NCBI GenBank assembly: GCA_902499925.1 | Contig: GCA_902499925.1_4130.1 | DNA length: 64,000 nt | Direction: 5' to 3' (one strand) | From: Escherichia coli | GTDB taxonomy: Bacteria; Pseudomonadota; Gammaproteobacteria; Enterobacterales; Enterobacteriaceae | Program-made: the position numbers and the translations under genes | Notes under the pieces: model-generated | Databases searched by the model: none | Seen by the model: only the letters and a program-made list of their open reading frames with translations | Told to the model about the DNA's origin: nothing | Part shown: positions 1 through 64,000 of the stretch, in pieces | Layout of the letters: each line of letters opens with the position of its first letter | Numbering within the stretch: position 1 is the stretch's first letter

Positions 1-337
1 GATATCACCCGAACCCAGTAACTTGTCACGGAATTGTTTAAACTCGATTTCTTCATCGGATAATGAAAAACCCAAATCCATAAAGCACATACCACCAGCA
101 CTGAAGCATGACCCAGATGATGTACCAATTAAAATATCATCCATCCCATATAAGCCGTAAAAAATATTGGAGTACCAAGTACTAAGTTTACTTCGGTGAT
201 GATATTTAAGAACATTCTTCTTGATATTTACATCTAATGAATTAGCTGTTGATATCACTTTTTTGGTTAAAATAATAGTTTTGTTCAAATTACTCAACCA
301 TACTTTAGTATCAGTTGGGCTAAGAGCAGTGTATTTC
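1..337 (-). CDS. hypothetical protein, N-terminal part only (gene runs off left edge)
   Basis: Open minus frame from ATG near 337 to window edge; contains GTSSG (GxSxG-like) motif; no family assignment. Confidence 0.4.
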
Positions 338-340
338 ATA

Positions 341-865
341 TTAATCCTCTAAATTCCATTCATCAACCATAGTTGAGCATAATTCCATGTGTCGGAAATA
401 TTTCTCATTAAGTGAATATGGACTCTTATAAAATTGTCGTACATCAGTGAATATATCATAGTTTCTATATATAAATGACATATTTTTATTCATGAATTCT
501 ATAATCTTCCATAACTTTTCTGTATCGTTTTGTATAGTTTCTGCACTCAATCCCGTCAATTTCATTAGACGCTTGATTTTAAAGCCAGACTCTATTGACG
601 TATTATTATGCTTGGTTAAGTAACTATAGCCAATGGAACTATATATTAGTTCAATACTATCAGTACTGGTTATTGTTCCTAGAAATGATTTTAAATTTCT
701 ATTCAACCAATACCATTTTTTGTTCTTGTTATAGCAAGAATACCACTTTTTAACTATAGCTATTGCCTCTGAATTTAAACTTTCGGCAAATTCATCAATT
801 AAAAACATGTGATTGAAAAATACATCACTTTGATCTTCAGATAATTTATATTGCTGCATATCCAC
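341..865 (-). CDS. hypothetical protein
   Basis: 174-aa ORF, tightly packed with neighbours on same strand. Confidence 0.55.
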   Translation of the reverse strand: MDMQQYKLSEDQSDVFFNHMFLIDEFAESLNSEAIAIVKKWYSCYNKNKKWYWLNRNLKSFLGTITSTDSIELIYSSIGYSYLTKHNNTSIESGFKIKRLMKLTGLSAETIQNDTEKLWKIIEFMNKNMSFIYRNYDIFTDVRQFYKSPYSLNEKYFRHMELCSTMVDEWNLED

Positions 866-978
866 CTACCCTATTAACAATTACACCTTGGGTATTTACC
901 TTGTATGGATCAATTTTTGATCAATATTTTTTGATATGCAGCAAATAAAATGGGAATCATGAAAGATTCCCTAAGTAA

Positions 979-1425
979 TTATTTCTGGAATGGAGTGTAC
1001 TGGTACTGCTCACAATCGGAAACAGTTAGTACACCTTCATCATAACCGTACTGGAGAATAAGATCAAATGCTTTATCAACCATAGCTACAACGTCTTTGT
1101 AACGAACAATAGTATGTGCCTGTTTCTCAACTGCTTTCATAATACCCATCAACATCCAGCGACCTTCATCAGTGTGAAGTTTAGCAAAACGAGGACGTTT
1201 AGTTGCTGCCATAATGTCAGTCCATTCTGCTTTAAACACTGATGGACGTTTAGGAATATCATACAGAGTTGTTGGGAATGTTACGTTGTTTTTCTTCATA
1301 GCTTCAGCTTGTGCAGCACGATAACCTTGACGGAATAGTGGGTGCTGTGATTTTAGCTGTTCATTGTTAAAAACTACTTTGTTTTTAAACGCGGCAGAAC
1401 CTTCTTTGTATTGTGCATTAGACAT
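979..1425 (-). CDS. hypothetical protein
   Basis: 148-aa ORF, start/stop checked against sequence (cat at 1423-1425, tta at 979-981). Confidence 0.55.
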   Translation of the reverse strand: MSNAQYKEGSAAFKNKVVFNNEQLKSQHPLFRQGYRAAQAEAMKKNNVTFPTTLYDIPKRPSVFKAEWTDIMAATKRPRFAKLHTDEGRWMLMGIMKAVEKQAHTIVRYKDVVAMVDKAFDLILQYGYDEGVLTVSDCEQYQYTPFQK

Positions 1426-1426
1426 A

Positions 1427-1756
1427 TTATTCTTTCCCCTCGTCAGTACTGATGAATTTTTTATCTGAGAATGTGCCGTGTTCTTGACGCATAGCTTCTG
1501 CGTGTTGAACTGCGTTAATTGGATTAATGTTCTTTTTAATAAGAACTTCTTGCATTAATTCGAGAACAATAGAAAAACCATTGAGTACTCGCTCTGCCTC
1601 GTCAACACCTTTCAATTCAATAGCCACTGCACTAATCTGATCTAATGCGGTATTAATAAACTCTGAATCATCTAACACATCATTGACTTCAGTATTATTA
1701 CGTACAAGAACTTTCATATAATCTCCAGAAATAAGATGCCCCAAATGAGGCATCAA
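1427..1756 (-). CDS. hypothetical protein
   Basis: 109-aa ORF immediately upstream of 979..1425. Confidence 0.5.
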   Translation of the reverse strand: MMPHLGHLISGDYMKVLVRNNTEVNDVLDDSEFINTALDQISAVAIELKGVDEAERVLNGFSIVLELMQEVLIKKNINPINAVQHAEAMRQEHGTFSDKKFISTDEGKE

Positions 1757-1768
1757 ATGAAATTCAAA

Positions 1769-2464
1769 TTAGACCCACTCTTCAACGCCACCGCGACGTT
1801 TGACGAGATACTTACCTTCTTCGTTGCGTGGTCCGAGGATGATACCATCAATGAAACCATGTTCACCGTATTCGAGTGCTTCTTCAGCGTTCAACCACAG
1901 GTCACGATCCGCATCTTTCAGTAGTTGTTCGTGTGATACACCAACTGCTTCAGCAATTTCTTTCGTCAATAGTGTGTTCAATGCATCAGAGTGTTTCAAA
2001 GAAATCTTCTGATCGGTAATCAGACCCTGAGTACCGGAACTTACTTGGTGGCACATGAAGTAAGAACGCTTACCACCTAGACGGAAACCTTTAGTACCAA
2101 CAACTGATTGAGTATAGCAACCCATTGATGCTGCATAACCCATTACTACTGTACGGATAGGAGATACACAAGACTTAGCAATGTCAGCGATACCCAAACC
2201 TGCGTGTACTGAACCACCAGGAGAACTAATGTAGAAGGTAATTGGTTCCGAACCCTGAGAATCCAACCACACCAATTGTTGCTTGATGATATGTGCCATT
2301 TGGTCATTGAAGTCAGTATCAAGGAAAATGATACGGTCTTGCATCATACGAGATGCTAGGTCATAAGTACGTTCTGCACCATTAACTTTTTCAACTACAT
2401 AAGGAATAGAAATGTTGCGAACTTCACCACCAGCATAACCACCAAAATTGAATTGTTCAACCAT
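1769..2464 (-). CDS. clpP: ClpP-like ATP-dependent protease proteolytic subunit (S14 peptidase)
   Basis: ISSPGGSV, catalytic Ser in GYAASMG, His in MCHQ, Asp in DADRD; overall colinear with bacterial ClpP. Confidence 0.85.
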   Translation of the reverse strand: MVEQFNFGGYAGGEVRNISIPYVVEKVNGAERTYDLASRMMQDRIIFLDTDFNDQMAHIIKQQLVWLDSQGSEPITFYISSPGGSVHAGLGIADIAKSCVSPIRTVVMGYAASMGCYTQSVVGTKGFRLGGKRSYFMCHQVSSGTQGLITDQKISLKHSDALNTLLTKEIAEAVGVSHEQLLKDADRDLWLNAEEALEYGEHGFIDGIILGPRNEEGKYLVKRRGGVEEWV

Positions 2465-2523
2465 TGTTATTTTCCTCTATTGTTTCATTGATGTGAGTAT
2501 TATATCACAGTGTTCGTATTTGT

Positions 2524-2907
2524 CTACAAGTTTCTTAAAAAATCTAGTAAACCGCAAATTGTATGTTTATTAAACATATCGTGGTCAATCTTTAACAACT
2601 TAACCATAGCATTATCATACACCGTAGAGTCGGTAATGTCAAACAAAGAATTTGTGTAATAACGTTCATTTTCTACATAAATGTATAAGTCATTTGATTT
2701 GTCAAGATCTTCATAGAAGTCAGCATCAAAGTACTCTGCAAATCCATCAATCCAAACCTCAACTGAATCATCATCTAAGCAGTAGTTTCTTGCTTCTTTT
2801 GAATATATTTCCAGCTTTCTGGCTGCACTGGAGTAATGTGTATACGCATTAATTACGTACTTTATTTCATCATTGTACTCAATTACATACACAACGATAT
2901 TTTCCAT
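2524..2907 (-). CDS. hypothetical protein
   Basis: 127-aa ORF. Confidence 0.5.
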   Translation of the reverse strand: MENIVVYVIEYNDEIKYVINAYTHYSSAARKLEIYSKEARNYCLDDDSVEVWIDGFAEYFDADFYEDLDKSNDLYIYVENERYYTNSLFDITDSTVYDNAMVKLLKIDHDMFNKHTICGLLDFLRNL

Positions 2908-3302
2908 CAGTACACCCCTATTGATGTAAGAGCGTATAGAAATTCATAGCGTGTACCAACTGGAATGTCATCAAAATCAATCTCAATCATTCTTAGTGAA
3001 TTTGAAAATTGTTCGTATCTAAAGAACATATTAATTGATAAAGTACTGAATGGCAACACATCACCACGACTATCATCATGAACAAGAACATACACCTTTC
3101 CCACAAATGAATCTAAATCGTCTGCTTGTTTTACATCACGGGTGAAGTGATATCTATCTTTCATCACAGTACCAGTACCATCTGGATTGTAGTATTGGGT
3201 TTTGTCACAAGAGGATAGCATACGCATACCCCATCGTTGATACATATGACAGCTACCCAATATAACAAGCATTTTGTCATCAATGTGAAATGTATGTATC
3301 AT
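2907..3302 (-). CDS. hypothetical protein
   Basis: 131-aa ORF, 1-nt overlap with downstream gene. Confidence 0.5.
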   Translation of the reverse strand: MIHTFHIDDKMLVILGSCHMYQRWGMRMLSSCDKTQYYNPDGTGTVMKDRYHFTRDVKQADDLDSFVGKVYVLVHDDSRGDVLPFSTLSINMFFRYEQFSNSLRMIEIDFDDIPVGTRYEFLYALTSIGVY

Positions 3303-3311
3303 AACCTCACC

Positions 3312-4103
3312 TTAGATTTCAAATACAAATTTAGGATCGTAATCGAAGTTCTCACATGCACCACTGTAAGATTCATAACCTCTTGGGTTACAAATGATAC
3401 GAGTTTTTCCAATGTTGTAGTCAAAACTACTATGAACATGACCATGAATCCAAACATCAGCACCCAAATCTTCGATGTACTGGTCCATATCAGAACAATA
3501 ACATCCATTCAGTGAGTCATTCTTGTATCTCGGAGATACACTCTGATAACTTGGTGCATGATGTGTTACCACCACAACCTTGATATCATTATCATTCATT
3601 AGACGAACTGTGTCAACTGAATTTTTGATAAATTGTTTATCCTGATAATGCATGAACTCAACATCATCAGGTTTGAGCTTACGTTTCCACGGTTCTGATG
3701 TTGTTCCATGACGAATGTGTTTATAATCATTCATCTTTTGTTGAGCATCAAACTTAACCAGTGCATTGCCTTTATCAAAGTCAGTCCACAGTGTACTGCC
3801 AACCAGCAGTACACCATCCAGCCATACAAATTTGTTTTGCAAAAAGATGAAATTTGGAATCTCATCTTGCATATCGGATAGTACTTTATTAGTCTTGTGA
3901 ATGTTTGAACCGTAGTACTCATGATTACCAGGAACCAGTACTACATTCTTGAACTGCTTGCACAGGGATTCGATACCAGTACGATAACGACTGCGTTTAG
4001 CTTCATCAAAGTCCCCTGCAATAATCAGCACTGTATCACTGTAATCACCACTATGGAGGTAATCAGTGCCACCGTGTACGTCTGACGTTACAACAAATTT
4101 CAT
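3312..4103 (-). CDS. calcineurin-like metallophosphoesterase
   Basis: Metallophosphoesterase signature blocks DVHG, GDFD, GNHE, HGHVH; AGGAGG RBS upstream of ATG. Confidence 0.75.
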   Translation of the reverse strand: MKFVVTSDVHGGTDYLHSGDYSDTVLIIAGDFDEAKRSRYRTGIESLCKQFKNVVLVPGNHEYYGSNIHKTNKVLSDMQDEIPNFIFLQNKFVWLDGVLLVGSTLWTDFDKGNALVKFDAQQKMNDYKHIRHGTTSEPWKRKLKPDDVEFMHYQDKQFIKNSVDTVRLMNDNDIKVVVVTHHAPSYQSVSPRYKNDSLNGCYCSDMDQYIEDLGADVWIHGHVHSSFDYNIGKTRIICNPRGYESYSGACENFDYDPKFVFEI

Positions 4104-4122
4104 AATTACCTCCTATAAATGA

Positions 4123-5541
4123 TTAACCGAGTGATTCAAGAATACTATTAGAGAACACCTCAACCGCACTATCACGAATTTCTAAGATACGAGTATAGTC
4201 GTCACAAGTGTTTTTGTCAAATCTAAATTCAATAAACACTGGTAAAAATAGTGATGGCTCGCCAGTACGCTTATCGAATACAATATCATTGCACTCTACT
4301 GTTACTACTTGACCGATGAGTTCTTGCATTCTTTCCCAAATGGTTTTAAACGTCCATTCTGCGTCTTTCTCTTTAATTCCAGTACCTACATTAACTTTTA
4401 ATGTACCACAAGCACTTTCCAGTTGTAAAGAACCAAGGCTACCTTTACGCTTACCTTCACCTTCATTGAAACCAACAATACGCAAGTCCAATTGCATCTT
4501 AAGTTTCATTTTCAATTGCTTAGGAGAAGTGTGAGATTTCCAGATACCATCTTCACATTTCAGTACTGAACCCTCTTCACCTTCGTTCATTAGTTCACTA
4601 TTGTACTCAAATGCTTCTTTGATGTTTAGAACTTTACGGAATCCAACCATACGAACAAAATCACTACCGAGTTCGTTAATTGCATCTACTAAGATCTCAC
4701 GGCGTTCTTTACGTTTTACATCCCATACACCTTCACAAAATGCATCATATGGAACAACATCCCATAGAACGAATACAGTACGCATTGCTTCATTCTGACT
4801 GATGCTATCTTTACCAGCTTTCTGGATAATACCGTTACCAGTAGTGCGTGGGAGAATGGTTTCTCCATCATTGTCCAGTACTACACCTTCACCCATAAAG
4901 ACTACACCACTACTAAAACGTTCATCTTTACTTTGGATGATGTGAGCAAGACCTGCCATTTCACCATCACGACAACCCAGGAAGTCGTATAGTTTACCAT
5001 TACGGGATGTAGAAGTTAATGAACCATTAATGACAACGTGGTTCAAGTACTGACCATCCATTTTCACTTCTGATATAGCATAACCATAATCTTTGAAGTT
5101 AATGTTCTTTGCAGTCTTTTTGTCAATCAAAGAACAACGCATGTATGGTTCGTCTTTGATGAAACCTTTCCCGAACACATCATTGCAGTTCTTTTCTTGG
5201 ATACCACAATCAAGGTTCTTCGTGAGCATTTTACGAAGAACTTCTTGGTCATCTTCTGATACAGAACCCAGTACTGAAGCAATGAAGTCACGTCCAGCAT
5301 TTCCGGTCACACCACGTTTGTAAATGCATTCTAGCTTATCAATAGCTTCATCTAATGTCATATGTTGGTATACATCATCAGCTTGTGGTAGCTTTTTATA
5401 CCCACTTACAATTGAAGGGTCTAGTGTATATTTCAGTACTTTTTGTAATGTTTGGTTATCTTTGTTTTGTTCAAGGATAGCTTTTTTACCCAGAGTACTG
5501 CTAGTATTTTTAATGCTTTCAAGAATTGCTAAAATGCTCAT
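4123..5541 (-). CDS. 30: ATP-dependent DNA ligase (T4 gp30-like)
   Basis: N-terminus MSILAILESIK...KKAILEQNKDNQTLQKVLKYTL closely parallels T4 DNA ligase N-terminus; KxDG adenylation motif EVKMDGQ. Confidence 0.9.
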   Translation of the reverse strand: MSILAILESIKNTSSTLGKKAILEQNKDNQTLQKVLKYTLDPSIVSGYKKLPQADDVYQHMTLDEAIDKLECIYKRGVTGNAGRDFIASVLGSVSEDDQEVLRKMLTKNLDCGIQEKNCNDVFGKGFIKDEPYMRCSLIDKKTAKNINFKDYGYAISEVKMDGQYLNHVVINGSLTSTSRNGKLYDFLGCRDGEMAGLAHIIQSKDERFSSGVVFMGEGVVLDNDGETILPRTTGNGIIQKAGKDSISQNEAMRTVFVLWDVVPYDAFCEGVWDVKRKERREILVDAINELGSDFVRMVGFRKVLNIKEAFEYNSELMNEGEEGSVLKCEDGIWKSHTSPKQLKMKLKMQLDLRIVGFNEGEGKRKGSLGSLQLESACGTLKVNVGTGIKEKDAEWTFKTIWERMQELIGQVVTVECNDIVFDKRTGEPSLFLPVFIEFRFDKNTCDDYTRILEIRDSAVEVFSNSILESLG

Positions 5542-5552
5542 TGTATATTCCC

Positions 5553-6755
5553 TTATAGATAATACTTTCCAATGTAAAGTTTATTACTTAGTGATAGCTG
5601 GACGTGACAAGGTTTTTCTTGGTAGTAACGAGTTGATGATGTTTTATTTTCTGTTGGTGGGAAGAAAGGAGAACGGTATCCGTTCCATGTACCAAATGAT
5701 ACATGCTCGTTTAAATCCACATCCATTGTCATAATACCATTAGCATCAATTTCAACTGGATATGCACTGTATCGTTCAAATACATCAGTGTATTGAAGAA
5801 TATAATCACCATTACGACCATAATAACTTCTGGTTGTATTGTTCTTTACACCAAAGAAAACACGATATGCCTGTTCATCAACTTTACACATGAACGGAAC
5901 GTTCTCGTTGAATCGTCCATTACTCATTATATCATCAGGATTGATTTCTTCGTACTTTACTTTCAAATCTTGTGCTTTAAACGACTTATCACTTATCAGT
6001 ACTGGTATATTGCTTTCACATAATGGGTTACTGCGATTTCGTTGGATATTTTGCCAAAATGCATTAGCTTTAACAATTTCATCTTGAACTGTTGTTTTCA
6101 CATTCAGTGCAGCACTTGGTTCTAATGCATAAGTTTCAAGACGAGCATTAAGAGCATATGTCCCACGAGTAGTATTATATACTAAGTGATACTTGGAACT
6201 CTTATCAGAAAATGAAAACTCTTTAGTTTTCTTGATACAAATAGCATTTACTTTACCACAATAATAGTAATCTTCTTTATTGTGTCTAAAACCATCACCT
6301 ACTTTCAATTTAGAAACAACTTCTTTTTGTTGTTCTTTCTTATTCTCCTTCTCAACCAATTTAGCAAAGGTTTTAGTTTTACCGTTAATTAGTTCTAAAC
6401 TATTATTAAAGAACATAGGTTCAACAAATACACCCTTAACAATATCATTGTTGATGATAAGGTCGTTCATGTTTTTAGCACTCACCAAGAACTCGAAACC
6501 TTCAGGGTGACGTATGGTGAAGTATGTTTCACGAGCATGAACAGTGAGCTTATGTACCACAGAAAATCCAATTGTAGGCACATTATCAATCCATAGTGAA
6601 GGTAGATTGTTTTTCTTAGCCCAGTACTCGGCCTTTTCTTTTTTAGTCTCAAACGCTTTTGTGTGTGATTTTGTAGCATCTATAATGTAACCAGTAACTT
6701 GGTTATGATTTACATATGAACGAGCCACAAATAACTTCTCTGGAAAATCCATCAA
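5553..6755 (-). CDS. hypothetical protein
   Basis: 400-aa ORF, no recognisable motif. Confidence 0.6.
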   Translation of the reverse strand: MMDFPEKLFVARSYVNHNQVTGYIIDATKSHTKAFETKKEKAEYWAKKNNLPSLWIDNVPTIGFSVVHKLTVHARETYFTIRHPEGFEFLVSAKNMNDLIINNDIVKGVFVEPMFFNNSLELINGKTKTFAKLVEKENKKEQQKEVVSKLKVGDGFRHNKEDYYYCGKVNAICIKKTKEFSFSDKSSKYHLVYNTTRGTYALNARLETYALEPSAALNVKTTVQDEIVKANAFWQNIQRNRSNPLCESNIPVLISDKSFKAQDLKVKYEEINPDDIMSNGRFNENVPFMCKVDEQAYRVFFGVKNNTTRSYYGRNGDYILQYTDVFERYSAYPVEIDANGIMTMDVDLNEHVSFGTWNGYRSPFFPPTENKTSSTRYYQEKPCHVQLSLSNKLYIGKYYL

Positions 6756-7171
6756 ACAGTCCTCATTGTACTAATTGCTTTTAATGTGTTAAACAATGAA
6801 CCATATTTTACTTGCATTAGTTGATCCCCAGCAGGAAGATTCATACGCATAACAGACATGTCTTCAACCATTTCAGATGTACACAGTACTGCTACACATG
6901 TAGTTGCATCATTTAATCCGGCTTCATTGAATTTAGCGAATGGCACTTTTCCCTGCTTACAAAGGTCATCATAATAAGAATTTAACTTATCATGACCACC
7001 AGCATTTAGTACTACAATAGTTTCGTGGTCATAATACCATTCATCAATAATAGTACTGAAAGCAGTACCTTCATATTCTTTAATTAGTTTTACGCCAGCA
7101 TGAAATGCTTGAATTCCAGCTTGTACACCTTGGCAGTACATGTTTGTTAAGCAATATAATTTCATTTCCAT
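6752..7171 (-). CDS. hypothetical protein
   Basis: 139-aa ORF, 4-nt overlap with upstream gene. Confidence 0.55.
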   Translation of the reverse strand: MEMKLYCLTNMYCQGVQAGIQAFHAGVKLIKEYEGTAFSTIIDEWYYDHETIVVLNAGGHDKLNSYYDDLCKQGKVPFAKFNEAGLNDATTCVAVLCTSEMVEDMSVMRMNLPAGDQLMQVKYGSLFNTLKAISTMRTV

Positions 7172-7389
7172 ACCTCTTGTTTTTCTACAAACCCTTTACC
7201 ATCACAATGTGGACAAGCATAATAACTGCGATAGTCTTCAGATGGTACTTGTTGTGTTCCATTACATGTAGGGCATACTTTACGTGCACCAGAAATAATA
7301 CGTTCATGATGTTCAGCTTGTTTAGCTGAATCAAAAATACGACCATCTTCAGTTTGGTATTTTTCTACCATAACTTGAATTACTTTCAT
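7162..7389 (-). CDS. small zinc-ribbon protein
   Basis: 75 aa with CPTCNG...CPHCDG (two CxxC pairs). Confidence 0.5.
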   Translation of the reverse strand: MKVIQVMVEKYQTEDGRIFDSAKQAEHHERIISGARKVCPTCNGTQQVPSEDYRSYYACPHCDGKGFVEKQEVWK

Positions 7390-7399
7390 TTCTATTTCC

Positions 7400-7705
7400 T
7401 TATAAAAATGTTAAATCTTCAGTACTTAATTGTGATAATTTACCATCATATTCAACTTCAACATATATTGTTTGGTCTGAAATTGTAACTACTCTTCTAA
7501 TAACACCATCAACCACGACATTTTTTTTGTAATAGAATTTAACCTCTGCACCAATAAGTTTTTTTGATAGGAAGTTACGTACCTGTTTGATCTGGTCGGC
7601 AAGTATAGAATTGATGGTTTTTTTCATAATATATAAATCATACAATGATTTTTTAATATCATCATGCATATTATTACCTTTTGAAGCGGTTAAATGAATA
7701 CTCAT
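7400..7705 (-). CDS. small hypothetical protein (loose family D, KxIGxxV core)
   Basis: 101 aa; LSKKLIGAEVKFYY segment resembles other small ORFs in 7-15 kb. Confidence 0.45.
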   Translation of the reverse strand: MSIHLTASKGNNMHDDIKKSLYDLYIMKKTINSILADQIKQVRNFLSKKLIGAEVKFYYKKNVVVDGVIRRVVTISDQTIYVEVEYDGKLSQLSTEDLTFL

Positions 7706-8432
7706 CTTTTTCTTTACGTAAGTATCTCATCCCGTCACTTTGGGGAGTTGCAAGAGTTAAATCACCAGTTAAAAACTGACTATCAATCCAGATACGATTA
7801 CCGTAGATGAGTGGGTCTGATACTGCGGTATGACCACTAAAGACGCAATGGATACCATCAAGTCTAGGGACGTAATATGTGTTATTTTTCTTGCAGTAGT
7901 CGAATGTATCACGGTCCCACAAGCACTTATCAATTATATCAGCACTAAGTGATTTTGTCCCACTAACGAAACGTTCCCATGTGGTATATTCCAAAGGAAC
8001 ACCAGCATGAACCAGTCCAATCTTCAATCCTCGGTGATTGATTTGGATAATCATAGGGAGATCCTTTAAGTACTGACGAAAGAACTGTATACCAGTCTCA
8101 CCAACTTCATCAAGGAACTTGTCGCCACCATTGGACATCCAGCAGTGATACCAGTCACGGTGAGTTTCAGAATCAACACACATGATCTCATGGTTCCCAG
8201 CAATCATAAAACGGTTTTCACCGAAAAGGAATTCAAATAGTAGTTTGGAATTCTGGTCACCACGGTCAATAACATCACCTACACAAAAAACATAGTCATT
8301 ATTGGTGATACCAAATTCTTTCTTGGTAGCATCCCACAGTTTTCCGTTGCCGTGTAAATCACCAACGATATATAAATCTTTATCATCCGGTACTGTAACT
8401 TCCAAAAAATGTTTCATTATTGTTCCAACCAT
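7674..8432 (-). CDS. Ser/Thr protein phosphatase-like metallophosphoesterase (PP-lambda/ApaH-like)
   Basis: GDLHGN, GDVIDRG, GNHE motifs; alternative start at MKHFLEV (8417). Confidence 0.75.
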   Translation of the reverse strand: MVGTIMKHFLEVTVPDDKDLYIVGDLHGNGKLWDATKKEFGITNNDYVFCVGDVIDRGDQNSKLLFEFLFGENRFMIAGNHEIMCVDSETHRDWYHCWMSNGGDKFLDEVGETGIQFFRQYLKDLPMIIQINHRGLKIGLVHAGVPLEYTTWERFVSGTKSLSADIIDKCLWDRDTFDYCKKNNTYYVPRLDGIHCVFSGHTAVSDPLIYGNRIWIDSQFLTGDLTLATPQSDGMRYLRKEKDEYSFNRFKR

Positions 8433-8671
8433 ATAATGTTAGTGTGTTTTGTAACTTGTGTTCCTGCAAAAGAACCATCTTTAAGATACGTATTAACTTT
8501 GAAACGCCATTCACCACCGCTAATATACATATCAGCGATAATGTACTTCCCATAACCCCTTGAGTTTATCAAACGTACTTCTTGTCCAATATACTTCGGC
8601 TTCAAATCATTAATAAAATCATCAGCCAAAGACATAAGATATCGCAAATGTGAATAGTCGGTGTTGAACAT
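8417..8671 (-). CDS. small hypothetical protein (loose family D)
   Basis: Track ORF 8417..8746 trimmed to internal Met (MFNTDY) giving TAATG junction with upstream ORF; KYIGQEVRLIN segment. Confidence 0.4.
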   Translation of the reverse strand: MFNTDYSHLRYLMSLADDFINDLKPKYIGQEVRLINSRGYGKYIIADMYISGGEWRFKVNTYLKDGSFAGTQVTKHTNIIWLEQ

Positions 8672-8886
8672 TATTTCTTTCTCTTGAAGTGGGATATAAT
8701 ATCTTTTATTATTGAGATAAAAAGATACACCATAGTTACAGGCCAAATTATAGCCATCAGTGCTGCTGATTGTAGACTCATTGCAGTTATGATTTCATCT
8801 TTGAAACATTTCCAATTCAGTACTAGAAAGTTACATATAAATGAGCAAAACGCTACGAACCCATATATTGCAAAAAATGTAGTCAT
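8671..8886 (-). CDS. small membrane protein
   Basis: 71 aa, two hydrophobic helices, C-terminal KRKK. Confidence 0.4.
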   Translation of the reverse strand: MTTFFAIYGFVAFCSFICNFLVLNWKCFKDEIITAMSLQSAALMAIIWPVTMVYLFISIIKDIISHFKRKK

Positions 8887-8888
8887 TA

Positions 8889-9221
8889 TTATTCCTCATC
8901 AACTTGAATAAGATATTCTAAACTTATTTCATCACCAAAGGCAGCGGCATCAATTGCATCGTGATTGATGTATTCTACTTGTGCAATTAAACGTATACCG
9001 TATTTCATAATTTCAATAATTCTCATTCTTGTATTGGAATTTATGTACTGGTAGTATGATTCATACTCTGGATCATCGTCAATTTCCGCATATCGGTTGA
9101 TGTACTCGTCAGTAAATTTTACTATCTTACCGACGAGTTCTGTTTCTGCACTTTTATAGAAATCATCTTTCATTTGATGCAACGCAATCAAGTACTGATT
9201 ATATTGTGCAAGATGTTTCAT
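8889..9221 (-). CDS. hypothetical protein
   Basis: 110-aa acidic ORF. Confidence 0.5.
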   Translation of the reverse strand: MKHLAQYNQYLIALHQMKDDFYKSAETELVGKIVKFTDEYINRYAEIDDDPEYESYYQYINSNTRMRIIEIMKYGIRLIAQVEYINHDAIDAAAFGDEISLEYLIQVDEE

Positions 9222-9223
9222 TG

Positions 9224-9820
9224 TTAATCACAGCTACCGGAACTGGAACTTGAGCTTGAATCACAGCTAGAGCTATCATATGAACCAGTATCAGCAGAAG
9301 AGATATATGGCGTTACGATTGCTGCGGTGGTGGCTGCTGTAATAATATGGGAAGTATGGTCGTGTGTACCTTGTTGTGGTTCATCTTGGACTTTGTTTTT
9401 ATTCTTCCCTTTAGTATAGCGAGCTTTCTTTGTAGTTTTGGTGTTCTTTGGTGCTTTAGTACTTTTCGGTGCTGCTTTAGGCTTTACTTCATTAACTACA
9501 GGAACAACAGTAACATTAACTTTAGGGTCAGATTCATCAAGTGCATTGTGAACATTCACTTGCATTTGAACTTCAACTTTAAGTTCTTCTTGTTCTTCAG
9601 GAATAACTTTTTCAGGTTCTGGTGTAACCTGATCACGTTTATCATTAATCATGAAGTTGATATTACGTTCACCTAGTACTAATAAAGTAACAATGGTGAG
9701 TACTGGGGTCAGTACTAGACTAAGTAGTACATAACCGATAACACTACGGTTGTAATTGTATGCAAGCATACCTGCAATGACTACACCTAGTACACTAATA
9801 ACTGCTGCGATTGTTAACAT
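9224..9820 (-). CDS. membrane-anchored protein with Lys-rich and Ser/Cys/Asp-rich tail
   Basis: N-terminal TM helices, KxK-rich middle, C-terminal SSSSSSSSGSCD low-complexity. Confidence 0.5.
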   Translation of the reverse strand: MLTIAAVISVLGVVIAGMLAYNYNRSVIGYVLLSLVLTPVLTIVTLLVLGERNINFMINDKRDQVTPEPEKVIPEEQEELKVEVQMQVNVHNALDESDPKVNVTVVPVVNEVKPKAAPKSTKAPKNTKTTKKARYTKGKNKNKVQDEPQQGTHDHTSHIITAATTAAIVTPYISSADTGSYDSSSCDSSSSSSSGSCD

Positions 9821-10133
9821 ATTCTACTCCTTTGTATATAAATTTACCAATATCTTCGATGTATAAACAGATTCCACCTCGTTCATTTAACACAACCCAA
9901 TCACCAAAACCGCAACGAATGTTTTGTATATTAAATTCTTCAATACCATCCGGTGAATACGCAATGAATGGACATAAATCATCTGATATCCCATTTACAT
10001 AGTTATTACATATTAAATCAAATGTATGTGAACTATAAGAATTATCAGTACTGAAAATGTGCATTAATGAACTAGATAGAATTACTATTGTTTTTTCCCA
10101 CATTTTTAAAAAATCGTTATTCACAACAACCAC
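9795..10133 (-). CDS. hypothetical protein
   Basis: 112-aa ORF. Confidence 0.45.
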   Translation of the reverse strand: MVVVNNDFLKMWEKTIVILSSSLMHIFSTDNSYSSHTFDLICNNYVNGISDDLCPFIAYSPDGIEEFNIQNIRCGFGDWVVLNERGGICLYIEDIGKFIYKGVEYVNNRSSY

Positions 10134-10181
10134 TCCATGTCAGTGTCGTAATGAAATTATATCACCGAATCAAGATATGTC

Positions 10182-10487
10182 TCATGAGATTCGCATTTCA
10201 TCCAGATATAAACTACATGCTTCGAAATTGTTGTCAGCACTTAAACCTAAATCAACCATCAGACCACAATGCGTTCCCCAGAATTTCTTTATGTATAGTT
10301 TTTTGCTACTATTACCTAAATCATAAACATATTCATTTTTAAATATACTTTTTAATTCTTCACATATACATTTTATTATCTTCATTAATTGATTATGATA
10401 TTCGTATGGTATTCCATCAAGTTCGTTAATTATTAATGCAAAACCATCATCATAGTACTTAAGTTTATTGAATGTTTGTATATCCAT
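10182..10487 (-). CDS. hypothetical protein
   Basis: 101-aa ORF. Confidence 0.45.
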   Translation of the reverse strand: MDIQTFNKLKYYDDGFALIINELDGIPYEYHNQLMKIIKCICEELKSIFKNEYVYDLGNSSKKLYIKKFWGTHCGLMVDLGLSADNNFEACSLYLDEMRIS

Positions 10488-10784
10488 TTAATATATAATC
10501 TCACTAGCTTCTATTGTGTAGACACCATCATCAGTCATTAATCTTACTGCAACTTTAATATTACTAGACATTCGTGTAACTATCAATCCAATAATTATAC
10601 CATTCTTTAAAGTACCATTATGGTATCTAACTTTTACTTCAGTTTTATTATCAATTAAGTATCTTCTAATTATGTGTATTTCATTTCTGAATAATTCTAA
10701 AAAAGCTTCACTATTTTCTTTATCTGACCCGTCTGAACACCAGTACAATAAATTTACTTGTTCAAATAATTTTTTTATATTCAT
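10488..10784 (-). CDS. small hypothetical protein (loose family D)
   Basis: 98 aa; EVKVRYHNGTLKNGIIIG segment. Confidence 0.45.
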   Translation of the reverse strand: MNIKKLFEQVNLLYWCSDGSDKENSEAFLELFRNEIHIIRRYLIDNKTEVKVRYHNGTLKNGIIIGLIVTRMSSNIKVAVRLMTDDGVYTIEASEIIY

Positions 10785-11083
10785 AAAAATCTCACAGATT
10801 TAATATTACTGGTTACATGATTTACCCAAGTGTTATCGAACTTGTAAACAATTGTATTAAGTGATTTATGAAAATTAACCTCGCACACTAATGCCTTGGA
10901 ACCATTGATTGTACAGACCGTGGATGGTAAGTTGTTTGCTAATATCTCTTTTTCATCTAAACAAAGTGAACTAATACAATCATAATAGAGAGGTTCAAGA
11001 ACTTTTTCAGTACTGAGAAAGTCAAAAGAAAGATCATCTATTAGTTTTATGTAATTGAATAAATTTTGATAGTACTCATTCAT
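10781..11083 (-). CDS. hypothetical protein
   Basis: Track ORF 10781..11140 trimmed to internal Met (MNEYYQ) to avoid overlap with upstream ORF. Confidence 0.4.
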   Translation of the reverse strand: MNEYYQNLFNYIKLIDDLSFDFLSTEKVLEPLYYDCISSLCLDEKEILANNLPSTVCTINGSKALVCEVNFHKSLNTIVYKFDNTWVNHVTSNIKSVRFL

Positions 11084-11327
11084 TGTCAATCCTCTTGAAT
11101 TTAGCATTATTCGAATAAGTATATGAATGTCCAAAATCATTTACACCATGCACATTCAATACACCGTCGATGAAATAGATTCGGTCAATGGTGAGTTCAC
11201 GTTTATAATCCGAATCATCATACCAGCACAGAACACGAATACCTTTGTACTTTGTCGTTAGCTCTTTTTCTAATGTAATTAAGTACTCGATATAACTTTT
11301 GAATAGCTCTAAGTCCTGCTCAAACAT
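11076..11327 (-). CDS. small hypothetical protein (loose family D)
   Basis: 83 aa; TTKYKGIRVLCWYD segment. Confidence 0.45.
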   Translation of the reverse strand: MFEQDLELFKSYIEYLITLEKELTTKYKGIRVLCWYDDSDYKRELTIDRIYFIDGVLNVHGVNDFGHSYTYSNNAKFKRIDNE

Positions 11328-11587
11328 CAGTGTTCCTCGTATAATTCTATGTCATCAACTCCAACTTGGCGAATTGCAGTACTTCTTTTAAATGTACCTT
11401 TTTCATATAAACATACAGTTAAACGTATTTCACACTTCAATGCACTGTAATAAATCATATCAATAACACCATATGTTTCATACATTTCTACGTATACATT
11501 TCGTCCTAAGTACTTTTCTTCTAAATCAGTAATTAGACTATTGATAAGATTACCTATCTGTGTTATATCTGTGTGAAATTTATCCAT
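11327..11587 (-). CDS. small hypothetical protein (loose family D)
   Basis: 86 aa; LEEKYLGRNVYVEMYE segment. Confidence 0.45.
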   Translation of the reverse strand: MDKFHTDITQIGNLINSLITDLEEKYLGRNVYVEMYETYGVIDMIYYSALKCEIRLTVCLYEKGTFKRSTAIRQVGVDDIELYEEH

Positions 11588-11812
11588 TACAATAATCCTC
11601 TCACATAAAACATTGATGAAAATAGATAATCTTCAGTACTAGAATTTAGTAGTTTATCAAAACTATAATTTTTATGCTTATTTTCATACAAAGACATTCT
11701 GTAGTATCTTTCTATATTTTCTAAGTAGTCTTTTCGTAATAACATCTGTGTTGTTACATTCACTATAATGTACCTTAAAAGAAAAAGGGACCAATATATG
11801 ATCCCTTTTGTA

Positions 11813-12745
11813 TTAGAAATTTCCTTCTGCCACTTGGAAAACTTTCATCCCAAGTAGCTTACGCCACATGAATACAACTTGATTGCGGTCATCATAAACC
11901 TTTTTAACATCGTAATGATCAACCACATTTTTCATGTACAGGTCGAATTTGACAACATCATCAGGACGTTTATCATCAATGTCTCGCATAAACAATGCAT
12001 CGTAAGGAATACCCCAATTCTTAAGCCACTGTTCGGTATCAGCACGACACCCTTCAGTACGCCCACTCATGACGATAATCTTGCGTTTATGAAAAACTGC
12101 TTCTGCGATAATAGACAAAATAACTTCTTCGTCTGGTGTATCCTGGAGTACAGTACTTTCATCGAACGGATTACGCCCCCATTTATGAGCAAGAGTTCCA
12201 TCGATATCAACGATGATAGCAGCTTCGCGTGAATTACCATAGTAACCAATGTGTAATGCCTTACTATAATAGTACGTATCTGCCATTGTGTCAATGATAT
12301 CATCTTGTACTGAACGCTCACGCTGGAGATTATATTTCTTACAAAGTTTTACGAACTCTTTAATCTTAAAGAATTCATGAACATCTGCACCACGGTCTTC
12401 ATTAGGTACAAAATCATCATAGAAGTTCTTTTCTTTGTAATCATAACCATTATCTTTAGCCCACATTTTCCATTGATCACGGAAATGTGGTTTAAGGTTC
12501 GTATCGGATACGATGATGTTCCAACCATTCTCTGCTGCTGAATTTGCTGCACTGAACTGTAAATTAGTTACGTACTTCTCATTAGCATCATTGAATTTGT
12601 AAGCATCATGTGAACCAGCCATAGATTCACGAATATCATCACGGTTGATGTTGATAGTCTTGGATTTGGCTTTTTTAATCTCTTGCACTGCCCATGTAGT
12701 TTTACCACACCCAGGCAATCCAACTGTTAGTGTGATAGTTGGCAT
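11813..12745 (-). CDS. pseT: polynucleotide 5'-kinase / 3'-phosphatase (T4 PseT-like)
   Basis: Walker A GLPGCGKT, NINRDD, phosphatase DxDGT motif IVDIDGTLA, C-terminal DDR..VV.MW block; colinear with T4 Pnk. Confidence 0.9.
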   Translation of the reverse strand: MPTITLTVGLPGCGKTTWAVQEIKKAKSKTININRDDIRESMAGSHDAYKFNDANEKYVTNLQFSAANSAAENGWNIIVSDTNLKPHFRDQWKMWAKDNGYDYKEKNFYDDFVPNEDRGADVHEFFKIKEFVKLCKKYNLQRERSVQDDIIDTMADTYYYSKALHIGYYGNSREAAIIVDIDGTLAHKWGRNPFDESTVLQDTPDEEVILSIIAEAVFHKRKIIVMSGRTEGCRADTEQWLKNWGIPYDALFMRDIDDKRPDDVVKFDLYMKNVVDHYDVKKVYDDRNQVVFMWRKLLGMKVFQVAEGNF

Positions 12746-12748
12746 ACT

Positions 12749-13078
12749 TTAATCCTCTAAAAATTTAACATGCTCTATATTATGATAGGTGAGCCATTCC
12801 TGTGGCGTTCCCTTGCGTATTAAAACACCAATATACGCAATACCATTAATTAGACCATTACTATCAGTATTCACATCAACTTTCACAATCTCAGAATCAT
12901 ACCAGTGTTTGAATGTGTAATCCCAACATCTGACTTTCTTTCCAATAAGATTGTTCTTGTATTTGTCAATCATTTCATCAACGATTGTTTGTACTGAATT
13001 TTTAATTTCAGCTTCTACTGACTTTATATACAGTAAATTACTTTGTGCATTGTTTATCATTGTATTTCCCAATCCCAA
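12749..13078 (-). CDS. small hypothetical protein (loose family D)
   Basis: 109 aa; KNNLIGKKVRCWDY segment. Confidence 0.45.
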   Translation of the reverse strand: MGLGNTMINNAQSNLLYIKSVEAEIKNSVQTIVDEMIDKYKNNLIGKKVRCWDYTFKHWYDSEIVKVDVNTDSNGLINGIAYIGVLIRKGTPQEWLTYHNIEHVKFLED

Positions 13079-13274
13079 ATCGCTTGGAGATTTTCACAAG
13101 TACAGATTCATCACAACGAATACTAGCAGTATCATTGGATGAACTGTACTTTAATGGGGTCCACTGTAATTGAGATTCTTCTAGGAACTTGATACATCTG
13201 AAATAATCTTTCAAGGAAAGAAATTTAACTACTGACATATCCTGAACAATACTATGCTGAACTTCAACTTTCAT
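13038..13274 (-). CDS. hypothetical protein
   Basis: 78-aa ORF overlapping neighbour 3' end; weakly supported. Confidence 0.3.
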   Translation of the reverse strand: MKVEVQHSIVQDMSVVKFLSLKDYFRCIKFLEESQLQWTPLKYSSSNDTASIRCDESVLVKISKRFGIGKYNDKQCTK

Positions 13275-13283
13275 ATGAACTCC

Positions 13284-13541
13284 TTATAGTGGGTCGAATT
13301 TATTTTCACGTTTCGATGTATAGCGAGTTACATCATGTATTCTCGGCTTAACACCTTTTGGTTTCCTTTTCTTCTTGTATTCAGTACTACTACACCCGAA
13401 AGTATTCTCGATTCGTTTCTTACTAATCTTCACACCTTTCTTAGAGCGTTTGTGCTGTAATTCATCGATTTCTTCTTGTATTTTCCTGAATTCTGTCGGA
13501 GAAAGGGAACCGTCATTTTTATACTTAGGTTTAGCCATCAC
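13284..13541 (-). CDS. small basic protein
   Basis: 85 aa, Lys/Arg-rich. Confidence 0.4.
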   Translation of the reverse strand: MMAKPKYKNDGSLSPTEFRKIQEEIDELQHKRSKKGVKISKKRIENTFGCSSTEYKKKRKPKGVKPRIHDVTRYTSKRENKFDPL

Positions 13542-13567
13542 TTCTCCTTGTGCTAGGCTAGATAGTA

Positions 13568-14710
13568 CTAAAAATCCTTTAGTACAATTTTCATGTACTT
13601 AATAAGAGTCTCTTTGTAATCGACTTTCTTATTGTTGTACATTGCAAAGGCCAAGCCCTGACGATTCAGTTCATTAGTTAAACACTCCTGAACCTTCTTA
13701 GCGAATTCCTTTCGCTCCAAGTGCTTGTGTTCCTTGACGAAGCTTTCAACTTCATCTTGTAAAGCATTATAGCACGAAAAGACTAGTTGTTCCATTCTTA
13801 ATATCTTTTGAGTAGCATATTCGTCAGTACTGAACAACTGTTTTAAATCATCACTCGAACCATTTAATACAGCTTCATATAAATGGGAATCGATTATAAT
13901 ACTGTCTTTCGTTAAATGCAAAGAACAATACCAGTCGGTTTTGATTTTGCACATTGTACCATTATTTAGGATGCACACAAAACCTTCAATGTCAAGCATT
14001 TTCTTAACTTCTTCAACACTTTCTTTGAATGTAGCACGAACAGGGAAAGTGTAATGAATATCTTTACCTGTCATATTAGTACTGTACTGTGCAAGGCATG
14101 GAAACTTATTACGTAATGCAGAACCACATAATAGTTCACCACTCTTGCGATGGCGAACGTTTAGTACAAATAATTGTTCAACCTGGTATGGTAATACAAT
14201 ACGGTACTCTGGACTTGTATACTCCAGATTAACAGTATAGCCCAAACGGTCTGCTTCGTCAATGTATTGATACAAATTTTGGTTCTCATTGAGAAGACGA
14301 GTACTGTTAATCGCATGGTCTGAATACAATGCAGTATGTGATTTACAACGAATTACACCATCATTATCACGGTAAGTACTGATTACTGAACCATCCAACT
14401 TAGGCATCACTACTGCAATGTCATCGAATGTGGTATCAGCAGGGAACATTGTAGCAGGATTTTCATAAGCATTGAAGAACTTTTTCATAGTACGAGCAGC
14501 ACAACGAATCATATCACCGTCTTCATCAATTTCCCACATAGAACCACGGGTTTCTAATGCATTGGGTTGCATGAAATCGGTATATGATGCTAGACGATAA
14601 CTGAATACACGATATGTTCCACCAGCAGGACTTTTATGATCCACATAAAAGAAAGCCTCACGGGTATTACATAAGTGCATTAAATCTTCATATATTTGTA
14701 AAAGGGTCAT
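13568..14710 (-). CDS. rnlA: RNA ligase 1 (T4 Rnl1/gp63-like)
   Basis: Colinear with T4 Rnl1: TYRVFSY, RGSMWE, adenylation motif KLDGSVISTY, later blocks EGFV and KIKTDWY. Confidence 0.9.
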   Translation of the reverse strand: MTLLQIYEDLMHLCNTREAFFYVDHKSPAGGTYRVFSYRLASYTDFMQPNALETRGSMWEIDEDGDMIRCAARTMKKFFNAYENPATMFPADTTFDDIAVVMPKLDGSVISTYRDNDGVIRCKSHTALYSDHAINSTRLLNENQNLYQYIDEADRLGYTVNLEYTSPEYRIVLPYQVEQLFVLNVRHRKSGELLCGSALRNKFPCLAQYSTNMTGKDIHYTFPVRATFKESVEEVKKMLDIEGFVCILNNGTMCKIKTDWYCSLHLTKDSIIIDSHLYEAVLNGSSDDLKQLFSTDEYATQKILRMEQLVFSCYNALQDEVESFVKEHKHLERKEFAKKVQECLTNELNRQGLAFAMYNNKKVDYKETLIKYMKIVLKDF

Positions 14711-14970
14711 TTTATTACCTCTATATCTACATCTGTGCCATAGTAGGAAACGTAACCATTATCTGAATTACATTGAATTGATAACTCTGATTCATAGTAT
14801 GTTACTTTGAACACTGTTAGAACTTTTTCATCAATTTTTCCCGTTAAATAATCCATTTCACGAACACGAACTTTGGTTCCTTTTGGGAGTTCTTGTGCAA
14901 TTTTATTAACAAGTTCAAAAGCAGCTTCTTCAAGTGTGTGCAACAATTGCAATCTATCTTGGATATTCAT
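14707..14970 (-). CDS. small hypothetical protein (loose family D)
   Basis: Track ORF 14707..15015 trimmed to internal Met (MNIQDR); PKGTKVRVREMD segment. Confidence 0.4.
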   Translation of the reverse strand: MNIQDRLQLLHTLEEAAFELVNKIAQELPKGTKVRVREMDYLTGKIDEKVLTVFKVTYYESELSIQCNSDNGYVSYYGTDVDIEVIK

Positions 14971-14971
14971 A

Positions 14972-15661
14972 TTATTTCCACCAAGTTGTATCACGACCAC
15001 CAGACAAAGATTCATTGTACTGATGTCTGAAATTAGTATTTGGATTATTTGTCATTGTACTAATAAAATCAAATTTAACATTCTCTTGAATGTAATTAAT
15101 AACATTATCTTTAAATTTAATAGTACTGAAGTCTAAATCTAAATGTTCATACAATACAGGATGACAAAACTCATGTGTACGCAATGATGGCATGGTATCC
15201 TTAATGTATTGCACAGTGTTAATCATTGCATTGTACTCAGGCATAGCACGCATCATCATTAGCTGAAAGTGTTCTTCCTCTGACATTGACTCATCCAAAT
15301 CAATAACTACTTCATCATTTTTAGAGTCATATACTTTAATGGAACTCTTTGTTGGATCAAGCATAGCCCACTCTGGATACAGGCATGTTTTCCAAAAAGG
15401 ATTATTGCACTGAAACATACTAATGAGATTTTGATTTTTATCAAAAATAGCAAATCCAAGATCCGAACTTGGCTGTACTTCACATACACAAATATCATAA
15501 GGGGAGTCTTCAGTACTGAATGAACCAACTACATTTGATATATGTGAATATGGAGTTTCTCTTGATTTTAATTCAAAGGCTCTCTCCATACGATTAACCT
15601 GTGGTTGTAATGTAATTACACCCCTCAGTACATATAAAATTCTATCTAAATCTTTAATCAA
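14972..15661 (-). CDS. hypothetical protein
   Basis: 229-aa ORF. Confidence 0.5.
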   Translation of the reverse strand: MIKDLDRILYVLRGVITLQPQVNRMERAFELKSRETPYSHISNVVGSFSTEDSPYDICVCEVQPSSDLGFAIFDKNQNLISMFQCNNPFWKTCLYPEWAMLDPTKSSIKVYDSKNDEVVIDLDESMSEEEHFQLMMMRAMPEYNAMINTVQYIKDTMPSLRTHEFCHPVLYEHLDLDFSTIKFKDNVINYIQENVKFDFISTMTNNPNTNFRHQYNESLSGGRDTTWWK

Positions 15662-16236
15662 AATTCTATCCTCGTATCGGTTAATTTCGTTCCGTCCATG
15701 TACTTAACAGTTATTTCAATGCGACGATCAGTACTCAATTTTTGAAGATCATTGTAGTACAATTTAAATTCTTCAAAGAACTCAAGTGGGGGAATATCGT
15801 ATAAAGTACCAATCTGGAAGTGCTCAGGTAATCCAAATTCCAATATATCAATCTTAGGCATAAGTCCATCTGCTGCTGCACCTTCTGGAGTACTGCTGTC
15901 TGCTATATAAAACATAGAATTACCATGACGCTGGATAACGAATATGCAATCATCTTCACTTACATAAATCATATTTCCAAGGTATGGATCGTTATCACAC
16001 AAATTATCATGGACGAGTTGTTGAACTTGAAGTAAATCTTTTATAATTCCCTGACCACTATCGTCAACTAGAATATGTAAACCAGAACAATCTTTGCTCA
16101 ACCAGCGGTATCTTGCATCACATCCTGATTCCATAAATGGATATTTTGAAAAATCCATATCAGTACCATTATAAAACCAATCGTACCACTCATTACGCAT
16201 AGTAATCAGCTTAGTACATAATTCTAATACATTCAT
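15658..16236 (-). CDS. hypothetical protein
   Basis: 192-aa ORF, 4-nt overlap with downstream gene. Confidence 0.5.
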   Translation of the reverse strand: MNVLELCTKLITMRNEWYDWFYNGTDMDFSKYPFMESGCDARYRWLSKDCSGLHILVDDSGQGIIKDLLQVQQLVHDNLCDNDPYLGNMIYVSEDDCIFVIQRHGNSMFYIADSSTPEGAAADGLMPKIDILEFGLPEHFQIGTLYDIPPLEFFEEFKLYYNDLQKLSTDRRIEITVKYMDGTKLTDTRIEF

Positions 16237-16243
16237 TTTAGTT

Positions 16244-16546
16244 TTATCCTCTTAGTTTAATAATACTGGCTGGATAATCTACCATAGTACTATCTGGTAA
16301 TCCTATACAGTAATAAGGAAAATATCCCATCTTTATATTAATACCAATTAACATTCCAGTTTTATATGAAGTATTAATTTCATAGTGGTCGTCTATATCA
16401 ACCGCCAGTCCATATAAGGATATGTTACAATCCTTGATGTATCGTTCAAAGATTTTATACATTGATGGGTATAAAGTTCCATTGGATTCTCTTACTATAT
16501 CAGCCAACAACTTTATAGTACTGTTAATTAAATCTATACTAATCAT
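16244..16546 (-). CDS. hypothetical protein
   Basis: 100-aa ORF. Confidence 0.45.
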   Translation of the reverse strand: MISIDLINSTIKLLADIVRESNGTLYPSMYKIFERYIKDCNISLYGLAVDIDDHYEINTSYKTGMLIGINIKMGYFPYYCIGLPDSTMVDYPASIIKLRG

Positions 16547-16590
16547 CTTTGTACCTGCGAAAAAAGACCAGCAAACGCTGGCCTTAACAT

Positions 16591-16872
16591 TTAAATTATT
16601 TCATACAGACAATATACACCATCAACGCCATCACAAGGAAAATCAACATAGAAATTCACACTAACAGTATCATAATCAATCTCAGTGATGCGTCCGGTTT
16701 TACCTACACTCTTCACGAATAGGTCAGAGCCAAGATATACAAACTCAAACTCATCTGCATACTCTTTTATAATATCAGCAAAATCACAACCATATCTGGG
16801 ATCAGTATTAATAATCTCAAGATATAATGTAATGTATTGTTCGTATGACCATGTGTGTAGGTAAAAATCCAT
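16591..16872 (-). CDS. hypothetical protein
   Basis: 93-aa ORF. Confidence 0.45.
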   Translation of the reverse strand: MDFYLHTWSYEQYITLYLEIINTDPRYGCDFADIIKEYADEFEFVYLGSDLFVKSVGKTGRITEIDYDTVSVNFYVDFPCDGVDGVYCLYEII

Positions 16873-16881
16873 AACAGTTCC

Positions 16882-17619
16882 TTAGAAATATACCATACCC
16901 ATCAATTCTGAATCTTCAGGGCGAGTATAGCCTTGTTTCTTAACTTTAAAGTAGAAGGATTCATTGTCTTCTAAATTATAACGTTTCTTCAAGCAACGGG
17001 TATATGTCTGGCAATTAGGATGAACCCATTCATATATATGAACACCATCTTCATTATAACCATTTATACTACAACGGTTGCCTTCATGTTTCTTGTAGTT
17101 CTTGCTTTTCTCGGTAAATTCTTTTACAGCAGTAGTACTTGGTGATTTATATTCAAAAGGAACTTCAGTCATACGGAAATAATAATATTGATCGTCTTCA
17201 TCATATCCCAAGAGCACTGTGTTAGTTTCACGTACATTGTAATGATTCTTACTTTTCAATTCATTTTCATATATATCTTGAAGTACTTCTTCAAATACTG
17301 TAGTACTGTCAGCATTTGGGTTGGATACACCTGATACTCTTCGTTCAATAATAAAATCAGTATATTTGCGGTCTTCTGCAATGTCTTCATTCATATAAAG
17401 ACTAACGAACTTATCCTTGTACGTCTTTACACTGTATTGTTTACTTTGAACTTCGCTATATACATCTGCTAACATATTCTCCTGACCGCACTGCACACCA
17501 CTTACAGAATAAGCACATGCATGTTCAGCCATCACTGATGTTAACATTTGAAAATTTGCCATGTTTAATTCATTCGCCATCTCTGTAGCGAAACGGATAC
17601 GGTCAAGCACTTTCCACAC
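16882..17619 (-). CDS. hypothetical protein
   Basis: 245-aa ORF. Confidence 0.5.
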   Translation of the reverse strand: MWKVLDRIRFATEMANELNMANFQMLTSVMAEHACAYSVSGVQCGQENMLADVYSEVQSKQYSVKTYKDKFVSLYMNEDIAEDRKYTDFIIERRVSGVSNPNADSTTVFEEVLQDIYENELKSKNHYNVRETNTVLLGYDEDDQYYYFRMTEVPFEYKSPSTTAVKEFTEKSKNYKKHEGNRCSINGYNEDGVHIYEWVHPNCQTYTRCLKKRYNLEDNESFYFKVKKQGYTRPEDSELMGMVYF

Positions 17620-17668
17620 TCCTTGTGTTAGTTATTGTTCCTTATCCATTATTATATCACTACTTGAG

Positions 17669-17971
17669 CTATCGTCCCGCTTTGTAACAATAAAGATTCT
17701 CAAATTTAAAGTTCTCTATATCACATTCCTCACGAACTCGGTTCTTGTTCCAGAACAGAATACGAATCCTTTCATAATCACGATAAACACTAATAATACT
17801 TCTGTGTTTAGATTTGTAGTACTGCTGTATAACCTGAAGAGTTATATCCCTCAGCTTGGACTTAATTGGGTAAGACATATCATTACTAGTTGTTATGGTA
17901 TAAACCATCTTCATTGTTTCAGCAACAAGTACTTCATTCGATTTATTTGCCATTAAAATCCTTACAAACAC
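17669..17971 (-). CDS. hypothetical protein
   Basis: 100-aa ORF. Confidence 0.45.
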   Translation of the reverse strand: MFVRILMANKSNEVLVAETMKMVYTITTSNDMSYPIKSKLRDITLQVIQQYYKSKHRSIISVYRDYERIRILFWNKNRVREECDIENFKFENLYCYKAGR

Positions 17972-18112
17972 TATGTAAAGTAAATCCTAAACCTACACCT
18001 ACGAATGGGAATAGTAAATTAATGTACCAGACATTCATTGTCGATAAGAAACAAATCCCACTTACGGTTAGTACTGCCAGTGAGAAAAGACTCCAGATAA
18101 AAAATAATGCTC

Positions 18113-18403
18113 TCATAAAAATGTTACCTCGTTAGATGAGTAGTTACGATATATTTGTGAATTATGTTCCACACCATGAATTGTTATATGCCCGTTGTAG
18201 AAAAAAGTAACATCTACTACTTTTAGTTCTTTGCGTTTTTTAGTACTGAAATATCTACCAACTAACGCAGCATATATATAATCCCTGTACTCTTGAGTAA
18301 TGAATTTATACATATTATGATTTGCACTACACTTTTCATCATAAGTATTAGTATATTCTTTCATCAGTAGAGCATATGTTTTTTGTATTAATATGATATT
18401 CAT
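18113..18403 (-). CDS. hypothetical protein
   Basis: 96-aa ORF. Confidence 0.45.
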   Translation of the reverse strand: MNIILIQKTYALLMKEYTNTYDEKCSANHNMYKFITQEYRDYIYAALVGRYFSTKKRKELKVVDVTFFYNGHITIHGVEHNSQIYRNYSSNEVTFL

Positions 18404-18663
18404 CTGTAGTTTAATATTGAAATGGGAAGACTATATATATGTGCGTAAAGTTTATCAACTCTTTCCATATTCACTTTTAAAGTACTTCCATAACGACTAA
18501 TGCTATCTATACGATAAAGCACGTCATTCAGCATCATTACGGTATCGGTGTAATCTTCACTAAGAGATTCAATGTAGATATCTTCAAGTTTCACATCCAT
18601 GCGTGGTATATCTAAATCCCTCAATAAACGCAGTGTTTGCACGATCAGTTCAGCTTTAGTCAT
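18400..18663 (-). CDS. hypothetical protein
   Basis: Track ORF 18400..18786 trimmed to internal Met (MTKAEL); ATGACTAA overlap with upstream zinc-ribbon ORF. Confidence 0.4.
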   Translation of the reverse strand: MTKAELIVQTLRLLRDLDIPRMDVKLEDIYIESLSEDYTDTVMMLNDVLYRIDSISRYGSTLKVNMERVDKLYAHIYSLPISILNYR

Positions 18664-18856
18664 GAATACGCTCACATGCCAGACAATAAATGCACTCAAT
18701 GTCAGGTCGCCATGATTTATCGAAATCTTTGTGCTGTTCTTCAGTGTATTCCGCATCATCATTGATAGGAAAGAAATCCCCAGCACCAGAGGCCCAGTCT
18801 GAATCTAAACGGAAACGAGCTAATTGAGTACTGTTGCAATATGGACATTTATTCAA
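18656..18856 (-). CDS. small zinc-ribbon protein
   Basis: 66 aa with CPYC ... CIYCLAC. Confidence 0.45.
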   Translation of the reverse strand: MNKCPYCNSTQLARFRLDSDWASGAGDFFPINDDAEYTEEQHKDFDKSWRPDIECIYCLACERIHD

Positions 18857-19133
18857 AATTTATTCCTTCTAACTGATATACGTTTAATGAAAATGACCCA
18901 CTATTATTATCGCATCTGAAACACAGTGTTAAAGAACCATTAAAACTAACAACATCAGTACATATACATTTTTCACCATTGGATATGATAGATTTTCCTA
19001 TATATAAATCTCTTACTATAGTACGGTAATGTTGCCATAAAAAATAATACACACTTTCATAGTACTCATCTTTTACATATGACAAGTATAAGAATTTATA
19101 AAATACTTGTATTTCCTTTAAGTTGTTTTTCAT
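18849..19133 (-). CDS. paralog family C member
   Basis: N-terminus MKNNLKEIQVFYKFLYLSY shared with four adjacent ORFs. Confidence 0.55.
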   Translation of the reverse strand: MKNNLKEIQVFYKFLYLSYVKDEYYESVYYFLWQHYRTIVRDLYIGKSIISNGEKCICTDVVSFNGSLTLCFRCDNNSGSFSLNVYQLEGINFE

Positions 19134-19407
19134 TCTCCAACTCCAGTAAATTTACACCAATCCAATCAACATCACTATCAGTACTTAATTCCAATCGTAG
19201 CTTACCGCTATGACTAACAATATCGCGGAATTTGTATATTTTATTATCACGAACTATACACAAATCATGGTAATATTCATGTAATTCATCCAAAAACTTT
19301 ATCCATACCGAACGATAGATTTCACCGTAGAGATATTCTCCAGCATCAACCGTAGCGTATTGGATATACAAAAATTTGTATGTGAATTGTATATCATTAA
19401 TATTCAT
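19096..19407 (-). CDS. paralog family C member
   Basis: MNINDIQFTYKFLYIQY. Confidence 0.55.
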   Translation of the reverse strand: MNINDIQFTYKFLYIQYATVDAGEYLYGEIYRSVWIKFLDELHEYYHDLCIVRDNKIYKFRDIVSHSGKLRLELSTDSDVDWIGVNLLELENEKQLKGNTSIL

Positions 19408-19417
19408 ATGTCAACTC

Positions 19418-19729
19418 TTATAGGTCCGTTAACTTCATAACTTTAATCTCCATAAATTCCCTATCAGTTTTTTCAAGAAATTCTACATGGATAATACCTT
19501 GATAAGATTTTACACCTGAATATTCAAATATGTCATCTCCATCAGTGTAAGTACTGTAATTCTTTTTTATATATTCAGCAATAGAATCTAAGTAATCATA
19601 GTAATTATTAATAAATGGTGATTCTTTTGATTCGACATGTTCACCAATCTTCCCACTAAAAAGATACATGTCATACAAACCATATATATTTTTATACGTG
19701 AATTGAACATCATTCAAATTTAATTTCAA
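19418..19729 (-). CDS. paralog family C member
   Basis: MKLNLNDVQFTYKNIYGLY. Confidence 0.55.
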   Translation of the reverse strand: MKLNLNDVQFTYKNIYGLYDMYLFSGKIGEHVESKESPFINNYYDYLDSIAEYIKKNYSTYTDGDDIFEYSGVKSYQGIIHVEFLEKTDREFMEIKVMKLTDL

Positions 19730-19986
19730 GGGAATATCTCCAGAGGAACACTCGTAAATCCAAAATCAGTGAAGAACTGTACCTCGACTTTACCATCGAG
19801 CTTAATGATTATATCTGAAAATTCTGCATGATCGTTGTTAATAATTACAGTACTGAATTTTTCTTTAATCCTCTCACGCACAATATTAATCATTTCAATA
19901 CATGTATCTTCTAAAAACACACTATTATTTTTATTTGCTAGGTCACGAATGCACTTGAATGTTAATTGGAAATCTTTATAATTCAT
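19726..19986 (-). CDS. paralog family C member
   Basis: MNYKDFQLTFKCIRDL; 4-nt overlaps on both sides. Confidence 0.55.
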   Translation of the reverse strand: MNYKDFQLTFKCIRDLANKNNSVFLEDTCIEMINIVRERIKEKFSTVIINNDHAEFSDIIIKLDGKVEVQFFTDFGFTSVPLEIFP

Positions 19987-20252
19987 ATATTCACCAAATC
20001 AACAGAGAATAAGTCGTTATCAAATTTATATGAAAGTACTAATCTACCACCAAAACTATCGACTCTAAGTATCTTTCGTTTTTTCCCATTAATGAAAATT
20101 TCAGTATTAATAAAATACTCACGTAATTCTTCTAGGTAATTTGACCATAATTTATGAGTAAACGCATTTTTATTAATTGTGTTAGTACTTCTGTGATTAT
20201 GGTGTAATTTAAATAATTCCATATAAGTGAATTGTATATGTTTGTAATTCAT
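19983..20252 (-). CDS. paralog family C member
   Basis: MNYKHIQFTYMELFKL. Confidence 0.55.
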   Translation of the reverse strand: MNYKHIQFTYMELFKLHHNHRSTNTINKNAFTHKLWSNYLEELREYFINTEIFINGKKRKILRVDSFGGRLVLSYKFDNDLFSVDLVNI

Positions 20253-20298
20253 ATTTCCCCTTACAAAAATAGCCCGAACTTATGTCGGGCTATATGTA

Positions 20299-20958
20299 TT
20301 ATTCATCGTCATCATCGTCGTCGAGATCTAGGTAAATGTCAGCATCACCATCATCAAAGTACTCAACAACTACACCAGGAATGTTCAGTGCTGTAAACAT
20401 CGCATCATATTTTTCATCAGATGGGATAAGAACAAACTCATCAATGCTTTGAATTTCAGGCATACGATCTTCAGGAATACCCATTTGCAACAAGGATTGG
20501 ATGATTTTTTCCTTGTATTCTTGGAACTTCTCTTCTGATTCGAAATCCATAATAAGTTGTGCTACATAACCATCTTCGTTACCAAATGCGATTGACATTT
20601 GTGCATCAGTACCGACATATGACCATGTACGCTTGCCAGTATTTTTCTCAATGAAGTTCTGAATTTCAAGAACGATTTCATGACGAGAACTATTGGCAAT
20701 GTTGTTAAGGTTAGCAACACCAGCAATAATTTCTGAACTATCATTGGATTCTTCGAATGTACCATAGTCACCTAATACATATTGAACACCATCACAATGT
20801 AATGCATATGCATAATCCAAATCAGCAAGTGAATCACACTTACCACGGATTGGGCGTAGGGAAAGCCCTAGGCGAAGATAACGAAAGTATGTATTAGTAT
20901 TTGTATTTGTCAACGTAATGCTCCTTAACAATATAAAAGTAGTTGCTGTTGTTGTCAA
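20299..20958 (-). CDS. acidic protein with poly-Asp C-terminus
   Basis: Ends DLDDDDDDE; true start uncertain (long N-terminal extension, next Met at residue 121). Confidence 0.45.
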   Translation of the reverse strand: MTTTATTFILLRSITLTNTNTNTYFRYLRLGLSLRPIRGKCDSLADLDYAYALHCDGVQYVLGDYGTFEESNDSSEIIAGVANLNNIANSSRHEIVLEIQNFIEKNTGKRTWSYVGTDAQMSIAFGNEDGYVAQLIMDFESEEKFQEYKEKIIQSLLQMGIPEDRMPEIQSIDEFVLIPSDEKYDAMFTALNIPGVVVEYFDDGDADIYLDLDDDDDDE

Positions 20959-21202
20959 AAAAGATGACTAATCCTTTGTAGACATTTACACCAATCTTGA
21001 TTTGGCATATTTTATTCGATTTACAAGCCTCAGTCAATAACATCTTGTGCTCTTTACTGAAAGTGTGGAATAGTGGTTTTACATGCCACATCTCCACACC
21101 ATCTAGTACTGGAAAATGTTCACTGAATTTGATCATTGATTCTTGTAAAAAATAACCTGTTAGATTCGAATCATCAGACATGTAAGTTCGCCAGGAAGTC
21201 AA
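20894..21202 (-). CDS. hypothetical protein
   Basis: 102-aa ORF. Confidence 0.4.
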   Translation of the reverse strand: MTSWRTYMSDDSNLTGYFLQESMIKFSEHFPVLDGVEMWHVKPLFHTFSKEHKMLLTEACKSNKICQIKIGVNVYKGLVIFFDNNSNYFYIVKEHYVDKYKY

Positions 21203-21467
21203 TTACTTCGTCATGTGTTAACTTATCACTACGCTCTAGAACATTGATGATGAATGGTGTTTGACTATATAATTCAGCCAGAAAAGCAACTTCATCAGAT
21301 GTATAAGAATATCCCATAGGAACAACTTGTGCAGTCCAGTTTCCTAAAGTTTTGTTTGCAATGATTGCAACCACCGTATTACCTTTGAATTCAACATGGA
21401 TTGAACGGAAACCCGAATCCTCATTCTGATCCCAAAGTACTGGGTTAGTTTTAAACAGTACTGACAT
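21174..21467 (-). CDS. hypothetical protein
   Basis: 97-aa ORF. Confidence 0.45.
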   Translation of the reverse strand: MSVLFKTNPVLWDQNEDSGFRSIHVEFKGNTVVAIIANKTLGNWTAQVVPMGYSYTSDEVAFLAELYSQTPFIINVLERSDKLTHDEVIDFLANLHV

Positions 21468-21469
21468 AG

Positions 21470-22003
21470 TTATTTCCTCATGTATTTTATTACATCTTCA
21501 AATAGTTTAGTTTTCAGTGCATCATCATTACCAGGTAGAAAAGTACTGAAGCTATTAAAATCTTCATTCTTGGCAAACTCACGCATCTGTGTGGAACTGT
21601 AGCGACTTACATTTCGGTCAATTCCAGCTTGAACTGCCTTGATTGAACAAAAATTATATAACTTCCCATTGTACGTGTCAAGTGTTTTTTGGAATGGTTC
21701 AAGTCTGTCTGAACCACATATGAAAAGAACATCTAAGTACTTTCCATCCAGTTCTCTCATTATATCAAACAGATTATCTTCTGTATAGATATTTTCTTGT
21801 ACAGATGGGTAAAATCCTTCTGTATAGTACATTTTCAGTTCAGGAGGTAATGGGTTTTTGACGGCATCAGTACTGGTACTAAGGAATATTTTCAAATCAG
21901 CATTGTACTGTTCTTGTAGTGCTTGAGCTTTTTCAAACACTAAACCATGACCTCGATGTACAGGGTTAATTCTTCCGAATGTCACTACGCATGTTTCTTT
22001 CAT
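21470..22003 (-). CDS. cytidylyltransferase-like nucleotidyltransferase (PPAT/NMNAT-like)
   Basis: N-terminal FGRINPVHRGH (GxFxPxHxGH) and C-terminal YSSTQMR (ISSTxxR-like) signatures. Confidence 0.65.
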   Translation of the reverse strand: MKETCVVTFGRINPVHRGHGLVFEKAQALQEQYNADLKIFLSTSTDAVKNPLPPELKMYYTEGFYPSVQENIYTEDNLFDIMRELDGKYLDVLFICGSDRLEPFQKTLDTYNGKLYNFCSIKAVQAGIDRNVSRYSSTQMREFAKNEDFNSFSTFLPGNDDALKTKLFEDVIKYMRK

Positions 22004-22524
22004 ATGTTCTTCATCACCTGACCAATAGATTTAAGATGGTTGATTTTAGCTGGAGTCAAATACTTATCCAGTACTATTAAACAACTAGGGAATGGAGCAC
22101 TGTCAGTCTTTTTATCTGGTTCTTCAGGGATACCGAACTTTAAGCGACCTTTTATAAAACAAATACAGTCGCATAACTTAGACGCATAGTCCTGGAACGC
22201 AATAGTATCAGTTCTTGATGGTACGAGAATCAGTACTGTAGCACCTTTGTTATATGCATCAACTGCCTTAGATAACCACGTTTTCAAATCACTGTACGGT
22301 GGGTTGAGCCACACGATATTGTTTCCCCAGTCCTGTTCAAGTGAATTGTCTTCTGGTGTAAAGAACTTATCACACAATGCAGTTTCTTTGACACAAGCTG
22401 CATCTAGTGTAAATTCCCAGAGTTCATCCAAATCTTCAAAGAAATCCTTTGGAGTAGTCCAGTTATCTTTTCCAGTACTGAAATGTACTGATTGTTTTTT
22501 CTTCGAAGCATCCTTCTTCGACAT
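22000..22524 (-). CDS. phage-type DNA N6-adenine methyltransferase (Dam-like)
   Basis: Catalytic NPPY (WLNPPYS) in a ~170-aa protein; 4-nt overlap with nucleotidyltransferase gene. Confidence 0.75.
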   Translation of the reverse strand: MSKKDASKKKQSVHFSTGKDNWTTPKDFFEDLDELWEFTLDAACVKETALCDKFFTPEDNSLEQDWGNNIVWLNPPYSDLKTWLSKAVDAYNKGATVLILVPSRTDTIAFQDYASKLCDCICFIKGRLKFGIPEEPDKKTDSAPFPSCLIVLDKYLTPAKINHLKSIGQVMKNI

Positions 22525-22540
22525 ACATAATTTCCTTTGA

Positions 22541-23137
22541 TTATAGACAGTTAAGTACTATGTCATCAAAAGTACTACTGTCAATGTTGTATTCATATAA
22601 AAATTTAAAATGTGATCCATAACGCATCATCAGATTAAACTCTTCTTCAGTATTAAATTTGTAATCATGAAGAGTTTCAAGGGTACATGTTAAACCTAAA
22701 AACTCAATAATTTCTGATGTTACATCATTTCCTGAATTGAAGTATTTAACCCAAACACATTTTCCTTGTGGGTTGAATTTTCTATATTCTCCTTCTAGTT
22801 CTCCATTGACGATATGTGCTTTCGCACTGATTAGATTATTACTATAACGCTCTTCGTAGTAGTTCCCATAACGAGCTTTAAGAATTGTAGGCTTCTTGGT
22901 TGGGAATAACTTAATGGAAGTTAATTCAAAACCGCACTGCAACTCTTTGATGTACGAAATACATCCCTTTTCTTTAATCACAACAAAACCAGTAAAATTC
23001 TCTTGGTCTTGGTTCTGATTGTCTGAATCAACAAATTCTAGTGTTTTATAAGTGACGCTTTTAGATTTTTTAATAAATGACATCATTATTCCTATGGAAA
23101 CATCAATGACTGTACATGGCGTTGACTTCATCAACAC
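22541..23137 (-). CDS. hypothetical protein
   Basis: 198-aa ORF. Confidence 0.5.
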   Translation of the reverse strand: MLMKSTPCTVIDVSIGIMMSFIKKSKSVTYKTLEFVDSDNQNQDQENFTGFVVIKEKGCISYIKELQCGFELTSIKLFPTKKPTILKARYGNYYEERYSNNLISAKAHIVNGELEGEYRKFNPQGKCVWVKYFNSGNDVTSEIIEFLGLTCTLETLHDYKFNTEEEFNLMMRYGSHFKFLYEYNIDSSTFDDIVLNCL

Positions 23138-23704
23138 CAGTCGAATTATACACGCTTCGCATGTCTAATTCAACGAAAGTACTATGATTTGTTTTAATTA
23201 ATATTGACGGGGTTTGCTTGAGCATATTTCATCCCCCCGCAGGGGAAAGAACAAAAAAAGTTTGACGCTGGTGGCCTTCACATAGTTCATATCACGAATT
23301 CTCTTACGAGGCGAAAGCGGGTTGCTCTGTTTCTCTCTATCGCGGTTCTTGTAGCAACGGTCGTCGGTCTTAAACATCCCGACACATAATACAAATACCA
23401 TATGACCAGTACTTGTATTTGATTTCACGAATTTTGGACGCAACTATATTGTATAAATTACGACCGCAAATTTCTCATGAAATCTCCCTTAGATAATTGG
23501 TAAGGTGCGATCCTTATATGTCTATCGAGGAACTCTCTTTATCCTATTGGAGTTCTTTATACAGCCGCATTGCCGTGAGTGGTTCAAACTATGCCATCAT
23601 CTAACGGGTTTCATTTGCTGTTCGTACTGAAAGGACTACTCATCTACCCTCTACTTTTCGAGTGGATTAGGCTTTAATCATTTCCATATGGAACCTTTCA
23701 GGAT

Positions 23705-23735
23705 TAAAAAAGGCGACAACATATTCTGCTGTCAC
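23705..23735 (-). terminator. rho-independent terminator candidate
   Basis: Minus-sense GGUGACAGCA-gaauau-GUUGUCGCC (9-bp stem, 2 GU) followed by UUUUUU, ~30 nt after stop of 23767..24615. Confidence 0.55.
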
Positions 23736-23766
23736 CTTACATTATATCATAAACTTATGGTATGTC

Positions 23767-24615
23767 TCAGTTGTATTCTGTTTTTTCAGTGAAATTAGTT
23801 AAGATATCTGCACTTAAGCTTCTCATAACCTCAATCTTACTTGGCATGAATCTGTGCTTGTTTTTTACATACAACTCGTCATCTTCAATGAAAGATGTGA
23901 ACATGAATACCATATCTTCACGTGGGATTGAGAGAATATTACAGTTTTCATTTTCAGCAACAGGGGAATCATTGTAGTACTTAGAGAATGCAGTACTTTG
24001 ACGACCGATTATGATAGAATTACGGATTAGAAAATTACTACAGTACTGAAAATCTTTGTAGTACTTGTCAAGGATATATGGCATTATCGCTTCTTTCACT
24101 TCTTCATATCCATTGGTACTATCAATTTCAGTACAATAATCTTCTCGGTCTTTATTCCCTCGATGATTATCAAACTCGTACTCAAAGAATAAATTTTCAT
24201 TTAATGAATTATTTGAACCAACTGATCCACTATAGTATGATTTTCTATCATTCATTCGATCATCGGGGCATGATGCATACATAGAAATGTCATGTGTTGA
24301 CGTACCGATATAAATTTTCTTAGTAATGTGATTGTACGCGATGTAATCATAATCTTGTACTCCAGTGAGCATTAACTGGAACATCAATTCATCAGGAACA
24401 TCAATCAACGGGTACTCAAACTTCGAATATCTACTACGACAGAAATTCTTTTCAAATGCTCGATATGCGATGAAATCTTTTAGGTTTGTAATAGATTCAT
24501 GCTCATGTGTATTACTGGTGCGTACATTGACATTAGTAGACGAGCAATACCCTTCAGATTCTTCTGCGTAGTCATAATAACCCTTACTGTAGTCAACGAT
24601 TAGATAAAGTTTCAT
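23767..24615 (-). CDS. hypothetical protein
   Basis: 282-aa ORF. Confidence 0.5.
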   Translation of the reverse strand: MKLYLIVDYSKGYYDYAEESEGYCSSTNVNVRTSNTHEHESITNLKDFIAYRAFEKNFCRSRYSKFEYPLIDVPDELMFQLMLTGVQDYDYIAYNHITKKIYIGTSTHDISMYASCPDDRMNDRKSYYSGSVGSNNSLNENLFFEYEFDNHRGNKDREDYCTEIDSTNGYEEVKEAIMPYILDKYYKDFQYCSNFLIRNSIIIGRQSTAFSKYYNDSPVAENENCNILSIPREDMVFMFTSFIEDDELYVKNKHRFMPSKIEVMRSLSADILTNFTEKTEYN

Positions 24616-24627
24616 ATATCTCCAGAC

Positions 24628-24656
24628 AAAAAAAAGACGAGATATTATATCCCGTC
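24628..24656 (-). terminator. rho-independent terminator candidate
   Basis: Minus-sense GACGGGA-uauaaua-UCUCGUC hairpin followed by U8; sits between 24667..24972 and 23767..24615. Confidence 0.5.
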
Positions 24657-24666
24657 CTTTGGTTTA

Positions 24667-24972
24667 TTAGTGGCTTGCCCAGCAGTAAACAGGACGTAGA
24701 TTTTCCATTGGGTTTACTTCAGGCTTCAGTACTGTAACACGAACTTCATACGGAGTACCATCTGCATGATGGAACGTTTCGTAATGAATACTCTCAATGA
24801 AGGTTTCATATTCTTCTTGAGAACGTGAACGAACTGATGGGGAATATTTCTTTTTGGTATCTGATTTTAGTGTAACACTTACTAGTTCTGATTCTTCACC
24901 ATTTTCAAGATTATTGAAATCGAACTCTGGTACACCTTCAAACATATCAAATTTCATTCCGTTGTCTTCCAT
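24667..24972 (-). CDS. hypothetical protein
   Basis: 101-aa ORF. Confidence 0.45.
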   Translation of the reverse strand: MEDNGMKFDMFEGVPEFDFNNLENGEESELVSVTLKSDTKKKYSPSVRSRSQEEYETFIESIHYETFHHADGTPYEVRVTVLKPEVNPMENLRPVYCWASH

Positions 24973-25023
24973 TTTAAATTCCTTTTTATATAATGTTAGT
25001 TAGATAGTTTTTAATAAATCAGA

Positions 25024-25410
25024 TTAGATTACGTCATACGGTAGAGTACCGTGACGGAATTTATCAAGTTGTGCAAGAACTTCTTTACGTTCTACAATCT
25101 CTGGCACATCTTCTTGCAGTTGGTCACATACTTCAACGATGAAATCCCAATCGCTCTCACAACTCACACGTACTGCTTCAATTGTTTTCCAATCAGCACT
25201 AATTTCACCTTCAGGATTTACATACGAAGGCCATACCTTTCCATAGTCTTGTACTGATTTGTCGTTAAGAACACGAATAGCATTGAAAATCTGTCCAGTA
25301 CTGAAGTGTTTAGTATTCTTCATGTCTTCTAAGCAACATAGCTTAGGTTCACCCTGGACTTCAATCAGAAGTACACCACCAATCGCTTTTAGAACAGAAC
25401 TTGTATTCAT
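25024..25410 (-). CDS. hypothetical protein
   Basis: 128-aa ORF. Confidence 0.5.
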   Translation of the reverse strand: MNTSSVLKAIGGVLLIEVQGEPKLCCLEDMKNTKHFSTGQIFNAIRVLNDKSVQDYGKVWPSYVNPEGEISADWKTIEAVRVSCESDWDFIVEVCDQLQEDVPEIVERKEVLAQLDKFRHGTLPYDVI

Positions 25411-25481
25411 CTATATCTCCATTTATCAAAAAAAGATGTGAACATTATATCACAAGGAATTGTCATGTCCACAATATTTTA

Positions 25482-25775
25482 TCAAATAGTCAAACTTTCG
25501 TGCCAGTTATTGAAATCGTTAATAGCCAGCATAAACATATTCTCATCATTAAATTCTAGAATGTGTTCATTGTATAAGTAGCTAATGTACTTATTACTAC
25601 AGTGTTTGCTATTCATAATTAGCATTTCAACTGCACGTTCATATGAACATGGGCTGAGATACAATTTTGTTCCATCAGGATGCTCAATCTCCACTGCACC
25701 AGGTGGAATAAAACGTTCACCAGTATAAGGGATATACGGCTCTGTTTTGAAAATAAGTTTGAATTTAGTATCCAT
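25482..25775 (-). CDS. hypothetical protein
   Basis: 97-aa ORF. Confidence 0.45.
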   Translation of the reverse strand: MDTKFKLIFKTEPYIPYTGERFIPPGAVEIEHPDGTKLYLSPCSYERAVEMLIMNSKHCSNKYISYLYNEHILEFNDENMFMLAINDFNNWHESLTI

Positions 25776-25791
25776 ACCAAATCCTCCATAA

Positions 25792-26649
25792 TTACATTGT
25801 TTCTTTTATGTTGCGTAACATAGTATTAACTATGTTCATCTTCCCGCCTAACTTGAAGTAATATTCCAATTTATTAATAATATTACTTTTTAATATCTCA
25901 AATATTTGATATTCATTTGTTTCGAAACTAAGTTCGAATTGGAAAGTATATAAATTGTTGAATAGATGTACCAACGATGCATCAGGTGATTCCATTGTAA
26001 ATGTGTAGTTGGCACGATAACCAGTACTAATCACTACTTCCGATGATTCACCTTTCATGGATATGTCAATATTATACATCATTGGGCGACCAGTTGCAAT
26101 ATCTTTCATTCGGAAGAATGCAGTACTACGATACACAACACCATCTTCGGTAACCTGTTCTTGTATAGTGATATTTGAAACTTCACTCTCTTTGAATTTG
26201 GATTCGAATGAATGAATACGATTTGATGTTTCATCATCCGTATACATAGTGCATGTATATTTTCCAAAATCATCTCTAGATGTATAAGATTTATCACTGG
26301 CGGTTTTATAAAACGAAACCCCATTGACGTGTTCTTCTTTGTACATCATAGTGTCATGTGATTTGTAGTATGAACAATTAGGTGTTGAAAGAGATTCAAA
26401 ATTGTTCACATCATGACAGTAAGAAATAGAAGAATCGCTATACAGTACTACATCACGAATTGCAACTTCTTTTGAAGTACCTTTTTTGACAGAAATTTGA
26501 AAGTCATTGCATGGGAAGATTCTATATCCATCGTATGTATCTGATGTACTGATACCAAATGGTGTTGGGGAATTTAGAAATTCGTTGATATGTTCAAGTA
26601 CTGAATACTTTTTGAAATTGCGAAAGTCAGTGCTATCTAACATATACAA
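25792..26649 (-). CDS. hypothetical protein
   Basis: 285-aa ORF. Confidence 0.5.
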   Translation of the reverse strand: MYMLDSTDFRNFKKYSVLEHINEFLNSPTPFGISTSDTYDGYRIFPCNDFQISVKKGTSKEVAIRDVVLYSDSSISYCHDVNNFESLSTPNCSYYKSHDTMMYKEEHVNGVSFYKTASDKSYTSRDDFGKYTCTMYTDDETSNRIHSFESKFKESEVSNITIQEQVTEDGVVYRSTAFFRMKDIATGRPMMYNIDISMKGESSEVVISTGYRANYTFTMESPDASLVHLFNNLYTFQFELSFETNEYQIFEILKSNIINKLEYYFKLGGKMNIVNTMLRNIKETM

Positions 26650-26806
26650 TCTCCATAAATTTGGACAAAAAATTAGTCGAGAATAAATCTCGACTTGTGT
26701 TTTACTTTACCATTCTTCATTGCTTTTTTACGGTCCACATGTGTTTGAGGTTTATTAAACTCATTCATATGCTTTTGTACAAAGTTGTTTACATTTTTAG
26801 CCATAC

Positions 26807-27280
26807 TTACTCCAAATCGGGATCTTTAACTGTTAGGCTTTCAATATCACTTGCGTAAAGAACTACATTAGTTTGTGTCTCTGATACTTTAAAATCATGA
26901 TAACTATCTTTCACTTTAAAATTATCCAAAATAAACCCTTTACTACAACACATCATGATTTTATCATCTTTGATGGTGTATGTATTCTTTTTCTTACGTA
27001 CTTCAGATTGTGGGGTAATATTATCATTGTTACGAATAACACAATCAATGTACTCGTCATTTGTACTCATAGGCATACCCATGATAAACGAATTACTAGT
27101 ACTGATTGTTAGTATAAAAACATTAGTATTTGGATTGTGAAAGAAGTCGTGCATAGTTTTACTGCATAAAAACAAGCACTGAATTATGTCCTTTACATTG
27201 AACATTATATCATGAACTTTGAATGCGTCCAACTCTAAAATGTCATCTATCTTTCCATTCTCAACAGTTTTAATCTCCAT
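26807..27280 (-). CDS. hypothetical protein
   Basis: 157-aa ORF. Confidence 0.45.
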   Translation of the reverse strand: MEIKTVENGKIDDILELDAFKVHDIMFNVKDIIQCLFLCSKTMHDFFHNPNTNVFILTISTSNSFIMGMPMSTNDEYIDCVIRNNDNITPQSEVRKKKNTYTIKDDKIMMCCSKGFILDNFKVKDSYHDFKVSETQTNVVLYASDIESLTVKDPDLE

Positions 27281-27322
27281 GATCTATCCTTGATCTTCAA
27301 AGGCACTCCATGTGCACATATA

Positions 27323-27823
27323 TTAGGTCACAGCTTTGTATTTCTCCATTGCTTCGGTGATATTCAATACTGCTTGCGGTACGTCACTTTTGTTGTATGC
27401 AGTGTTTAGTTTTTCCATGTTATTGAGAAGACTTAGAAACAATGGAAGTACTTCTGCATTGTCACTGAAGTTACAATCATTGACAGTACTCAATTGAAAT
27501 AACTCACCCGCATCAACATTGAGTGTGTTGTATTCTTTAACAATGTTTTCTTCAGTATTGAAGATGTAGAATACAGTCCCCATGTGGTGTAAGTATACAC
27601 CAGTTTCATTCTGAATATGACATGGGGTGATTACAATTGCTGTGTTATCAATATTATTTACTATTGTCAAACGCAGACTATGTAACCCAAAGATTACAGT
27701 ACAATCCTTTGTACTGTGTTGGATCTGGTCACTAGTAAAGGAAGACCCACTATGATTTTTAGAACCATTTAGTATTTCTTTGATAATTTTAAATGAATTC
27801 TTCATCGAATTAGTTAAAAGCAT
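27323..27823 (-). CDS. paralog family A member
   Basis: core GELFQLSTVN. Confidence 0.55.
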   Translation of the reverse strand: MLLTNSMKNSFKIIKEILNGSKNHSGSSFTSDQIQHSTKDCTVIFGLHSLRLTIVNNIDNTAIVITPCHIQNETGVYLHHMGTVFYIFNTEENIVKEYNTLNVDAGELFQLSTVNDCNFSDNAEVLPLFLSLLNNMEKLNTAYNKSDVPQAVLNITEAMEKYKAVT

Positions 27824-28223
27824 GAACTTTACCTTTAAGTAGATTAATTAATGTTCGCATAGATTCAGTACTGACAGTACCAAAATCAACACCTAAGCAC
27901 TCGTATTGAAAGAACTCAATAGAATCAATTGAGTCCAAAGGAATCTCAACAACCTGATTCCCTATACCAGACATAGTAACATTGCTTTTATTAATCGTCA
28001 AGAAGTTTTTTGAATAAGTATTAAATTTTAGTGAAATCGCGTCGGGGTGCTTTGTAACAATGCAGTACTGGGAACCATACACATATAGTACTTTACTTTC
28101 ACTAAGATCCGTTTTAAAAAAATGAATCCCATTGAAGTATTTCTCATTGGCTCCCATCGCCGCGATTAGTTCATCTGTTGTTGTTAACCTTGTTTCGTTC
28201 TTCGTTAAACTGTTGAAAAGCAT
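27810..28223 (-). CDS. paralog family A-like (divergent)
   Basis: IEFFQYECLG. Confidence 0.45.
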   Translation of the reverse strand: MLFNSLTKNETRLTTTDELIAAMGANEKYFNGIHFFKTDLSESKVLYVYGSQYCIVTKHPDAISLKFNTYSKNFLTINKSNVTMSGIGNQVVEIPLDSIDSIEFFQYECLGVDFGTVSTESMRTLINLLKGKVHAFN

Positions 28224-28644
28224 AGAATACTACCTTAACCATTTGTAGTGTTTCAGACATTACTTCTGATGAAAATTCAACATCATTGAATTTCAGCATA
28301 GTGTTCTGTGTAAAGAAAGTTGCTTCTAAGTCTTCCAGATTGAAGGGTTCATCAAACAAATTAGTACTGAACATGTCAGTCTTCTTCTTGTATGTGAACA
28401 AGAATTTGGAATTATAACGAAGAACTACTTCATCTTTATTGACCAAAATACGTGCAATGTTCTGACGTGCTAATGTTGTAATGTTTAAATTGAACACGTT
28501 CTTGCGTGTTTCAGTGATATCAACAAAATACCCATCTCCCTGATGGATATTACATCGTACATCCAACCCTTTCTGTACTGTATTGAACAGTGCATCTTGA
28601 ATAAAATAATTTGCTGTATCGATGTTTCCTAAAATATCTAACAT
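28171..28644 (-). CDS. paralog family A-like (divergent)
   Basis: EATFFTQNTML. Confidence 0.4.
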   Translation of the reverse strand: MLDILGNIDTANYFIQDALFNTVQKGLDVRCNIHQGDGYFVDITETRKNVFNLNITTLARQNIARILVNKDEVVLRYNSKFLFTYKKKTDMFSTNLFDEPFNLEDLEATFFTQNTMLKFNDVEFSSEVMSETLQMVKVVFYAFQQFNEERNKVNNNR

Positions 28645-29156
28645 AACTTCTCCTTGATTGCTGTCATATTTAGAAGAAATTCTTCAAGCAATTCCTCTGT
28701 AACATACTCAACATACCAGAATATCACAATATCTTTTGAAAGTCGAGTATTAATAAAAATATCTACTAACTCTTTGTAGTACTTTAAATCATTAAGATCT
28801 TTTAAAATCAATGAGTACTGAAATATTAATTCTTCTGTTAACTTAAATTCTGGATATAGTAGATCATTAAATTCCTTTGACCCAATTAGGACTTTAATTT
28901 CTTTAAAATTATTTGTTATACCACCATTGCTTCCATATAACGCCGCATATTCCATGAATTTGGCTTTGGGGTTCCAGTCCAGAACCGTTTCCCCTTTATA
29001 TGATAAACGATAGAACGCAGAGAACTTGGTTATTTCCCACGGTTGCTTAATGCCTAATTCATGTATATCAATCCCACTGTACAAAATATCAGTGAATATC
29101 TCACCAATCTTCAATAATAATTTAGTACGTGCTAGTACTGTCATAGGTTCAATCAT
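28638..29156 (-). CDS. paralog family A member
   Basis: EELIFQYSLIL. Confidence 0.55.
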   Translation of the reverse strand: MIEPMTVLARTKLLLKIGEIFTDILYSGIDIHELGIKQPWEITKFSAFYRLSYKGETVLDWNPKAKFMEYAALYGSNGGITNNFKEIKVLIGSKEFNDLLYPEFKLTEELIFQYSLILKDLNDLKYYKELVDIFINTRLSKDIVIFWYVEYVTEELLEEFLLNMTAIKEKLC

Positions 29157-29569
29157 TATACACCTTCATATTCATCAAGGAAATCTTCGATGATCATTTC
29201 TGCGTCATCCATGTGCATAGCATCAACTTCAACAATGCGAACCTTAGACGTATCCCAAATCATATAGCTAGGAACTGTATCTGGTTCGTAATCGTTTTGG
29301 TACTGAACTGCATCATAGCCGTTAATCTCGCAGTACTCAATCACTCCACGCCATTCATCATCACTGCCCATATCCGTCCATAGAAGCACGTTATCAACAT
29401 CAACTTCTAAGGTATGCAAGTATACTGTATCAGCGTCAACGACGTTTAGTGGGCTTCTCAGTTTGCGTAATGCAGCTTCTAAAGCACTGTGTTTACCTCC
29501 CATATGAAGGCCACCATACGGGATATAAAAGTTATCAATTTTTACAGTACTCGCATGATACAGTTTCAT
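29156..29569 (-). CDS. hypothetical protein
   Basis: 137-aa ORF without family A core. Confidence 0.45.
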   Translation of the reverse strand: MKLYHASTVKIDNFYIPYGGLHMGGKHSALEAALRKLRSPLNVVDADTVYLHTLEVDVDNVLLWTDMGSDDEWRGVIEYCEINGYDAVQYQNDYEPDTVPSYMIWDTSKVRIVEVDAMHMDDAEMIIEDFLDEYEGV

Positions 29570-29578
29570 TATTCATTC

Positions 29579-30163
29579 CTATTTCAGTACTTTGACCAGG
29601 GCTTTAACCGCTGTTTCAAGTTGTGCAAAGTCGTTGATTGTAAGATAATGAATACCCAATGTACTCATTTCTGAATCTATTTTACTATACAAATCGAACA
29701 TGTCAAGTAGATATTGATATGTATATGACTCCGATGACACACATGATTCTTGAAATAGACGTTCTTCCATATCATTTACTACTTCATCATTTACGTCTCG
29801 AATCACACCATCTTTGTATGTGTAGTAAATCTCATCCCATTCATCTGATAAGCGGAATAGTAAAGGTTTACCATTAAACATCTCAAGGTCATATGCATTG
29901 ACTTCACTCAATAACATATCATCAGGATCAGGTGTGAAATCGAATTGAGCGAGTGAAGAACCATCATAATCCTTAAGGAATACACCAATAGCATTCAATT
30001 TAACTTCGCCATAATTGCCATTCTTGAACTTCACACGAATATTAATATCAATGCTTTGAACCGTATCATCATCTTGGAACTGATAATCAATTTTATACTT
30101 TTCCCAAAGTTTTTTAATATCTTTGAAGTACTTAATTTTACTTTCTATTTCTTTAAAGTTCAT
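29579..30163 (-). CDS. paralog family A member
   Basis: EERLFQESCV. Confidence 0.55.
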   Translation of the reverse strand: MNFKEIESKIKYFKDIKKLWEKYKIDYQFQDDDTVQSIDINIRVKFKNGNYGEVKLNAIGVFLKDYDGSSLAQFDFTPDPDDMLLSEVNAYDLEMFNGKPLLFRLSDEWDEIYYTYKDGVIRDVNDEVVNDMEERLFQESCVSSESYTYQYLLDMFDLYSKIDSEMSTLGIHYLTINDFAQLETAVKALVKVLK

Positions 30164-30791
30164 CTGGAACCACCATCTCTTGTATGTTCTTGCATTTTAT
30201 CATTGCACAATTAGTATGTAAAATGATAGAGTACTTATGTAATGATTTAATTTTATAACACTCATTAAGTACTGAAATGATGCCCCATAACTCTTCTACA
30301 TCAATAGTGATAGGTTCACTAGTACTAAGTTGCATTAGTGCTGCTTCCACATCATCTTTATTATTGATTTTGAACTGCATACCATGTTTCAGTATTTTGG
30401 TTTTTGGATTATACTCTGCCATTACATCACCTTCAGGGTAACCCTCGTGTAATAATAATGTTGTATCATAATCTCCACAATTGAAATTAATTTCATCATA
30501 GTCAGGAACACAAATCATTCCTTCACCATATTGATTATCTACTGATTCGATTGTTAAAATACGCTGATGTTCATTACTCAGGATAATAGAATCGTGCCAG
30601 TACTGCGTAGTAAATTTACTACGTTTCTTTTGACAGCACATACTTGACATAGAGCCATACTTTTTATATAGGGACTTCTTGAATGCTATCGCACCAGGAG
30701 CCACCTTAATAACTTCTCGAATTAGGTCAATAGCTTCTTGATAACTTTTTCTCATTTGTCGTACCCATATAAAATATGATCTAGTGTGCAT
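30153..30791 (-). CDS. paralog family A-like (divergent)
   Basis: ALMQLSTSEP; start may be internal Met. Confidence 0.45.
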   Translation of the reverse strand: MHTRSYFIWVRQMRKSYQEAIDLIREVIKVAPGAIAFKKSLYKKYGSMSSMCCQKKRSKFTTQYWHDSIILSNEHQRILTIESVDNQYGEGMICVPDYDEINFNCGDYDTTLLLHEGYPEGDVMAEYNPKTKILKHGMQFKINNKDDVEAALMQLSTSEPITIDVEELWGIISVLNECYKIKSLHKYSIILHTNCAMIKCKNIQEMVVPDEL

Positions 30792-31303
30792 TGTACTTCT
30801 TCATGGAAGAACAATGGGTAAATTTGTATCAATTTTTCTTTAAGTTCAAGTGAATGGCATAATTCTAATGCTTTGATACAATCTTCATATTGAACTAAGC
30901 TATGTATTGTACTTAACTGGAAATGTTGTTCTTCAGAGTAAGCTAAATCATATACCAAATTATCATCTAAAAGGTTTGATTTCTTTGAAGGATCAAGTAC
31001 TGTGTTGCTATGACCTACCCAGAAAAAAGCATTGGTGTTCATATTATTACAACCCCAACCTTCCCCCATTTTCTGGTGAATAGCAAAGACACAACTATCA
31101 TAGAGATTAATACCAAGACGTTCTTCGTTGACATAAATCGTAACACCATCGATTGTCATGGTTATTTGGAAACGCATTGAACCTTCACTTCGTGAACGTG
31201 CACAGAAGCCAAGATAACGGTTAATAATTGTATTGATTTTATCTGCCCATCCTTCCACATCTTTGGATGCACATAATTTAAAAAGATCATGACTTTGATT
31301 CAT
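30752..31303 (-). CDS. paralog family A member
   Basis: EEQHFQLSTIH. Confidence 0.6.
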   Translation of the reverse strand: MNQSHDLFKLCASKDVEGWADKINTIINRYLGFCARSRSEGSMRFQITMTIDGVTIYVNEERLGINLYDSCVFAIHQKMGEGWGCNNMNTNAFFWVGHSNTVLDPSKKSNLLDDNLVYDLAYSEEQHFQLSTIHSLVQYEDCIKALELCHSLELKEKLIQIYPLFFHEEVQCTLDHILYGYDK

Positions 31304-31314
31304 GTAGTTCTCCG

Positions 31315-31896
31315 TTAATCAAGCATAAGTGGGATCATCGCCCATATCTTTTTCATAATCATATCTTCAGTAAAAACAAACGTTTTAGGTGCAGTATATG
31401 ATATTGACAACCCAAATGGAAGTACGATTGCATCATCAATTATATTATGAATATCAAACCATGTTTTTACACAATCATATGGTGGAAGTTCATGTATTGT
31501 ACTTAACTGAAAGTATTGTTCTTCACCAAATGTACTGCAATCAATATCACAAATTTTAGTGAATTGATGATTCCATTTAGATATAATACTGTTTTTATTA
31601 TTGAACATATTAGTTCTATGCATGAAACCATTTCTGCTAATATGATTTGATATTGCGTTTTCTTCAATATCATTGCTTATTTTAAAATTCATGTCAAAGT
31701 TGTAGTACGAACTCGACGATTCTTTGAATTTTAAATGAAAATAACGATTGTTATTAATTTCCATTTCAATACAAAACACATCTGAATCAAAACGATTAAA
31801 CTTGTAATCGTTGTCTTCAGGTAGATTCTGTAATTTTTTCATAACACCAAGCATAGGGTGAACTAAACTTCTAATAAAATCATTAGTTATTTTCAT
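31315..31896 (-). CDS. paralog family A member
   Basis: EEQYFQLSTIH (near-twin core of previous gene). Confidence 0.6.
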   Translation of the reverse strand: MKITNDFIRSLVHPMLGVMKKLQNLPEDNDYKFNRFDSDVFCIEMEINNNRYFHLKFKESSSSYYNFDMNFKISNDIEENAISNHISRNGFMHRTNMFNNKNSIISKWNHQFTKICDIDCSTFGEEQYFQLSTIHELPPYDCVKTWFDIHNIIDDAIVLPFGLSISYTAPKTFVFTEDMIMKKIWAMIPLMLD

Positions 31897-32389
31897 AGTA
31901 TTCCTTTAGAACTTTAAATGATTCAACAATACTATCTTGTGTGTAATTAGAACTATATACAATTGCATTTGATTTGATTGACCACAGATATGACATAAAG
32001 GTTATAACACTACTACATGAACTTAATGTATTGTTTTGGAATTCATTTTCTTCAATGTTATCAGTACTGGTATTGATGAATTGGATAGTATCTTGTTTCT
32101 GATTAGACATTGAAACTAAAGTACAATCAGTATAAGGAGTGTACAAAAACGTCTCATTACTAATTGAACTATCATTAGTATATGATGGTTTGGTAATATA
32201 AATCAAACGCATGATATCACGCTCAATACCCGATTTACGACTTTCCACTAAAGAAATCATATCTATATTTTTCATATGATCAACATTGACATGGAACTTT
32301 TTGTTGAGAATTACATCTTTTGGAGAATTTTTATATGAAGATAAGATCTCATACATCTCAACTAATTCTCGTGCATTTAATAAACTCAT
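31883..32389 (-). CDS. paralog family A-like (divergent)
   Basis: EENEFQNNTL. Confidence 0.45.
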   Translation of the reverse strand: MSLLNARELVEMYEILSSYKNSPKDVILNKKFHVNVDHMKNIDMISLVESRKSGIERDIMRLIYITKPSYTNDSSISNETFLYTPYTDCTLVSMSNQKQDTIQFINTSTDNIEENEFQNNTLSSCSSVITFMSYLWSIKSNAIVYSSNYTQDSIVESFKVLKEYYENN

Positions 32390-32814
32390 GTTTTGTCTCT
32401 TAATGAAAGAATATCCTTAGTATAAACTGAAACTGAAATATGATTATATTTCATCATTAATTTATACACATAAGAAGCTAGTACTAAATCGTAAATTAAT
32501 TTAGTATCATACAGTACTCCGTATTGTAAAGCAAGTGAATCAATATCATCTTTACTTTCAATATCCAGAAATGTGCCGAAATATGTAGTACCGTAGAGAT
32601 GAAAAGTGGAATTAATGCAATCAATGCATTCATTGTCCAATAGAGTAGATGCTGATGCCCTCGGTGAATCCCAAATAGTCACTGCGTGTATGCCCTCAAC
32701 GAACAAATCTATCCATATTTTGTGTCGTTGTCTTTTTTGTTTTTTATATTTTTCTGGATTTGAAAGTGTAGTGTCAATTATATCCCATATGTATAAGCAT
32801 TCATCTCTTGTCAT
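32386..32814 (-). CDS. hypothetical protein (possible degenerate family A)
   Basis: 142-aa ORF within array; LALQYGVLY. Confidence 0.4.
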   Translation of the reverse strand: MTRDECLYIWDIIDTTLSNPEKYKKQKRQRHKIWIDLFVEGIHAVTIWDSPRASASTLLDNECIDCINSTFHLYGTTYFGTFLDIESKDDIDSLALQYGVLYDTKLIYDLVLASYVYKLMMKYNHISVSVYTKDILSLRDKT

Positions 32815-33392
32815 TATAGCACCTTATCCATTGCTGCATTTAATGCTTTTAAACGATCAACATTCAAAGTATTGAAGATGTACGTTCCTAAAATGTGGAA
32901 ATCGAACTGGTTCTTTTTGTATGTGTGATAAATTAAACTACAAAAAACAACAGTACTAAGAACCTCTTCCGGTATAACGGTGCTCATCTGAAACAGTTCT
33001 TCATCAACTGTACTTGATTCTGGATTGATAGCTTTTAACTTATACTCTTCATCACCGAATAGTACTTTAATATTATATAAAACACCAACAGTACTAATAT
33101 GAAATGGATGGTGTGAAAAACTTCCATCATCATTAATTTGGATATCGGATCTAATCTCGCACTCTTCATTACTTTTACTATTATTTTTTACAATACAAAT
33201 ATTCCTGGCACCAGAAATAGTAAGAATACCGTGATCGTAATATTCTTTGGACATACATTTAGATGAAAATGACACATCACGGATGAGGTAATGTTTGTTA
33301 ATTTCTTTGGTACTACCAACAATGGATAACATTTTTGTACTGATATCATATAGCTGTTGGTGTCGGGCTGTCATATAACTATAAGCGTTCAT
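32814..33392 (-). CDS. paralog family A member
   Basis: DEELFQMSTVI. Confidence 0.55.
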   Translation of the reverse strand: MNAYSYMTARHQQLYDISTKMLSIVGSTKEINKHYLIRDVSFSSKCMSKEYYDHGILTISGARNICIVKNNSKSNEECEIRSDIQINDDGSFSHHPFHISTVGVLYNIKVLFGDEEYKLKAINPESSTVDEELFQMSTVIPEEVLSTVVFCSLIYHTYKKNQFDFHILGTYIFNTLNVDRLKALNAAMDKVL

Positions 33393-33963
33393 ATGTATCC
33401 TTGATGTTTTTGATTGCCGTGTGTAGCTCTTTTAATGTATCGGATTCACAGTTAATGAACTTACTATACATTACCAATTCACCAGTGTCAATAGCTTTTG
33501 CAGTTTCATAGCAAAGCATCATGTACTCAAACTCCTTGAAGTTGTCAAGTACTGATCTCTGGAAAATGTATGCTTCACGAATGTCTTCACTTTGATCTAG
33601 TTCTGGTGGAATTTCCAAATATGTATCATTCTCTACGTCATCAAAATTGGATTCGACAATTCGATTAATATCTTCGTGTAAAGCATTGACAAATATCATG
33701 TTTGGAGTAATGGAACCGATTTGCTCACTATGCCTTGATGTGCGGATATACATTGCCATAGTATCCCATGAACCTTTTTTCGTCGTTCCATAATCGTAAA
33801 CTTTATAAGACTCCAGTACTACTGAACCAAAACGATATGGTGATTTGCATTCAACTTTAAGACGATAATTTCCAATAGGCTCATGTTCAGTAATGTTGTG
33901 CTTTTCAGATAGTTCTGCAATGTCATGCATCAATTTCATAATTTGAATGTGTTCAGCTTGCAT
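33379..33963 (-). CDS. paralog family A member
   Basis: EAYIFQRSVL. Confidence 0.55.
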   Translation of the reverse strand: MQAEHIQIMKLMHDIAELSEKHNITEHEPIGNYRLKVECKSPYRFGSVVLESYKVYDYGTTKKGSWDTMAMYIRTSRHSEQIGSITPNMIFVNALHEDINRIVESNFDDVENDTYLEIPPELDQSEDIREAYIFQRSVLDNFKEFEYMMLCYETAKAIDTGELVMYSKFINCESDTLKELHTAIKNIKDTYERL

Positions 33964-34526
33964 TATAAGTCCTCTAATTTAACAGGTACATGTTCATTGA
34001 TGAACGTCTTAAGAGCCAGTACTAGATCTTCTAATTCTTCTGTACTGAATTTTAATATAGTTTTAAAGATTATCAATTCATTTCTTTCTATAATCTTTGG
34101 AATTTCATATGCTAACATAAGATTGCGAACAGTACCAGCGTTGTGTATGAGGTTCGCATTGAATAAAAGTACATCGTACTCGTCTTTTTTAATTTTATAA
34201 TTGTACTCTTCAATTACTTCATGTGTGTATGTATTCTTATAAGCAATTTTATTTTTATGAAATTTATAACCAACAGTAACACTATCATCATAAAATGTAG
34301 AACGATAATCTTGTTTTCTATCGCCGGACGAAATGATGTGTAATGCTGTGTATTTGTCCTCAACATCTAACTCAATGTTTGCATAACTGTTAACAGTTTC
34401 ATTCTTTAGGACGTTAATGTTATATTTCTCATTAACTTTAATGTACTGGCGTGAACCATTATCATCAATGAACTTAAAACAATGCTTTACCAACAATGTG
34501 ATTTCTTTAATTAATTCAGTACTCAT
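33963..34526 (-). CDS. hypothetical protein (possible degenerate family A)
   Basis: 187-aa ORF within array. Confidence 0.45.
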   Translation of the reverse strand: MSTELIKEITLLVKHCFKFIDDNGSRQYIKVNEKYNINVLKNETVNSYANIELDVEDKYTALHIISSGDRKQDYRSTFYDDSVTVGYKFHKNKIAYKNTYTHEVIEEYNYKIKKDEYDVLLFNANLIHNAGTVRNLMLAYEIPKIIERNELIIFKTILKFSTEELEDLVLALKTFINEHVPVKLEDL

Positions 34527-34553
34527 ATCTTCTCCTGTACTCTGTTAAAAGCG

Positions 34554-34582
34554 ATTATAACACACCTGAATGCTCATGTAAA
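34554..34582 (-). promoter_or_regulatory. sigma70-like promoter candidate
   Basis: Minus-sense TTTACA-17nt-TATAAT with TGn extension, ~25 nt upstream of ATG of 33963..34526. Confidence 0.5.
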
Positions 34583-34584
34583 GC

Positions 34585-34613
34585 ACTAAACACAAAAAGA
34601 CCCATAAGGGTCT
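34585..34613 (-). terminator. rho-independent terminator candidate
   Basis: Minus-sense AGACCC-uuau-GGGUCU followed by UUUUUGUGUUU immediately after stop of 34614..35198. Confidence 0.55.
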
Positions 34614-35132
34614 TTATTTTGGTAAAACGCTGTCAATGTACGCTAGAGCCTCATCTCGGAGGTACGTTCCATCTATCGTTATGTAATAGTTCTTAGGGAT
34701 ATCACTACCAATCTTCTCGTAAATTTTCATACATGATATCACATCTTCATCACAAATGGTACTCAATTGAAACTGTACTTCATCAGTTAAAGGTACGATA
34801 TCATGTTTAGATGGGGGGTTGGTATTTTCATTCAAAACAATATCAAACAAATTAGGAGTATTCTTTGACGAAATGTAACGATGTTTACTACGAATTACCA
34901 TTCTCGACAGAGAAATACTGGAACTCCATCTTGGGTCCACATCTTCGTATGTTAACGCAATTAACATTTCATAATAATCTTGGAATTTCATTGATGCATA
35001 ATATGTTTTGTCCTCACCGTACATTCCAAATGATTTGAATTCAATGTCACCTACATTGTGTGTATCACTATCACTATTCACGAATTTTAACAGACTGTTG
35101 ATTAGTCTGATTAGAATATCATCTTTATTCAT
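34614..35132 (-). CDS. paralog family A member
   Basis: DEVQFQLSTI; track ORF 34614..35198 trimmed to internal Met (MNKDDIL). Confidence 0.5.
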   Translation of the reverse strand: MNKDDILIRLINSLLKFVNSDSDTHNVGDIEFKSFGMYGEDKTYYASMKFQDYYEMLIALTYEDVDPRWSSSISLSRMVIRSKHRYISSKNTPNLFDIVLNENTNPPSKHDIVPLTDEVQFQLSTICDEDVISCMKIYEKIGSDIPKNYYITIDGTYLRDEALAYIDSVLPK

Positions 35133-35682
35133 TATCAGATAGCTCCCTGTGCATGTTGTATAAATCTCTAAAGTCCTGATAGAAATCTTTTTCTTCAAGA
35201 ATATCTTTTAAACTAGGAATCTCATCCATAATCTCATCGATATCAGTTTCAATAGTAAAACCTGATTTATAATTTTGTAAGAGATAACTAAAAGCAACAA
35301 TGTAAAGAATTTCATTTGGTTTATGGATTAACATGTGTTGGAACATAACTGATTCTAAATCAGATTCAGTACAAAGGTCAGCATAACATGTATCGTTTGT
35401 GTCAATTCGTACTTTACTTGAATTTGGATTCCATGTAAAGCAATGTGTTCCAACTGTTCCCAAACATCCTACTCTTGTACTATCATTTGTTCCCAAAAAG
35501 ATATCAAAATACGTTTCATCTGTATAATCGTATTTTTGTACTTTACCTTTTTTAAGGCACAAATCATTATCCTTTCGAAAAGTTTTAGATGATAATGTAT
35601 CAATGATGCACATTAATGTTTTTGCAAATGCAATACAATGACGTAATTCAAGTCTATGGAAATTATAATTAGTAAAATTCAT
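35125..35682 (-). CDS. paralog family A member
   Basis: ESVMFQHMLI. Confidence 0.5.
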   Translation of the reverse strand: MNFTNYNFHRLELRHCIAFAKTLMCIIDTLSSKTFRKDNDLCLKKGKVQKYDYTDETYFDIFLGTNDSTRVGCLGTVGTHCFTWNPNSSKVRIDTNDTCYADLCTESDLESVMFQHMLIHKPNEILYIVAFSYLLQNYKSGFTIETDIDEIMDEIPSLKDILEEKDFYQDFRDLYNMHRELSDNE

Positions 35683-36224
35683 AATTGTACCTTCAATATT
35701 TTATCAGCAATTGATATAACCTTCTCACTGAATACATTACCAATCTCAATCCTTATATACATAGCAGGTGGAATCTTTCCTTGAAGTGCATAATATGTTT
35801 GTATACCTAAGTACTCATTATTTGATAATGAAAATTTGATTCTCTCCATATCTATGTCTGATTTTGGTAAATCTAGTAGTTCATGGTGGTAGTCAACATT
35901 TTCAGTGTATATTTGATTTAAGTAATTTGAATGATCACTACTAATGTAGATGCTATCATCACGAATAATTACTTTATAATCAGAAGGTTCAAACTTATCT
36001 TTAGGCGAAAAGAAGACATCATCTATCTTCTCTTCTCGTATACCGAATAACAATTTGCCATCGTACTTTACATCAAGCATACCACCTAGAATAGTAATTA
36101 CACAATGTTCATCAATGTCATGACGTAAAGAACGAGTCTTGTATTTTGGGTTAATGAAAATTTTCATTAATTTTATACAAATGTCGGCAATGCATTTTAC
36201 ATTATCATTTTCTATGTACATCAA
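35679..36224 (-). CDS. hypothetical protein (possible degenerate family A)
   Basis: 181-aa ORF in array. Confidence 0.45.
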   Translation of the reverse strand: MMYIENDNVKCIADICIKLMKIFINPKYKTRSLRHDIDEHCVITILGGMLDVKYDGKLLFGIREEKIDDVFFSPKDKFEPSDYKVIIRDDSIYISSDHSNYLNQIYTENVDYHHELLDLPKSDIDMERIKFSLSNNEYLGIQTYYALQGKIPPAMYIRIEIGNVFSEKVISIADKILKVQL

Positions 36225-36699
36225 AAACCCTCTTTAATTCTTTTACATTTTTAATGAATACTTTCATTGCAGAGATCTCAAAAGATAATGATTTAAAATT
36301 GCAGTACTTTTTAAAGTACGACATAATGAATAGCATCTTGAGTTCTTTTTCTGTGTAAATTAAACTATTTTGAAAGTAACTTTCTTCTGATAAATCATCA
36401 AGAAACGGATATAAAACTCCATTTGTTCTCAAGAACATGATACCTTCACTCCATGATCTAAATGAAAGGTAATCAGTCTTACCACATTCATATAAGGAGT
36501 TTATCATTCCATCAATCATTAAGGAGAACTCAATACTGTATCCTAATCTTTGACACTTGTATCTCTTATCTTCTTTCTTTGTAATTACGAAGTGATGACC
36601 CAGTGAGTCTTTGTTATCGAAAATGAAATCAACTGTCTCTAAACACTCCTTAGCGAACTTCATAGTTTCTCTGTACTTTCGGTTCATTAGTCTCTCCAA
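36205..36699 (-). CDS. paralog family A member
   Basis: EESYFQNSLIY. Confidence 0.55.
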   Translation of the reverse strand: MERLMNRKYRETMKFAKECLETVDFIFDNKDSLGHHFVITKKEDKRYKCQRLGYSIEFSLMIDGMINSLYECGKTDYLSFRSWSEGIMFLRTNGVLYPFLDDLSEESYFQNSLIYTEKELKMLFIMSYFKKYCNFKSLSFEISAMKVFIKNVKELKRVFDVHRK

Positions 36700-37100
36700 A
36701 CTTTACCAGGGAAGTGTTTCTCGTAGAACTCATCATCACTTAACATATAATCAGGTGTTTCTACTTCTATGGGTTTGTAGAATGTTTCTGGAATGTGTGT
36801 GATTTTATTTGGTTGTACTTTATGTTCGCGTAAAACCTTCTGTATAGCTCCTAGACGTTGTAAATCAATACAGGTGGGCAGAACTAAGCTGTACTGAAAT
36901 AGCTCATCAGGGGTCATTATAGATACATCCTTGGCTTGTTTGATTTTATTGTTGGCATCAATGAATATATCAAATCCAAGTACTGCATTATAGCTTACAT
37001 ATGTTGTTTTGTTTTTGTCAATAGCTGCACTTAAACTATATCCATATATTCCATGTTGGTCAACAATGCATCGTTGCATAATTTTAATCATTTCGAACAT
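36687..37100 (-). CDS. paralog family A member
   Basis: PDELFQYSLVL. Confidence 0.55.
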   Translation of the reverse strand: MFEMIKIMQRCIVDQHGIYGYSLSAAIDKNKTTYVSYNAVLGFDIFIDANNKIKQAKDVSIMTPDELFQYSLVLPTCIDLQRLGAIQKVLREHKVQPNKITHIPETFYKPIEVETPDYMLSDDEFYEKHFPGKVWRD

Positions 37101-37446
37101 AATTTACCTCGTATGTGTTATAATTCCACGTTTTAACACTATCCATTTGTATATCCTGAACTTCATGGAAATATTTAAGTACCTTCTGGTATTCCATTAG
37201 TTCGTATACATCTTCAGTATTGACAGTGCTCTCCTGAAACAATTCCTCTTCTGATAAAGTACTATAATCAGGGATTTTTATTTCAGAATATATCTCATTC
37301 ATATATGAATCATTTTGGTAAATCTGTAGATAAAACTGATTATATTCAGGGATATAGGTTACGAAATGGTTCTTGATGAATTCATATCTTGAAGCAAAGC
37401 AATCATTGCCATCCGTCATGTACTGAATTGTTGTTGTATTATGCAT
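37084..37446 (-). CDS. paralog family A member
   Basis: STLSEEELFQESTV. Confidence 0.55.
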   Translation of the reverse strand: MHNTTTIQYMTDGNDCFASRYEFIKNHFVTYIPEYNQFYLQIYQNDSYMNEIYSEIKIPDYSTLSEEELFQESTVNTEDVYELMEYQKVLKYFHEVQDIQMDSVKTWNYNTYEVNYVRND

Positions 37447-37921
37447 TCAAATAATCCACGCATTTATGGTATACATCTAAATCTAAAAAGAATCGTTGTT
37501 TGTATTTGTAATGATGAAGTAGTGCACCATAAAGTAATATAGCATTAAGTACTTTTGCATCATGAATACAAGACCCTTGGAAGTACATTTCTTCAGTCAT
37601 GAAAACTAACTCATTGTAAGGGATAAGCACTGAATCTCTAAATGTATCAATGTTAATCTTCAAATCGGACCCTTGGCAATATGAAATATATTCACCTCTG
37701 TAATGAAAGTCATTATCGTCAAAGTACTCAGCATATACTTGATTGTCCCTATTATTTTTAAAGGCAAGTCTTCCTTTGGTTGAACTGAATTGGTCATATT
37801 GGAACATTCCACCAAAAGGAATTCCACCGAAAGGTTGGGGACTTCTGAACTCCTTTGCAATGCGATGAATGTTAGATGCAAATTCTAAAACACCATCGTA
37901 ATCATATTCTGTTGTAATCAT
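37439..37921 (-). CDS. paralog family A member
   Basis: EEMYFQGSCI. Confidence 0.55.
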   Translation of the reverse strand: MITTEYDYDGVLEFASNIHRIAKEFRSPQPFGGIPFGGMFQYDQFSSTKGRLAFKNNRDNQVYAEYFDDNDFHYRGEYISYCQGSDLKINIDTFRDSVLIPYNELVFMTEEMYFQGSCIHDAKVLNAILLYGALLHHYKYKQRFFLDLDVYHKCVDYLNA

Positions 37922-38397
37922 AGACCATTTTTCTCCATGTACTCAATGATTTCATCTACGAAGTTTAAATCCATATAGAATCTATCATTTGCGTCATTGA
38001 GTTCATCTTTAAGTACTGTAAAAATTGTAGAACTAAACACGATTCTCTCATTGTACAAAGTACTGTACTGGAAGAATTCTTCTTCTGATCTAACATTAAA
38101 TGTGTCATATTCATCATCAACATCAGATCTAGGATGATAGTACTTAAAACTATCAGATGTATGGAAACAATATGAGATAAAATCCCCTGATGGTGCATCG
38201 TCAAGTACACGAATACCACAGAAATTCTCATCTGTAGTATGCAACAAATTGCTATTCATTGACAAATAATTTTTGTACGCATAAAGTGTGCATCGTGGGA
38301 GAATTATATTCTCTTTAACTGTTACAAGGAACTTATGAAGTTTAATGATATTTTGTGCGATTTTTTGTGCATTGCTAAATGATAGGTCTTTGGACAT
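37918..38397 (-). CDS. paralog family A member
   Basis: EEEFFQYSTLY. Confidence 0.55.
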   Translation of the reverse strand: MSKDLSFSNAQKIAQNIIKLHKFLVTVKENIILPRCTLYAYKNYLSMNSNLLHTTDENFCGIRVLDDAPSGDFISYCFHTSDSFKYYHPRSDVDDEYDTFNVRSEEEFFQYSTLYNERIVFSSTIFTVLKDELNDANDRFYMDLNFVDEIIEYMEKNGL

Positions 38398-38456
38398 TGT
38401 GATATAACCCTTTACAATTAATATAAAGAGATTATATCACAAAGATTTGGAGGGTG

Positions 38457-38990
38457 TCAAGAGTTCTCACGAAGTTCTACCATTTCTTTCCATACTAAAT
38501 GGTAATCTTCTAAGTCCAGATAGAAGTCTTCATTTAAGTGCTCATATAAGTACTTGTACATGAATAGTACACCTAAATTGTATTCAGTAGTAAGCAATGA
38601 TTGTTGGAAGTAGTTTTCTTCATTTAGTTCTATATCCATGAACTCAAATCTACCTAGACCTTTTAATGTACGTATCTCAACATGTGAAGTATCTGTTTTA
38701 CTGAAGCACATGAATCCACCTCTAAATTCGGGATCATATTCACATTCATACTGTCCACTGTTATTATAGAAATCTCTATTACCATCCTTATCTTTTGGCT
38801 TAACAACTGATACGTGAAGGTCGTCATCTTTGTACATTGTACGTTCTGGCGTTTTCACACATTTTAACTTATTTTCTTTAATGTACTTGATAATATCAAT
38901 TATATCTTGTGCAGTACTGATTGCTGCCTCGAACGTATCCAACTTAAGATGATTGTATAGAGTTCCCTCGTTCTTTATTTTATCTAACAT
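38457..38990 (-). CDS. paralog family A member
   Basis: EENYFQQSLL; track ORF 38457..39047 trimmed to internal Met. Confidence 0.5.
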   Translation of the reverse strand: MLDKIKNEGTLYNHLKLDTFEAAISTAQDIIDIIKYIKENKLKCVKTPERTMYKDDDLHVSVVKPKDKDGNRDFYNNSGQYECEYDPEFRGGFMCFSKTDTSHVEIRTLKGLGRFEFMDIELNEENYFQQSLLTTEYNLGVLFMYKYLYEHLNEDFYLDLEDYHLVWKEMVELRENS

Positions 38991-38997
38991 ACTAACC

Positions 38998-39336
38998 TCA
39001 TAGTTCATACATCTTTGATTTGAATTGCATTGGTCCACCAACTTCACATGGATAATTTTCCATAATACGATTCAAAAGTATCTGGTACTGTTGTAGTACT
39101 TCAATTTCCAAATGTATACTACTATCCAGTACTAATGACTCCTGAAACAATTCACCTCTATCTAAACCTGAAAAATCATTTATAGTTAGCATTGGCTTAT
39201 CATTTGTACGCAATGTAAATGATTCCTCATTTCGGATTAATGTACAGAATTCATTATGTTTTCTGTTGTAATCCATTTTAACCAATAATAACTTGGTGTG
39301 AGTTGCGTACATTATTTTTACTAATTCAGTCTTCAT
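38998..39336 (-). CDS. paralog family A member
   Basis: RGELFQESLVL. Confidence 0.55.
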   Translation of the reverse strand: MKTELVKIMYATHTKLLLVKMDYNRKHNEFCTLIRNEESFTLRTNDKPMLTINDFSGLDRGELFQESLVLDSSIHLEIEVLQQYQILLNRIMENYPCEVGGPMQFKSKMYEL

Positions 39337-39685
39337 AACGGAATAAAATTCTCCTGTACTGCTCCGGCTTAGTACTCAATCTCTTCACTGGATAATTGTC
39401 GAAGATCCTTTTCATTTCTTTCTGGATTAAACAAAGAAAATCAAAATCACAATAGTATTTTTTATCCCATACTAAACTTTCTTGAAACAACTCATCTTCT
39501 TGCATTAGCGTAGTATCAATTGTATCTTCACGTGTATTTGAGTACGCTTCATGACATTGAAAACCATCCTCGGATAATCCTAATGTATATGCCGCCATTT
39601 CAAACATATCATCATTTGTCTTTAACGAAAGTAAACAACAAACGTATTTTTTCGTTGTGTAGTAAGTAATGCTAATGGTATTCAT
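39326..39685 (-). CDS. paralog family A member
   Basis: EDELFQESLVWDKKY. Confidence 0.55.
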   Translation of the reverse strand: MNTISITYYTTKKYVCCLLSLKTNDDMFEMAAYTLGLSEDGFQCHEAYSNTREDTIDTTLMQEDELFQESLVWDKKYYCDFDFLCLIQKEMKRIFDNYPVKRLSTKPEQYRRILFRYED

Positions 39686-39690
39686 TGGAT

Positions 39691-40293
39691 TTAAACCTCA
39701 GTATAAAGCTTACAATAGCTTTCATCGAAATCAAAAATACTTCTCAAGAACTGACAAAGGTCAGTAAAAATATTTACATTTGCTATATACACATTATCAA
39801 ATTCTGTTCTTTCGAAGAATGTATGCATAGAATTTGTAATATATCTCATTGCAGATTCACGCTGCATTGTTATATCATTTGTGAACATCGCATCTTCATC
39901 AGTACTGACTAATTCAATATCAAATGATTGCATATATGGGATACTCTTCCCTAGTGCAAAGCTATCACCGTATGATGCTTCAACTGCATCTTTAGAATAC
40001 ACCAATTGATATAAGTCCGAAATAGGGTTATAAAAAGTACGACATATTGATGAACATAATTTATTATCTATCCAAAAGAAAACCCTATTTGTATTACCGT
40101 CAAATGCTATACGCAATCCATCACCATCTAACGATATATCACCATCGAGATTAAAAGAGAACTGAACTAATGCTTTTTCTAAGTCCATTCTTTTGTGATA
40201 AATGATTTCTTGCATATAGATAATATCATTTACTAATTTCTTAAAATACAAATGAACCTCAGTACTACAACATTTATTTGCATTTAATAACAT
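39691..40293 (-). CDS. hypothetical protein (possible degenerate family A)
   Basis: 200-aa ORF in array. Confidence 0.45.
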   Translation of the reverse strand: MLLNANKCCSTEVHLYFKKLVNDIIYMQEIIYHKRMDLEKALVQFSFNLDGDISLDGDGLRIAFDGNTNRVFFWIDNKLCSSICRTFYNPISDLYQLVYSKDAVEASYGDSFALGKSIPYMQSFDIELVSTDEDAMFTNDITMQRESAMRYITNSMHTFFERTEFDNVYIANVNIFTDLCQFLRSIFDFDESYCKLYTEV

Positions 40294-40880
40294 AGTAGAT
40301 CCTTATACATTGCATGTATTCTTACAATGTCTCTGTAATAACTCATATCTTCACGATTATCATTAAAAACAGTAACACTGAATACAGCAGTACTAATTGA
40401 ACTATCAACAATGTACTCTTTTAATTTATTATAAAGATATATGCACTTAGTAGATGTATCATCCCACATAAGACTATTTTGAAAGATGTTTTCTTCTGTG
40501 TTAGGATATAAGTACTGATCAATCTTGTACCCCAATGAACTATCACAGTTTTTATATACAGAAATAGATGGGACATTCATATTGCACATAATACTAATAA
40601 CATTATCATTGTATGTAGAAATTAAACTGGTACTGGATGCTACACTTTCATCATAATTCAGTACTGAAATTCTTGCATTATCTGTGCAGTACAGATGTTT
40701 CATTCCACCTCTCATAGCCATAGTAAGAAATTTATCAGTGAACCATATTCCTTTTGTTTTCAGTATAGTTTCATGCATAAGATAAGTTTCAATGAAGATT
40801 TTTACACGCTCAAATGCCAAGTCAAGTTCATTGTACATAACGGATATCCTTCTGTAAAGAATCAATATATTCTTTAACAA
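40284..40880 (-). CDS. paralog family A member
   Basis: EENIFQNSLMW. Confidence 0.55.
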   Translation of the reverse strand: MLKNILILYRRISVMYNELDLAFERVKIFIETYLMHETILKTKGIWFTDKFLTMAMRGGMKHLYCTDNARISVLNYDESVASSTSLISTYNDNVISIMCNMNVPSISVYKNCDSSLGYKIDQYLYPNTEENIFQNSLMWDDTSTKCIYLYNKLKEYIVDSSISTAVFSVTVFNDNREDMSYYRDIVRIHAMYKDLLCY

Positions 40881-41019
40881 CTTGTTCCTGATACTGTGTA
40901 CCCAAATACATCAGTACTTTTAATTCTTTGAATTCAGTACCATATGAGTCGATTTGCATCATTCTTTTAGAGTATATACCGAATAGTTTATCAATATCAT
41001 CTTGGTTTATTATTTTCAT
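40828..41019 (-). CDS. paralog family B member (dispersed copy)
   Basis: LGTQYQEQVVKEYIDSL. Confidence 0.5.
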   Translation of the reverse strand: MKIINQDDIDKLFGIYSKRMMQIDSYGTEFKELKVLMYLGTQYQEQVVKEYIDSLQKDIRYVQ

Positions 41020-41224
41020 AAACCCTCTTCTGGATTAGTTCCTGTAAGTGCTGAATATAACCCTTCATTGCAACATCCTGTTTGTTAGAGCCAACGAAGA
41101 ACAATAGCTTAAAGTCATGGTAATCCATTTTTGGTTTAGTAGTGAACCATATGTCCCACACTGCACTCACAGTTCTCATGTATTCAATTCGATTAAATGT
41201 TTTTGAATACTTCATCGAAATCAA
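40997..41224 (-). CDS. paralog family B-like (dispersed copy)
   Basis: VGSNKQDVAMKGYIQHL. Confidence 0.45.
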   Translation of the reverse strand: MISMKYSKTFNRIEYMRTVSAVWDIWFTTKPKMDYHDFKLLFFVGSNKQDVAMKGYIQHLQELIQKRVYENNKPR

Positions 41225-41726
41225 CCTTTAATAAATTGATATTTAAATTACTGTTAAATGCCATCTGTAATTCCATATAGAACTGAATAATAGCATAGTC
41301 AGGATCAGTACAAGATAGTTGAAAGCACTGTTCTTCAAATGAATTGTAATTGTACTTAGGAATATTAATAGTACGATATAACTCTGGATAACCCCATATC
41401 ATAGTGTACACGTCAATTTCAGTACACTTTTTCTTAAAAGTCATCTGTCGAATAGTTTCAGATCTGGATTCAAGGTATACAACATTCTTATGAACGGCTG
41501 AACCAATTGAAAGCAATGATGTATCAATGACGTGTTTCTCACGTATATCACACTTCTGGAATGCACCATTCCCTTGTAACAGTTTATGGAAATCGTACTT
41601 CTCACTAATAACTGTACTAGGATCAATTAATCCAGTACTGCATTTTTTCAGTACTGGTACGATAGTGCGAATCTTTTTTGATAAATCTTGTAATGCATCA
41701 TAATCATTAATGTTAATTTTTCTCAA
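41193..41726 (-). CDS. paralog family A member
   Basis: EEQCFQLSCT. Confidence 0.55.
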   Translation of the reverse strand: MRKININDYDALQDLSKKIRTIVPVLKKCSTGLIDPSTVISEKYDFHKLLQGNGAFQKCDIREKHVIDTSLLSIGSAVHKNVVYLESRSETIRQMTFKKKCTEIDVYTMIWGYPELYRTINIPKYNYNSFEEQCFQLSCTDPDYAIIQFYMELQMAFNSNLNINLLKVDFDEVFKNI

Positions 41727-42169
41727 ACGGATGCCTCTTCTATAGTAACGAAATCAACTAACCTATCAAGTTTTTCAGTGTCTAGATAAAATATATCCAG
41801 TACTGACTTCTGATATAGTACACTAAATGTACATAGATTGTCAAGTGTTCCTTCATTATAAACAGTACTTCCCTGGAAGTACCCTTCTTCTGTACTCAGA
41901 GATAAAATATCAGAAATTTTAAAAGATTCTTCATTCTCATGACGCTCTATCGTAACTTCATCATATTTTCTGTTCAATGAAATATAATCGTATGCTAATT
42001 CAATAGTACTACAGTTGTTGTTGCTAGTGTCAAATAAAGAATCAATTGTAATCTTCGTACCATTAGAAACTTCTCTGCGTTTATCATCTACGTATTCAGG
42101 ATTTTCTTTGAAGAACTTAACAACTTTTAGAATATCATTTGCTTTCTTGATTGCACTTTCGTAACTCAT
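41723..42169 (-). CDS. paralog family A member
   Basis: EEGYFQGSTVY. Confidence 0.55.
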   Translation of the reverse strand: MSYESAIKKANDILKVVKFFKENPEYVDDKRREVSNGTKITIDSLFDTSNNNCSTIELAYDYISLNRKYDEVTIERHENEESFKISDILSLSTEEGYFQGSTVYNEGTLDNLCTFSVLYQKSVLDIFYLDTEKLDRLVDFVTIEEASV

Positions 42170-42608
42170 TTTTTCTGGACTCCATATATATCACCTGATT
42201 TAGTTCATATACATAATCTAAATCAATGAATATAGAATTATTAAAGTTCTCTTTCAGAAATGCATTAAAAACTACTAAAGCTCTTAATGCACTATTTGGG
42301 TATATAGTACTGTACTGGAAGTAAGCATCTTCTGAATTTAAGAATAGTACTTCTTCTTCGGTGAATTCAAAATATTTTCCACTTTCATCGATTGAATAGA
42401 AAGTTCCAGAATCCCATACGAAGTACTTGAATTCCAAATCATAATCATGGGACTCGTACTTATATTCATTACCTAATCCTAGAATATCTGTACCAACACT
42501 TATAGTACTAATATATGCCCCTTTATGGTCTAAGTACTTTACATTATTTTGAAAGAACTTTACTATATTAACTAATTCTTCAGCGTGCTTAAGATCACTT
42601 TCGTACAT
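42135..42608 (-). CDS. paralog family A member
   Basis: EDAYFQYSTIY. Confidence 0.55.
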   Translation of the reverse strand: MYESDLKHAEELVNIVKFFQNNVKYLDHKGAYISTISVGTDILGLGNEYKYESHDYDLEFKYFVWDSGTFYSIDESGKYFEFTEEEVLFLNSEDAYFQYSTIYPNSALRALVVFNAFLKENFNNSIFIDLDYVYELNQVIYMESRKNELRKCNQESK

Positions 42609-42922
42609 TATATTTCAACCTCTATATATTCTTGGGTAATTAAGTAATCCCAGTAGTACTTCACTTGTTTTTGTATCTCAATTAAAGCATAAAAATTAAT
42701 TCTCTTATCCCATACAAGTGATTCCTGAAAAAGAAATGTTTCATGATCATCTCTGTAATCACATTCAAGGAAGTCAGGAATATAATCACAATCGTGAAGA
42801 TATTCAATCATTAAAGATTCATTACATCTCCTAACTGCAAGATGTTGGAAATTATCATGATCGAAGAAATACATTAGACTAATTGTTCCAGGAATGTACT
42901 GAATACTGTATAAGAATTTCAT
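42608..42922 (-). CDS. paralog family A member
   Basis: ETFLFQESLVWDKR. Confidence 0.55.
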   Translation of the reverse strand: MKFLYSIQYIPGTISLMYFFDHDNFQHLAVRRCNESLMIEYLHDCDYIPDFLECDYRDDHETFLFQESLVWDKRINFYALIEIQKQVKYYWDYLITQEYIEVEI

Positions 42923-43362
42923 CGTTTACCCTTATATACTTCACGTACATATTCATAATCCAAATAAAATCTTGTACTATCAATACTTTTAAAGTACCAC
43001 ATAATAACTAAAGTATCTAGTACTTCATCATCATACAAAGTACTATTCTGAAAGTAATACTCTTCACTATCCCACGGACCTTTCAGTACTTCAAAGTTCA
43101 ATTTTAAAGGTCTGCTGCGATTATAAAAACGGATTTCACCACCATAAGCATAACTGATAAATTCTGCATCTGGATTGTATTGTGAAAAATCTGCGGGACT
43201 TTTGGAATTCAACCCAAGAATAACTGTAGTTGTAGCAAAATCACTATCCTTGTAGTAGTTACCATTCTCGGCTTTGTATACTTCTTCGAACTTCCCAGCC
43301 TTAATGTCTTCAATATATGCCTGTAGTTCTTTTGCTTTATCAAGAGCACTTCGTAATGACAT
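42919..43362 (-). CDS. paralog family A member (EEYYFQ subfamily)
   Basis: WDSEEYYFQNSTLY ... VIMWYFKS. Confidence 0.6.
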   Translation of the reverse strand: MSLRSALDKAKELQAYIEDIKAGKFEEVYKAENGNYYKDSDFATTTVILGLNSKSPADFSQYNPDAEFISYAYGGEIRFYNRSRPLKLNFEVLKGPWDSEEYYFQNSTLYDDEVLDTLVIMWYFKSIDSTRFYLDYEYVREVYKGKR

Positions 43363-43828
43363 TATCTTCCCCTACAGTATTCTCTACGTATTCATAATCG
43401 AAATAGAAACTACCAGAACCAATACTTTTAAAGTACCACATAATTACAATAACATCTAATTCTTCTTCATTGTACACAGTACTGTTCTGGAAGTAATATT
43501 CTTCACTATCCCACGGACCTTCTAGTACTGAATACGGAATGATTGTGTCATCAACATCACTATCTGTGTTGTAGATGGTAATATCTTCATTACGGCAATA
43601 ACTAATGTACTGATTGTACATATGATATTCACAGTTATCACTATCACCCGTATCAGTGTGTAGTACTAACGTTTCTGCATGTATCTCTGACTCATCATAA
43701 TCGTCGCGGTCTTTTACAAAAAATTCAGTATCAGATGTTTTATACACCCCAGGAACTGAACCTTCTTGTACCATAATCATGTACTCATGAATCTTCTTTG
43801 CTTCTTTCAATGCACTTTCTAATGACAT
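43340..43828 (-). CDS. paralog family A member (EEYYFQ subfamily)
   Basis: WDSEEYYFQNSTVY ... VIMWYFKS. Confidence 0.6.
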   Translation of the reverse strand: MSLESALKEAKKIHEYMIMVQEGSVPGVYKTSDTEFFVKDRDDYDESEIHAETLVLHTDTGDSDNCEYHMYNQYISYCRNEDITIYNTDSDVDDTIIPYSVLEGPWDSEEYYFQNSTVYNEEELDVIVIMWYFKSIGSGSFYFDYEYVENTVGEDNVITKCS

Positions 43829-43830
43829 TA

Positions 43831-44271
43831 CTAATCCCCTGTACTTAAATATTCACATGCTCCCCAGTCAAGGAAGAAGGGTTCAAAATTCAATTCCTTA
43901 AAGTACCACAAAACAACCAAGGAATCAAGCATTTCTTGGTTAAAAATAAGACTCTGTTGGAAGTAATACTCTTCAGTACCCCACGGCCCATCAAGTACCC
44001 CGAAGTCAACAGGTGTATTTGATGTGTCAAAAGTAATCTTAGTACCTGGAATATATACAAAAAAACTAGTATATTGACTACATGAAGAGTACTGTATAGT
44101 ATTGTCTTTATCATGGCCCATAAGTAAAATATCATCAGAGTATGTCTTTATACCTGATAGATAATACTCATTACCAAATGCACTTACTTTATCACCATAG
44201 AAACCACTTTTTATGTTATCGTGGAAGTGATGTATTTTGTGTGCCAGTTTAAGTGCACTTGCTAAACTCAT
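43831..44271 (-). CDS. paralog family A member (EEYYFQ subfamily)
   Basis: WGTEEYYFQQSLIF ... VVLWYFKE. Confidence 0.6.
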   Translation of the reverse strand: MSLASALKLAHKIHHFHDNIKSGFYGDKVSAFGNEYYLSGIKTYSDDILLMGHDKDNTIQYSSCSQYTSFFVYIPGTKITFDTSNTPVDFGVLDGPWGTEEYYFQQSLIFNQEMLDSLVVLWYFKELNFEPFFLDWGACEYLSTGD

Positions 44272-44738
44272 ATATCCTCTTTTATAACTCGTAGTAGATC
44301 CAAGTCCAAATAGAAGCTAGGACAATCTGTATTATTAAAGTACCACAGAATGACAAGCTTGTCAAGTACATCTTCCTCGTAGATAGTATTCTGCTGGAAG
44401 TAGAACTCTTCACTTCCCCAGTCATTATCCAGTACTGAATACGGAAGATGTTTCTCTGCTGCACCAGTTATAATGTCAGTATCTTGTATTAAAATATCAG
44501 CATCACGACAGAAGTACATGTAATTATCTTCCAAATTAACATCACACCCATTGAGTGTTGTTTCAGAAGAATCTAAGTTTTCTTCATACATGTGAATGTA
44601 CTCACTACTGTCATCGTATATCATTCGACAATAAGCTTTACCTTCCTTGAATAGATACCCATTGAGTCGATTGAGTACTATTTCCTTTTTACATAAATCA
44701 ATTAACTTAGCAATTTCTAATGCTCTTTCAAAACTCAT
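44268..44738 (-). CDS. paralog family A member (EEYYFQ subfamily)
   Basis: WGSEEFYFQQNTIY ... VILWYFNN. Confidence 0.6.
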   Translation of the reverse strand: MSFERALEIAKLIDLCKKEIVLNRLNGYLFKEGKAYCRMIYDDSSEYIHMYEENLDSSETTLNGCDVNLEDNYMYFCRDADILIQDTDIITGAAEKHLPYSVLDNDWGSEEFYFQQNTIYEEDVLDKLVILWYFNNTDCPSFYLDLDLLRVIKEDI

Positions 44739-44739
44739 A

Positions 44740-44925
44740 TCAACTCCTGTGTTGTGTCTTGATATAATCTCGGTACACCATGTGAATATTAGCTATATAC
44801 AATTCACTAATATCATATGTACCGAAGTACATGTCATTCCTAATGCTGTTGTTATGTCTAATATCAATTACGAATCGTCGAAGTATTGTATTCATGAATG
44901 ATTCCATTTGTTCTTTTTTATTCAT
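44740..44925 (-). CDS. small hypothetical protein
   Basis: 61-aa ORF filling the gap between array members. Confidence 0.35.
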   Translation of the reverse strand: MNKKEQMESFMNTILRRFVIDIRHNNSIRNDMYFGTYDISELYIANIHMVYRDYIKTQHRS

Positions 44926-45266
44926 AGCTTAAAACGATACCTATCTTTGGAATCAGTCTCTATACAGATTCTTCTATATTCTTTCATCTTCTGTTGGAGT
45001 TCAATGACTTCCTCTAGTGTACACAAGTACTTCTTGTCAAATATTAATGACTCTTGAAATATTTCAGCCTCACCCTGTACTGTTGTATAGTCTTTCATAT
45101 TTTCTACAACTGTTCCTTTGGACTGATAATCAATGAAGCTAAAGTAAGCACCATTAAATTTAATGTACTGATCCATTTTGTGTTCATAATCACCTTTGTT
45201 AAGATTGCAATACACTTCCAGTGAAGTACTAATCTTAGGTATAAACATAGAAAAATCATATTCCAT
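44922..45266 (-). CDS. paralog family A member (CNLNKGD subfamily)
   Basis: AEIFQESLIFDKKYLCTLEEV; track ORF 44922..45338 trimmed to internal Met (MEYDF). Confidence 0.55.
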   Translation of the reverse strand: MEYDFSMFIPKISTSLEVYCNLNKGDYEHKMDQYIKFNGAYFSFIDYQSKGTVVENMKDYTTVQGEAEIFQESLIFDKKYLCTLEEVIELQQKMKEYRRICIETDSKDRYRFKL

Positions 45267-45267
45267 A

Positions 45268-45633
45268 TTACTCACCTGCATTGAAATAATAACTACTTGT
45301 TGTTGGTGTAGATGTATCAAAGGTGTTTTCTTTAACATATCTCTTCATTTCATTTTGTATAAAAATCATATCTTCTATTGTACATGAGTACTTATTCTTG
45401 TCAAACACCAAAGAAGCTTGAAATAGTTCAACATCATCCAGTACTGTATAATCTGTAATACTTTCAGAGTTATAGTCGAAGTCATCATGCAATACATCAA
45501 TGAAATTAAAACACAAATCCGAGTACTGAATATATAAACTCAACTCATGTTCCGAATCACCCTTGACAAGATTGCAGCACAAATCCCACCCCGTTCTGGA
45601 CTTACAAACGTACATCGAATAATCAAATGTCAT
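45268..45633 (-). CDS. paralog family A member (CNLNKGD subfamily)
   Basis: VELFQASLVFDKNKY. Confidence 0.6.
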   Translation of the reverse strand: MTFDYSMYVCKSRTGWDLCCNLVKGDSEHELSLYIQYSDLCFNFIDVLHDDFDYNSESITDYTVLDDVELFQASLVFDKNKYSCTIEDMIFIQNEMKRYVKENTFDTSTPTTSSYYFNAGE

Positions 45634-45986
45634 TCTGGTATTCCTATATTGAATTTGTATTCTTGATTAATACTGACATTGCCTTTATTCAAAGAGTCAT
45701 ACTCTTTCATTTCATTTTGTATTGCAATAACTTCTTCAAATGTACACAAGTACTTCTTATCAAATACTAATGACTCCTGAAATAGTTCAGCGGCATCCAT
45801 TACTGTATAATCCGGCATATCCTGATGCGGATACTGTAATGAATTATAATCAATGAATGTGAATTTACCCTGAGTGAAATGAATATACTCATTTGCACTG
45901 TGCATTAAATCACCTTTGTTTAAATTACAAAAGTACTGAAAACTGTTCTTAAAAGAATGTACTGATATTACAAAATCAAATTCCAT
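45630..45986 (-). CDS. paralog family A member (CNLNKGD subfamily)
   Basis: AELFQESLVFDKKYLCTFEEV. Confidence 0.6.
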   Translation of the reverse strand: MEFDFVISVHSFKNSFQYFCNLNKGDLMHSANEYIHFTQGKFTFIDYNSLQYPHQDMPDYTVMDAAELFQESLVFDKKYLCTFEEVIAIQNEMKEYDSLNKGNVSINQEYKFNIGIPE

Positions 45987-46354
45987 CAGTACTCAACCTC
46001 TAAATTAAAAGATTCAGGAAACTTAGTCATATAATCTTCAGGATAGTTCTGCATTGTTTTGATCATCTCTACCTGTGTAGCACGGACGTATTCAATTGGT
46101 GCTCCTGGTAAATTCCAGACAGTACTTTCCTGAAAGAATTCCTCTTCTGACAGTACTGTAAGATTTACAAAATCATTACGGTAATTTTTTGAATCATCAT
46201 ATGTGAAGATTTTAAAAGACCCATTTTCATATAGTACAAGAACAAAATGTGAGAATTTTTGTAATGCACCACCCATTTCCACGTCCGCATGATTCAGTGT
46301 ACAGATGACCTCTTTTTTCCTCATACCGAATTGAATTCTAATTTCTTTTTTCAT
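45986..46354 (-). CDS. paralog family A member
   Basis: EEEFFQESTVW. Confidence 0.55.
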   Translation of the reverse strand: MKKEIRIQFGMRKKEVICTLNHADVEMGGALQKFSHFVLVLYENGSFKIFTYDDSKNYRNDFVNLTVLSEEEFFQESTVWNLPGAPIEYVRATQVEMIKTMQNYPEDYMTKFPESFNLEVEY

Positions 46355-46357
46355 AAA

Positions 46358-46494
46358 ATCTCCTTCAGATTAGTACTGAATTTGTACAGAATATTAGAAC
46401 TGTATCCATAATCAAATCACCTTTGTTTAAATTACAAAAGTACTGAAAACTATTCTTGAAAGAATGTACTGATATTACAAAATCAAATTCCATC
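46358..46494 (-). pseudogene. truncated duplicate of the 5' end of family A gene 45630..45986
   Basis: ~85 nt near-identical to 45903-45986; encodes MEFDFVISVHSFKNSFQYFCNLNKGDL then diverges and stops after ~45 codons; coordinates approximate. Confidence 0.55.
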
Positions 46495-46966
46495 ACTCTT
46501 CCCCTAGATTGAAATAATTACTAAAATTAGTTTCACCAGTTTTACACCATTTATCGATACAATCCTTGTGAATAAATTTGATCCTACGCTGGATTTCAAC
46601 TATCTCTTCTAATGTACAGTTGTACTTCTTATCAAATACTAATGCCTCCTGAAACAGTGCAGCCTCATCCATTAATGTATAATCCAGCATATCGGTTGCT
46701 TTACCCCTAAACCCAGTACTAAAATCCATCAAATAAAATTGAGAATTTTCGAACTTTATAAGTTTGTCCCTTGCGTAGTTTAAATCACGCTTGCACAAAT
46801 TACAGCACGTAATAAACTCACCAGTGTACATCCATGTCCCTATATGAAAATCTTTATATTTCATTTGCATCTTCATTTCAATTGTAATCTTTACTGTAAT
46901 TAATAAGGTAAACTCCAATATAAGGAGCACGTTCGCGGCGGGGTATTTTTTTGTTTCAGGAAACAT
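46493..46966 (-). CDS. paralog family A member (CNLNKGD subfamily)
   Basis: AALFQEALVFDKKYNCTLEEIV; true start probably internal (MKYKDF, near 46864). Confidence 0.55.
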   Translation of the reverse strand: MFPETKKYPAANVLLILEFTLLITVKITIEMKMQMKYKDFHIGTWMYTGEFITCCNLCKRDLNYARDKLIKFENSQFYLMDFSTGFRGKATDMLDYTLMDEAALFQEALVFDKKYNCTLEEIVEIQRRIKFIHKDCIDKWCKTGETNFSNYFNLGEE

Positions 46967-47078
46967 GAACTGTACTCTGAAAACACATTTTAAAACTTTA
47001 TATTAAACATATACCTTAACATGTTTTTCAGCGAAAATTTTTTTGACCCCCCCAGCGGCCTGTGAAAACGAAACGTCT

Positions 47079-47324
47079 CTATTTATTCAGCCTAGAAAGC
47101 TTGATTTCTTCAATCCTTTTCATCGCACAAAGCCTTCGACTCGTCCTCTCGTACATATTCAATACTCGTTGTAATGCATTATCTGTATTATCTGTAACTG
47201 CAATCTGAACCAAATATGTATCCTTCAAAATCGAATCCATCATGAATTCAAAACCTTTCACACTAAAGCAATATACCACTTCCGGCTCTTCAAACGTAAT
47301 CATAATTCCAATCCCCTGTCCCAT
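47079..47324 (-). CDS. hypothetical protein
   Basis: 81-aa ORF without family core. Confidence 0.4.
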   Translation of the reverse strand: MGQGIGIMITFEEPEVVYCFSVKGFEFMMDSILKDTYLVQIAVTDNTDNALQRVLNMYERTSRRLCAMKRIEEIKLSRLNK

Positions 47325-47493
47325 CTAACCTTCTAAGATATCTTGCGTAAATTATTTCGAAATATCTGTGCAACGAAATTACGGATTGCTCATAATCATC
47401 ATTCCTGTACATTGTGCATGTAAGAAAATCATTTAAACCGTAATCTAAACTGCACTTGAACTTCTCCTTTGCAACATCTCTAAAATTATCCAT
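47290..47493 (-). CDS. hypothetical protein
   Basis: 67-aa ORF. Confidence 0.35.
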   Translation of the reverse strand: MDNFRDVAKEKFKCSLDYGLNDFLTCTMYRNDDYEQSVISLHRYFEIIYARYLRRLDGTGDWNYDYV

Positions 47494-47656
47494 AATATGT
47501 CCTCTGCACAGCGTAGGTGTACTGTGAACTCAGCACCGTTAATAGGTAATCTATGTTGTAAGCACGATTTCCTCGTTGACTAGCACGACTAGAATAAAGA
47601 ATATTATCCACATATGTATCGAACTGTTCTTCAAATAACTCTTTCATCAGCACCCT

Positions 47657-48283
47657 TTAGCACCCTTTAACAACTTTTGAAATGTAATCTTCTAATGCAC
47701 CAATGTTCTTTGTATTCGTTCGAACTAAAAGATAACTTAAATTCTCGAACTCCTGAACATAATGCTTAACAGCGTACATGCATCGTAATTCAAAATCTGT
47801 ATGAACCGTTTTGTACTGAAATAACATCTCTTCTGAAGCATCTAAAAGCTCTGTAGCTTGTTCTGTACTGAACTTAAAGGGATTCTGTACTCCTGAACTA
47901 AAACACTTTTGTACGTTCGTCTGGACACCCTGTGATAGATATAATCCTGTACTACCATCTTGTGTTGATATCGAATTGAAACCATTACTTGCAACCATTA
48001 AATCTGAACTCAATACAAATAATAATTTATCTTCCTTATGAATTAATAAATCTGACTTCAGGGATTTTATTCCTGTACTGGTTATATCACCTATACTAAG
48101 ATTGTCACTGAACTTCTCAGCGTTGTTCGCAATGCTCTGGACAAGATTTTTTAATCTCTTAATGGCACTTCTGTCTTTTTCTAATGTATCTAATAAACTC
48201 ATTGAACTCATTGTACTTTCCTTACATATTTGTACTGAACAAAACGGAACTTTGAATGCCATTAATCGACACTTCATGTACAT
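47657..48283 (-). CDS. paralog family A member
   Basis: EEMLFQYKTV. Confidence 0.5.
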   Translation of the reverse strand: MYMKCRLMAFKVPFCSVQICKESTMSSMSLLDTLEKDRSAIKRLKNLVQSIANNAEKFSDNLSIGDITSTGIKSLKSDLLIHKEDKLLFVLSSDLMVASNGFNSISTQDGSTGLYLSQGVQTNVQKCFSSGVQNPFKFSTEQATELLDASEEMLFQYKTVHTDFELRCMYAVKHYVQEFENLSYLLVRTNTKNIGALEDYISKVVKGC

Positions 48284-48566
48284 ATATATTTTGTCTGAAT
48301 ACCTGAAGCAATTGAACTAAACTCTGTTGCATAATAATATGCATCGCTAAATTATCAAAGGCCGTTTCGTATTGGAATCGTGCAGCATCATCTTCTATGA
48401 AATTCGGAACTTGGACTGGATTTTCAAAATTTGTCCTTGTACTGAACTGTACATCATTGTCCTGTACCTTAATACCATATGAATTATCTTTGTTATCAAC
48501 TACATCAAATTCAATTAAACTACCATCTTTACTGACGTTTACTATATAAACTGAAAATCTACTCAT
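48222..48566 (-). CDS. paralog family A-like (divergent)
   Basis: DAARFQYETAF. Confidence 0.45.
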   Translation of the reverse strand: MSRFSVYIVNVSKDGSLIEFDVVDNKDNSYGIKVQDNDVQFSTRTNFENPVQVPNFIEDDAARFQYETAFDNLAMHIIMQQSLVQLLQVFRQNIYVHEVSINGIQSSVLFSTNM

Positions 48567-49204
48567 AATCCTATTTCCTTTAAATCTTCCAAAAATGTTT
48601 CATAATCACTTAAGGAAAAAAAGATATCCGTATCGATGTTCGCATCTAATACATTATACAAATTCTGCATCTGTAACACATCAGGAGCATCAATCAATGA
48701 TTGCTGGAAATAGGCAGCTTCATCTTCCAAAATATCTCTGAATGTTCTCTCTCGTACTCTGTGGTGTACTGAATTGAATATTGATTTCTCATCCTTAAGC
48801 ATTGGTAGGTATCGAATGTACATGTGTTCTCTTAGCTCTGGACTGATGGAACCCCTGAACTGTAACACGTATTCGAAGCACATAGCAACATCCTGAAGGT
48901 AATTGGCACTGTAATTATTGCTGTAAACAATCTTATGACTTCTGAACTCATCATCATTTCTGAACCAATTGTCACCTACTTTGGTGTACTTATGACTAAG
49001 CAATCCACCCTCTAACGCTTTGATGATCTTCAAAATGTTGTGTGCAAATGCATATGATGTATTGTACTTGGCCTGATACATGTGTGCCTCATCTGCCTCA
49101 TTTGGCGTTAAAATATTCACTGAAATGATTATAACACAAAAGCACCACGATGTTAAGCACTCTGTTGTCAAAATCATCTTGTGATGCAGGATGCAAGGAC
49201 GCAT
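48563..49204 (-). CDS. paralog family A member
   Basis: EAAYFQQSLI. Confidence 0.55.
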   Translation of the reverse strand: MRPCILHHKMILTTECLTSWCFCVIIISVNILTPNEADEAHMYQAKYNTSYAFAHNILKIIKALEGGLLSHKYTKVGDNWFRNDDEFRSHKIVYSNNYSANYLQDVAMCFEYVLQFRGSISPELREHMYIRYLPMLKDEKSIFNSVHHRVRERTFRDILEDEAAYFQQSLIDAPDVLQMQNLYNVLDANIDTDIFFSLSDYETFLEDLKEIGL

Positions 49205-49293
49205 TGATGTTAAAATTCACTATATCATTGTGGAATTGGTATGTGAACAAATCAAACTTCGTATGCCTTTGTTTGATATCATCGGCGGTCATA

Positions 49294-49902
49294 TTATATA
49301 TTCAACCCTTTAACAATGGAAATAAATTCTTTGTATACATTTTCAGGTAAAGCTCTACTACCATAAAGAACACTAAATTCAGGTAACATATCCGAAATCT
49401 CTTTCGCTAAATTTATTTCATCCCTGAACATTTGCACAGGCATGATATCCTGTACCAATGATAACTGAAAGAAAAATGATTCAATATCTTCATGCACCTC
49501 TGAATTTAAATAAATCTCTTCTGGAAACTGGTCTGTACTGTAATAATAAAATACGTCAATTCTTTTTTCATTATTTTGTACAAGAGGTAAATTTCTTTCG
49601 TCTCTCTTATTAATATTTGTTTTCCATGACTCAATGTTATTCGGAACCCAAAACTCATAAGGTGTTTTCTCTCCTGAAATATTATCCAGCTTCAATCCAT
49701 AATATTCACCTTCGCCGTACTTCTGCTTCAAAACAATACCTGTACTACTGATGTTTACAATGTACGTATCAACAATCCCCTCTGCGGTAAAAGGAATATT
49801 TAACTCTGAACCTTCAGGGTACTTAGCATTGAATGCATCTAATGCTTTACTAAGCACTGGAATTGCACTTGTACTGTACTTCATTAATTGATCTATGTTC
49901 AT
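49294..49902 (-). CDS. paralog family A member
   Basis: ESFFFQLSLV. Confidence 0.55.
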   Translation of the reverse strand: MNIDQLMKYSTSAIPVLSKALDAFNAKYPEGSELNIPFTAEGIVDTYIVNISSTGIVLKQKYGEGEYYGLKLDNISGEKTPYEFWVPNNIESWKTNINKRDERNLPLVQNNEKRIDVFYYYSTDQFPEEIYLNSEVHEDIESFFFQLSLVQDIMPVQMFRDEINLAKEISDMLPEFSVLYGSRALPENVYKEFISIVKGLNI

Positions 49903-50483
49903 TTTAATGCCCCTGTAATCATACTGAAATTTGAACGATACATATCGTACACTGTACTTTCTTTCTTGTGCACAATGAAATCATAAAGATCGACGAATGC
50001 AGGAATAATAATCTTGAATGATTTATTCTTGTACGTCCCAAACTCAACGGTGCTCAATTTTGCAACGAGCATAGCAACAAAGATTTCTTCTGGACTATGC
50101 AATGTACTGTACTGAAAATAATCCTCTGCACTTATTTCACCCATTGCACTAATATCTTGTACTTGTAATGAAATTTTAAGATAATAATAAGAAAAATCAT
50201 TCTCTGATTTGTTTTGTATTTTGTATTGGTCTATGGGTACATCTCTCATGAACCATAAACGGTCCTGACCATAAAAAGGAATGATTGAATTTGGGGAACC
50301 CAAAAAAACTTCTTCTCTATCAATATCCTTTAACTCAATTTGCATACTGGATGAATTGGCAATAATTAATTCATTAAAAATGTAATGAACCTTGTGTACC
50401 ATCTCTTGTACTGAATTGAAATCATCTGGTATTTTAAAATTTTCCATAGGTATCTCCTTAAAAATGATTACACATTGTACCAT
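49899..50483 (-). CDS. paralog family A member
   Basis: AEDYFQYSTLH. Confidence 0.55.
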   Translation of the reverse strand: MVQCVIIFKEIPMENFKIPDDFNSVQEMVHKVHYIFNELIIANSSSMQIELKDIDREEVFLGSPNSIIPFYGQDRLWFMRDVPIDQYKIQNKSENDFSYYYLKISLQVQDISAMGEISAEDYFQYSTLHSPEEIFVAMLVAKLSTVEFGTYKNKSFKIIIPAFVDLYDFIVHKKESTVYDMYRSNFSMITGALK

Positions 50484-50519
50484 GCATTTGTACTGGTGTC
50501 AAACAAAAAAGCCCATATC

Positions 50520-51017
50520 TTACGATACAGGCATGTTTATTTGAATTTCATTGTACAAATCATCAATATATAGACATGAAAACGATAAACTTTCTTTAAC
50601 TATATTGTTGTGATAAAGCATTTTAAACACTATATAGAAAAATAAATCAATATCATCATGTACTAAATTCTGCTGGAACCACCACTCTTCTGTTAAATCT
50701 TGTGCATTAAAATCATCAGGAACTTCAATTGACGACATATCAACATCTTCTTTGTACTCAAACCACATGTCGTCATTCGGATAACGTTCATGTTTTTCTG
50801 GGTAACAATTGCTGGGATTAAATGCTAAAATATAAAATGTCGTCGCAGAATGTTCTTTATTAAAAAATGAATTATTCCACACCTGATACCTTTCACCAAC
50901 ATCAATCTCTTTTGATACTGATGTTATTGCACATAATGTACGATATATTGTTTCTATTTTGTGAACAAATTTAAAGGCTGCATCTAAACTGAACTCTAAA
51001 TCAGACATGCGGTGCAT
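50520..51017 (-). CDS. paralog family A member
   Basis: EEWWFQQNLV. Confidence 0.55.
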   Translation of the reverse strand: MHRMSDLEFSLDAAFKFVHKIETIYRTLCAITSVSKEIDVGERYQVWNNSFFNKEHSATTFYILAFNPSNCYPEKHERYPNDDMWFEYKEDVDMSSIEVPDDFNAQDLTEEWWFQQNLVHDDIDLFFYIVFKMLYHNNIVKESLSFSCLYIDDLYNEIQINMPVS

Positions 51018-51337
51018 AAAATTATCTCAACTAAAATAAGAACGGTATTGAATTCGAGGCAACCTTTGATACCTTGATTGTACATGTACTTTGCTACTAC
51101 ATATTTCTGTACTAAATTATAATTATTAAATTCCTCAAAATTGTAATTTAGAATGAAATTTGTACTCAAAAATAACTTATGCATCTCTAATGCACTCTGA
51201 TAATATTTGTACAACTCACTGATATCAATACTTTGTAAATCACTTTGTTCATATGTATGATAAGGAATGGCGTCAATTTCAATATTATTAAACCATTCTC
51301 TTAACTTATTAATATCAAATGTATTATTCAGCTTCAT
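50996..51337 (-). CDS. hypothetical protein
   Basis: 113-aa ORF in array, no clear core. Confidence 0.4.
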   Translation of the reverse strand: MKLNNTFDINKLREWFNNIEIDAIPYHTYEQSDLQSIDISELYKYYQSALEMHKLFLSTNFILNYNFEEFNNYNLVQKYVVAKYMYNQGIKGCLEFNTVLILVEIILCTACLI

Positions 51338-51890
51338 AACTCAATACCTCCATTAAGCACTCATAAACACCATCAATCGCATAAGCACAAAAACTGAAAT
51401 TAATTTTGTTATTCTTGTGTAATGGACTATTGTATACTGTACTCATTATGACATTATAAAATAACAAACGCACTGGTACAAGCATTGAACCTTGGAAAAA
51501 TTCTTCCTCTGATTTATATGTATTGTACTCTATTGCTTTGTTCGTTTCTGTATCATATTTTACCATTACTAACGGGGCATTTTTATTATACCATGCGTAC
51601 TCTAAATCATTCTTTCCAATAACAGCACCAGGGGCAAAATCCAAAAGACTAATAACACTACGGGCATTTGGGGTATCAGGTGTATTGAATCGTTTATCAA
51701 AATGTCTCGTGCACGCAATATATGTATTGTACTTCGATGGAATAATACCAATACATTTGTGGATGTGACGCTTGTAATCTTTCTGTGCATTATATAAGGC
51801 TGCAACAATACAAGCTAACTTTTGTCCCATAAGGATTGCATTAGCGTAGGTGTACTGAATTTCATTGTACTCACTGTACGTCGATGTCAT
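51324..51890 (-). CDS. paralog family A member
   Basis: SEEEFFQGSML. Confidence 0.55.
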   Translation of the reverse strand: MTSTYSEYNEIQYTYANAILMGQKLACIVAALYNAQKDYKRHIHKCIGIIPSKYNTYIACTRHFDKRFNTPDTPNARSVISLLDFAPGAVIGKNDLEYAWYNKNAPLVMVKYDTETNKAIEYNTYKSEEEFFQGSMLVPVRLLFYNVIMSTVYNSPLHKNNKINFSFCAYAIDGVYECLMEVLSYEAE

Positions 51891-52182
51891 AATACGCTCC
51901 TACCTCATAATCTTTCTTGCTTTGGAATTCATTAACGACTTTCTGTATATTTCTTAATGTTACCATGTCATGTCCGTACATGTCAACCACCAATTGCATT
52001 TGGAAAAATTCTTCTTCAGATAATGTATTAAAATCTATAAAATAATCCGTAACAACCTGTGCGTCTAAATTTGCCATGTACCATTGATTGGTATCGACCT
52101 CTTTAACCAAATTCCATGCATCTGAATCGGATTCTAATTCTACATATATTAATGTTAATGTATAAAGCATTTTATACTTCAT
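51871..52182 (-). CDS. paralog family A member
   Basis: LSEEEFFQMQLV. Confidence 0.55.
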   Translation of the reverse strand: MKYKMLYTLTLIYVELESDSDAWNLVKEVDTNQWYMANLDAQVVTDYFIDFNTLSEEEFFQMQLVVDMYGHDMVTLRNIQKVVNEFQSKKDYEVGAYYDIDVQ

Positions 52183-52732
52183 AACTGTATCCTTGCATTA
52201 AAAGATCATAAGCAATATCAACTAATTCTAAACGAATGAAAAATTTTAAATTATCTTTCAATGGATTCAAATGCATTGTACTAAACAACATAAGATACTT
52301 CATTTGATTTGTATTGTATATTAGGGATGTCTGAAATACTTCTGCTTCATTGTAAGGATCAATGAATTTTATACCTTCTTCACTGTAATCCGTTTTGGAA
52401 TTCTGATATATAAAATAATCATCACCAGCATTATACCACAAATAACCTTCAAAACTAGAATCAAATTCTGAATTTTCATTTCGCATTAAAGGTGATACTG
52501 AAATTGGATTTGAACCAACTGTTGCACAAACCTCAAGGAAAGCATCTTCACTTCCCTTAACTTCCTCTTTGATTTTATCATTGTACTGACCTGCAAAACC
52601 AGCTTTTACTTCCAAATATAAACTACTACCAACTTTATTAATTCTTAAAAGGGAACTCTGTACTGTATTCGCATTATTCAGCACAAACACTATTGTGCAA
52701 ATCTTATGTACCAATAACTGAATATCATTCAT
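52172..52732 (-). CDS. paralog family A member
   Basis: EAEVFQTSLIY. Confidence 0.55.
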   Translation of the reverse strand: MNDIQLLVHKICTIVFVLNNANTVQSSLLRINKVGSSLYLEVKAGFAGQYNDKIKEEVKGSEDAFLEVCATVGSNPISVSPLMRNENSEFDSSFEGYLWYNAGDDYFIYQNSKTDYSEEGIKFIDPYNEAEVFQTSLIYNTNQMKYLMLFSTMHLNPLKDNLKFFIRLELVDIAYDLLMQGYSYEV

Positions 52733-52733
52733 A

Positions 52734-53063
52734 TTATACCCTTGTGCATTTAAGCACTGTAACTAAACCTTTTGCGTTCTTGAAATGCATTAACGATAAT
52801 GATGCATCAACGTATTGTAATGATACAATTACATCTTCTGATGTGTTCTTGAATAAAAATTCCTGTACTGAATTCTCACCAAAATAAATGTACTTTGTGG
52901 ACTCAATTTGCAAATACGGAATTTCTGTACTATGTAAAAAGATATCAATTTTATCATTGTTTTGTAATCTGCAATCAAATTGATATACTTCATAATCAGC
53001 GGCCTGTACTGTATTAGAGAACATTGATAAAATAAATGTTAGAGCTAAAATAATTTTATTCAT
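52734..53063 (-). CDS. small secreted/periplasmic protein candidate
   Basis: N-terminal signal-peptide-like MNKIILALTFILSMFSNTVQA followed by AD; 109 aa. Confidence 0.5.
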   Translation of the reverse strand: MNKIILALTFILSMFSNTVQAADYEVYQFDCRLQNNDKIDIFLHSTEIPYLQIESTKYIYFGENSVQEFLFKNTSEDVIVSLQYVDASLSLMHFKNAKGLVTVLKCTRV

Positions 53064-53396
53064 ATTGGTATTCCTTAATTTGGTGGATTTGGATGTAATA
53101 AATGATCTATATAATTTAAATGTTCTATTGTAACTAATGAAAGATAATAATTGTAATCATCAATACCACCCTTTAAATGTATATTGTAATACATCTTGAT
53201 ACTTACTAATAAAGAATCATTTAAATCATTTATTGCTTTTGTATTAACGTCTTTCATTAATGTTCTTCTCTTAAAAAACGCTTAATGGCACAATCTAAAT
53301 AAAAATCATAATACATCATATCTCGATTCTTAACCCATACACAATAATCTGCATTAATATTTCTTAATAATATATTCATATTATAATCTTCACTCC

Positions 53397-53786
53397 CTAA
53401 TCGTGCCATTTAATAGGATACTCCGTTCCATTTATTGTATAAGATATAATCCATCCGTAATGAATAGGACTATTCTTTTCTCCTTTAGGAATAAAATATA
53501 AAGATGTACTAGGATTATAACTGAATAAATCTTTATTGTCAAATGTAAAATGAGATAACGTTATCTTCCTTGAACTTGGACTAATAACATTCTTAACACC
53601 AAACACGGTATCTTGATATTTCTCTGAAAATTCAAACAATGCATCTGTAATTAAATCATTGAATTCTATACATAATGGTTTAAAAGAACCATCATTATCT
53701 TTGAATTCCTTATATAAAGAGCTTCTTGTATTCAAAAGAAATATTACTTTTTTAAGATCCTGAACTATTTCTGGATTCATATTCAT
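53397..53786 (-). CDS. hypothetical protein
   Basis: 129-aa ORF. Confidence 0.45.
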   Translation of the reverse strand: MNMNPEIVQDLKKVIFLLNTRSSLYKEFKDNDGSFKPLCIEFNDLITDALFEFSEKYQDTVFGVKNVISPSSRKITLSHFTFDNKDLFSYNPSTSLYFIPKGEKNSPIHYGWIISYTINGTEYPIKWHD

Positions 53787-54003
53787 TTATCTCATCCTGT
53801 AACTTAAGCATCAAAATTTGCATATTAATTTTTTGTACAAGGTGATTGAGAAATTTCTGTACTGTATCTTCTTGTTCTTTTGACCCAAGATAAAATAACA
53901 TATTAAATTCCGATAACCTCAGAGCAAAATCGTCATCTCCCCCTTGTAAACAAAAATCCCTGTACTTTGATGCATACAAATAACGGTTTATTTTTTTGTA
54001 CAT
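53752..54003 (-). CDS. paralog family B-like (dispersed copy)
   Basis: LGSKEQEDTVQKFLNHL. Confidence 0.45.
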   Translation of the reverse strand: MYKKINRYLYASKYRDFCLQGGDDDFALRLSEFNMLFYLGSKEQEDTVQKFLNHLVQKINMQILMLKLQDEINEYESRNSSGS

Positions 54004-54031
54004 TTATATTGCATCTCCTTTAGGTATATTC

Positions 54032-54343
54032 TTATATGTCAATTTCAATGATCCTCCCTGACATACCTTGTATTAGCTTATCATACATATCGAGCATCAC
54101 TTTTTGAATACTAATTAATACTGGCATCGTGCAAATATCAATGTCGTATATTAAGCTGTACTGGAATAATTCCTCTTCCTGCATTTGTACTAAATTAGGT
54201 AAAAGATAATTGTCTGCCTCTTCATCCTGGTACTTGAAATGCATAACGCCATCCTTTTTGTACAAAAGAATGTCAATATCACCTAACTCTTCTGCATAAC
54301 CAAAAATACATATACTCGATGTTTTTGCTATATTAAATTTCAT
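54032..54343 (-). CDS. paralog family A member
   Basis: EEELFQYSLIY. Confidence 0.55.
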   Translation of the reverse strand: MKFNIAKTSSICIFGYAEELGDIDILLYKKDGVMHFKYQDEEADNYLLPNLVQMQEEELFQYSLIYDIDICTMPVLISIQKVMLDMYDKLIQGMSGRIIEIDI

Positions 54344-54352
54344 ATTCTTCTC

Positions 54353-54703
54353 TTATATGTGGAATTCACATACGTGTTGAACAAAATTCTTTGGAAGATG
54401 ACAATGTGTAATCATCTGCTTTTGTACTTCCTTCATATCTTCGAATGTAAATCCTAAAGAATCATCATGTACTAACAAGTACTGAAACTCTTCTTCTTCA
54501 GAGATAGAACATAAATTCGGTACTGAAATTGTTTTTGTTTTTCTTGCACCTAATTTCCAATGAAAAGAATTATTGCATTTTCTGTACTCAAATATCTTCA
54601 ACCCAGAACCTGTATTAAAATCAGCTACTACAATGTAACATGAATTCTTACGTACAATACAATTGAACTTACGCATTATCTCCACCTCTCTCCGTCTGTA
54701 CAA
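54353..54703 (-). CDS. paralog family A member
   Basis: SISEEEEFQYLLV. Confidence 0.55.
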   Translation of the reverse strand: MYRRREVEIMRKFNCIVRKNSCYIVVADFNTGSGLKIFEYRKCNNSFHWKLGARKTKTISVPNLCSISEEEEFQYLLVHDDSLGFTFEDMKEVQKQMITHCHLPKNFVQHVCEFHI

Positions 54704-54921
54704 GAGTACTGGTACGTTGTCGTTAGGGTAGGAACCATGTTTGTAATGGGCATATTGTTAACAATAACCGTAACAGGCATAAGAATCGTCTCTTCTCTAC
54801 TCTGTCCTGTCCTTGTGCAATTCATCTTCTGCATTTCATCTGAATCCATGAAATACAATACAAATGGTGCAATCCCAAGAACAATACACAAGACGATAAG
54901 GAAATTTAAAAAATTTAACAT
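54676..54921 (-). CDS. small membrane protein
   Basis: 81 aa, hydrophobic N-terminal helix MLNFLNFLIVLCIVLGIAPFVLYF. Confidence 0.4.
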   Translation of the reverse strand: MLNFLNFLIVLCIVLGIAPFVLYFMDSDEMQKMNCTRTGQSREETILMPVTVIVNNMPITNMVPTLTTTYQYSCTDGERWR

Positions 54922-54990
54922 AATTTTTACCCTCTATTTGAACGCTCAAAAAGTACAGGTACTATAGCACTAAAGAAAAGTACTGTCAAG

Positions 54991-55356
54991 CTAGTATTGC
55001 ACTGTTCTAATGAAAGTACCTGAACTCATGGATTTAAGCTTATGAACCTCTTCCTGTATACCCTTGAGCAACTCTAAAGGCATTGGTACATCATGTACTA
55101 AGCTGTACTGAAAGTATTCTTCTTCAGATAAAGTACTAACATCTGGGACGCCAATTTTAGTTAGATAATCTTGATGTGTTGACCAATAAATTATATCTTC
55201 AGTACAATTGTACTCCCCATATACTGAACAATATTGATGAATATCTTTCCTGTACCCTTGAGCAATAAAGAACTTATCTACGGCATTAATAGAACTCACT
55301 TCGATTGTTACAGTACTTGAGCTTGTTTTTCCTTTATTATGCATATTAATCCCCAA
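54991..55356 (-). CDS. paralog family A member
   Basis: STLSEEEYFQYSLV. Confidence 0.55.
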   Translation of the reverse strand: MGINMHNKGKTSSSTVTIEVSSINAVDKFFIAQGYRKDIHQYCSVYGEYNCTEDIIYWSTHQDYLTKIGVPDVSTLSEEEYFQYSLVHDVPMPLELLKGIQEEVHKLKSMSSGTFIRTVQY

Positions 55357-55532
55357 ATTAGATATCGAACACTATCAGCTTGATAGTTAGTTCCTACTGT
55401 GTGTTTTAATATTAACTCATCTTTCAGTACTGAACATTCTGCATTAGATATAGGAAGTGAATTAATTCTTTGAATTTCTGGTCGCAACATACCGCGAATC
55501 TTGCGATAATCTTCGTATGATAATCTTTTCAT
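55308..55532 (-). CDS. paralog family B member (dispersed copy)
   Basis: VGTNYQADSVRYLIWGL. Confidence 0.5.
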   Translation of the reverse strand: MKRLSYEDYRKIRGMLRPEIQRINSLPISNAECSVLKDELILKHTVGTNYQADSVRYLIWGLICIIKEKQAQVL

Positions 55533-55535
55533 GGT

Positions 55536-55880
55536 TTAATACTCAATAATGTGTTCTTCATAATCACCATTAGGCTCCTGTTTAGCTTCTTTCATTAGTA
55601 CTATCATCTTATGTACTAATGGCATAGGAAACTCTAAATCCCATACTAATGATTCCTGAAAGTATTCCTCTGGTGATAAAGTACTTAAATCTTTAATATC
55701 AACGTGCTTGTATATTTTATTTTCGTAATTAACAAATGATATATATAAATCATTAATATAAGAATCATACGTAATTGTGAATGGCTTACCCTTGTAGTCC
55801 ATTACATCTCTACATAGACTACTTTTGATATATATATGTTCATAGGATTTATATACCTTGAGTTGTATATTAGTTTTCAT
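55536..55880 (-). CDS. paralog family A member
   Basis: STLSPEEYFQESLVW. Confidence 0.55.
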   Translation of the reverse strand: MKTNIQLKVYKSYEHIYIKSSLCRDVMDYKGKPFTITYDSYINDLYISFVNYENKIYKHVDIKDLSTLSPEEYFQESLVWDLEFPMPLVHKMIVLMKEAKQEPNGDYEEHIIEY

Positions 55881-56121
55881 ATTTCTCTTTATTAGCTTGT
55901 TTGGTTTTATAGTGAATTAAATCTATTAATGTAATCAAGTACAACTTCAAAAAGTACTCTTGATGGTTCGTACCTAATGATACAAAGAACTTATGCTCAT
56001 AAATCAAAACCTGTTTCACTTCAAAGGGACACTTAATCCTCTGTATAGGTTTAAGTAAATGATAGTACTTATTAAATCTATGATACATTTCTAGTTCTGT
56101 CAGTACTTTCATATTAAACAA
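55870..56121 (-). CDS. paralog family B member
   Basis: LGTNHQEYFLKLYL. Confidence 0.55.
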   Translation of the reverse strand: MFNMKVLTELEMYHRFNKYYHLLKPIQRIKCPFEVKQVLIYEHKFFVSLGTNHQEYFLKLYLITLIDLIHYKTKQANKEKYEN

Positions 56122-56335
56122 TCACTCCATTAGCTGTAGCATCACGTAAAGCTCTCAAATACTTCTGTACTGCTTGCTCTTGCTTATTTGTACCTAAAAG
56201 TATATACATCCATAATTCACTGTAATGTACATCTTGTGTATAAGGGTTGTTGTAACTTTTTGATAATATAGCATCAAATTCAGATGCATGAACCCTTGTG
56301 AACTTAAGAATATCTTGTTGTGTTATGATTCTCAT
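56114..56335 (-). CDS. paralog family B member
   Basis: LGTNKQEQAVQKYL. Confidence 0.55.
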   Translation of the reverse strand: MRIITQQDILKFTRVHASEFDAILSKSYNNPYTQDVHYSELWMYILLGTNKQEQAVQKYLRALRDATANGVIV

Positions 56336-56547
56336 ATCTTTTCCTGTACTATCTGTATAAGAATCCCTATGTGTGAATTAACAGTTCTCTCTTGATGCTG
56401 TGTTCCTAAGAGTGTCAGTACTATCATCTCTGAACGCAAAAGATTTTTCTGAAGTTCACTTATATCAGTCCTCATATCAAGATTCAGAAATTCTTGACTA
56501 TTTTTTCTGAATAGTGCCAAGTACTCTTGATTTGATATTTCCTTCAT
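56332..56547 (-). CDS. paralog family B member
   Basis: LGTQHQERTVNSHI. Confidence 0.55.
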   Translation of the reverse strand: MKEISNQEYLALFRKNSQEFLNLDMRTDISELQKNLLRSEMIVLTLLGTQHQERTVNSHIGILIQIVQEKI

Positions 56548-56774
56548 AGTTTATCCCTGATGCCATTTAAAAGTGCTCTAATATGCTCCTGTACGAATTT
56601 GTACTGACTGTCTGTTCCTAGAGTGAGTAGCAATCTTAAATCTGAACTTTTGATGTGATATTCTAAATCATTATTTGATTCTTGCATCAGTTTCTTAAAG
56701 GATGAGAAGTTTGCAGCCATTAGTTCAATGTATTCTGCTGTTCCTAGTGGTTTGTGTATTGGCTGTTTGTGCAT
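56544..56774 (-). CDS. paralog family B member
   Basis: LGTDSQYKFVQEHI. Confidence 0.55.
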   Translation of the reverse strand: MHKQPIHKPLGTAEYIELMAANFSSFKKLMQESNNDLEYHIKSSDLRLLLTLGTDSQYKFVQEHIRALLNGIRDKL

Positions 56775-56986
56775 TTTAATTTTATTACCCTTTTGAGTGT
56801 ATTAATGTAATTATACACATTGGCTTCTTGATAGTTAGTTCCCAGTGTAGCTTGAACATAGATTTCATTTAACTTAATAATTTTATCAGTATCTGGTAGT
56901 TTTGATGTGTTAATGGCAAATAACTTCAAAAACAGTCCATTTAAGATTGTTAGGTATTCTTCGTCGGTAATGATTCGCATTTGCAT
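56744..56986 (-). CDS. paralog family B member
   Basis: LGTNYQEANVYNYI. Confidence 0.6.
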   Translation of the reverse strand: MQMRIITDEEYLTILNGLFLKLFAINTSKLPDTDKIIKLNEIYVQATLGTNYQEANVYNYINTLKRVIKLKCTNSQYTNH

Positions 56987-57192
56987 TGGATAAACCTTTT
57001 TAGTTCTTTGATGTAATCATTAATATTGCATTCTTGATAGTTAGTCCCTAGGGTAGCTTGAACATAGATTTCACTCATTAGAATATTTTTTTCTTCATCA
57101 GGTAAATCTGTGGTCTTTGCTATATACAATTTTAGAATTAAACTACTTAATAGTTCGTGGTATTCACTTGGTGAAAGGATTTTCATTTGCAT
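56950..57192 (-). CDS. paralog family B member
   Basis: LGTNYQECNINDYI; near-duplicate of 56744..56986 at DNA level. Confidence 0.6.
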   Translation of the reverse strand: MQMKILSPSEYHELLSSLILKLYIAKTTDLPDEEKNILMSEIYVQATLGTNYQECNINDYIKELKRFIQCKCESLPTKNT

Positions 57193-57398
57193 GTTCTCAG
57201 TACAGATTCTTTAAGTTCATCGATGTAGTCCTCAACGAATTGCTCTTGGAAGTTAGTTCCAATATATAAAAGAACTCTTAAATCTGCTCTAAGTAACTCT
57301 TTTTCATCATCATCTATATCAGACAATGTTATGTTTAAGAATTTACTTGTATTAAAGATTAACAATTCTGTTTGTTCACTGTGGCTTAAAATTTTCAT
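57183..57398 (-). CDS. paralog family B member
   Basis: IGTNFQEQFVEDYI. Confidence 0.55.
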   Translation of the reverse strand: MKILSHSEQTELLIFNTSKFLNITLSDIDDDEKELLRADLRVLLYIGTNFQEQFVEDYIDELKESVLRTCK

Positions 57399-57606
57399 AA
57401 TCTCTTTTTGCTTTCCTCGACAGTAGGTACAAATACGATTCTTCGTATTGTGCTTGGAAGTTTGTGTTTAAGAGTCGAAACAACTTCTGTTCTTCTAGAA
57501 CGAGTTGCTTATCTTCATAACAACGGTAGCGTATCAACTTTTTGTATTCGATGTTGATTACATCCATTACTATAAGCCCATGTTCATCATCTGTCAAGTG
57601 CTTCAT
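57376..57606 (-). CDS. paralog family B member
   Basis: LNTNFQAQYEESYL. Confidence 0.5.
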   Translation of the reverse strand: MKHLTDDEHGLIVMDVINIEYKKLIRYRCYEDKQLVLEEQKLFRLLNTNFQAQYEESYLYLLSRKAKRDYENFKPQ

Positions 57607-57845
57607 GCTTTTTTTCTTTTCCTGATGTGTTTAGTTAAAAGGTATATTAGTTTTCTGATGTATTCTTCCTGATAGTTTGTTCCTAATAGTGCAAGAAGTT
57701 TTGCTTCAACTAAAGCTAATTGACGTTCTTCAAATGTGTGTTCCAGTATGTACTTTGGGTTTGATTTTTTAGAAATTGCACTATTAGTTTTCATTACAAT
57801 CTTATGATATTCATTAACTGTTAGGATTTTTAAATTCTTGAGCAT
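57603..57845 (-). CDS. paralog family B member
   Basis: LGTNYQEEYIRKLI. Confidence 0.55.
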   Translation of the reverse strand: MLKNLKILTVNEYHKIVMKTNSAISKKSNPKYILEHTFEERQLALVEAKLLALLGTNYQEEYIRKLIYLLTKHIRKRKKA

Positions 57846-58071
57846 GTACCTTTTCCTTTATAGAGAATTTAAGATATCGAAGCATACTTTCAATGTAATA
57901 CTCTTGTCTGTCAGTTCCAAGAAAGTACAGGAGTTGAATGTATAAAACTTCTGCACTCCTTTCGGCATGTGACTTGTTTGTGTCGTTTGGAAGTTGATTT
58001 GTAAGTTTTCTGGATTTAATTAATCGTTCTTTTAACTCATCGTCTGTTAAGTATTTCATTTGCATTTGCAT
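57814..58071 (-). CDS. paralog family B member
   Basis: LGTDRQEYYIESML. Confidence 0.55.
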   Translation of the reverse strand: MQMQMKYLTDDELKERLIKSRKLTNQLPNDTNKSHAERSAEVLYIQLLYFLGTDRQEYYIESMLRYLKFSIKEKVHAQEFKNPNS

Positions 58072-58297
58072 TTACTTTTTCCTTAATAGTGATTTTAAGA
58101 TATCTAATCATACGTGCAACATATTCCTCTTGTCTATCAGTTCCCAGAAGATATGGTAGTGATTGGAATAATACTTCTGCACTCCTTTCTGCTGGGGTTT
58201 GGTTTAGGTCAATTGGACGTTTATTGGTATATCTCTTGGCACGAACTAATCTCTCGACGTATTCATTATAGGTTAAGTATATCATTTCATTTTGCAT
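58037..58297 (-). CDS. paralog family B member
   Basis: LGTDRQEEYVARMI; twin of 57814..58071. Confidence 0.55.
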   Translation of the reverse strand: MQNEMIYLTYNEYVERLVRAKRYTNKRPIDLNQTPAERSAEVLFQSLPYLLGTDRQEEYVARMIRYLKITIKEKVNANANEILNRR

Positions 58298-58533
58298 TTA
58301 ATGTTTCTTACGTAAATTGTCTGGATTAAACAATCAATCCAAGTTTGAATATATTGGTTTTGATACTGTGTGCCTAAGAGACTCTGCATTTTAAACTCTG
58401 CTTCAAGTTCATATCTCTTTTCTATAGAAAAGCTCAAATGACCATATTCTTTATCGTATCTTCTCAGTGCTTCCCCAATTCTATCAAATCTTTCTGCTAA
58501 TCTGATGTTATTCACAATATTCATCGCATTCAT
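58282..58533 (-). CDS. paralog family B member
   Basis: LGTQYQNQYIQTWI. Confidence 0.55.
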   Translation of the reverse strand: MNAMNIVNNIRLAERFDRIGEALRRYDKEYGHLSFSIEKRYELEAEFKMQSLLGTQYQNQYIQTWIDCLIQTIYVRNIKCKMK

Positions 58534-58808
58534 CGATCAGTACACCTCAGTGGTTGGGTCATTTGATGAAAGTACAGCTTACCTCTGATTTCCAGTAGTA
58601 ACTCCGCGATTAAGCGATTTACTTCTGTATCTTGATAGTTTGTTCCTAAGAATACACCCATCTTTAACTCACGCATCATAATCATTTTCTTACTGTGTTG
58701 AATTTCTGGGTTGTGATAGATTGTATTACGTTTGTGCGTAATTTTTGTCATACGCTCGGTATATTCATCTTTACTTAAATTAATCATTTTTATTCTCCAA
58801 AGCATCAC
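58530..58808 (-). CDS. paralog family B member
   Basis: LGTNYQDTEVNRLI. Confidence 0.55.
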   Translation of the reverse strand: MMLWRIKMINLSKDEYTERMTKITHKRNTIYHNPEIQHSKKMIMMRELKMGVFLGTNYQDTEVNRLIAELLLEIRGKLYFHQMTQPLRCTDR

Positions 58809-59019
58809 ATTTATTTTCGATACAAATCATTAGTTCTCTAAGATAGTTTTTTATCTTACCTTCCTGATGGTTCGTCCCCAGGAAGTTGCATAACTCTGCT
58901 TCTATTATTTTGATTCTTCTGGTGTCAGGTTTCAATTTTTTGTTATTGAAGATTTGAATCCTTATATCCCTTGATGCATTTAAACGTTTTTGATATTCAT
59001 GGAAAGATAAATTAATCAT
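58780..59019 (-). CDS. paralog family B member
   Basis: LGTNHQEGKIKNYL. Confidence 0.55.
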   Translation of the reverse strand: MINLSFHEYQKRLNASRDIRIQIFNNKKLKPDTRRIKIIEAELCNFLGTNHQEGKIKNYLRELMICIENKCDALENKND

Positions 59020-59234
59020 TTACTTTGTATCTCTCTCTTGAGGGCATCAATTAACAACAGTACAGCATTCTCTTGATAGTTTGTTCCTAAGACTGAAAGC
59101 ATCTTAATCTCATTTACTACAATCAACTTCTTTGAGCGTTCAATAATGTTACTATTATAAACGGCGTTACGTGCTGGATAAGTTTTTGCAAGACGAACAT
59201 AATATTCATCTTTACTTAAATTAATCATTTGCAT
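59016..59234 (-). CDS. paralog family B member
   Basis: LGTNYQENAVLLLI. Confidence 0.55.
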   Translation of the reverse strand: MQMINLSKDEYYVRLAKTYPARNAVYNSNIIERSKKLIVVNEIKMLSVLGTNYQENAVLLLIDALKREIQSK

Positions 59235-59443
59235 TTACTTTGGATCTCCTTGACTAATGCATCAACCCACATGTCTATATACATTTGTTGATAGTTTGTC
59301 CCTATGAGTGCCCCTGCATAGAGTTCAGCTACCATTGCATGTTTTAGGTTGGCAGGGATGCTCTTATCAGATTGAATCTTTACTCTTCTGTTGGCACATG
59401 TTTTCAGAAGCTTAACATATTCGTAACCTATTAATTTTCTCAT
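59225..59443 (-). CDS. paralog family B member
   Basis: IGTNYQQMYIDMWV. Confidence 0.55.
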   Translation of the reverse strand: MRKLIGYEYVKLLKTCANRRVKIQSDKSIPANLKHAMVAELYAGALIGTNYQQMYIDMWVDALVKEIQSKCK

Positions 59444-59655
59444 TCTTTTGATATCACCTTGTTACGTAAGGCACTTAACAATACGTCAGTGTAGATGTTT
59501 TGATAGTTTGTTCCTACGAATACACCCAACTTCATTTCAGCTATTATAACACATTTGTCCTCTTGTGCAATAGACTTGTCTAAAGAAATACTAACAACTT
59601 TCCTTCTTATAGCTTGTAACCTCCAATGATACTGATACTCATTTAGGGTTATCAT
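59440..59655 (-). CDS. paralog family B member
   Basis: VGTNYQNIYTDVLL. Confidence 0.55.
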   Translation of the reverse strand: MITLNEYQYHWRLQAIRRKVVSISLDKSIAQEDKCVIIAEMKLGVFVGTNYQNIYTDVLLSALRNKVISKE

Positions 59656-59890
59656 TCTCTCGCCTCCATTTCTCGGTTCTAATGTGTTGACATTGTGCTT
59701 CGATGAACATATCTATTGATTTGGCAATTGCTTTTTTATCTGTGCCTGTCATCAGTACAAGCATCTCGGCCTCACAGTGAAGTAAACGCATGATATCATA
59801 GGGTAATATTCCAGATACCGTGTCATAGTGTTTCTGTGCCAGTGTCTGTAATAGTTTACAATACATTTTGTGATTTAGTCTGTGTCGCAT
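59639..59890 (-). CDS. paralog family B-like (divergent)
   Basis: TGTDKKAIAKSIDMFI. Confidence 0.45.
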   Translation of the reverse strand: MRHRLNHKMYCKLLQTLAQKHYDTVSGILPYDIMRLLHCEAEMLVLMTGTDKKAIAKSIDMFIEAQCQHIRTEKWRRENDNPK

Positions 59891-60147
59891 TGTTTATTCC
59901 ATTCTTTTTTGGCCTTGATGGTTTTATATTGGATTTGGTTTCTTAATGCTGATAAGTATCGTTGAATGAACAGATCTTGATAGTTTGTTCCAATGAATTT
60001 CATCAGATAAAGTTCACCGTTGATAACATCCACTTCAGGTGCACCATATAAGGCATTGTTTTTTCTAAGGGTATGGATTAAAGAGAATAGGGCAGTTTGA
60101 TACTCAACTCCTGATAAAGTCTTCATGTTTTGTGAGCCAATAATCAT
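59875..60147 (-). CDS. paralog family B member
   Basis: IGTNYQDLFIQRYL. Confidence 0.55.
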   Translation of the reverse strand: MIIGSQNMKTLSGVEYQTALFSLIHTLRKNNALYGAPEVDVINGELYLMKFIGTNYQDLFIQRYLSALRNQIQYKTIKAKKEWNKQCDTD

Positions 60148-60361
60148 CTAGTTTATCCTGTATAACATTCATTAATTGTTCGACATATTCTGTGCAAAAC
60201 TTATCTTGATATTGAGTCCCCATAAAGTACAACAACCATAGCTCATTAACTTTAGCTCGCATTTGGTTCCATGTAAGGCTGGGGTCATCGTAGACTATCC
60301 TTGCTATAGGGGTTAGTTTACGGACTATAGTTTCATATTCATCTAGTGTTAAGTGTTTCAT
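60104..60361 (-). CDS. paralog family B member
   Basis: MGTQYQDKFCTEYV. Confidence 0.55.
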   Translation of the reverse strand: MKHLTLDEYETIVRKLTPIARIVYDDPSLTWNQMRAKVNELWLLYFMGTQYQDKFCTEYVEQLMNVIQDKLDDYWLTKHEDFIRS

Positions 60362-60576
60362 TTACATTTGTCCCTTATTAGATCAGTGAGGGCAACTATG
60401 TGTGCAACAACATACTCTTCCTGAAAGTTCGTCCCCAGTACAGCCATCATGCGTATATCGGTGGTGTTTATCCTGTGTTCCCTTACACATAAACCTTCTG
60501 TGTGAGGAAGTGTAAAATATTTGTTTATTGCAGCAACGATAATTTTATTCTTCTCGGAGTTACTTAAATGTTTCAT
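60358..60576 (-). CDS. paralog family B member
   Basis: LGTNFQEEYVVAHI. Confidence 0.55.
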   Translation of the reverse strand: MKHLSNSEKNKIIVAAINKYFTLPHTEGLCVREHRINTTDIRMMAVLGTNFQEEYVVAHIVALTDLIRDKCK

Positions 60577-60785
60577 AGTTTGCTCTTAATGTATTTCTGG
60601 AGTGCAATTATATACTCATTCAAGAAATGCTCCTGATAGTCTGTGCCGAGGAATGCACCCAATAGTATATCATTTTCCAATACTAATGCTAAGTTTAAAT
60701 CATCAGTCTCTTCATATACTATGAGAATTTCAAGTTGTCTGGCAGCGACGCGTTCGGTATATAGATTTGAGTTAATGCTATTCAT
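60573..60785 (-). CDS. paralog family B member
   Basis: LGTDYQEHFLNEYIIALQKYIKSKL. Confidence 0.55.
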   Translation of the reverse strand: MNSINSNLYTERVAARQLEILIVYEETDDLNLALVLENDILLGAFLGTDYQEHFLNEYIIALQKYIKSKL

Positions 60786-60994
60786 AGTTTACTCTTAATG
60801 TAATTCTGGAGTGCAATTAAGTATTCCCCTACATAATACACCTGAAAGTCTGTATCCAAAAATGCACCCATAAGTAAATCTTTTTCTAATACCCTTGATA
60901 AGTTAAGGTCTGCATTTGAAAGGTATATAAGTAAGATTTCACCCTGTGCGGAATTGAAACGTTTCTTATATTCTTCTGGTGTTAAAAAAATCAT
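60782..60994 (-). CDS. paralog family B member
   Basis: LDTDFQVYYVGEYLIALQNYIKSKL; twin of 60573..60785. Confidence 0.55.
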   Translation of the reverse strand: MIFLTPEEYKKRFNSAQGEILLIYLSNADLNLSRVLEKDLLMGAFLDTDFQVYYVGEYLIALQNYIKSKL

Positions 60995-61200
60995 AGTTTC
61001 CTCTTAATATCTTCTATTAAAAATCGAATCCAATCGTCAACATACTCTTCCTGATGGTTTGTGTTCAGTACAGCCAACATGCGGATCTCTGCTCTTGCAA
61101 CTTCAATTGCAGTTTTAGGAAGGTCTTTTCTGATATCCAACATTAAGTCCATGTATCTCAAGATAAGACCGTATGATTGGGTTCGTGTTATAGTTTTCAT
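60991..61200 (-). CDS. paralog family B member
   Basis: LNTNHQEEYVDDWI. Confidence 0.5.
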   Translation of the reverse strand: MKTITRTQSYGLILRYMDLMLDIRKDLPKTAIEVARAEIRMLAVLNTNHQEEYVDDWIRFLIEDIKRKL

Positions 61201-61397
61201 TGTTTCCTCGTGGATAATATTTCATTTTTCAATGCATCCATATATTGAATCACCCATCTTCCCTGATAGCTTGTTCCCAATGTAATCAAAAGGTATAACT
61301 CAATTCGTTCTAAGTTTGTGTCTGTGTTATAAATCTTTACCATGTTTTTACGTAACAGTTCTTGATAATCTTCTTTATTTAAAATACGCATTTTCAT
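61197..61397 (-). CDS. paralog family B member
   Basis: LGTSYQGRWVIQYM. Confidence 0.5.
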   Translation of the reverse strand: MKMRILNKEDYQELLRKNMVKIYNTDTNLERIELYLLITLGTSYQGRWVIQYMDALKNEILSTRKQ

Positions 61398-61591
61398 AGT
61401 CTACCTTTTATGTCCCTTCGTAATTCTTGTAAGTATAGTTCGATATACTTTTCTTGATAGTTAGTTCCTATGAAAAGTTTCATAACCAATTCACGCTTAT
61501 ATGCAATACCACGGATATGTGACATATGTAGGATATATGCCATGTTGGATATGAGTGTGTGGTTGTGCTCTTCTTGAGTTAAAATACGCAT
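61394..61591 (-). CDS. paralog family B member (first gene of the tandem array in transcription order)
   Basis: IGTNYQEKYIELYL; track ORF 61394..61621 trimmed to internal Met (MRILTQ) preceded by GGAG. Confidence 0.55.
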   Translation of the reverse strand: MRILTQEEHNHTLISNMAYILHMSHIRGIAYKRELVMKLFIGTNYQEKYIELYLQELRRDIKGRL

Positions 61592-61619
61592 AGGGACTCC
61601 ATTAAAAATAATATCAATC

Positions 61620-61650
61620 ATATAATATACAATTCATATAAAAAGTCAAT
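61620..61650 (-). promoter_or_regulatory. sigma70-like promoter candidate upstream of family B array
   Basis: Minus-sense TTGACT-~16nt-TATTAT/ATATTA with TG upstream; approximate. Confidence 0.4.
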
Positions 61651-61840
61651 AACATTTTATTAGTAATACCCCTTTATCGAAGTCGCTAAGGTTACCCGCC
61701 CTTTAGCCCCCTACGCATTTTGCCATAGTCCAATCCCTTTTTATTCATAAAAGTCAAGGGATTACCTATGCATTTTTTTAACGCTGAAATTTAAAAATGC
61801 CTTGACTTTTTTATGATTCAGTACTAAATCCTTTTACGCA

Positions 61841-62050
61841 TTAATCCTTCGTTACGCTTACGATTATCTGTGTATCCCCATAGTCCTGCCATACTTCCAC
61901 GCCAGCCGCCGCCCTGGTTAGTCGTGCTGTCATCTGCTTAATGGTCTTAGGCTTTAGTGGAACCTGTTGCAGTACTGTACGCATAGCACTATCGACGTTA
62001 TCATGTACGCCTGCAATAGTGCCTAGAACGTTGTATACTGTATAGATCAT
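61841..62050 (-). CDS. hypothetical protein
   Basis: 69-aa ORF in GC-richer early-type block. Confidence 0.45.
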   Translation of the reverse strand: MIYTVYNVLGTIAGVHDNVDSAMRTVLQQVPLKPKTIKQMTARLTRAAAGVEVWQDYGDTQIIVSVTKD

Positions 62051-62118
62051 GTGTATGTACTCCTGATATAGTTAAGGCCGCTAGAGAGCGGCCTATGATG
62101 TTTGATGATGTGTAACGC

Positions 62119-62520
62119 TTACAACCCTAAGATAGTACGTGCTTCGTTGCGTTCCGTCCACAACTGCATGATGTGAGCAAGTAAGTCCTTGCTAATGTAT
62201 CCGGTGTTCATAGCTTCACGGATAGATACATCATAAGCACCGAAGCCAGTGCGAACGATACGCACATCATTCAGGTTAGTGTTATAGATACCGCCGAGAT
62301 CAACGGCTTCGAATACTGCATCAACAGAATATTCATTGTTGCCATCGTTGAAGTTTTCCAGTGCAATAGTATTGGATACCGCCCAACGTTTGCAGTTTCC
62401 AATGATGCGGCACTGTTCCGGTTGGATAGTGCCATTACTTACAGCGTACTCCAGTGCATCTTTACCAAAAGTCCGAGCCAGTACTAAAACGTCAGCGAAG
62501 GAAGTGATTGAGAAGGTCAT
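62119..62520 (-). CDS. hypothetical protein
   Basis: Track ORF 62119..62583 trimmed to Met (MTFSIT) that has AAGGAG RBS 8 nt upstream; the upstream codons overlap promoter/leader. Confidence 0.55.
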   Translation of the reverse strand: MTFSITSFADVLVLARTFGKDALEYAVSNGTIQPEQCRIIGNCKRWAVSNTIALENFNDGNNEYSVDAVFEAVDLGGIYNTNLNDVRIVRTGFGAYDVSIREAMNTGYISKDLLAHIMQLWTERNEARTILGL

Positions 62521-62537
62521 GATAAAACTCCTTAATT

Positions 62538-62602
62538 TAGGAGGGAGAACCATTTCCCCCTCTCTATGTAAAACATTATACATGAATCTAAGTACTATGC
62601 AA
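62538..62602 (-). promoter_or_regulatory. sigma70-like promoter plus conserved leader hairpin (copy 1)
   Basis: Minus-sense TTGCAT-16nt-TGTATAAT then leader GAGGGGGA-aauggu-UCUCCCUC hairpin before RBS. Confidence 0.6.
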
Positions 62603-62609
62603 GTACTTT

Positions 62610-62942
62610 TTACATTTTGATACCTGGATTCAGGTAGCGGTGAGATCCATATTCTGGATCGGTTTCGGCCCAGTACTGTAAATCTATAGTACCTTTAGCG
62701 TTAATCTTGTCTACCAGCTTATTCATCTTAGCGTATACTACATCAGCATCGATGCGTTTAAAGCCAGTGGCTTTAGTGAAGTAGTAGTGATTTGCTTCAC
62801 TATCATTAAGGATGTACCGAGCACCGTTTGCCGTTTGTGCAATAATGATTGAGTATTCTACGTTACGGTCGAGGCCGTCAATGAATACAGAGGAAACATT
62901 AGTACGGATGAAAGCTTTAACGATAGCGATTGAAGTAGTCAT
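62610..62942 (-). CDS. hypothetical protein
   Basis: 110-aa ORF; AGGAG RBS. Confidence 0.5.
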   Translation of the reverse strand: MTTSIAIVKAFIRTNVSSVFIDGLDRNVEYSIIIAQTANGARYILNDSEANHYYFTKATGFKRIDADVVYAKMNKLVDKINAKGTIDLQYWAETDPEYGSHRYLNPGIKM

Positions 62943-62996
62943 TTTGAATCTCCTAACTTTGTGGGCCGTCGCACCGTTGCCGCCCTACGAGATACA

Positions 62997-63025
62997 TTAT
63001 CGCAGTACTGATATACTTTGTCAAT
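62997..63025 (-). promoter_or_regulatory. sigma70-like promoter candidate
   Basis: Minus-sense TTGACA-17nt-GATAAT upstream of 62610..62942. Confidence 0.5.
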
Positions 63026-63147
63026 ACTTTTTTATTAATAGTTTCCACTCCACCAGCAGATAGTTACTCACCGTTATTAACTATATATTTTGGGTACACC
63101 TATGCACCCTGTGGGCTAGTTTTTGTCTATGCGTATATAATAGCAAA

Positions 63148-63177
63148 GGGACTGACCGGAGTCAATCCCTTTTTTTA
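63148..63177. terminator. terminator-like hairpin (strand ambiguous)
   Basis: GGGACUGAC-cgga-GUCAAUCCC; T7 run follows on plus strand, weaker U-tract on minus strand downstream of 63188..63388. Confidence 0.45.
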
Positions 63178-63187
63178 TTCTTTTTTG

Positions 63188-63388
63188 TTAGATGATTCTC
63201 CAATCATCAACGATCATGGTAAGATACCGAACCAGTGATCCGAGTGATTCGTGTTCTCGATAGTCTGCCGCTCCACCAGCGGTACAAGTACAGCCGATTA
63301 AGCCGTTTTGTAGTTCCTGGATCTTTACGTCGATCTGGTTGGCTTTAGCTTCTTTCAGTACTTCAACCAGGGCGATAGCGATAGACAT
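63188..63388 (-). CDS. hypothetical small protein
   Basis: 66-aa ORF with GGAG RBS, immediately downstream of consensus promoter. Confidence 0.5.
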   Translation of the reverse strand: MSIAIALVEVLKEAKANQIDVKIQELQNGLIGCTCTAGGAADYREHESLGSLVRYLTMIVDDWRII

Positions 63389-63410
63389 AATGTTTTACTC
63401 CAAACTATTG

Positions 63411-63471
63411 GCGGGAGAACTATTCCCCCGCTCTATGTAAAACATTATACATTACTGGTTAGTACTGTCAA
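63411..63471 (-). promoter_or_regulatory. sigma70-like promoter plus conserved leader hairpin (copy 2)
   Basis: Minus-sense TTGACA-16nt-TGTATAAT (perfect consensus) then leader GCGGGGGA-auagu-UCUCCCGC hairpin. Confidence 0.65.
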
Positions 63472-63478
63472 ATAGTTT

Positions 63479-63736
63479 TTATGAAATATCTTCGATGTAG
63501 TCGGCCCATTTCATTTTTTCAGTACTGTCAATGGCGACCGGATTATTTGGATCAAACCATTCACCATCACCGCAATACATACCCACGGCTACGGTTTTAT
63601 AGCCATCCTGGGCCGCACTCCACGACATTGCACGATAGATATGGCCTTTAACTGGTTGCAGTACTGGTAACGTTTTATGGTCTTCTACGTAGGCCATAGC
63701 TTGAGGATTTACCCGATATTGTGTGAACTGATCCAT
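63479..63736 (-). CDS. hypothetical protein
   Basis: 85-aa ORF. Confidence 0.5.
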   Translation of the reverse strand: MDQFTQYRVNPQAMAYVEDHKTLPVLQPVKGHIYRAMSWSAAQDGYKTVAVGMYCGDGEWFDPNNPVAIDSTEKMKWADYIEDIS

Positions 63737-63818
63737 TATGTTTCCCCTTGTAGTTAGTAAAGTTATTACATCAGTACTATCAAGCTATGTCAATAGTACT
63801 GAAATAAAACTTTTAGAT

Positions 63819-64000
63819 TAGATTATTGAGGCCGTCAATGGTAGACTCACTTTCTTCTTTCTCCCATTGTCGGTAGTACTTCCATGCTTCATGATAGGTG
63901 GCGATTAGTTCATCTTTTTGATCCTGGTTACATGCCAGTACTGAATCACGGTGAGCGGTGTTATAGATAGAATCGAATGATTTCTTCTCTTCTGCCAGGT
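63819..64000 (-). CDS. hypothetical protein, C-terminal part only (gene starts beyond right edge)
   Basis: Open minus frame entering from right edge and ending ...IDGLNNLI near 63819. Confidence 0.4.

Follow-up and report, generated by a model that had tools for sequence, protein, structure and literature searches.

The palindrome AGTACT is strongly over-represented in a family of giant enterobacterial phages and may be a DNA word read by a phage-encoded factor

The DNA of a family of giant enterobacterial phages is rich in the palindrome AGTACT, which occurs at about 10 to 60 times the frequency expected by chance. We tentatively read (C)AGTACT(G) as a word under positive selection in double-stranded DNA, which may act as a lineage-wide identity tag of the RaK2-like jumbo phages of enterobacteria and be recognised by a phage-encoded, dyad-symmetric (dimeric) factor. 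The window analysed here, that is the whole stretch of 64 kb, is ~98% identical to the Escherichia jumbo phages fEgEco12 and WPEC3, with ~86% identity to PBECO4 (Asteriusvirus), and its computed GC content of 33.6% agrees with the one-third estimated at the outset. Extending the analysis to the full genome and to relatives, as the original prediction had proposed, showed that the enrichment is genome-wide and is common to RaK2, GAP32, XbC2, Turkey5 and Asteriusvirus, but absent in PA5oct and T4 among the genomes compared. Over the whole 354-kb phage genome AGTACT occurs about once per 320 bp and GTAC about once per 120 bp, with about 1,000 AGTACT sites in total. The same genomes have completely lost GCGC and 25 other 6-bp palindromes. 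The trait is retained between lineages with only 40 to 67% protein identity, and is kept in XbC2, a phage reported on Xanthomonas. A literature search found no mention of the AGTACT motif.

1 to 64,000, no strand: field of (C)AGTACT(G) and GTAC sites, comprising 198 AGTACT, 39 CAGTACTG and 585 GTAC

AGTACT is the top-ranking hexamer of all in the window (3.1 per kb). Base composition predicts 21 copies, and 100 dinucleotide-preserving shuffles gave 16.7 ± 3.7 with a maximum of 27, confirming the over-representation that had been noticed by eye. The extended word CAGTACTG was expected 0.85 ± 0.96 times and GTAC 195 times, the observed/expected ratio of GTAC being the highest among all tetramers. 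The earlier local counts also held up, with 4 sites at 15–16 kb, 6 at 30–31 kb, 11 at 62.6–64.0 kb (7.9 per kb) and 4 at 0–2 kb. The claim that the motif is found throughout the window stands for the overall excess only, as there are no copies at 46,721–54,477 or 56,526–61,819. Genome-wide, the observed/expected ratio lies between 6 and 9 whether gene blocks are early or late, on the plus or on the minus strand, and the density peaks in the earliest genes.

Of the codon-aware models, run on 149 ORFs of the window, a synonymous-codon shuffle yielded 48.7 expected against 171 observed (z 19), so that a 3.5-fold excess is left when each protein and the codon usage of each gene are preserved, and a codon-order shuffle yielded 23.3 expected (z 30). 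The maximal-order Markov null gave a z of only 1.5. This low value reflects the nested sub-words GTA, TAC, GTAC and AGTAC, which themselves carry the excess; the null thus conditions on the motif itself and does not refute the excess.

The distribution of sites bears out the view that the word is selected at the DNA level in several reading frames and in intergenic promoters, and is not a by-product of one protein motif. In the 149 ORFs, GTAC is spread evenly over frames 0, 1 and 2 (169, 178 and 188 sites), and its density is the same in coding (9.1 per kb) and intergenic DNA (9.4 per kb). Spacing is Poisson-like (CV 1.04), with no positional preference inside genes. The flanks of AGTACT are dyad-symmetric, position −1 being C in 44% and G in 9% of sites and position +1 G in 47% and C in 8%; in the phage genome this amounts to 221 copies of CAGTACTG and 6 of GAGTACTC. 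No consistent orientation bias relative to the coding strand or the absolute strand was seen outside 20–60 kb, and AGTAC and GTACT are about equally frequent on the coding strand (467/438, 144/187 and 150/152). The Poisson spacing and uniform spread speak against packaging signals and classical cis-regulatory sites.

In four lineages, the strong, sigma-70-type early promoters have two AGTACT boxes at fixed places beside the −35 and −10 elements. Relative to the −10 hexamer their first positions are −27 and −7, 20 bp apart; box 1 is fused to the −35 element, box 2 lies directly 5′ of the −10, and both are upstream of the transcription start. This architecture is common to promoters of the window, fEgEco12, RaK2, GAP32, XbC2 and Turkey5. 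The relevant features of the window are as follows.

62,575 to 62,612, minus strand: early sigma-70-type promoter, aaaaAGTACTTGCAT-AGTACT-tagattcaTG-TATAAT, with two AGTACT boxes
63,444 to 63,475, minus strand: early promoter, TTGACAGTACT-aaccagtaaTG-TATAAT, with an AGTACT box overlapping the −35 end
54,953 to 54,989, minus strand: strong promoter-like site, TTGACA, 17-nt spacer and TATAGT, 11/12 matches
61,689 to 64,000, minus strand: part homologous to the direct terminal repeat of fEgEco12, AGTACT at 6.5 per kb

In the first of these the last T of the first AGTACT box also belongs to the −35 element, and in the promoter-like site GTACT follows immediately after the −35, ~480 nt upstream of the start of the ACT-free run described below. 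The terminal repeat of fEgEco12 is 20,993 bp long and its boundary maps to ~61,689 in the window. Each of the small early genes in this part has its own promoter, and within the terminal repeat the motif is denser in non-coding DNA (11.6 per kb) than in coding DNA (4.2 per kb). The promoter boxes may partly stem from common descent of duplicated promoter cassettes. The original prediction had offered candidate roles without choosing between them; taken together, the symmetric flanks, the lack of a consistent strand bias and the untranscribed promoter boxes make recognition of double-stranded DNA more likely than a signal in RNA.

Both stretches of the window that lack AGTACT have a distinct character.

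46,824 to 54,477, minus strand: ACT-free zone, ACT = 0 on the coding strand (no AGT on the plus strand)
56,526 to 61,819, minus strand: tandem array of small paralogous genes, no AGTACT, abutting the terminal-repeat boundary

The ACT-free zone covers 7.7 kb, with ~20 genes and their spacers, in which 0 ACT are found against about 115 to 150 expected, so that half of AGTACT is barred on one strand. GTAC is nonetheless present at 10.6 per kb, followed by A in 70 cases, G in 7, C in 4 and T never. The core is kept as AGTACA, and selection on it therefore persists where the full word is barred. The zone is common to five E. coli phage genomes (the window, fEgEco12, Turkey3, PBECO4 and Turkey5) and is not present in GAP32 or RaK2, although both carry the motif. 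The ban has the appearance of protection from a nuclease specific for ACU/ACT. Such a zone has a counterpart in phage T7, whose EcoP15I sites lie in a single orientation, a strand bias that evades type III restriction by removing the inverted pairs required for cutting. In both cases a short asymmetric word is allowed on one strand only, but type III enzymes recognise 5 to 6 bp and the T7 bias is genome-wide, whereas the present bias concerns a 3-nt word and extends over 7.7 kb only. At the RNA level, endoribonucleases with short target words include MazF (ACA), MqsR (GCU), ChpB (ACD) and Kid (UUACU), and no ACU-only nuclease is named in a review of such enzymes (PMC5408214, PMC12151602). As with ACA-less mRNAs that escape MazF, one trinucleotide is fully missing, which would leave the RNA immune, and in both cases the word is absent from all three frames by synonymous and neighbouring codon choice; those transcripts were engineered, however, whereas the zone consists of ~20 consecutive natural genes and the trinucleotide is ACU (PMC5408214, PMC12151602). 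ACA is enriched 1.9-fold inside the zone, and MazF and ChpB are therefore not the agents. The tandem array holds a 27-member family with products of 66 to 91 aa, and GTAC is not enriched there (14 in 5.3 kb). That the array lacks the motif with no obvious harm counts against selection of the word.

For a selected word with a phage-encoded reader we count the robust excess, the even distribution and symmetric flanks of the sites, their genome-wide occurrence across several jumbo-phage lineages, their conservation in PBECO4, the contrast with host DNA, the fixed promoter boxes and the GTAC core that persists in the ACT-free zone. In the mechanism we propose, a putative phage protein would bind the AGTACT boxes and, at promoters, occupy the site that RNA polymerase requires, so that early transcription would be turned off or timed. 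A density of sites roughly 50-fold higher in phage DNA than in a single 50-kb sample of the E. coli host (AGTACT ~3 against 0.06 per kb; GCGC 0 against 6.8 per kb) would concentrate the factor on phage DNA. A precedent is TF1 of phage SPO1, an abundant phage-encoded DNA-binding protein that prefers phage DNA via hydroxymethyluracil and blocks early promoters. TF1 shares the proposed job of phage-DNA-selective occupancy, with sites over early promoters, leading to early shut-off. Unlike TF1, the factor would recognise phage DNA through its sequence, since the bases of these phages appear to be unmodified, and no HU-like gene was identified. About 1,000 sites are far beyond the need of any promoter regulator, which counts against the selected-word reading. 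The cognate sequence-specific protein sought by the original prediction did not emerge from a scan of a few candidate regulators against Pfam, which returned nothing relevant.

Other iterated words offer partial parallels. HIP1 (GCGATCGC) is a highly iterated palindrome of cyanobacterial genomes, for which methyltransferases are suspected and the function is unsettled. Like AGTACT it is a short palindrome (~8 bp) that occurs roughly once per 0.3 to 1 kb, far above compositional expectation, in all reading frames and non-coding DNA and lineage-wide; HIP1, however, belongs to a cellular genome, is G+C-rich and has a GATC core, whereas AGTACT is found in phages beside an extreme purging of other palindromes. 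We know of no fixed place for HIP1 in promoter architecture. The DUS/USS and Chi sequences are over-represented ‘self’ words with dedicated readers (ComP, RecBCD). They share with AGTACT the logic of an identity tag, being dense, roughly uniform, frequent in self and rare in foreign DNA, but they are asymmetric (Chi is orientation-dependent) and their readers are known, whereas AGTACT is palindromic, has no polarity and its reader is putative.

The reader could equally be the N6-adenine methyltransferase of the phage, with a methyl mark in place of a bound protein.

22,000 to 22,524, minus strand: phage N6-adenine DNA methyltransferase, Pfam PF05869 (Dam family, E 3.7e-32), candidate reader

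As an explanation in its own right, an epigenetic mark is rather doubtful, although it is the best of the alternatives. AGTACT would be the target of this orphan enzyme, or of a short C5-cytosine methyltransferase encoded elsewhere in the phage genome, and would be fully methylated on injected DNA and hemi- or unmethylated after replication, thereby timing the early promoters; the methylation state might also mark DNA for replication, repair or packaging. Dam methylation of GATC plays such roles in E. coli, IS10 and P1 pac. The adenine enzyme has homologues in GAP32 (annotated, in the same neighbourhood), CBB and an Erwinia relative, both strands of the palindrome contain adenines and, as in methylation-controlled promoters, the boxes overlap the −35 and −10. 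Moreover, AGTACT is tolerated amid the purge of nearly all other G/C-containing palindromes as if protected. Methylation would account for tolerance of the sites and not for an 8- to 60-fold enrichment, however. The enzyme belongs to a very broad family (1,210 phage records) whose specificity is unreadable from sequence, phage GATC is depleted rather than enriched, and no methylome data were found.

It is unlikely that the word accumulates unread, as a neutral or semi-neutral product of biased mutation, repair or gene conversion. Such processes have been proposed for cyanobacterial HIP1 and for the Vsr-driven excess of CCWGG in E. coli, and they would fit the Poisson-like, uniform spread over all sequence classes, the graded excess through the nested sub-words and the absence of the word from the youngest-looking DNA, the tandem array, as slow accumulation predicts. 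The turnover of individual AGTACT sites is about half the average (70% intact in PBECO4 against 48% for all hexamers; rank 9/154), and this is also expected if AGTACT is a mutational sink. No one-step neighbour word is depleted, however, with observed/expected ratios of 1.04 for GTAT/ATAC, 0.98 for GTAA/TTAC and 1.16 for AATACT/AGTATT. Against neutrality also stand the fixed promoter positions across genera, the strong flank preference, the complete absence of GGTACC and CGTACG although GTAC is in excess, and the persistence of the trait between such diverged lineages.

Distinctly improbable is an RNA-level signal, in which AGUACU or GUACU would be the site of a ribonuclease or RNA-binding protein that tunes mRNA lifetime, much as RegB of T4 cuts GGAG. 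The ACT-free zone does show strand-specific selection on ACU/ACT in this phage, the terminal repeat of all these phages carries a RelE/ParE-fold toxin gene, RNA-repair genes (polynucleotide kinase, RNA ligase) lie in the window and the density is highest in the earliest genes. The dyad-symmetric logo, the near-equal AGTAC and GTACT counts, the untranscribed boxes and the equal intergenic density nevertheless argue against RNA, as does an enrichment that is phylogenetically much wider than the zone.

We give little credence to a host-factor site, at which AGTACT would recruit or titrate a host protein such as the nucleoid-occlusion factor SlmA. The known hosts are mostly enterobacteria, and the E. 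coli SlmA-binding sequence GTGAGTACTCAC, a palindrome to which a dimeric helix-turn-helix protein binds, has the very same AGTACT at its centre (PMC3020112). However, SlmA requires G1, T2 and a purine at position 3 (PMC3020112), outer positions that do not match in the phage, where the flank position is C in 44% of sites and G in only 9%. The 354-kb genome contains 0 full and 0 relaxed SlmA sites and only the 6 copies of GAGTACTC, and the trait is kept in XbC2.

Less credible still are primase start sites. In this reading a T4-type primase would recognise ACT on the template strand, each AGTACT would specify a full pentamer primer (pppGUACU) in either direction, and one strand of the zone would lack lagging-strand priming. 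Reading a strand-specific trinucleotide with a central pyrimidine is characteristic of primases (T7 GTC, T4 GTT/GCT, DnaG CTG), genes for a phage primase subunit and helicase are adjacent, and the idea unites the palindrome with the ACT ban. Yet no primase is known to need or select such a density of sites, an absolute ban is unexpected because one extra primer would be harmless, the promoter boxes are left unexplained, and RaK2 and GAP32 carry the motif but no zone. Finally, a by-product of protein motifs, paralogous families or codon usage is scarcely conceivable: the motif EExYFQ(Y)S(T)V, which can be spelled TTCCAGTACAGTACTGT, recurs in at least 24 paralogues of the window, and the favoured codons of the phage include AGT, ACT and GTA, but this reading is refuted by the even use of frames, both codon-aware shuffles, the equal density of non-coding DNA and the mere 16 of 585 GTAC sites that the FQ(Y)S(T) family motif supplies.

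The palindrome AGTACT is the most abundant hexamer of the window: it has 198 copies, whereas shuffles that preserve dinucleotides give 16.7 ± 3.7 (maximum 27). The extended form CAGTACTG occurs 39 times against 0.85 ± 0.96 under the same null. Its core, GTAC (585 vs 195 expected), has the highest observed/expected ratio of all tetramers in the window. The original prediction of a strong over-representation across the window was based on counting by eye, and the local counts it gave were correct on recount. It had also held that selection acts on the DNA rather than through a protein motif, and this is borne out. A synonymous-codon shuffle that keeps the proteins and the per-gene codon usage yields 48.7 copies where 171 are found (z 19), and shuffling codon order yields 23 (z 30). 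GTAC is divided almost equally among the three reading frames (169/178/188), its density is similar in coding and intergenic DNA (9.1 and 9.4 per kb), and the contribution of motifs shared by paralogues is small, which together rule out a by-product of protein or codon content. The second type of null proposed at the outset gave a different answer, as a maximal-order Markov model ‘explains’ the hexamer. However, the excess is already present in GTA, TAC, GTAC and AGTAC, so this fit reflects a nested motif and is not a refutation.

The window has a G+C content of 33.6%, and 149 of the 152 ORFs called lie on the minus strand. It is ~98% identical to the Escherichia jumbo phages WPEC3, fEgEco12 and CMSTMSU, and ~86% identical to PBECO4, 121Q and SP27 (Asteriusvirus, RaK2-like jumbo myoviruses). 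As context, the whole fEgEco12 genome was assembled; it measures 374,733 bp, and its direct terminal repeat, which is exact, spans 20,993 bp. The window corresponds to this genome from ~84 kb down to 19.5 kb, in reverse orientation, which means that window positions 61,689–64,000 lie inside the terminal repeat and that the remainder is the early-gene region following it.

Across fEgEco12 there are 2,880 GTAC (observed/expected 2.3) and 1,115 AGTACT (8.8). The top octamer is CAGTACTG, with 261 copies (observed/expected about 58–60), and the top 12-mer is TTCAGTACTGAA. AGTACT peaks at 7 to 9 per kb, within the terminal repeat and immediately ahead of the right copy of that repeat; at ~2 per kb in the late genes it is still 6-fold enriched. 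GTAC is enriched in every 5-kb bin of the 354 kb except at one tandem array of small genes:

55,536–61,621, minus strand: tightly packed tandem array of paralogous genes of 66 to 91 aa, forming a 27-member family by blastp

The array begins at the terminal-repeat boundary (~61,689), and one of the 27 family members lies outside it, at 40,828–41,019. Between 56,526 and 61,819 there is no AGTACT, and GTAC is only at about chance level. The enrichment is seen in Asteriusvirus and extends to Turkey5, a diverged E. coli phage (AGTACT 228 vs 16.6 in 50 kb), to RaK2 of Klebsiella (119 vs 16.9), to GAP32 of Cronobacter (153 vs 8.2 in 25 kb) and to XbC2, reported on Xanthomonas (90 vs 5.8). The distant relative PA5oct (0 vs 6.7 expected) and T4 (7 vs 6.7) are not enriched. 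When the window is compared with PBECO4 (85.5% identity), AGTACT is intact at 70% of its sites and hexamers overall at 48% (rank 9 of 154), so the sites are protected, yet they do turn over. The motif thus resembles HIP1 in being a short palindrome that exceeds compositional, dinucleotide and codon-aware nulls, in lying in all frames and in non-coding DNA, dispersed genome-wide, and in being common to a lineage whose outgroups do not have it. It is an iterated palindrome shared across the lineage and set at defined positions in early promoters, and we found no mention of it for these phages in the literature searched.

The only informative positions around AGTACT are a preceding C (44%; G 9%) and a following G (47%; C 8%), with none further out. 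The flank variants number 221 for CAGTACTG, 73 for AAGTACTT, 46 for TAGTACTA and 6 for GAGTACTC genome-wide; the two flanks are nearly independent and the logo of AGTACT is dyad-symmetric. Site spacing is Poisson-like (CV 1.04), site counts per gene are not over-dispersed, and the sites have no preferred place within genes; outside promoters, no positional preference in genes, pair spacing or periodicity was detected. On the coding strand AGTAC and GTACT are about equally frequent in plus-strand early, minus-strand late and plus-strand late genes. The non-palindromic half-sites are balanced outside 20–60 kb and 150–160 kb, and we saw no polarity of the Chi or KOPS kind and none of a replication-type or genome-wide nature. 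The symmetric logo, even coding and intergenic density and balanced half-sites argue for recognition of double-stranded DNA and not of RNA. A Chi-like role was also rejected from the copies of GCTGGTGG, which number 24 and 12 on the two strands, lie in Gly-rich coding repeats and are unlinked to AGTACT.

The strong sigma-70-type early promoters share the layout AGTAC-TTGACA (or TTGCxx), 11 to 12 nt, (C)AGTACT-G-TATAAT, which defines an early-promoter module. In fEgEco12, Turkey5, RaK2 and GAP32 the AGTACT boxes start at −27 and −7, counted from the −10 hexamer, and early promoters of XbC2 have the same layout. AGTACT itself is not part of the sigma-70 consensus. Two examples from the window are:

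62,612–62,575, minus strand: early promoter with AGTACT
63,475–63,444, minus strand: early promoter with AGTACT

Within the terminal repeat AGTACT is denser in non-coding DNA (11.6 per kb) than in coding DNA (4.2 per kb), and lies for the most part 30 to 90 nt ahead of start codons. The fixed position holds for ~60 to 80 sites; ~90% of all sites are intragenic and have no promoter context. The promoter copies lie upstream of the transcription start and so act as DNA. Two boxes 20 bp apart over the contacts of RNA polymerase look like operators for a dimeric or tetrameric repressor, and they could equally be methylation-sensitive promoter elements. Some early promoters (RaK2 7,997 and 10,192; XbC2 2,619–7,614) read AGTAC-TTGCTTTA at −35, which contains the T4 MotA-box consensus, TGCTTtA, instead of TTGACA. 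The −10 module AGTACTGTATAAT is found once on the plus strand, at window 45,440–45,452, antisense to the genes, where it may be an antisense promoter. No link was found between AGTACT and the reported TGAAACG element at −35 of middle promoters.

The reading we favour, tentatively, is that AGTACT is a selected recognition site for a phage-encoded protein that reads double-stranded DNA symmetrically. Such a reader would govern the early promoters, and sheer site density would keep it concentrated on phage DNA. Its closest known functional analogue is TF1 of phage SPO1, which selects phage DNA via hydroxymethyluracil and blocks early promoters. The search for a cognate sequence-specific protein that the original prediction had suggested yielded no reader among the proteins scanned against Pfam and PHROGs. 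A close rival, which we rate as less probable, is that AGTACT is marked by methylation. The phage encodes two methyltransferases, one of them an N6-adenine methyltransferase in the window (22,000–22,524); however, methylation would account for tolerance of the sites better than for their enrichment. Assigning the specificity of the methyltransferase by homology was abandoned, the family being too broad. Less probable still is an origin in DNA repair or mutation, since the depleted neighbour word that it predicts is missing and it leaves both the promoter boxes and the flank rule unexplained. Neighbours of GTAC and AGTACT have observed/expected ratios of 0.9 to 2.2, not the pattern of Vsr very-short-patch repair; the exceptions, GGAC/GTCC (0.66) and AGGACT (0.42), are not transition neighbours. 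Recognition at the RNA level, primase initiation, a by-product and a host factor are each unlikely, and for the host factor SlmA, whose half-site requires G1, T2, a purine at position 3, A4 and G5 (PMC3020112), there are no matches to GTGAGTACTCAC or GTRAGYRCTYAC and position 3 is C in 44% of sites and G in 9%.

What we judged the strangest thing in the window lay outside the original prediction. Between 46,824 and 54,477 AGT is absent from the plus strand, and hence ACT from the coding (minus) strand, over 7.7 kb and ~20 genes, where 115 copies are expected from the composition of the zone itself and ~150 from the rate elsewhere. This is by far the most extreme trinucleotide gap of the whole genome. 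ACT is gone from all frames (0 vs 52 expected in frame 0 and 41 in each of frames 1 and 2), and only from the sense strand, AGT on the coding strand being normal (210 vs 181 expected), as in a trinucleotide-less mRNA. The threonine codon ACT falls to 0% compared with 39% next door, T never follows NAC codons (0/125) and A never precedes CTN codons (0/58). ACA is 1.9-fold enriched and ACG is normal. GTAC is kept at 10.6 per kb, and is followed by A 70 times, G 7 times, C 4 times and T never, so that AGTACA replaces AGTACT; apart from the tandem array, one 5-kb bin of the genome, inside this zone, has dense GTAC and no AGTACT. The zone shows that separate selective forces act on the half-word ACT and on the palindrome.

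The zone is kept in five E. coli phage genomes, measuring 8,293 bp in fEgEco12 (29,019–37,312), 8,790 bp in Turkey3, 7,620 bp in PBECO4 and 4,402 bp in Turkey5 (26,032–30,434); it is not present in the syntenic early regions of GAP32 and RaK2. For the single zone protein compared (window 51,324–51,890), Turkey5 and the window are 26% identical. A sequencing artefact was rejected, as five genomes sequenced independently of one another have the zone, at 80 to 98% identity and, for Turkey5, at only 26% protein identity. With about 93% identity to the closest relatives, against 98% around it, the zone is diverging more quickly than its flanks. Identity to these relatives is about 92–95% at 46,000–55,500 compared with ~98% at 30,000–38,000, and for one zone protein the identity to fEgEco12 falls to 65 to 67%, which makes the zone a hotspot for divergence and for mosaicism. 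Many of its proteins come from a large paralogous family; none has a Pfam match at the curated cut-off, and PHROGs places them in families of unknown function only. Near window 46,380, within ~450 bp of the downstream edge of the zone, lies the point at which the GenBank entry for phage Sharanji (OR545507.1) starts. The idea that this edge is a physical genome end is unsupported: the terminal repeat of fEgEco12 ends at ~61,689 of the window, so the Sharanji start is probably arbitrary or assembly-related.

A complete, frame-independent ban on one trinucleotide on one strand is the signature of immunity to a trinucleotide-specific endonuclease, and the likeliest reading of the zone is immunity to a nuclease specific for ACU or ACT. 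There is an engineered precedent in the ACA-less mRNAs used in cells expressing MazF (PMC5408214). Known specificities of E. coli enzymes are ACA for MazF, ACD for ChpB, GCU for MqsR and UUACU for Kid (PMC5408214; PMC12151602). None of these four, the enzymes of known specificity in the literature searched, cuts at ACU only, and they do not fit as agents of the zone; avoidance of MazF or ChpB in particular is ruled out by the enriched ACA and normal ACG. One candidate agent lies just outside the window:

fEgEco12 15,303–15,557, terminal repeat: 84-aa protein with a ParE-like/RelE-fold toxin domain (PF24732, E 6e-11)

The toxin gene is followed by an overlapping small gene, and the annotation of a homologue in a Klebsiella phage names a YafQ-like ribonuclease toxin. 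Among E. coli and Salmonella phages the protein is 92 to 100% identical, and it is conserved across RaK2-like phages of Escherichia, Klebsiella, Salmonella, Erwinia, Serratia, Yersinia, Cronobacter and Xanthomonas, within or close to their annotated terminal repeats. This clade-wide distribution weakens the candidate, given that GAP32 and RaK2 do not have the zone. An alternative agent is a strand-specific DNA nickase. If the zone does confer immunity to a nuclease, it predicts a new trinucleotide-specific enzyme, and would mark the genes that the phage most needs expressed, making them candidates for counter-defence.

A second word is conspicuous by its absence. GCGC does not occur in the window (50 expected) or in 354 kb of fEgEco12 (354 expected), and is likewise missing from the sampled parts of RaK2, GAP32, XbC2 and Turkey5 and present in the PA5oct and T4 samples. 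Of the 64 palindromes of six bases, 25 are missing from the 354 kb, including GGTACC and CGTACG despite the enriched GTAC core that these contain. These absences could reflect avoidance of restriction, or could make the phage immune to a nuclease of its own that attacks host DNA. One 50-kb sample of E. coli K-12 has 0.06 AGTACT per kb (observed/expected 0.26) and 6.8 GCGC per kb, so that phage and host are almost orthogonal in these two words. This fits, without proving, self-recognition by word content in phages that seemingly rely on site avoidance and not on base modification.

These observations can be combined into a broader scheme, which we regard as doubtful, where jumbo phages with unmodified DNA tell self from host by words. 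GCGC, common in host DNA and missing from the phage, would act as the ‘kill’ word of a phage nuclease. (C)AGTACT(G), which saturates phage DNA and is rare in the host, would be the ‘self’ word of a dedicated protein with roles in organising and protecting the phage chromosome and in its temporal regulation. In the E. coli/Salmonella branch, the ACU/ACT-free transcripts (or sense DNA strand) of the ~20-gene cassette would form a natural equivalent of single-protein production, still expressed while an ACU-specific nuclease of undescribed specificity destroys all other messages. If true, this would place sequence-coded marking by a virus of its own chromosome beside base modification (T4, SPO1) and the protein nucleus (phiKZ-like phages); the interest lies in the fact that these 350-kb phages possess neither of the two. 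CAGTACTG is a concrete bait for a DNA-binding or DNA-modifying protein, and AGTACT a simple bioinformatic signature of the lineage in metagenomes.

Two further features of the window were recorded. The first is a set of neighbouring genes:

29,579–55,880, minus strand: at least 24 genes encoding the acidic motif S-E-E-x-(Y/F)-F-Q-x-S-(T/L)-(V/I), for example 54,991–55,344, 37,918–38,397 and 43,340–43,828

These paralogues have no Pfam match at the curated cut-off and fall in PHROGs families of unknown function only; their motif resembles the ENLYFQ|S cleavage site of TEV-type proteases. The second is a group of RNA-repair and ligase ORFs, named by position against the PBECO4 annotation:

11,813–12,745, minus strand: polynucleotide kinase/phosphatase
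13,568–14,710, minus strand: RNA ligase
4,123–5,541, minus strand: DNA ligase

The first two make up a T4-type RNA-repair pair of the kind that counters anticodon nucleases, and would matter should an RNA nuclease be at work during infection.

What the first reader, a model, noticed from the sequence alone, without database searches (positions are those of the whole stretch)
1769..2464. Phage-encoded ClpP homolog with intact catalytic triad among T4-like early/DNA-metabolism genes
The protein retains the Ser (GYAASMG), His (MCHQ) and Asp (DADRD) positions of bacterial ClpP. It sits near the ligase and phosphoesterase genes rather than in a head-morphogenesis context. T4 itself uses the unrelated gp21 prohead protease, so a ClpP-type protease here may act on host or phage regulatory proteins, conceivably with the paralog families as adaptors or substrates (speculative).
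Basis: partly seen in the sequence, partly recalled or inferred. Interest (0 to 1): 0.55.

Follow-up and report, generated by a model that had tools for sequence, protein, structure and literature searches.

The report
Jumbo-phage ClpP, partner of phage ClpA
The gene is a real, intact ClpP protease subunit of a 360-kb E. coli jumbo phage; it is not the capsid-maturation protease and most likely works with a ClpA unfoldase encoded elsewhere in the same phage genome. The gene is already annotated in public phage records but has never been studied experimentally.

Summary
Window 1769-2464 (minus strand) encodes a 231-aa ClpP with Ser113/His139/Asp188, an axial loop and a handle. It matches Pfam CLP_protease (143 bits) and solved bacterial ClpPs (E ~1e-36; AF2 model TM 0.91-0.96).

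The window is an Asteriusvirus (Rak2-like) jumbo coliphage. This gene is 100% identical to Escherichia phage Turkey3, and about 70 phage records hold a close relative, annotated as ClpP or auto-labelled "head maturation protease".

That label is very probably wrong. The genus has a T4 gp21-type S77 prohead protease between its portal and capsid genes. ClpP is absent from the phAPEC6 virion proteome and is not mentioned in the RaK2 report.

One is a 762-aa ClpA orthologue with intact motors and an IGM docking loop. It co-occurs with ClpP across the clade (70 vs 71 records). The other is a weak ClpS-like protein. ClpP and ClpA each carry a near-consensus extended -10 sigma-70 promoter and their own terminator.

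Best reading: an early-expressed, phage-encoded ClpAP protease with unknown substrates.

Clade-specific features: a remodelled docking pocket (F82 to S/N, L114 to G), a conserved ~19-residue C-terminal extension, and non-aromatic ClpA docking tripeptides.

The gene and the idea are already published; interest is modest.

The parts
1769..2464 (-). ClpP coding sequence (231 aa plus stop at 1769-1771)
   Evidence: ORF list. Pfam CLP_protease 142.9 bits. PDB ClpPs at E~1e-36. AF2 pLDDT 92. Foldseek TM 0.91-0.96 to solved ClpPs. [quoted passage not shown]
2126..2128 (-). Codon of the catalytic Ser113 (GYAASMG)
   Evidence: Aligns with E. coli S97. Invariant in 65 of 65 phage-clade and 44 of 44 cellular sequences.
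2048..2050 (-). Codon of the catalytic His139 (MCHQ)
   Evidence: Aligns with E. coli H122. Invariant.
1901..1903 (-). Codon of the catalytic Asp188 (DADRD)
   Evidence: Aligns with E. coli D171. Invariant; the neighbouring R187 (Ec R170) is also invariant in the phage clade.
2411..2464 (-). N-terminal residues 1-18, poorly conserved; a possible propeptide
   Evidence: Mean conservation 0.51 against 0.77 for the core. pLDDT below 50 for residues 2-11. It occupies the place of the 14-residue E. coli propeptide. Cleavage is inferred, not shown.
2357..2410 (-). Axial N-terminal gating loop (residues 19-36)
   Evidence: P21, V23, E25, E31, R32, Y34, D35 and L36 align with E. coli P4, V6, E8, E14, R15, F17, D18 and I19. 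Each is kept in at least 60 of 65 phage-clade sequences.
1772..1846 (-). Clade-specific C-terminal extension (residues 207-231, ends WV)
   Evidence: Every one of the 65 phage-clade sequences has 24-26 residues after D206, against a median of 6 in cellular ClpPs. R224 is 100% conserved; R223, G217, G226, N214, V221 and W230 are at least 94%. It is predicted as ordered beta strands with pLDDT above 92.
2499..2526 (-). Sigma-70-type promoter with extended -10 (TAGACA, 16-nt spacer, TG-n-TATAAT), 34 nt upstream of the ATG
   Evidence: Consensus scan gives 11 of 12 matches plus the TG. The -10 block GTGATATAAT is identical in PBECO4 and phAPEC6 while the flanks diverge. An equivalent promoter is present in Klebsiella phage Muenster. 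This is a prediction only.
2473..2479 (-). Ribosome-binding site (AGAGGAA), about 9 nt before the ATG
   Evidence: Read directly from the sequence. Conserved in PBECO4 and phAPEC6.
1725..1754 (-). Hairpin plus T-tract, terminator-like, in the gap between the ClpP stop and the next gene (start 1717)
   Evidence: Scan result. The stem is conserved in PBECO4 and phAPEC6. A terminator is annotated at the same place in phage Muenster.

Best explanation
The gene encodes a catalytically competent, cytoplasmic ClpP peptidase subunit of an Asteriusvirus (Rak2-like) jumbo coliphage. It is transcribed as its own unit by host sigma-70 RNA polymerase, probably early in infection. It most likely assembles into the usual barrel and serves as the proteolytic chamber for the phage's own ClpA unfoldase. 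That 762-aa protein is encoded about 85 kb away, outside the window. A divergent ClpS-like adaptor may steer the complex. The result would be a phage-encoded ATP-dependent ClpAP protease that degrades selected host or phage proteins. It is not the head-maturation protease. Shown here: the fold, the triad, the gene context, the existence and co-occurrence of the ClpA gene, and the promoter and terminator motifs. Inferred: barrel assembly, pairing with phage ClpA, early timing and substrates.
For: The ClpP identity is full length: the triad, the oxyanion hole, the axial loop and the handle helix (H149-174) are all present. Selection is strongly purifying, with 77 synonymous against 9 non-synonymous codon differences versus PBECO4. 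Scores favour cellular-type ClpP (NCBIfam ClpP models 126-156 bits) over the ClpP-related head-maturation model (51 bits, cutoff 120). A separate Peptidase_S77 (T4 gp21-like) protease lies between the portal, scaffold and major capsid genes. That protease is found in phAPEC6 and RaK2 virions, while ClpP (phAPEC6 gp353c) is not in the phAPEC6 list and is not mentioned in the RaK2 report. The same genome encodes a ClpA orthologue. It is 43.5% identical to E. coli ClpA over its full length, with N-D1-D2 order and no M-domain. Its Walker A/B motifs and its KYR and GYVG pore loops are intact, and IGM stands at the IGL docking position. ClpP at 60% identity or more occurs in 70 phage records and ClpA at 60% or more in 71, from the same genera. 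PA5oct-like phages also carry both. Both genes have a T[TA]GACA, 16-nt spacer, TGTGATATAAT promoter 34-40 nt before the ATG and a terminator after the stop. This holds in Turkey3 and PBECO4, with equivalents in Muenster. A ClpS-like protein is present (BLASTP E=4e-5 to E. coli ClpS; the only weak PDB hits are ClpS chains).
Against: No experiment exists on this protein or any close relative. ClpP and ClpA are 85 kb apart and not in one operon. Three of the twelve pocket residues that hold the ClpA IGL loop in E. coli ClpAP are changed non-conservatively: Y60 to T, F82 to S/N and L114 to G. R192 is also not kept. The ClpA docking tripeptide is variable in the clade, including IGA, IGG, MSM and MNM, so docking is not guaranteed in every lineage. 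Seven matched genome pairs show no clean covariation between loop and pocket. One virion proteome (phage CBB) reported ClpP with a single peptide at 4.5% coverage. The ClpS-like hit is below the Pfam threshold (17.1 against 23 bits). The promoters are predictions. Overall promoter-like hits in the 8.5-kb region are not enriched (37 against 38.2 expected), although the stricter extended -10 pattern is (10 against 1.2, all on the coding strand).
Confidence: 0.65

Rival explanations
1. The phage ClpP uses host unfoldases (E. coli ClpX and/or ClpA) rather than the phage ClpA. It would add or replace peptidase capacity while host clpP expression is shut off. The phage ClpA would then act separately, for example as a chaperone or disaggregase.
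For: The axial-loop motif that contacts ATPase pore-2 loops is conserved, and 9 of 12 pocket residues are conservative. Iyer et al. note that other jumbo phages carry only ClpS and so must rely on host ClpAP. The ClpA tripeptide is degenerate in some lineages.
Against: ClpP and ClpA co-occur almost perfectly across the clade and share a promoter type. The pocket positions that cradle the aromatic or Leu residue of IGF/IGL (F82, L114) are the ones that changed, and a conserved C-terminal extension abuts the pocket strand. The phage ClpA keeps a hydrophobic-Gly-hydrophobic loop and lacks the ClpB M-domain.
Confidence: 0.17
2. It is a head-maturation or virion-associated protease, as the RefSeq/pharokka label says.
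For: The best PHROG hit is phrog_94, 'head maturation protease' (E=9.5e-44). One ClpP peptide was found in CBB virions.
Against: A dedicated S77 gp21-type protease sits in the capsid module. The gene lies among DNA and nucleotide-metabolism genes behind a sigma-70 promoter. It is not in the phAPEC6 virion list and is not mentioned for RaK2. The NCBIfam head-maturation ClpP-related model scores 51 bits against a cutoff of 120, while cellular ClpP models score about 150. It retains the axial loop and has a matching ClpA partner.
Confidence: 0.04
3. The phage ClpP co-assembles with host ClpP, or with the nearby divergent 202-aa ClpP-fold protein, into mixed rings of the ClpP1P2 type. This would re-programme or poison host Clp proteolysis.
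For: A second ClpP-fold gene lies 3 kb away behind the same promoter type. Mixed ClpP1P2 complexes with asymmetric ATPase docking and a pocket-guarding C-terminal extension are known in mycobacteria (PMC6889138).
Against: The 202-aa protein lacks the catalytic Asp, the axial loop and a normal C-terminus, and matches the ClpP profile only weakly (hhalign probability 51%). Identity to E. coli ClpP is only 34.5%. The fully conserved triad argues against a pure decoy.
Confidence: 0.08
4. It is an ATPase-independent peptidase, with gating set by its own C-terminal extension, that trims peptides or unfolded proteins.
For: The conserved, ordered C-terminal extension sits next to the docking pocket, and the pocket is partly polar.
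Against: The axial gating loop is conserved as in ATPase-dependent ClpPs, and a co-occurring ClpA carries a docking loop.
Confidence: 0.05

Closest known systems
Bacterial ClpP of the ClpAP/ClpXP proteases (MEROPS S14; E. coli ClpP, PDB 1TYF/3MT6; S. aureus, T. thermophilus ClpP)
   Same: The fold over about 193 residues (TM 0.91-0.96), the Ser-His-Asp triad, the oxyanion hole, the axial N-terminal loop motif, the handle helix and Gly-rich strand, and R170-type ring contacts. It also has a probable N-terminal propeptide and a ClpA partner with a docking loop.
   Different: It is only 34.5% identical to the host's ClpP, and at most about 45-51% identical to any cellular-type (193-200 aa) ClpP found. 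It falls below all NCBIfam ClpP equivalog cutoffs (153 against 308.6). Three docking-pocket residues are replaced (Y60T, F82S/N, L114G) and V44 becomes an invariant Lys. It has a conserved ~19-residue C-terminal extension ending in WV. It is virus-encoded.
ClpP-related phage head-maturation proteases (NCBIfam NF045542, NF045540; PHROGs 133, 2976, 1684)
   Same: The same clan and the catalytic Ser-His core. This accounts for the automatic 'head maturation protease' label.
   Different: The scores are weak (46-51 bits). There is no capsid-module context and no scaffold or capsid fusion. This protein keeps the axial loop and the full handle.
T4 gp21 prohead core protease (Peptidase_S77, PF03420)
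   Same: Nothing structural. This is the enzyme that actually fills the head-maturation role in this phage group.
   Different: It is an unrelated fold and family. The phage's own S77 homologue (Turkey3 203303-203923; phAPEC6 gp227c, 74.6 bits) lies between the portal and the capsid gene and is detected in virions.
Mycobacterial ClpP1, whose C-terminal extension guards the hydrophobic pocket (ClpP1P2; PMC6889138)
   Same: A ClpP with an altered pocket composition and a C-terminal extension next to the pocket. In M. smegmatis these features decide which ring an ATPase can dock on.
   Different: The extension there is about 12 residues and unrelated in sequence. No second canonical ClpP is encoded here.
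Clp components reported in other jumbo phages (Agrobacterium phage Atu_ph07 ClpX/ClpA/ClpB/ClpP/ClpS; ClpP or ClpS in group 1 and 2.2 jumbo phages)
   Same: The same phenomenon, described from annotation. ClpA was noted as conserved in most Rak2-like phages, and ClpP was proposed to be deployed against the host.
   Different: Those papers give no residue-level analysis, no pairing argument, no promoter data and no experiment.

Membership tests
ClpP (MEROPS S14, Pfam PF00574) | CLP_protease domain above the Pfam gathering score over its full length | tested here: met
   142.9 bits against 20.2; profile positions 2-179 of 182.
ClpP (MEROPS S14, Pfam PF00574) | Ser-His-Asp triad and oxyanion hole at the homologous positions | tested here: met
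   S113/H139/D188 correspond to Ec S97/H122/D171, and G84/M114 to G68/M98. All are invariant in 65 phage-clade sequences.
ClpP (MEROPS S14, Pfam PF00574) | ClpP fold with a handle (helix E plus a Gly-rich strand) and an N-terminal axial loop | tested here: met
   The AF2 model has pLDDT 92 and contains H149-174. TM is 0.91-0.96 to solved ClpPs. The axial motif P21/V23/E25/E31/R32/Y34/D35/L36 is conserved.
ClpP (MEROPS S14, Pfam PF00574) | Hydrophobic pocket for the IGF/IGL loop (A52, L48, F49, F82, L23, Y60, Y62, I90, M92, F112, L114, L189) | tested here: inconclusive
   Eight of the eleven positions examined are conservative (L23M, L48V, F49W, Y62Y, I90V, M92M, F112L, L189I). Y60T, F82S and L114G are not; A52 was not examined. 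R192 is also not kept. The altered states are themselves conserved in the clade (G131 in 61 of 65, T76 in 56 of 65).
ClpP (MEROPS S14, Pfam PF00574) | Orthology to bacterial ClpP by NCBIfam equivalog cutoffs | tested here: not met
   TIGR00493 scores 153.3 against 308.6 and NF001368 scores 156.4 against 249. It is a divergent family member, not an equivalog.
ClpP (MEROPS S14, Pfam PF00574) | Tetradecameric barrel; ATPase-dependent protein degradation | not testable with these tools
   Only a monomer model could be made, and there is no biochemistry.
ClpAP two-component protease | A cognate Hsp100 unfoldase with a ClpP-docking loop encoded by the same genome | tested here: met
   Turkey3 168535-170823, 762 aa, with Pfam AAA + AAA_lid_9 + AAA_2 + ClpB_D2-small. 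It is 43.5% identical to E. coli ClpA and has IGM at the IGL position. It lies outside the window. Co-occurrence is 70 against 71 records.
ClpAP two-component protease | Physical ClpA-ClpP docking | not testable with these tools
   The loop tripeptides are non-aromatic and variable in 107 phage ClpAs, against [IMV]GF in 11 cellular ones. Seven genome pairs show no clean covariation.
ClpP-related phage head-maturation protease (NF045542) | Score above the family cutoff | tested here: not met
   51.1 bits against a cutoff of 120.
ClpP-related phage head-maturation protease (NF045542) | Position in the head module next to portal, scaffold and capsid genes | tested here: not met
   The neighbours are DNA ligase, phosphatases, a MazG-like NTP pyrophosphohydrolase and dCMP deaminase. 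The capsid module is about 120 kb away and has its own S77 protease.
ClpP-related phage head-maturation protease (NF045542) | Presence in proheads or virions | tested here: inconclusive
   From published proteomes: absent from the 62 phAPEC6 virion proteins, not mentioned among the 54 RaK2 proteins (main text only), and one peptide at 4.5% coverage in CBB.

The most novel reading that the evidence does not exclude
The phage ClpP-ClpA pair may have a docking interface that has diverged on both sides. On ClpP, pocket residue F82 is S/N and L114 is G, and a conserved ~19-residue C-terminal extension lies beside the pocket. On ClpA, the loop is hydrophobic-Gly followed by M, V, A or L instead of the cellular [IMV]GF. 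Such an interface could insulate the pair from host ClpX, ClpA and ClpP. That would give the phage a private, early-expressed protease, possibly co-regulated with a ClpP-fold paralogue and a MoxR-like AAA+ protein through a shared promoter type, for removing host defence or regulatory proteins without interference from the host Clp network.
Probability: 0.25. Interest if true: 0.65.

Novelty: already known. Interest (0 to 1): 0.3.

Why it matters
Virus-encoded ATP-dependent proteases are rare and none from a phage has been characterised biochemically. If the ClpAP pair works as inferred, Rak2-like jumbo phages bring their own regulated proteolysis machine into the cell. Such a machine is a plausible tool for counter-defence, host takeover or proteostasis during a long infection cycle. 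There are two practical points. First, the 'head maturation protease' label carried by this gene in several RefSeq and pharokka-annotated genomes is probably a mis-transfer and should read ClpP. Second, the altered docking pocket and C-terminal extension make this clade a natural test case for how ClpP-ATPase specificity is set, and possibly a source of orthogonal degradation modules. None of this changes the fact that the gene and the general idea are already in the databases and the literature.

Tried and rejected
- **Literature.** Full-text searches for 'phage-encoded ClpP', 'phage ClpP', 'viral ClpP', Asteriusvirus + Clp, and Rak2-like + ClpA found no experimental work.
- **ClpP1P2-style partner.** I tested whether the neighbouring 202-aa ClpP-fold protein could be such a partner. 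It keeps SPGG, Ser and His but lacks the Asp and the axial loop. Its profile match is weak (hhalign probability 51%). I set it aside as unlikely.
- **Loop-pocket covariation.** RaK2 combines an IGV loop with Y at position 82, so there is no clean pattern. The co-evolution claim stays a hypothesis.
- **Paralogue families.** They exist in the window (19, 7, 6 and 5 members), but nothing connects them with ClpP.
- **General promoter scan.** The 8.5-kb region shows no enrichment. Only the strict extended -10 pattern does.
- **Technical dead ends.** A MAFFT run timed out.
- **Not examined.** Turkey3 350,001-361,208; the supplementary virion tables of RaK2 and PA5oct; and the coordinates of the AF2 model, so the position of the C-terminal extension relative to the pocket is unknown.

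Full report
**What is there.** The minus strand of window 1769-2464 carries an ATG-initiated ORF of 231 aa (25.4 kDa).
- It matches Pfam CLP_protease over essentially the whole profile (142.9 bits against a gathering score of 20.2).
- It matches 109 distinct PDB ClpP sequences, the best at E~3e-36.
- In an alignment with E. coli ClpP (34.5% identity), Ser113/His139/Asp188 fall on S97/H122/D171 and G84/M114 on the oxyanion residues.
- An AlphaFold2 model built on 81 sequences has pLDDT 92 and pTM 0.85. It superposes on solved bacterial ClpPs with target-normalised TM 0.91-0.96 and rmsd 1-2 A.

**Where the window comes from.**
- The first 8 kb are 98.6% identical to Escherichia phage Turkey3 (361 kb), and the ClpP gene is 100% identical to it.
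- The relatives are PBECO4, 121Q, phAPEC6 and slurp01, that is the genus Asteriusvirus of the Rak2-like jumbo myoviruses.
- The window is the reverse complement of roughly Turkey3 21-85 kb.
- About 70 phage records hold the gene at 60% protein identity or more.
[quoted passage not shown] PHROG-based pipelines and several RefSeq records call it 'head maturation protease'.
- Against PBECO4 there are 77 synonymous and 9 non-synonymous codon differences, so the gene is under strong purifying selection.

**Not the prohead protease.**
- The neighbours are DNA ligase, two metallophosphatases, a MazG-like pyrophosphohydrolase, dCMP deaminase, PNK and RNA ligase 1.
- About 120 kb away the genus has a canonical T4-type head module: portal, a 207-aa protease, scaffold and major capsid protein.
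- That protease matches Peptidase_S77 (T4 gp21) at 74.6 bits against a cutoff of 27.
- In the published phAPEC6 virion proteome the S77 protease, scaffold, capsid protein and portal are detected. ClpP (gp353c) is not among the 62 proteins (PMC7247149).
- The RaK2 report names the S77 protease as the phage protease and does not mention ClpP (PMC3622015).
- The only contrary datum is one ClpP peptide (4.5% coverage) in phage CBB virions (PMC5259590).
- NCBIfam cellular ClpP models score 126-156 bits, whereas the ClpP-related head-maturation model scores 51 against a cutoff of 120.
- The phrog_94 label therefore looks like a transfer from a family that lumps true ClpPs with capsid proteases.

**Partners.** I read the annotation of Turkey3 from 1 to 350 kb.
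- At 168,535-170,823 lies a 762-aa protein with the Pfam domains AAA, AAA_lid_9, AAA_2 and ClpB_D2-small.
- It is 43.5% identical to E. coli ClpA along its whole length and has the same N-D1-D2 order, with no ClpB-type M-domain.
- Its Walker A/B motifs and its KYR and GYVG pore loops are intact. It has IGM where E. coli ClpA has the ClpP-docking IGL.
- ClpA homologues at 60% identity or more occur in 71 phage records from the same genera as ClpP. The more distant PA5oct-like Pseudomonas phages also have both.
- A 181-aa protein at 252,965-253,510 is a weak ClpS relative. Pfam gives 17.1 bits, below the cutoff. BLASTP against E. coli ClpS gives E=4e-5. The only weak PDB hits are ClpS chains.
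- No ClpX, HslU or Lon was annotated.
- An earlier genome paper noted that ClpA is conserved in most Rak2-like phages (PMC6102473).
- Iyer et al. already proposed that jumbo-phage ClpP is aimed at the host (PMC7824862).

**Expression signals.**
- Thirty-four nucleotides upstream of the ClpP ATG lies TAGACA, a 16-nt spacer, then TG-n-TATAAT.
- The GTGATATAAT block is identical in PBECO4 and phAPEC6 although the flanks diverge.
- A conserved hairpin with a T-tract follows the stop codon. A terminator is annotated there in phage Muenster.
- The ClpA gene has a perfect 12/12 promoter of the same build (TTGACA, 16-nt spacer, TGTGATATAAT) and a strong bidirectional terminator. It sits as a lone opposite-strand gene among tail and baseplate genes.
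- PBECO4 and Klebsiella phage Muenster show equivalent promoters before both genes.
- In the window, the strict extended -10 pattern occurs 10 times, all on the coding strand, against 1.2 expected.

I infer transcription by unmodified host RNA polymerase, hence probably early. This is a prediction, not a measurement.

**How this ClpP differs from cellular ClpPs.**
- The pocket residues that hold the ClpA IGL loop in E. coli ClpAP are listed in the cryo-EM study (10.1101/820209).
- In the window protein, eight of the eleven I examined are conservative; A52 was not examined.
- Three are not: Y60 is T, F82 is S (N in most of the clade) and L114 is G (61 of 65 sequences). In the 44 nearest cellular ClpPs, position 82 is Y or F in 40 and position 114 is L in 42. 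Position 60 varies among cellular ClpPs too (Q in 28, S in 10), so the T there is not clade-specific.
- V44 is an invariant Lys in the clade, and R192 is not kept.
- These altered states are themselves conserved. That points to a constrained, clade-specific surface rather than decay.
- All 65 clade members carry 24-26 residues after D206, against a median of 6 in cellular ClpPs.
- This extension is as conserved as the core (R224 100%; R223, W230, G217, G226, N214 and V221 at least 94%; the terminus is usually WV). It is predicted as ordered strands.
- In ClpP the C-terminal strand forms one wall of the pocket. In M. smegmatis ClpP1 a C-terminal extension blocks ATPase docking (PMC6889138).
- On the ATPase side, 107 phage-clade ClpAs carry non-aromatic, variable tripeptides: MGM, IGM, IGV, LGM, IGA, LGL, MSM, IGG and MNM. 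The 11 nearest cellular ClpAs all have [IMV]GF.
- Seven matched genomes gave no clean loop-pocket covariation.

An 'orthogonal interface' therefore remains a hypothesis, to which I give about 25%.

**Mechanism I commit to (confidence about 0.65).** This is an early-expressed phage ClpP that forms the proteolytic chamber of a phage-encoded ClpAP protease, possibly steered by the ClpS-like protein, and it degrades proteins in the infected cytoplasm. Substrates are unknown.

Rival explanations:
- use of host ClpX or ClpA instead (0.17);
- mixed rings with host ClpP or with the 202-aa ClpP-fold paralogue (0.08);
- ATPase-independent peptidase activity (0.05);
- head maturation (0.04).

**Novelty and score.** The gene, its ClpP annotation, the presence of ClpA in Rak2-like phages and the host-targeting idea are all already public. 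I therefore rate the finding 'already known'. New here are four points:
- the explicit exclusion of a head role;
- the co-occurrence and shared promoter architecture of ClpP and ClpA;
- the remodelled pocket;
- the conserved C-terminal extension.

These are sequence-level inferences that make a clear experiment possible but do not overturn expectations. Interest is 0.3.

Noticed in passing
Outside the window, 1.2-2.7 kb beyond position 1: Turkey3 86200-86808 and 87158-87754 (L006:36200-36808, L006:37158-37754); also Turkey3 307951-308448 (L012:7951-8448): A divergent 202-aa ClpP-fold protein keeps SPGG, Ser and His but has no Asp and no axial loop (Pfam CLP_protease 21 bits). One protein matches the HslV family (phrog_1040) and starts MTC, so a Thr follows the initiator Met as in HslV. 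A second, annotated 'ATP-dependent protease', starts MTT but has no family match. No HslU was seen in the annotation.
   Followed up: partly
Turkey3 82510, 86037, 139077/139169 and 168469 (L006, L007, L008); in the window the first is 2499-2526 (-): The promoter build T[TA]GACA, 16-nt spacer, TGTG(A/T)TATAAT precedes ClpP, the ClpP-fold paralogue, a MoxR-like AAA+ ATPase (two tandem copies) and ClpA. Four of the nine exact TGTGATATAAT sites in 350 kb fall here. This may mark a co-regulated proteostasis set.
   Followed up: partly
Window, minus strand: 7933-7959, 21653-21679, 21759-21785, 34554-34580, 49128-49154, 50474-50500, 53514-53540, 54961-54987, 62996-63022, 63765-63791: Ten extended -10 sigma-70-like promoter matches, all on the coding strand, against 1.2 expected by shuffling. 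This is consistent with the whole window being an early region driven by host RNA polymerase.
   Followed up: no
Window 56332-61621 (-); also 38998-46966, 36205-44738, 31315-55880, 18849-20252: There are tandem paralogue families of small ORFs: 19 members of about 70-90 aa in one 5-kb array, plus families of 7, 6, 5 and 3. Their function is unknown and no link to ClpP was found.
   Followed up: partly
Turkey3 168535-170855 (L008:18469-20855): The ClpA gene is a single plus-strand island with its own perfect sigma-70 promoter and a 12-bp-stem bidirectional terminator. It is wedged between minus-strand tail and baseplate genes, including a 9.97-kb gene.
   Followed up: partly
Window 6752-7171 (-), 1427-1717 (-), 7162-7389 (-): A PTH2-type peptidyl-tRNA hydrolase-like protein (Pfam 23.2 bits, at the cutoff). 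A small MazG/HisE-like NTP pyrophosphohydrolase lies directly downstream of ClpP. A 75-aa protein carries two CxxC pairs.
   Followed up: no
RefSeq records NC_027364.1, NC_025447.1, NC_019526.1, NC_041878.1, NC_042116.1: The ClpP orthologue is labelled 'head maturation protease' although each genome group has a separate gp21-type prohead protease. This is probably a systematic annotation error from phrog_94.
   Followed up: yes
Turkey3 337098-350094 (L012:37098-50000): An array of about 10 paralogous RCC1/HERC1-like beta-propeller genes, called 'DNA condensation proteins' in phAPEC6. Several of them are detected in phAPEC6 virions.
   Followed up: no

Follow-up and report, generated by a model that had tools for sequence, protein, structure and literature searches.

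T4-type RNA ligase 1, polynucleotide kinase, and DNA ligase genes in T4 order within a conserved region of RaK2-like jumbo phages

In the T4 reference (NC_000866, region 125.7-137.5 kb), the minus strand carries rnlA, alc, pseT.3/.2/.1, pseT, cd.5-cd.1, cd, 31.2, 31.1, 31, rIII, 30.9-30.1, and 30. Phage tRNA repair enzymes counteract PrrC (PMC2610378, PMC1484252). For the jumbo phage CBB, rnlA and gp30 have been listed as T4 homologues and tRNA repair has been suggested for them (PMC5259590), and rnlA, pseT, gp30, and cd are already named in the RaK2 record. PMC7824862 derives group 2 jumbo phages from T4-like predecessors by expansion and counts Rnl1, PNK-HAD, and calcineurin-like phosphoesterases as jumbo-phage RNA repair. 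In the Clostridium thermocellum Pnkp/Hen1 system, RNA ends are healed and sealed by a P-loop kinase combined with a lambda-phosphatase-type metallophosphoesterase and an adenylyltransferase ligase, whereas at the locus described here the predicted activities are divided among separate proteins, Pnk has a HAD-type 3'-phosphatase, and the Hen1 methyltransferase is absent.

The whole stretch of DNA analysed, 64,000 nucleotides, is referred to as the window. It matched nine Asteriusvirus genomes with 96-97% nucleotide identity over 12 kb, which identifies the source as an Asteriusvirus jumbo phage (PBECO4/121Q group), RaK2-like; it is not a T4-type genome. Genomes of this kind are ~350-385 kb, compared with 169 kb in T4. 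Going by shared hallmarks, we would assign the RaK2-like phages to the T4-related "group 2.2" of Iyer. The principal genes are as follows.

13568..14710, minus strand: Rnl1, T4 RnlA/gp63-type RNA ligase 1, 380 aa (Pfam, NCBIfam, T4 RnlA alignment)
11813..12745, minus strand: Pnk, T4 PseT-type polynucleotide 5'-kinase/3'-phosphatase, 310 aa (Pfam, PHROG, T4 PseT alignment)
7674..8417, minus strand: lambda/NinI-type PPP-family phosphatase, 247 aa (Metallophos 2.5e-11; phrog_246 2e-66)
6752..7171, minus strand: conserved 139-aa "hydrolase" (phrog_3668), possibly PTH2-fold (Pfam PTH2, borderline)
5553..6752, minus strand: conserved 399-aa protein with no known function, immediately upstream of the ligase
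4123..5541, minus strand: ATP-dependent DNA ligase, T4 gp30-type, 472 aa (Pfam, PHROG, T4 gp30 alignment)
3312..4103, minus strand: metallophosphoesterase with no assigned specificity, 263 aa (Metallophos 4.8e-14; phrog_1649 6e-72)

Rnl1, Pnk, and the DNA ligase are homologous to their T4 counterparts, with 31-35% full-length identity and all catalytic motifs kept. Rnl1 carries the Pfam domains RNA_lig_T4_1 (2.1e-14) and T4_Rnl1_C, the tRNA-specific C-domain (2.6e-16), scored 290 bits against the NCBIfam equivalog TIGR02308, above the cut-off of 242, and aligned with T4 RnlA over its full length at 35% identity (E 6e-63). Motif I (KLDG) was invariant in alignment A2, as were the residues that we take, from T4 mutational work, to be essential. 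Its distribution in the phage collection is essentially Straboviridae and the RaK2-like jumbo clade. Pnk carries AAA_33 (9e-14) and HAD_PNKP (5e-43), matched phrog_505 at 4e-96, and aligned full length with T4 PseT (34% identity, E 2e-49), including the P-loop GxxGCGKT, NRDDxR, DIDGT, and both DD motifs. The ligase contains DNA_ligase_A_M (1.2e-13) and OB_2, matched phrog_114 at 1e-118, and aligned full length with T4 gp30 at 31% identity over 485 columns (E 1e-46), its KMDG aligned to the KADG of gp30.

An earlier note on this DNA had placed the ligase, Pnk, and Rnl1 in the order and orientation of T4 genes 30, pseT, and 63; this was confirmed against NC_000866, and every gene it named was found in place on the minus strand. 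Both genomes read rnlA, pseT, 30 on one strand with small function-unassigned ORFs between these anchors, and the rnlA-to-30 span is 11.7 kb in T4 and 10.6 kb here. The divergent Tevenvirinae phage Acj133 also keeps the order.

The T4 genes between or beside the anchors were searched for by phmmer and tblastn, by scanning each ORF against PHROG and Pfam, and by structure search. None of the 25 (gp31, rIII, Alc, Cd, and 21 others) had a homologue anywhere in the window, and the best phmmer/tblastn E among 25 x 381 T4-gene comparisons was 0.027. The locus is without the alc, pseT.1-3, cd.1-5, 31, 31.1, 31.2, rIII, and 30.1-30.9 of T4. The claim that the intervening T4 genes are not recognisable thus stands for the window, but cd has been relocated and not lost: a homologue (39% identical to T4 Cd) is encoded ~4.3 kb downstream of the ligase, immediately outside the window's left end, whereas in T4 cd is located between pseT and 30. 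No denA, nrdAB, td, or frd was found in the upstream flank and no alt in the downstream flank; the T4-like order ends at three genes and both flanks differ completely. Further T4 homologues along the genome (nrdD/G, tk, lysozyme) lie outside T4 order. The locus also carries the lambda-type phosphatase, the second metallophosphoesterase, the PTH2-like "hydrolase", the 399-aa protein, and ClpP, for which no homologues were found among the T4 proteins tested from the corresponding region (alt.1 to denA).

The earlier description, a T4-like phage with its intervening genes replaced, was the wrong frame, since the whole layout is stable and common to four jumbo genera: Asteriusvirus, Alcyoneusvirus (RaK2), Mimasvirus (CBB), and Eneladusvirus (Yen9-03). 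The backbone order is rnlA, small ORFs, pseT, small ORFs, lambda-type phosphatase, "hydrolase", ~400-aa protein, ligase, ClpP, and cd, and it is identical in the published phages vB_Ec-M-J, PBECO4, 121Q, and phAPEC6 (Asteriusvirus), RaK2 and K64-1 (Alcyoneusvirus), CBB and GAP32 (Mimasvirus), and Yen9-03 (Eneladusvirus). These relatives are annotated with RNA ligase, polynucleotide kinase, Ser/Thr phosphatase, hydrolase, DNA ligase, metallophosphoesterase, ClpP, and dCMP deaminase. The small ORFs between anchors vary from genus to genus, both in how many there are and in which ones; RaK2 has an endonuclease in place of the metallophosphoesterase found in other RaK2-like phages (counterparts of 3312-4103 are present in CBB and Yen9-03), and phage J has one more gene upstream, for a free-standing endonuclease, that is missing from the window. 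Because the genes and their T4 relationship are annotated in published relatives, the module was known beforehand, and the observation is correct but ordinary.

The probability that three genes would lie this close together, within 10.6 kb in a unique genome of 357 kb, is P = 2.6e-3, and the clustering is therefore not random; multiplied by the chance of the order (1/6) it becomes P = 4.4e-4, uncorrected for post-hoc gene choice. Gene order alone (P = 1/6) is weak evidence. We consider it likely that this is a conserved jumbo-phage repair region, a T4-type RNA repair pair plus ligase, whose micro-synteny comes from T4-like ancestry. The shared order (rnlA, pseT, 30, with cd nearby) would be a short micro-synteny most likely handed down from the clade's T4-like ancestors, and the spaces between anchors would have been filled independently in each lineage by small, fast-evolving, lineage-restricted genes, Tudor-barrel family D included.

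All three enzymes diverge in parallel: identities are 57-64% among phages of the jumbo clade and 29-36% in comparisons with T4-type phages. An unlikely alternative is that the ancestor of the RaK2-like jumbo phages gained the rnlA-pseT-(cd)-30 segment by a single horizontal transfer from a T4-like phage, after which the T4 intervening genes were lost and replaced. The roughly equal distance of the four proteins from T4 (31-39% identity), the restriction of synteny to the rnlA-30 block between unrelated flanks, and the hosts that RaK2-like and T4-type phages have in common would all suit such a transfer. However, in the comparison with the divergent Straboviridae T4, Acj133, and AS-szw, the jumbo proteins were about equidistant from all three and not nested near one donor, and other T4 homologues are scattered in the clade (uvsW, dda, gp46/47, endo VII, and uvsX in CBB; PMC5259590), so that general relatedness fits better than a single import.

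That end-healing and end-sealing enzymes were grouped by co-expression, the T4 order being a 1-in-6 coincidence, is improbable in our judgement. Because Pnk and Rnl1 work together, their linkage could be kept by function and not by history; cd is positioned differently from T4, phosphoesterases with possible end-processing roles are interleaved, and PMC7824862 notes that RNA ligases, kinases, and phosphoesterases are often operon-linked. Yet both lineages have as their third anchor the DNA ligase, which is not known to have any functional link with tRNA repair, and the proteins are of the T4 type in particular, more than mere analogues. Simple co-transcription is also made less likely by a terminator-like hairpin lying between pnk and the ligase unit.

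11783..11809, minus strand: hairpin resembling an intrinsic terminator, with a T-run after it, starting 3 nt past the pnk stop codon (consensus scan)

This putative terminator has an 11-bp stem (-14.4 kcal/mol, z = -3.66; equal folding in 0/200 shuffles) and is identical in phage vB_Ec-M-J; Yen9-03 has an annotated promoter at the matching junction. The interval would belong to a conserved left-arm region transcribed in one direction and form its nucleic-acid-repair part; rnlA and pnk probably share a transcription unit ending at the hairpin, and the ligase, lambda-type phosphatase, small "hydrolase", and ~400-aa protein would make up a downstream unit. Sigma-70-type promoter matches were not enriched (68 found, 60 +/- 9 in shuffles), and these units are therefore not established.

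The remaining features are small ORFs.

14707..14970, minus strand: marginally supported family D member, next to rnlA on its upstream side (leave-one-group-out E 0.15)
13284-13538 (basic) and 13038-13274, minus strand: small lineage-specific ORFs between rnlA and pnk (phrog_15306, phrog_14730, no known function)
12749..13060, minus strand: best supported family D member, the one modelled
11587..11763, minus strand: 58-aa ORF downstream of the hairpin (phrog_38284 1e-39; no CDS here in the phage J annotation)
11327-11587 and 11076-11327, minus strand: two adjacent family D members (leave-one-group-out E 0.07 and 2e-3)
8671..11083, minus strand: lineage-specific small ORF stretch, each ORF its own unannotated PHROG
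10781-11083, 10488-10784, and 8889-9221, minus strand: D-like ORFs, by architecture only
10182-10487 and 9795-10103, minus strand: ORFs without assigned function
9224-9820 and 8671-8886, minus strand: membrane minigenes
8417..8671, minus strand: family D member (leave-one-group-out E 8e-4)
7400..7669, minus strand: family D member (leave-one-group-out E 8e-3)
7162..7389, minus strand: zinc-finger minigene, 75 aa, two CxxC pairs (phrog_12574 1e-40)

Family D is a weakly supported lineage-restricted small-protein family, for which the model of 12749-13060 suggests an N-terminal helix and a Tudor-like barrel. A shared KYxGxxV motif was noted at the 11076-11587 pair, phmmer linked the ORFs at 11327 and 8417 at 1e-3, and the family profile detected RaK2 ORF463, the positional counterpart of 14707-14970, at 2e-6. 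Membership was unsupported for 8889 and 10488 in the leave-one-group-out test and for 10781 in the leave-one-out test, and no small ORF of 8671-11083 had a Pfam family. The zinc-ribbon and membrane minigenes reported earlier are present, the former with DnaJ/anti-TRAP-type CxxC pairs and sub-threshold matches to Anti-TRAP and DnaJ_CXXCXGXG (Pfam) and RtpA/DnaJ (NCBIfam).

Homology soundly points to a tRNA-repair role, as already proposed in the literature. Pnk would turn the ends that anticodon nucleases leave (2',3'-cyclic phosphate and 5'-OH) into 3'-OH and 5'-phosphate, Rnl1, with its tRNA-specific C-terminal domain retained, would then reseal the anticodon loop, and the T4-type ATP-dependent DNA ligase would seal nicks. 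No tRNA genes were found in the window. The Pnk-Rnl1 pair is kept in phages of Escherichia, Klebsiella, Salmonella, Pectobacterium, Erwinia, Yersinia, Serratia, and Xanthomonas, which points to RNA-cleaving defences in general as a long-standing selective pressure. To conclude from its retention that the host encodes such a defence was an overreach, as this spread is uninformative on the particular host of this phage.

The 6752-7171 "hydrolase" exceeded the Pfam PTH2 cut-off narrowly (23.2 bits, cut-off 23.0), two of its four genus orthologues matched PTH2, and a profile search found no PTH2 structure for it; its position is kept in all four jumbo genera. For the 3312-4103 metallophosphoesterase, sequence search found no solved relative. 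A part for the phosphoesterases in cyclic-nucleotide signalling had been suggested, for which the sole support is a far sub-threshold CpdA similarity (19 bits, cut-off 225). Lambda phosphatase and CthPnkp are 2',3'-cyclic phosphodiesterases (PMC2190708), a biochemical precedent by which the lambda-type phosphatase may act on RNA ends. An alternative start at 8432 is possible for its ORF. The PP-lambda-like call itself was borne out by a match to lambda phosphatase (PDB 1G5B, 3.9e-16), with NCBIfam PrpA/PrpB-like at 6e-17 and the motifs GDLHG, GDVIDRG, and GNHE visible in the translation. It also matches phrog_8238 "RNA ligase" (7e-07), perhaps a Pnkp-like multidomain family.

A 12-kb query around the three anchor genes (RNA ligase Rnl1, polynucleotide kinase Pnk, and ATP-dependent DNA ligase) matched 43 phage records. 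Full-length matches at 96-97.3% identity were to nine jumbo phages of Escherichia with genomes of 354-386 kb, the best being vB_Ec-M-J (OQ718158, genus Asteriusvirus; phage J below), and PBECO4, 121Q, and phAPEC6 were matched at about 88% identity. The window is collinear with phage J up to 63.2 kb, which places it in Asteriusvirus. Given the high identity to these phages, the anchor region sits in a RaK2-like jumbo myovirus, and the T4-like phage that the earlier note had assumed as the setting is replaced by a genome that is not of the T4 type (Straboviridae).

All real genes in the anchor part of the window are carried on the minus strand. The anchors are as follows.

13568-14710, minus strand, Rnl1 (rnlA), predicted RNA ligase of the T4 RnlA family
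11813-12745, minus strand, Pnk (pseT), predicted polynucleotide kinase-phosphatase of the T4 PseT type
4123-5541, minus strand, predicted ATP-dependent DNA ligase of the T4 gp30 type (gene 30)

Rnl1 matched the nucleotidyltransferase domain PF09511 (2.1e-14) and, at residues 268-379, the C-terminal tRNA-specificity domain PF20819 T4_Rnl1_C (2.6e-16), scored 290.1 bits against the NCBIfam equivalog TIGR02308 (cut-off 242.25), and was 35% identical to T4 RnlA (6e-63), with motif I KLDG aligned to T4 KEDG; it is predicted to seal RNA, including tRNA. Invariant in an Rnl1 alignment of jumbo-clade and T4-type proteins (window numbering) were R55, K77, F79, K104, G107, K123, E163, E242-G243, K255, and K257. 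The residues essential in T4 Rnl1 were taken to be those of the Shuman laboratory mutational work. Pnk has a P-loop kinase domain (AAA_33, residues 5-102) fused to HAD_PNKP (175-310, 5e-43), so that a kinase and a DxDxT (HAD) 3'-phosphatase are both predicted, and aligns with T4 PseT over its whole length at 34% identity, with GCGKT, NRDDxR, DIDGT, DDVVK, and DDR aligned. The ligase matched PF01068 (1.2e-13) and, at 22.7 bits and under its cut-off of 28, OB_2; it aligned with T4 gp30 at 31% identity over 485 columns (residues 3 to 453, N-terminal domain included) with the KxDG lysine aligned, and K160, D162, and G163 were invariant in the ligase alignment. All three anchor genes are real and intact, and their naming from the bare sequence was borne out by domains, motifs, and 31-35% identity to the T4 counterparts.

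The T4 order was read in NC_000866, where the minus strand carries rnlA, alc, pseT.3/.2/.1, pseT, cd.5-cd.1, cd, 31.2, 31.1, 31, rIII, 30.9-30.1, and 30. Checked against this record, ligase, Pnk, and Rnl1 do stand in the T4 order and orientation relative to transcription, as had been claimed, and the span from rnlA to 30 is 11.7 kb in T4 vs 10.6 kb from rnlA through pnk to the ligase in the window. Three genes placed at random in a 357-kb genome fall within 10.6 kb with P = 2.6e-3, and an order factor of 1/6 lowers this to P = 4.4e-4, not corrected for the genes having been chosen post hoc; the clustering of the three anchors is real, and their order alone is weak evidence.

The flanks were compared from their annotation tables. 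Upstream of rnlA, denA, nrdAB, td, and frd are absent from the phage J annotation, which lists about 125 hypothetical small genes back to a 21.5-kb direct terminal repeat. Downstream of the ligase follow metallophosphoesterase, ClpP, cd, Sir2, NUDIX, PhoH, NrdD/G, spanins, Tk, and lysozyme. The T4 flanks (denA-nrdB-nrdA-td-frd upstream and alt downstream) were not found in these tables, and the nrdD-nrdG-tk-lysozyme order differs from what we take to be the T4 positions of these genes. Since the flanks are unlike those of T4, the T4-like order is limited to three genes, or to four with one transposition.

For the genes that T4 has between the anchors, 25 T4 proteins (rIII, 31, 31.1, 31.2, cd, cd.1-5, pseT.1-3, alc, denA, 30.1-30.9, and alt.1) were searched using phmmer against all 381 window ORFs of at least 40 aa and using tblastn against the window. 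The best E value was 0.027, which is chance level for this number of comparisons; alc, gp31, rIII, and cd had no significant match in the window, and the gene content of the T4 block was not recovered between the anchors. Each interval ORF has its own unannotated PHROG, all of them different from those of the scanned T4 proteins (30.1-30.9 and 31.1), and no Pfam family was matched by the small ORFs of the interval. The earlier note had named the recovery of divergent gp31, Cd, or Alc homologues among these small ORFs as evidence against its claim; with the T4-gene, PHROG, and Pfam searches all empty, none was recovered inside the interval. The claim that rIII, 31, cd, and alc are unrecognisable between the anchors therefore stands, but cd is not lost and sits on the other side of the ligase. 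The nearly identical phage J encodes a dCMP deaminase, with 39% identity to T4 Cd (3e-36), about 4.3 kb downstream of the ligase, a position just off the left end of the window, and cd is also found beyond the ligase in RaK2, CBB, and Yen9-03.

The backbone of the window is common to RaK2 (Alcyoneusvirus), CBB (Mimasvirus), and Yen9-03 (Eneladusvirus).

Gene order of the jumbo-clade backbone
First part: Dam, cytidyltransferase, ..., rnlA, 3-5 small ORFs, pseT, 8-12 small ORFs
Middle: NinI/lambda-type phosphatase, 'hydrolase', ~400-aa protein, DNA ligase
End: hypothetical protein, metallophosphoesterase (endonuclease in RaK2), ClpP, ..., cd

In the phage collection, every RaK2-like genus has Rnl1, which outside this clade is almost confined to Straboviridae. 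All three enzymes have 57-64% identity within the clade vs 29-36% to T4-type proteins, a parallel divergence that is as expected if the enzymes travelled together. Among T4-type phages, the T4 layout is complete in Acinetobacter phage 133, so there are two stable layouts with shared anchors. Throughout the RaK2-like clade, rnlA, pseT, and gene 30, with cd nearby, stand as they do in T4, and the genes between them are all different. Such a kept order with differing gap content fits jumbo phages that grew from T4-like ancestors by filling gaps between anchors, and inheritance from T4-like ancestry, with the gaps filled independently, is the most likely source of the shared order. Transfer of the genes as a block and functional clustering are lesser alternatives. 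Expansion of T4-like predecessors is how 'group 2' jumbo phages are described by Iyer et al. (PMC7824862), where the hallmarks of group 2.2 include split Pol III alpha, dda, endo VII, and ClpP. Truncated Pol III alpha, dda, and endonuclease VII are reported for CBB in its description (PMC5259590); because these match the hallmarks and ClpP is in the module, the RaK2-like clade probably belongs to group 2.2.

The module itself is a known feature of a known phage group, with its genes annotated in >40 GenBank genomes. The RaK2 RefSeq record names rnlA, pseT, gp30, and cd; in the CBB paper, rnlA (CBB_83) and gp30 (CBB_100) are listed as T4 homologues and tRNA repair is suggested (PMC5259590), and RNA repair in jumbo phages by Rnl1, PNK-HAD kinases, and calcineurin-like phosphoesterases is reviewed by Iyer et al. 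(PMC7824862). As far as the available text of the two papers goes, the word 'synteny' is absent from the CBB paper and gene order is discussed in neither (PMC5259590, PMC7824862), so the explicit statement of a conserved gene order appears to be a small addition and the only increment over what was known.

Between the anchors, the PP-lambda-like phosphatase, the zinc-finger minigene (7162-7389), and the membrane minigenes (8671-8886 and 9224-9820) are present as the earlier note described. Both 7674-8417 and 3312-4103 encode metallophosphoesterases. The former matched lambda phosphatase itself (1G5B, 3.9e-16, residues 7-228), so the label is right, and contains GDLHG, GDVIDRG, and GNHE, as in lambda/PPP-family metallophosphatases. 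Since 2',3'-cyclic phosphodiesterase activity is known for lambda phosphatase and CthPnkp (PMC2190708), a contribution of this kind could, by analogy, be made by 7674-8417. The 139-aa 'hydrolase' (6752-7171) scored 23.2 bits against PTH2, borderline to the cut-off of 23.0, and two of its four orthologues match PTH2; no PTH2 structure was found for it among solved structures by sequence or profile search. Structure comparison of the 399-aa protein (5553-6752) gave no whole-fold match. The 399-aa and 139-aa proteins were also considered as diverged T4 gp30.2/gp30.3, which have the same positions and similar sizes, and were rejected on absent BLASTP similarity and different PHROGs.

Nearby, 1769-2464 (minus strand) is annotated as 'head maturation protease' in phage J, RaK2, and CBB and lies among early-region genes. 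It matched NCBIfam ClpP at 8e-46 and TIGR00493 at 6e-45 vs 1.4e-13 for the ClpP-related head maturation protease; the annotation is probably wrong, since the score for a true ClpP is much the better one. Iyer et al. regard the ClpP of group 2.2 phages as a protease that is likely directed at the host (PMC7824862).

The small ORFs named family D (an N-terminal helix followed by a Tudor-like barrel) had no BLASTP links among themselves and were compared in a motif-anchored alignment (N-terminal helix, KYxGxxV, then beta segments) with leave-one-group-out searches.

Family D ORFs by start coordinate, with leave-one-group-out E value
12749, 5e-5, supported
8417, 8e-4, supported
11076, 2e-3, supported
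7400, 8e-3, supported
11327, 0.07, marginal
14707, 0.15, marginal
8889, 1.6, membership not supported
10488, 3.4, membership not supported

The family as first proposed thus appears to be partly real, with support for four ORFs, marginal support for two, and none for 8889 and 10488. A profile search of 5.8 billion proteins gave only 25 relatives, and the profile also picked up RaK2 small ORFs in corresponding places, among them ORF463 just upstream of rnlA (2e-6). A relationship to T4 cd.2, prompted by a 55% match over 20 aa to 14707, was rejected at a phmmer score of only 7.8 bits, as was kinship with other T4 small proteins (family HMM E of at least 0.019 against all 25 T4 proteins); no T4 protein was among the top 50 Foldseek matches of family D in BFVD.

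Repair of tRNA by T4 against PrrC-type nucleases is an established system (PMC1484252, PMC2610378). By homology to T4, Pnk would heal 2',3'-cyclic-phosphate and 5'-OH ends, Rnl1 would rejoin anticodon loops after their cleavage by PrrC-type nucleases, and the ligase would seal DNA nicks. A stable hairpin with a T-run begins 3 nt past the pnk stop codon (-14.4 kcal/mol, z = -3.7) and is identical in phage J, and a promoter is annotated at this junction in Yen9-03; rnlA-pnk is therefore probably a unit separate from the ligase group. A promoter scan gave 68 sites vs 60 +/- 9 expected, hence no enrichment. Right after the hairpin, a 58-aa GTG-start ORF (11587-11763, minus strand; phrog_38284, 1e-39) is unannotated in phage J. 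The host of this phage may encode an anticodon nuclease, as the earlier note deduced from the kept Pnk/Rnl1 pair. The conservation of the pair in phages from eight or more host genera indicates a broad selective pressure of long standing rather than a trait of any single host.

No tRNA genes (ARAGORN) and no Rfam families at the gathering threshold were found on either strand of the whole 64-kb window. Outside the window, 30-40 kb further along on the same strand, the phage J record has a 412-aa 'nucleotidyltransferase' (108211-109449) and a tRNA nucleotidyltransferase of the CCA-adding type (121995-123110), and a second RNA ligase is reported in the CBB paper (PMC5259590), so the Pnk/Rnl1 pair is apparently only part of the RNA-repair equipment of the clade. 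Gene linkage across four genera is the basis for a further, rather improbable reading, namely that of an extended RNA-damage and translation-rescue island instead of a bare Pnk/Rnl1 pair. In such an island, the lambda-type phosphatase could open 2',3'-cyclic phosphates, the PTH2-like protein could free peptidyl-tRNA from ribosomes stalled on cut tRNAs, and host nucleases or RNA polymerase could be countered by binders or decoys, namely the Tudor-containing 399-aa protein and the Tudor-barrel proteins of family D, which is diversifying. Studies of jumbo-phage early functions could reasonably target the 399-aa protein, the PTH2-like 'hydrolase', and the minigenes with a Tudor barrel.

Very large tandem paralogue families, all 'hypothetical' in phage J, fill most of the window (27300-61650, minus strand). 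One family comprises 28-29 helical proteins of ~70-85 aa, nearly all of them encoded contiguously at 53.7-61.6 kb. Two others, with 19 and 11 members by BLASTP, cross-detect by HMM (34 and 30 matches), and a helix-plus-beta architecture resembling that of family D is seen in a smaller family at 18.1-20.3 kb. Membership of family D in the large families (28, 19, 11, and 4 members) was rejected at hhalign probabilities of <=0.2%. Over the 28-member family, AT skew is about -0.2 at 56000-60000 vs about -0.05 elsewhere, with GC skew near zero, which probably reflects the codon usage or amino-acid composition of this repeated family. The boundary of the phage J terminal repeat corresponds to about window position 61696, directly after the last member of this family, and G+C is 0.42 in the last 2 kb of the window vs about 0.33 elsewhere. 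At window 17607-17629, where the flanking alignments overlap by 23 bp, phage J has an insertion of ~930 bp that is absent from the window and encodes a 307-aa free-standing 'endonuclease' (EcMJ_170), which looks like a homing-endonuclease presence/absence polymorphism.
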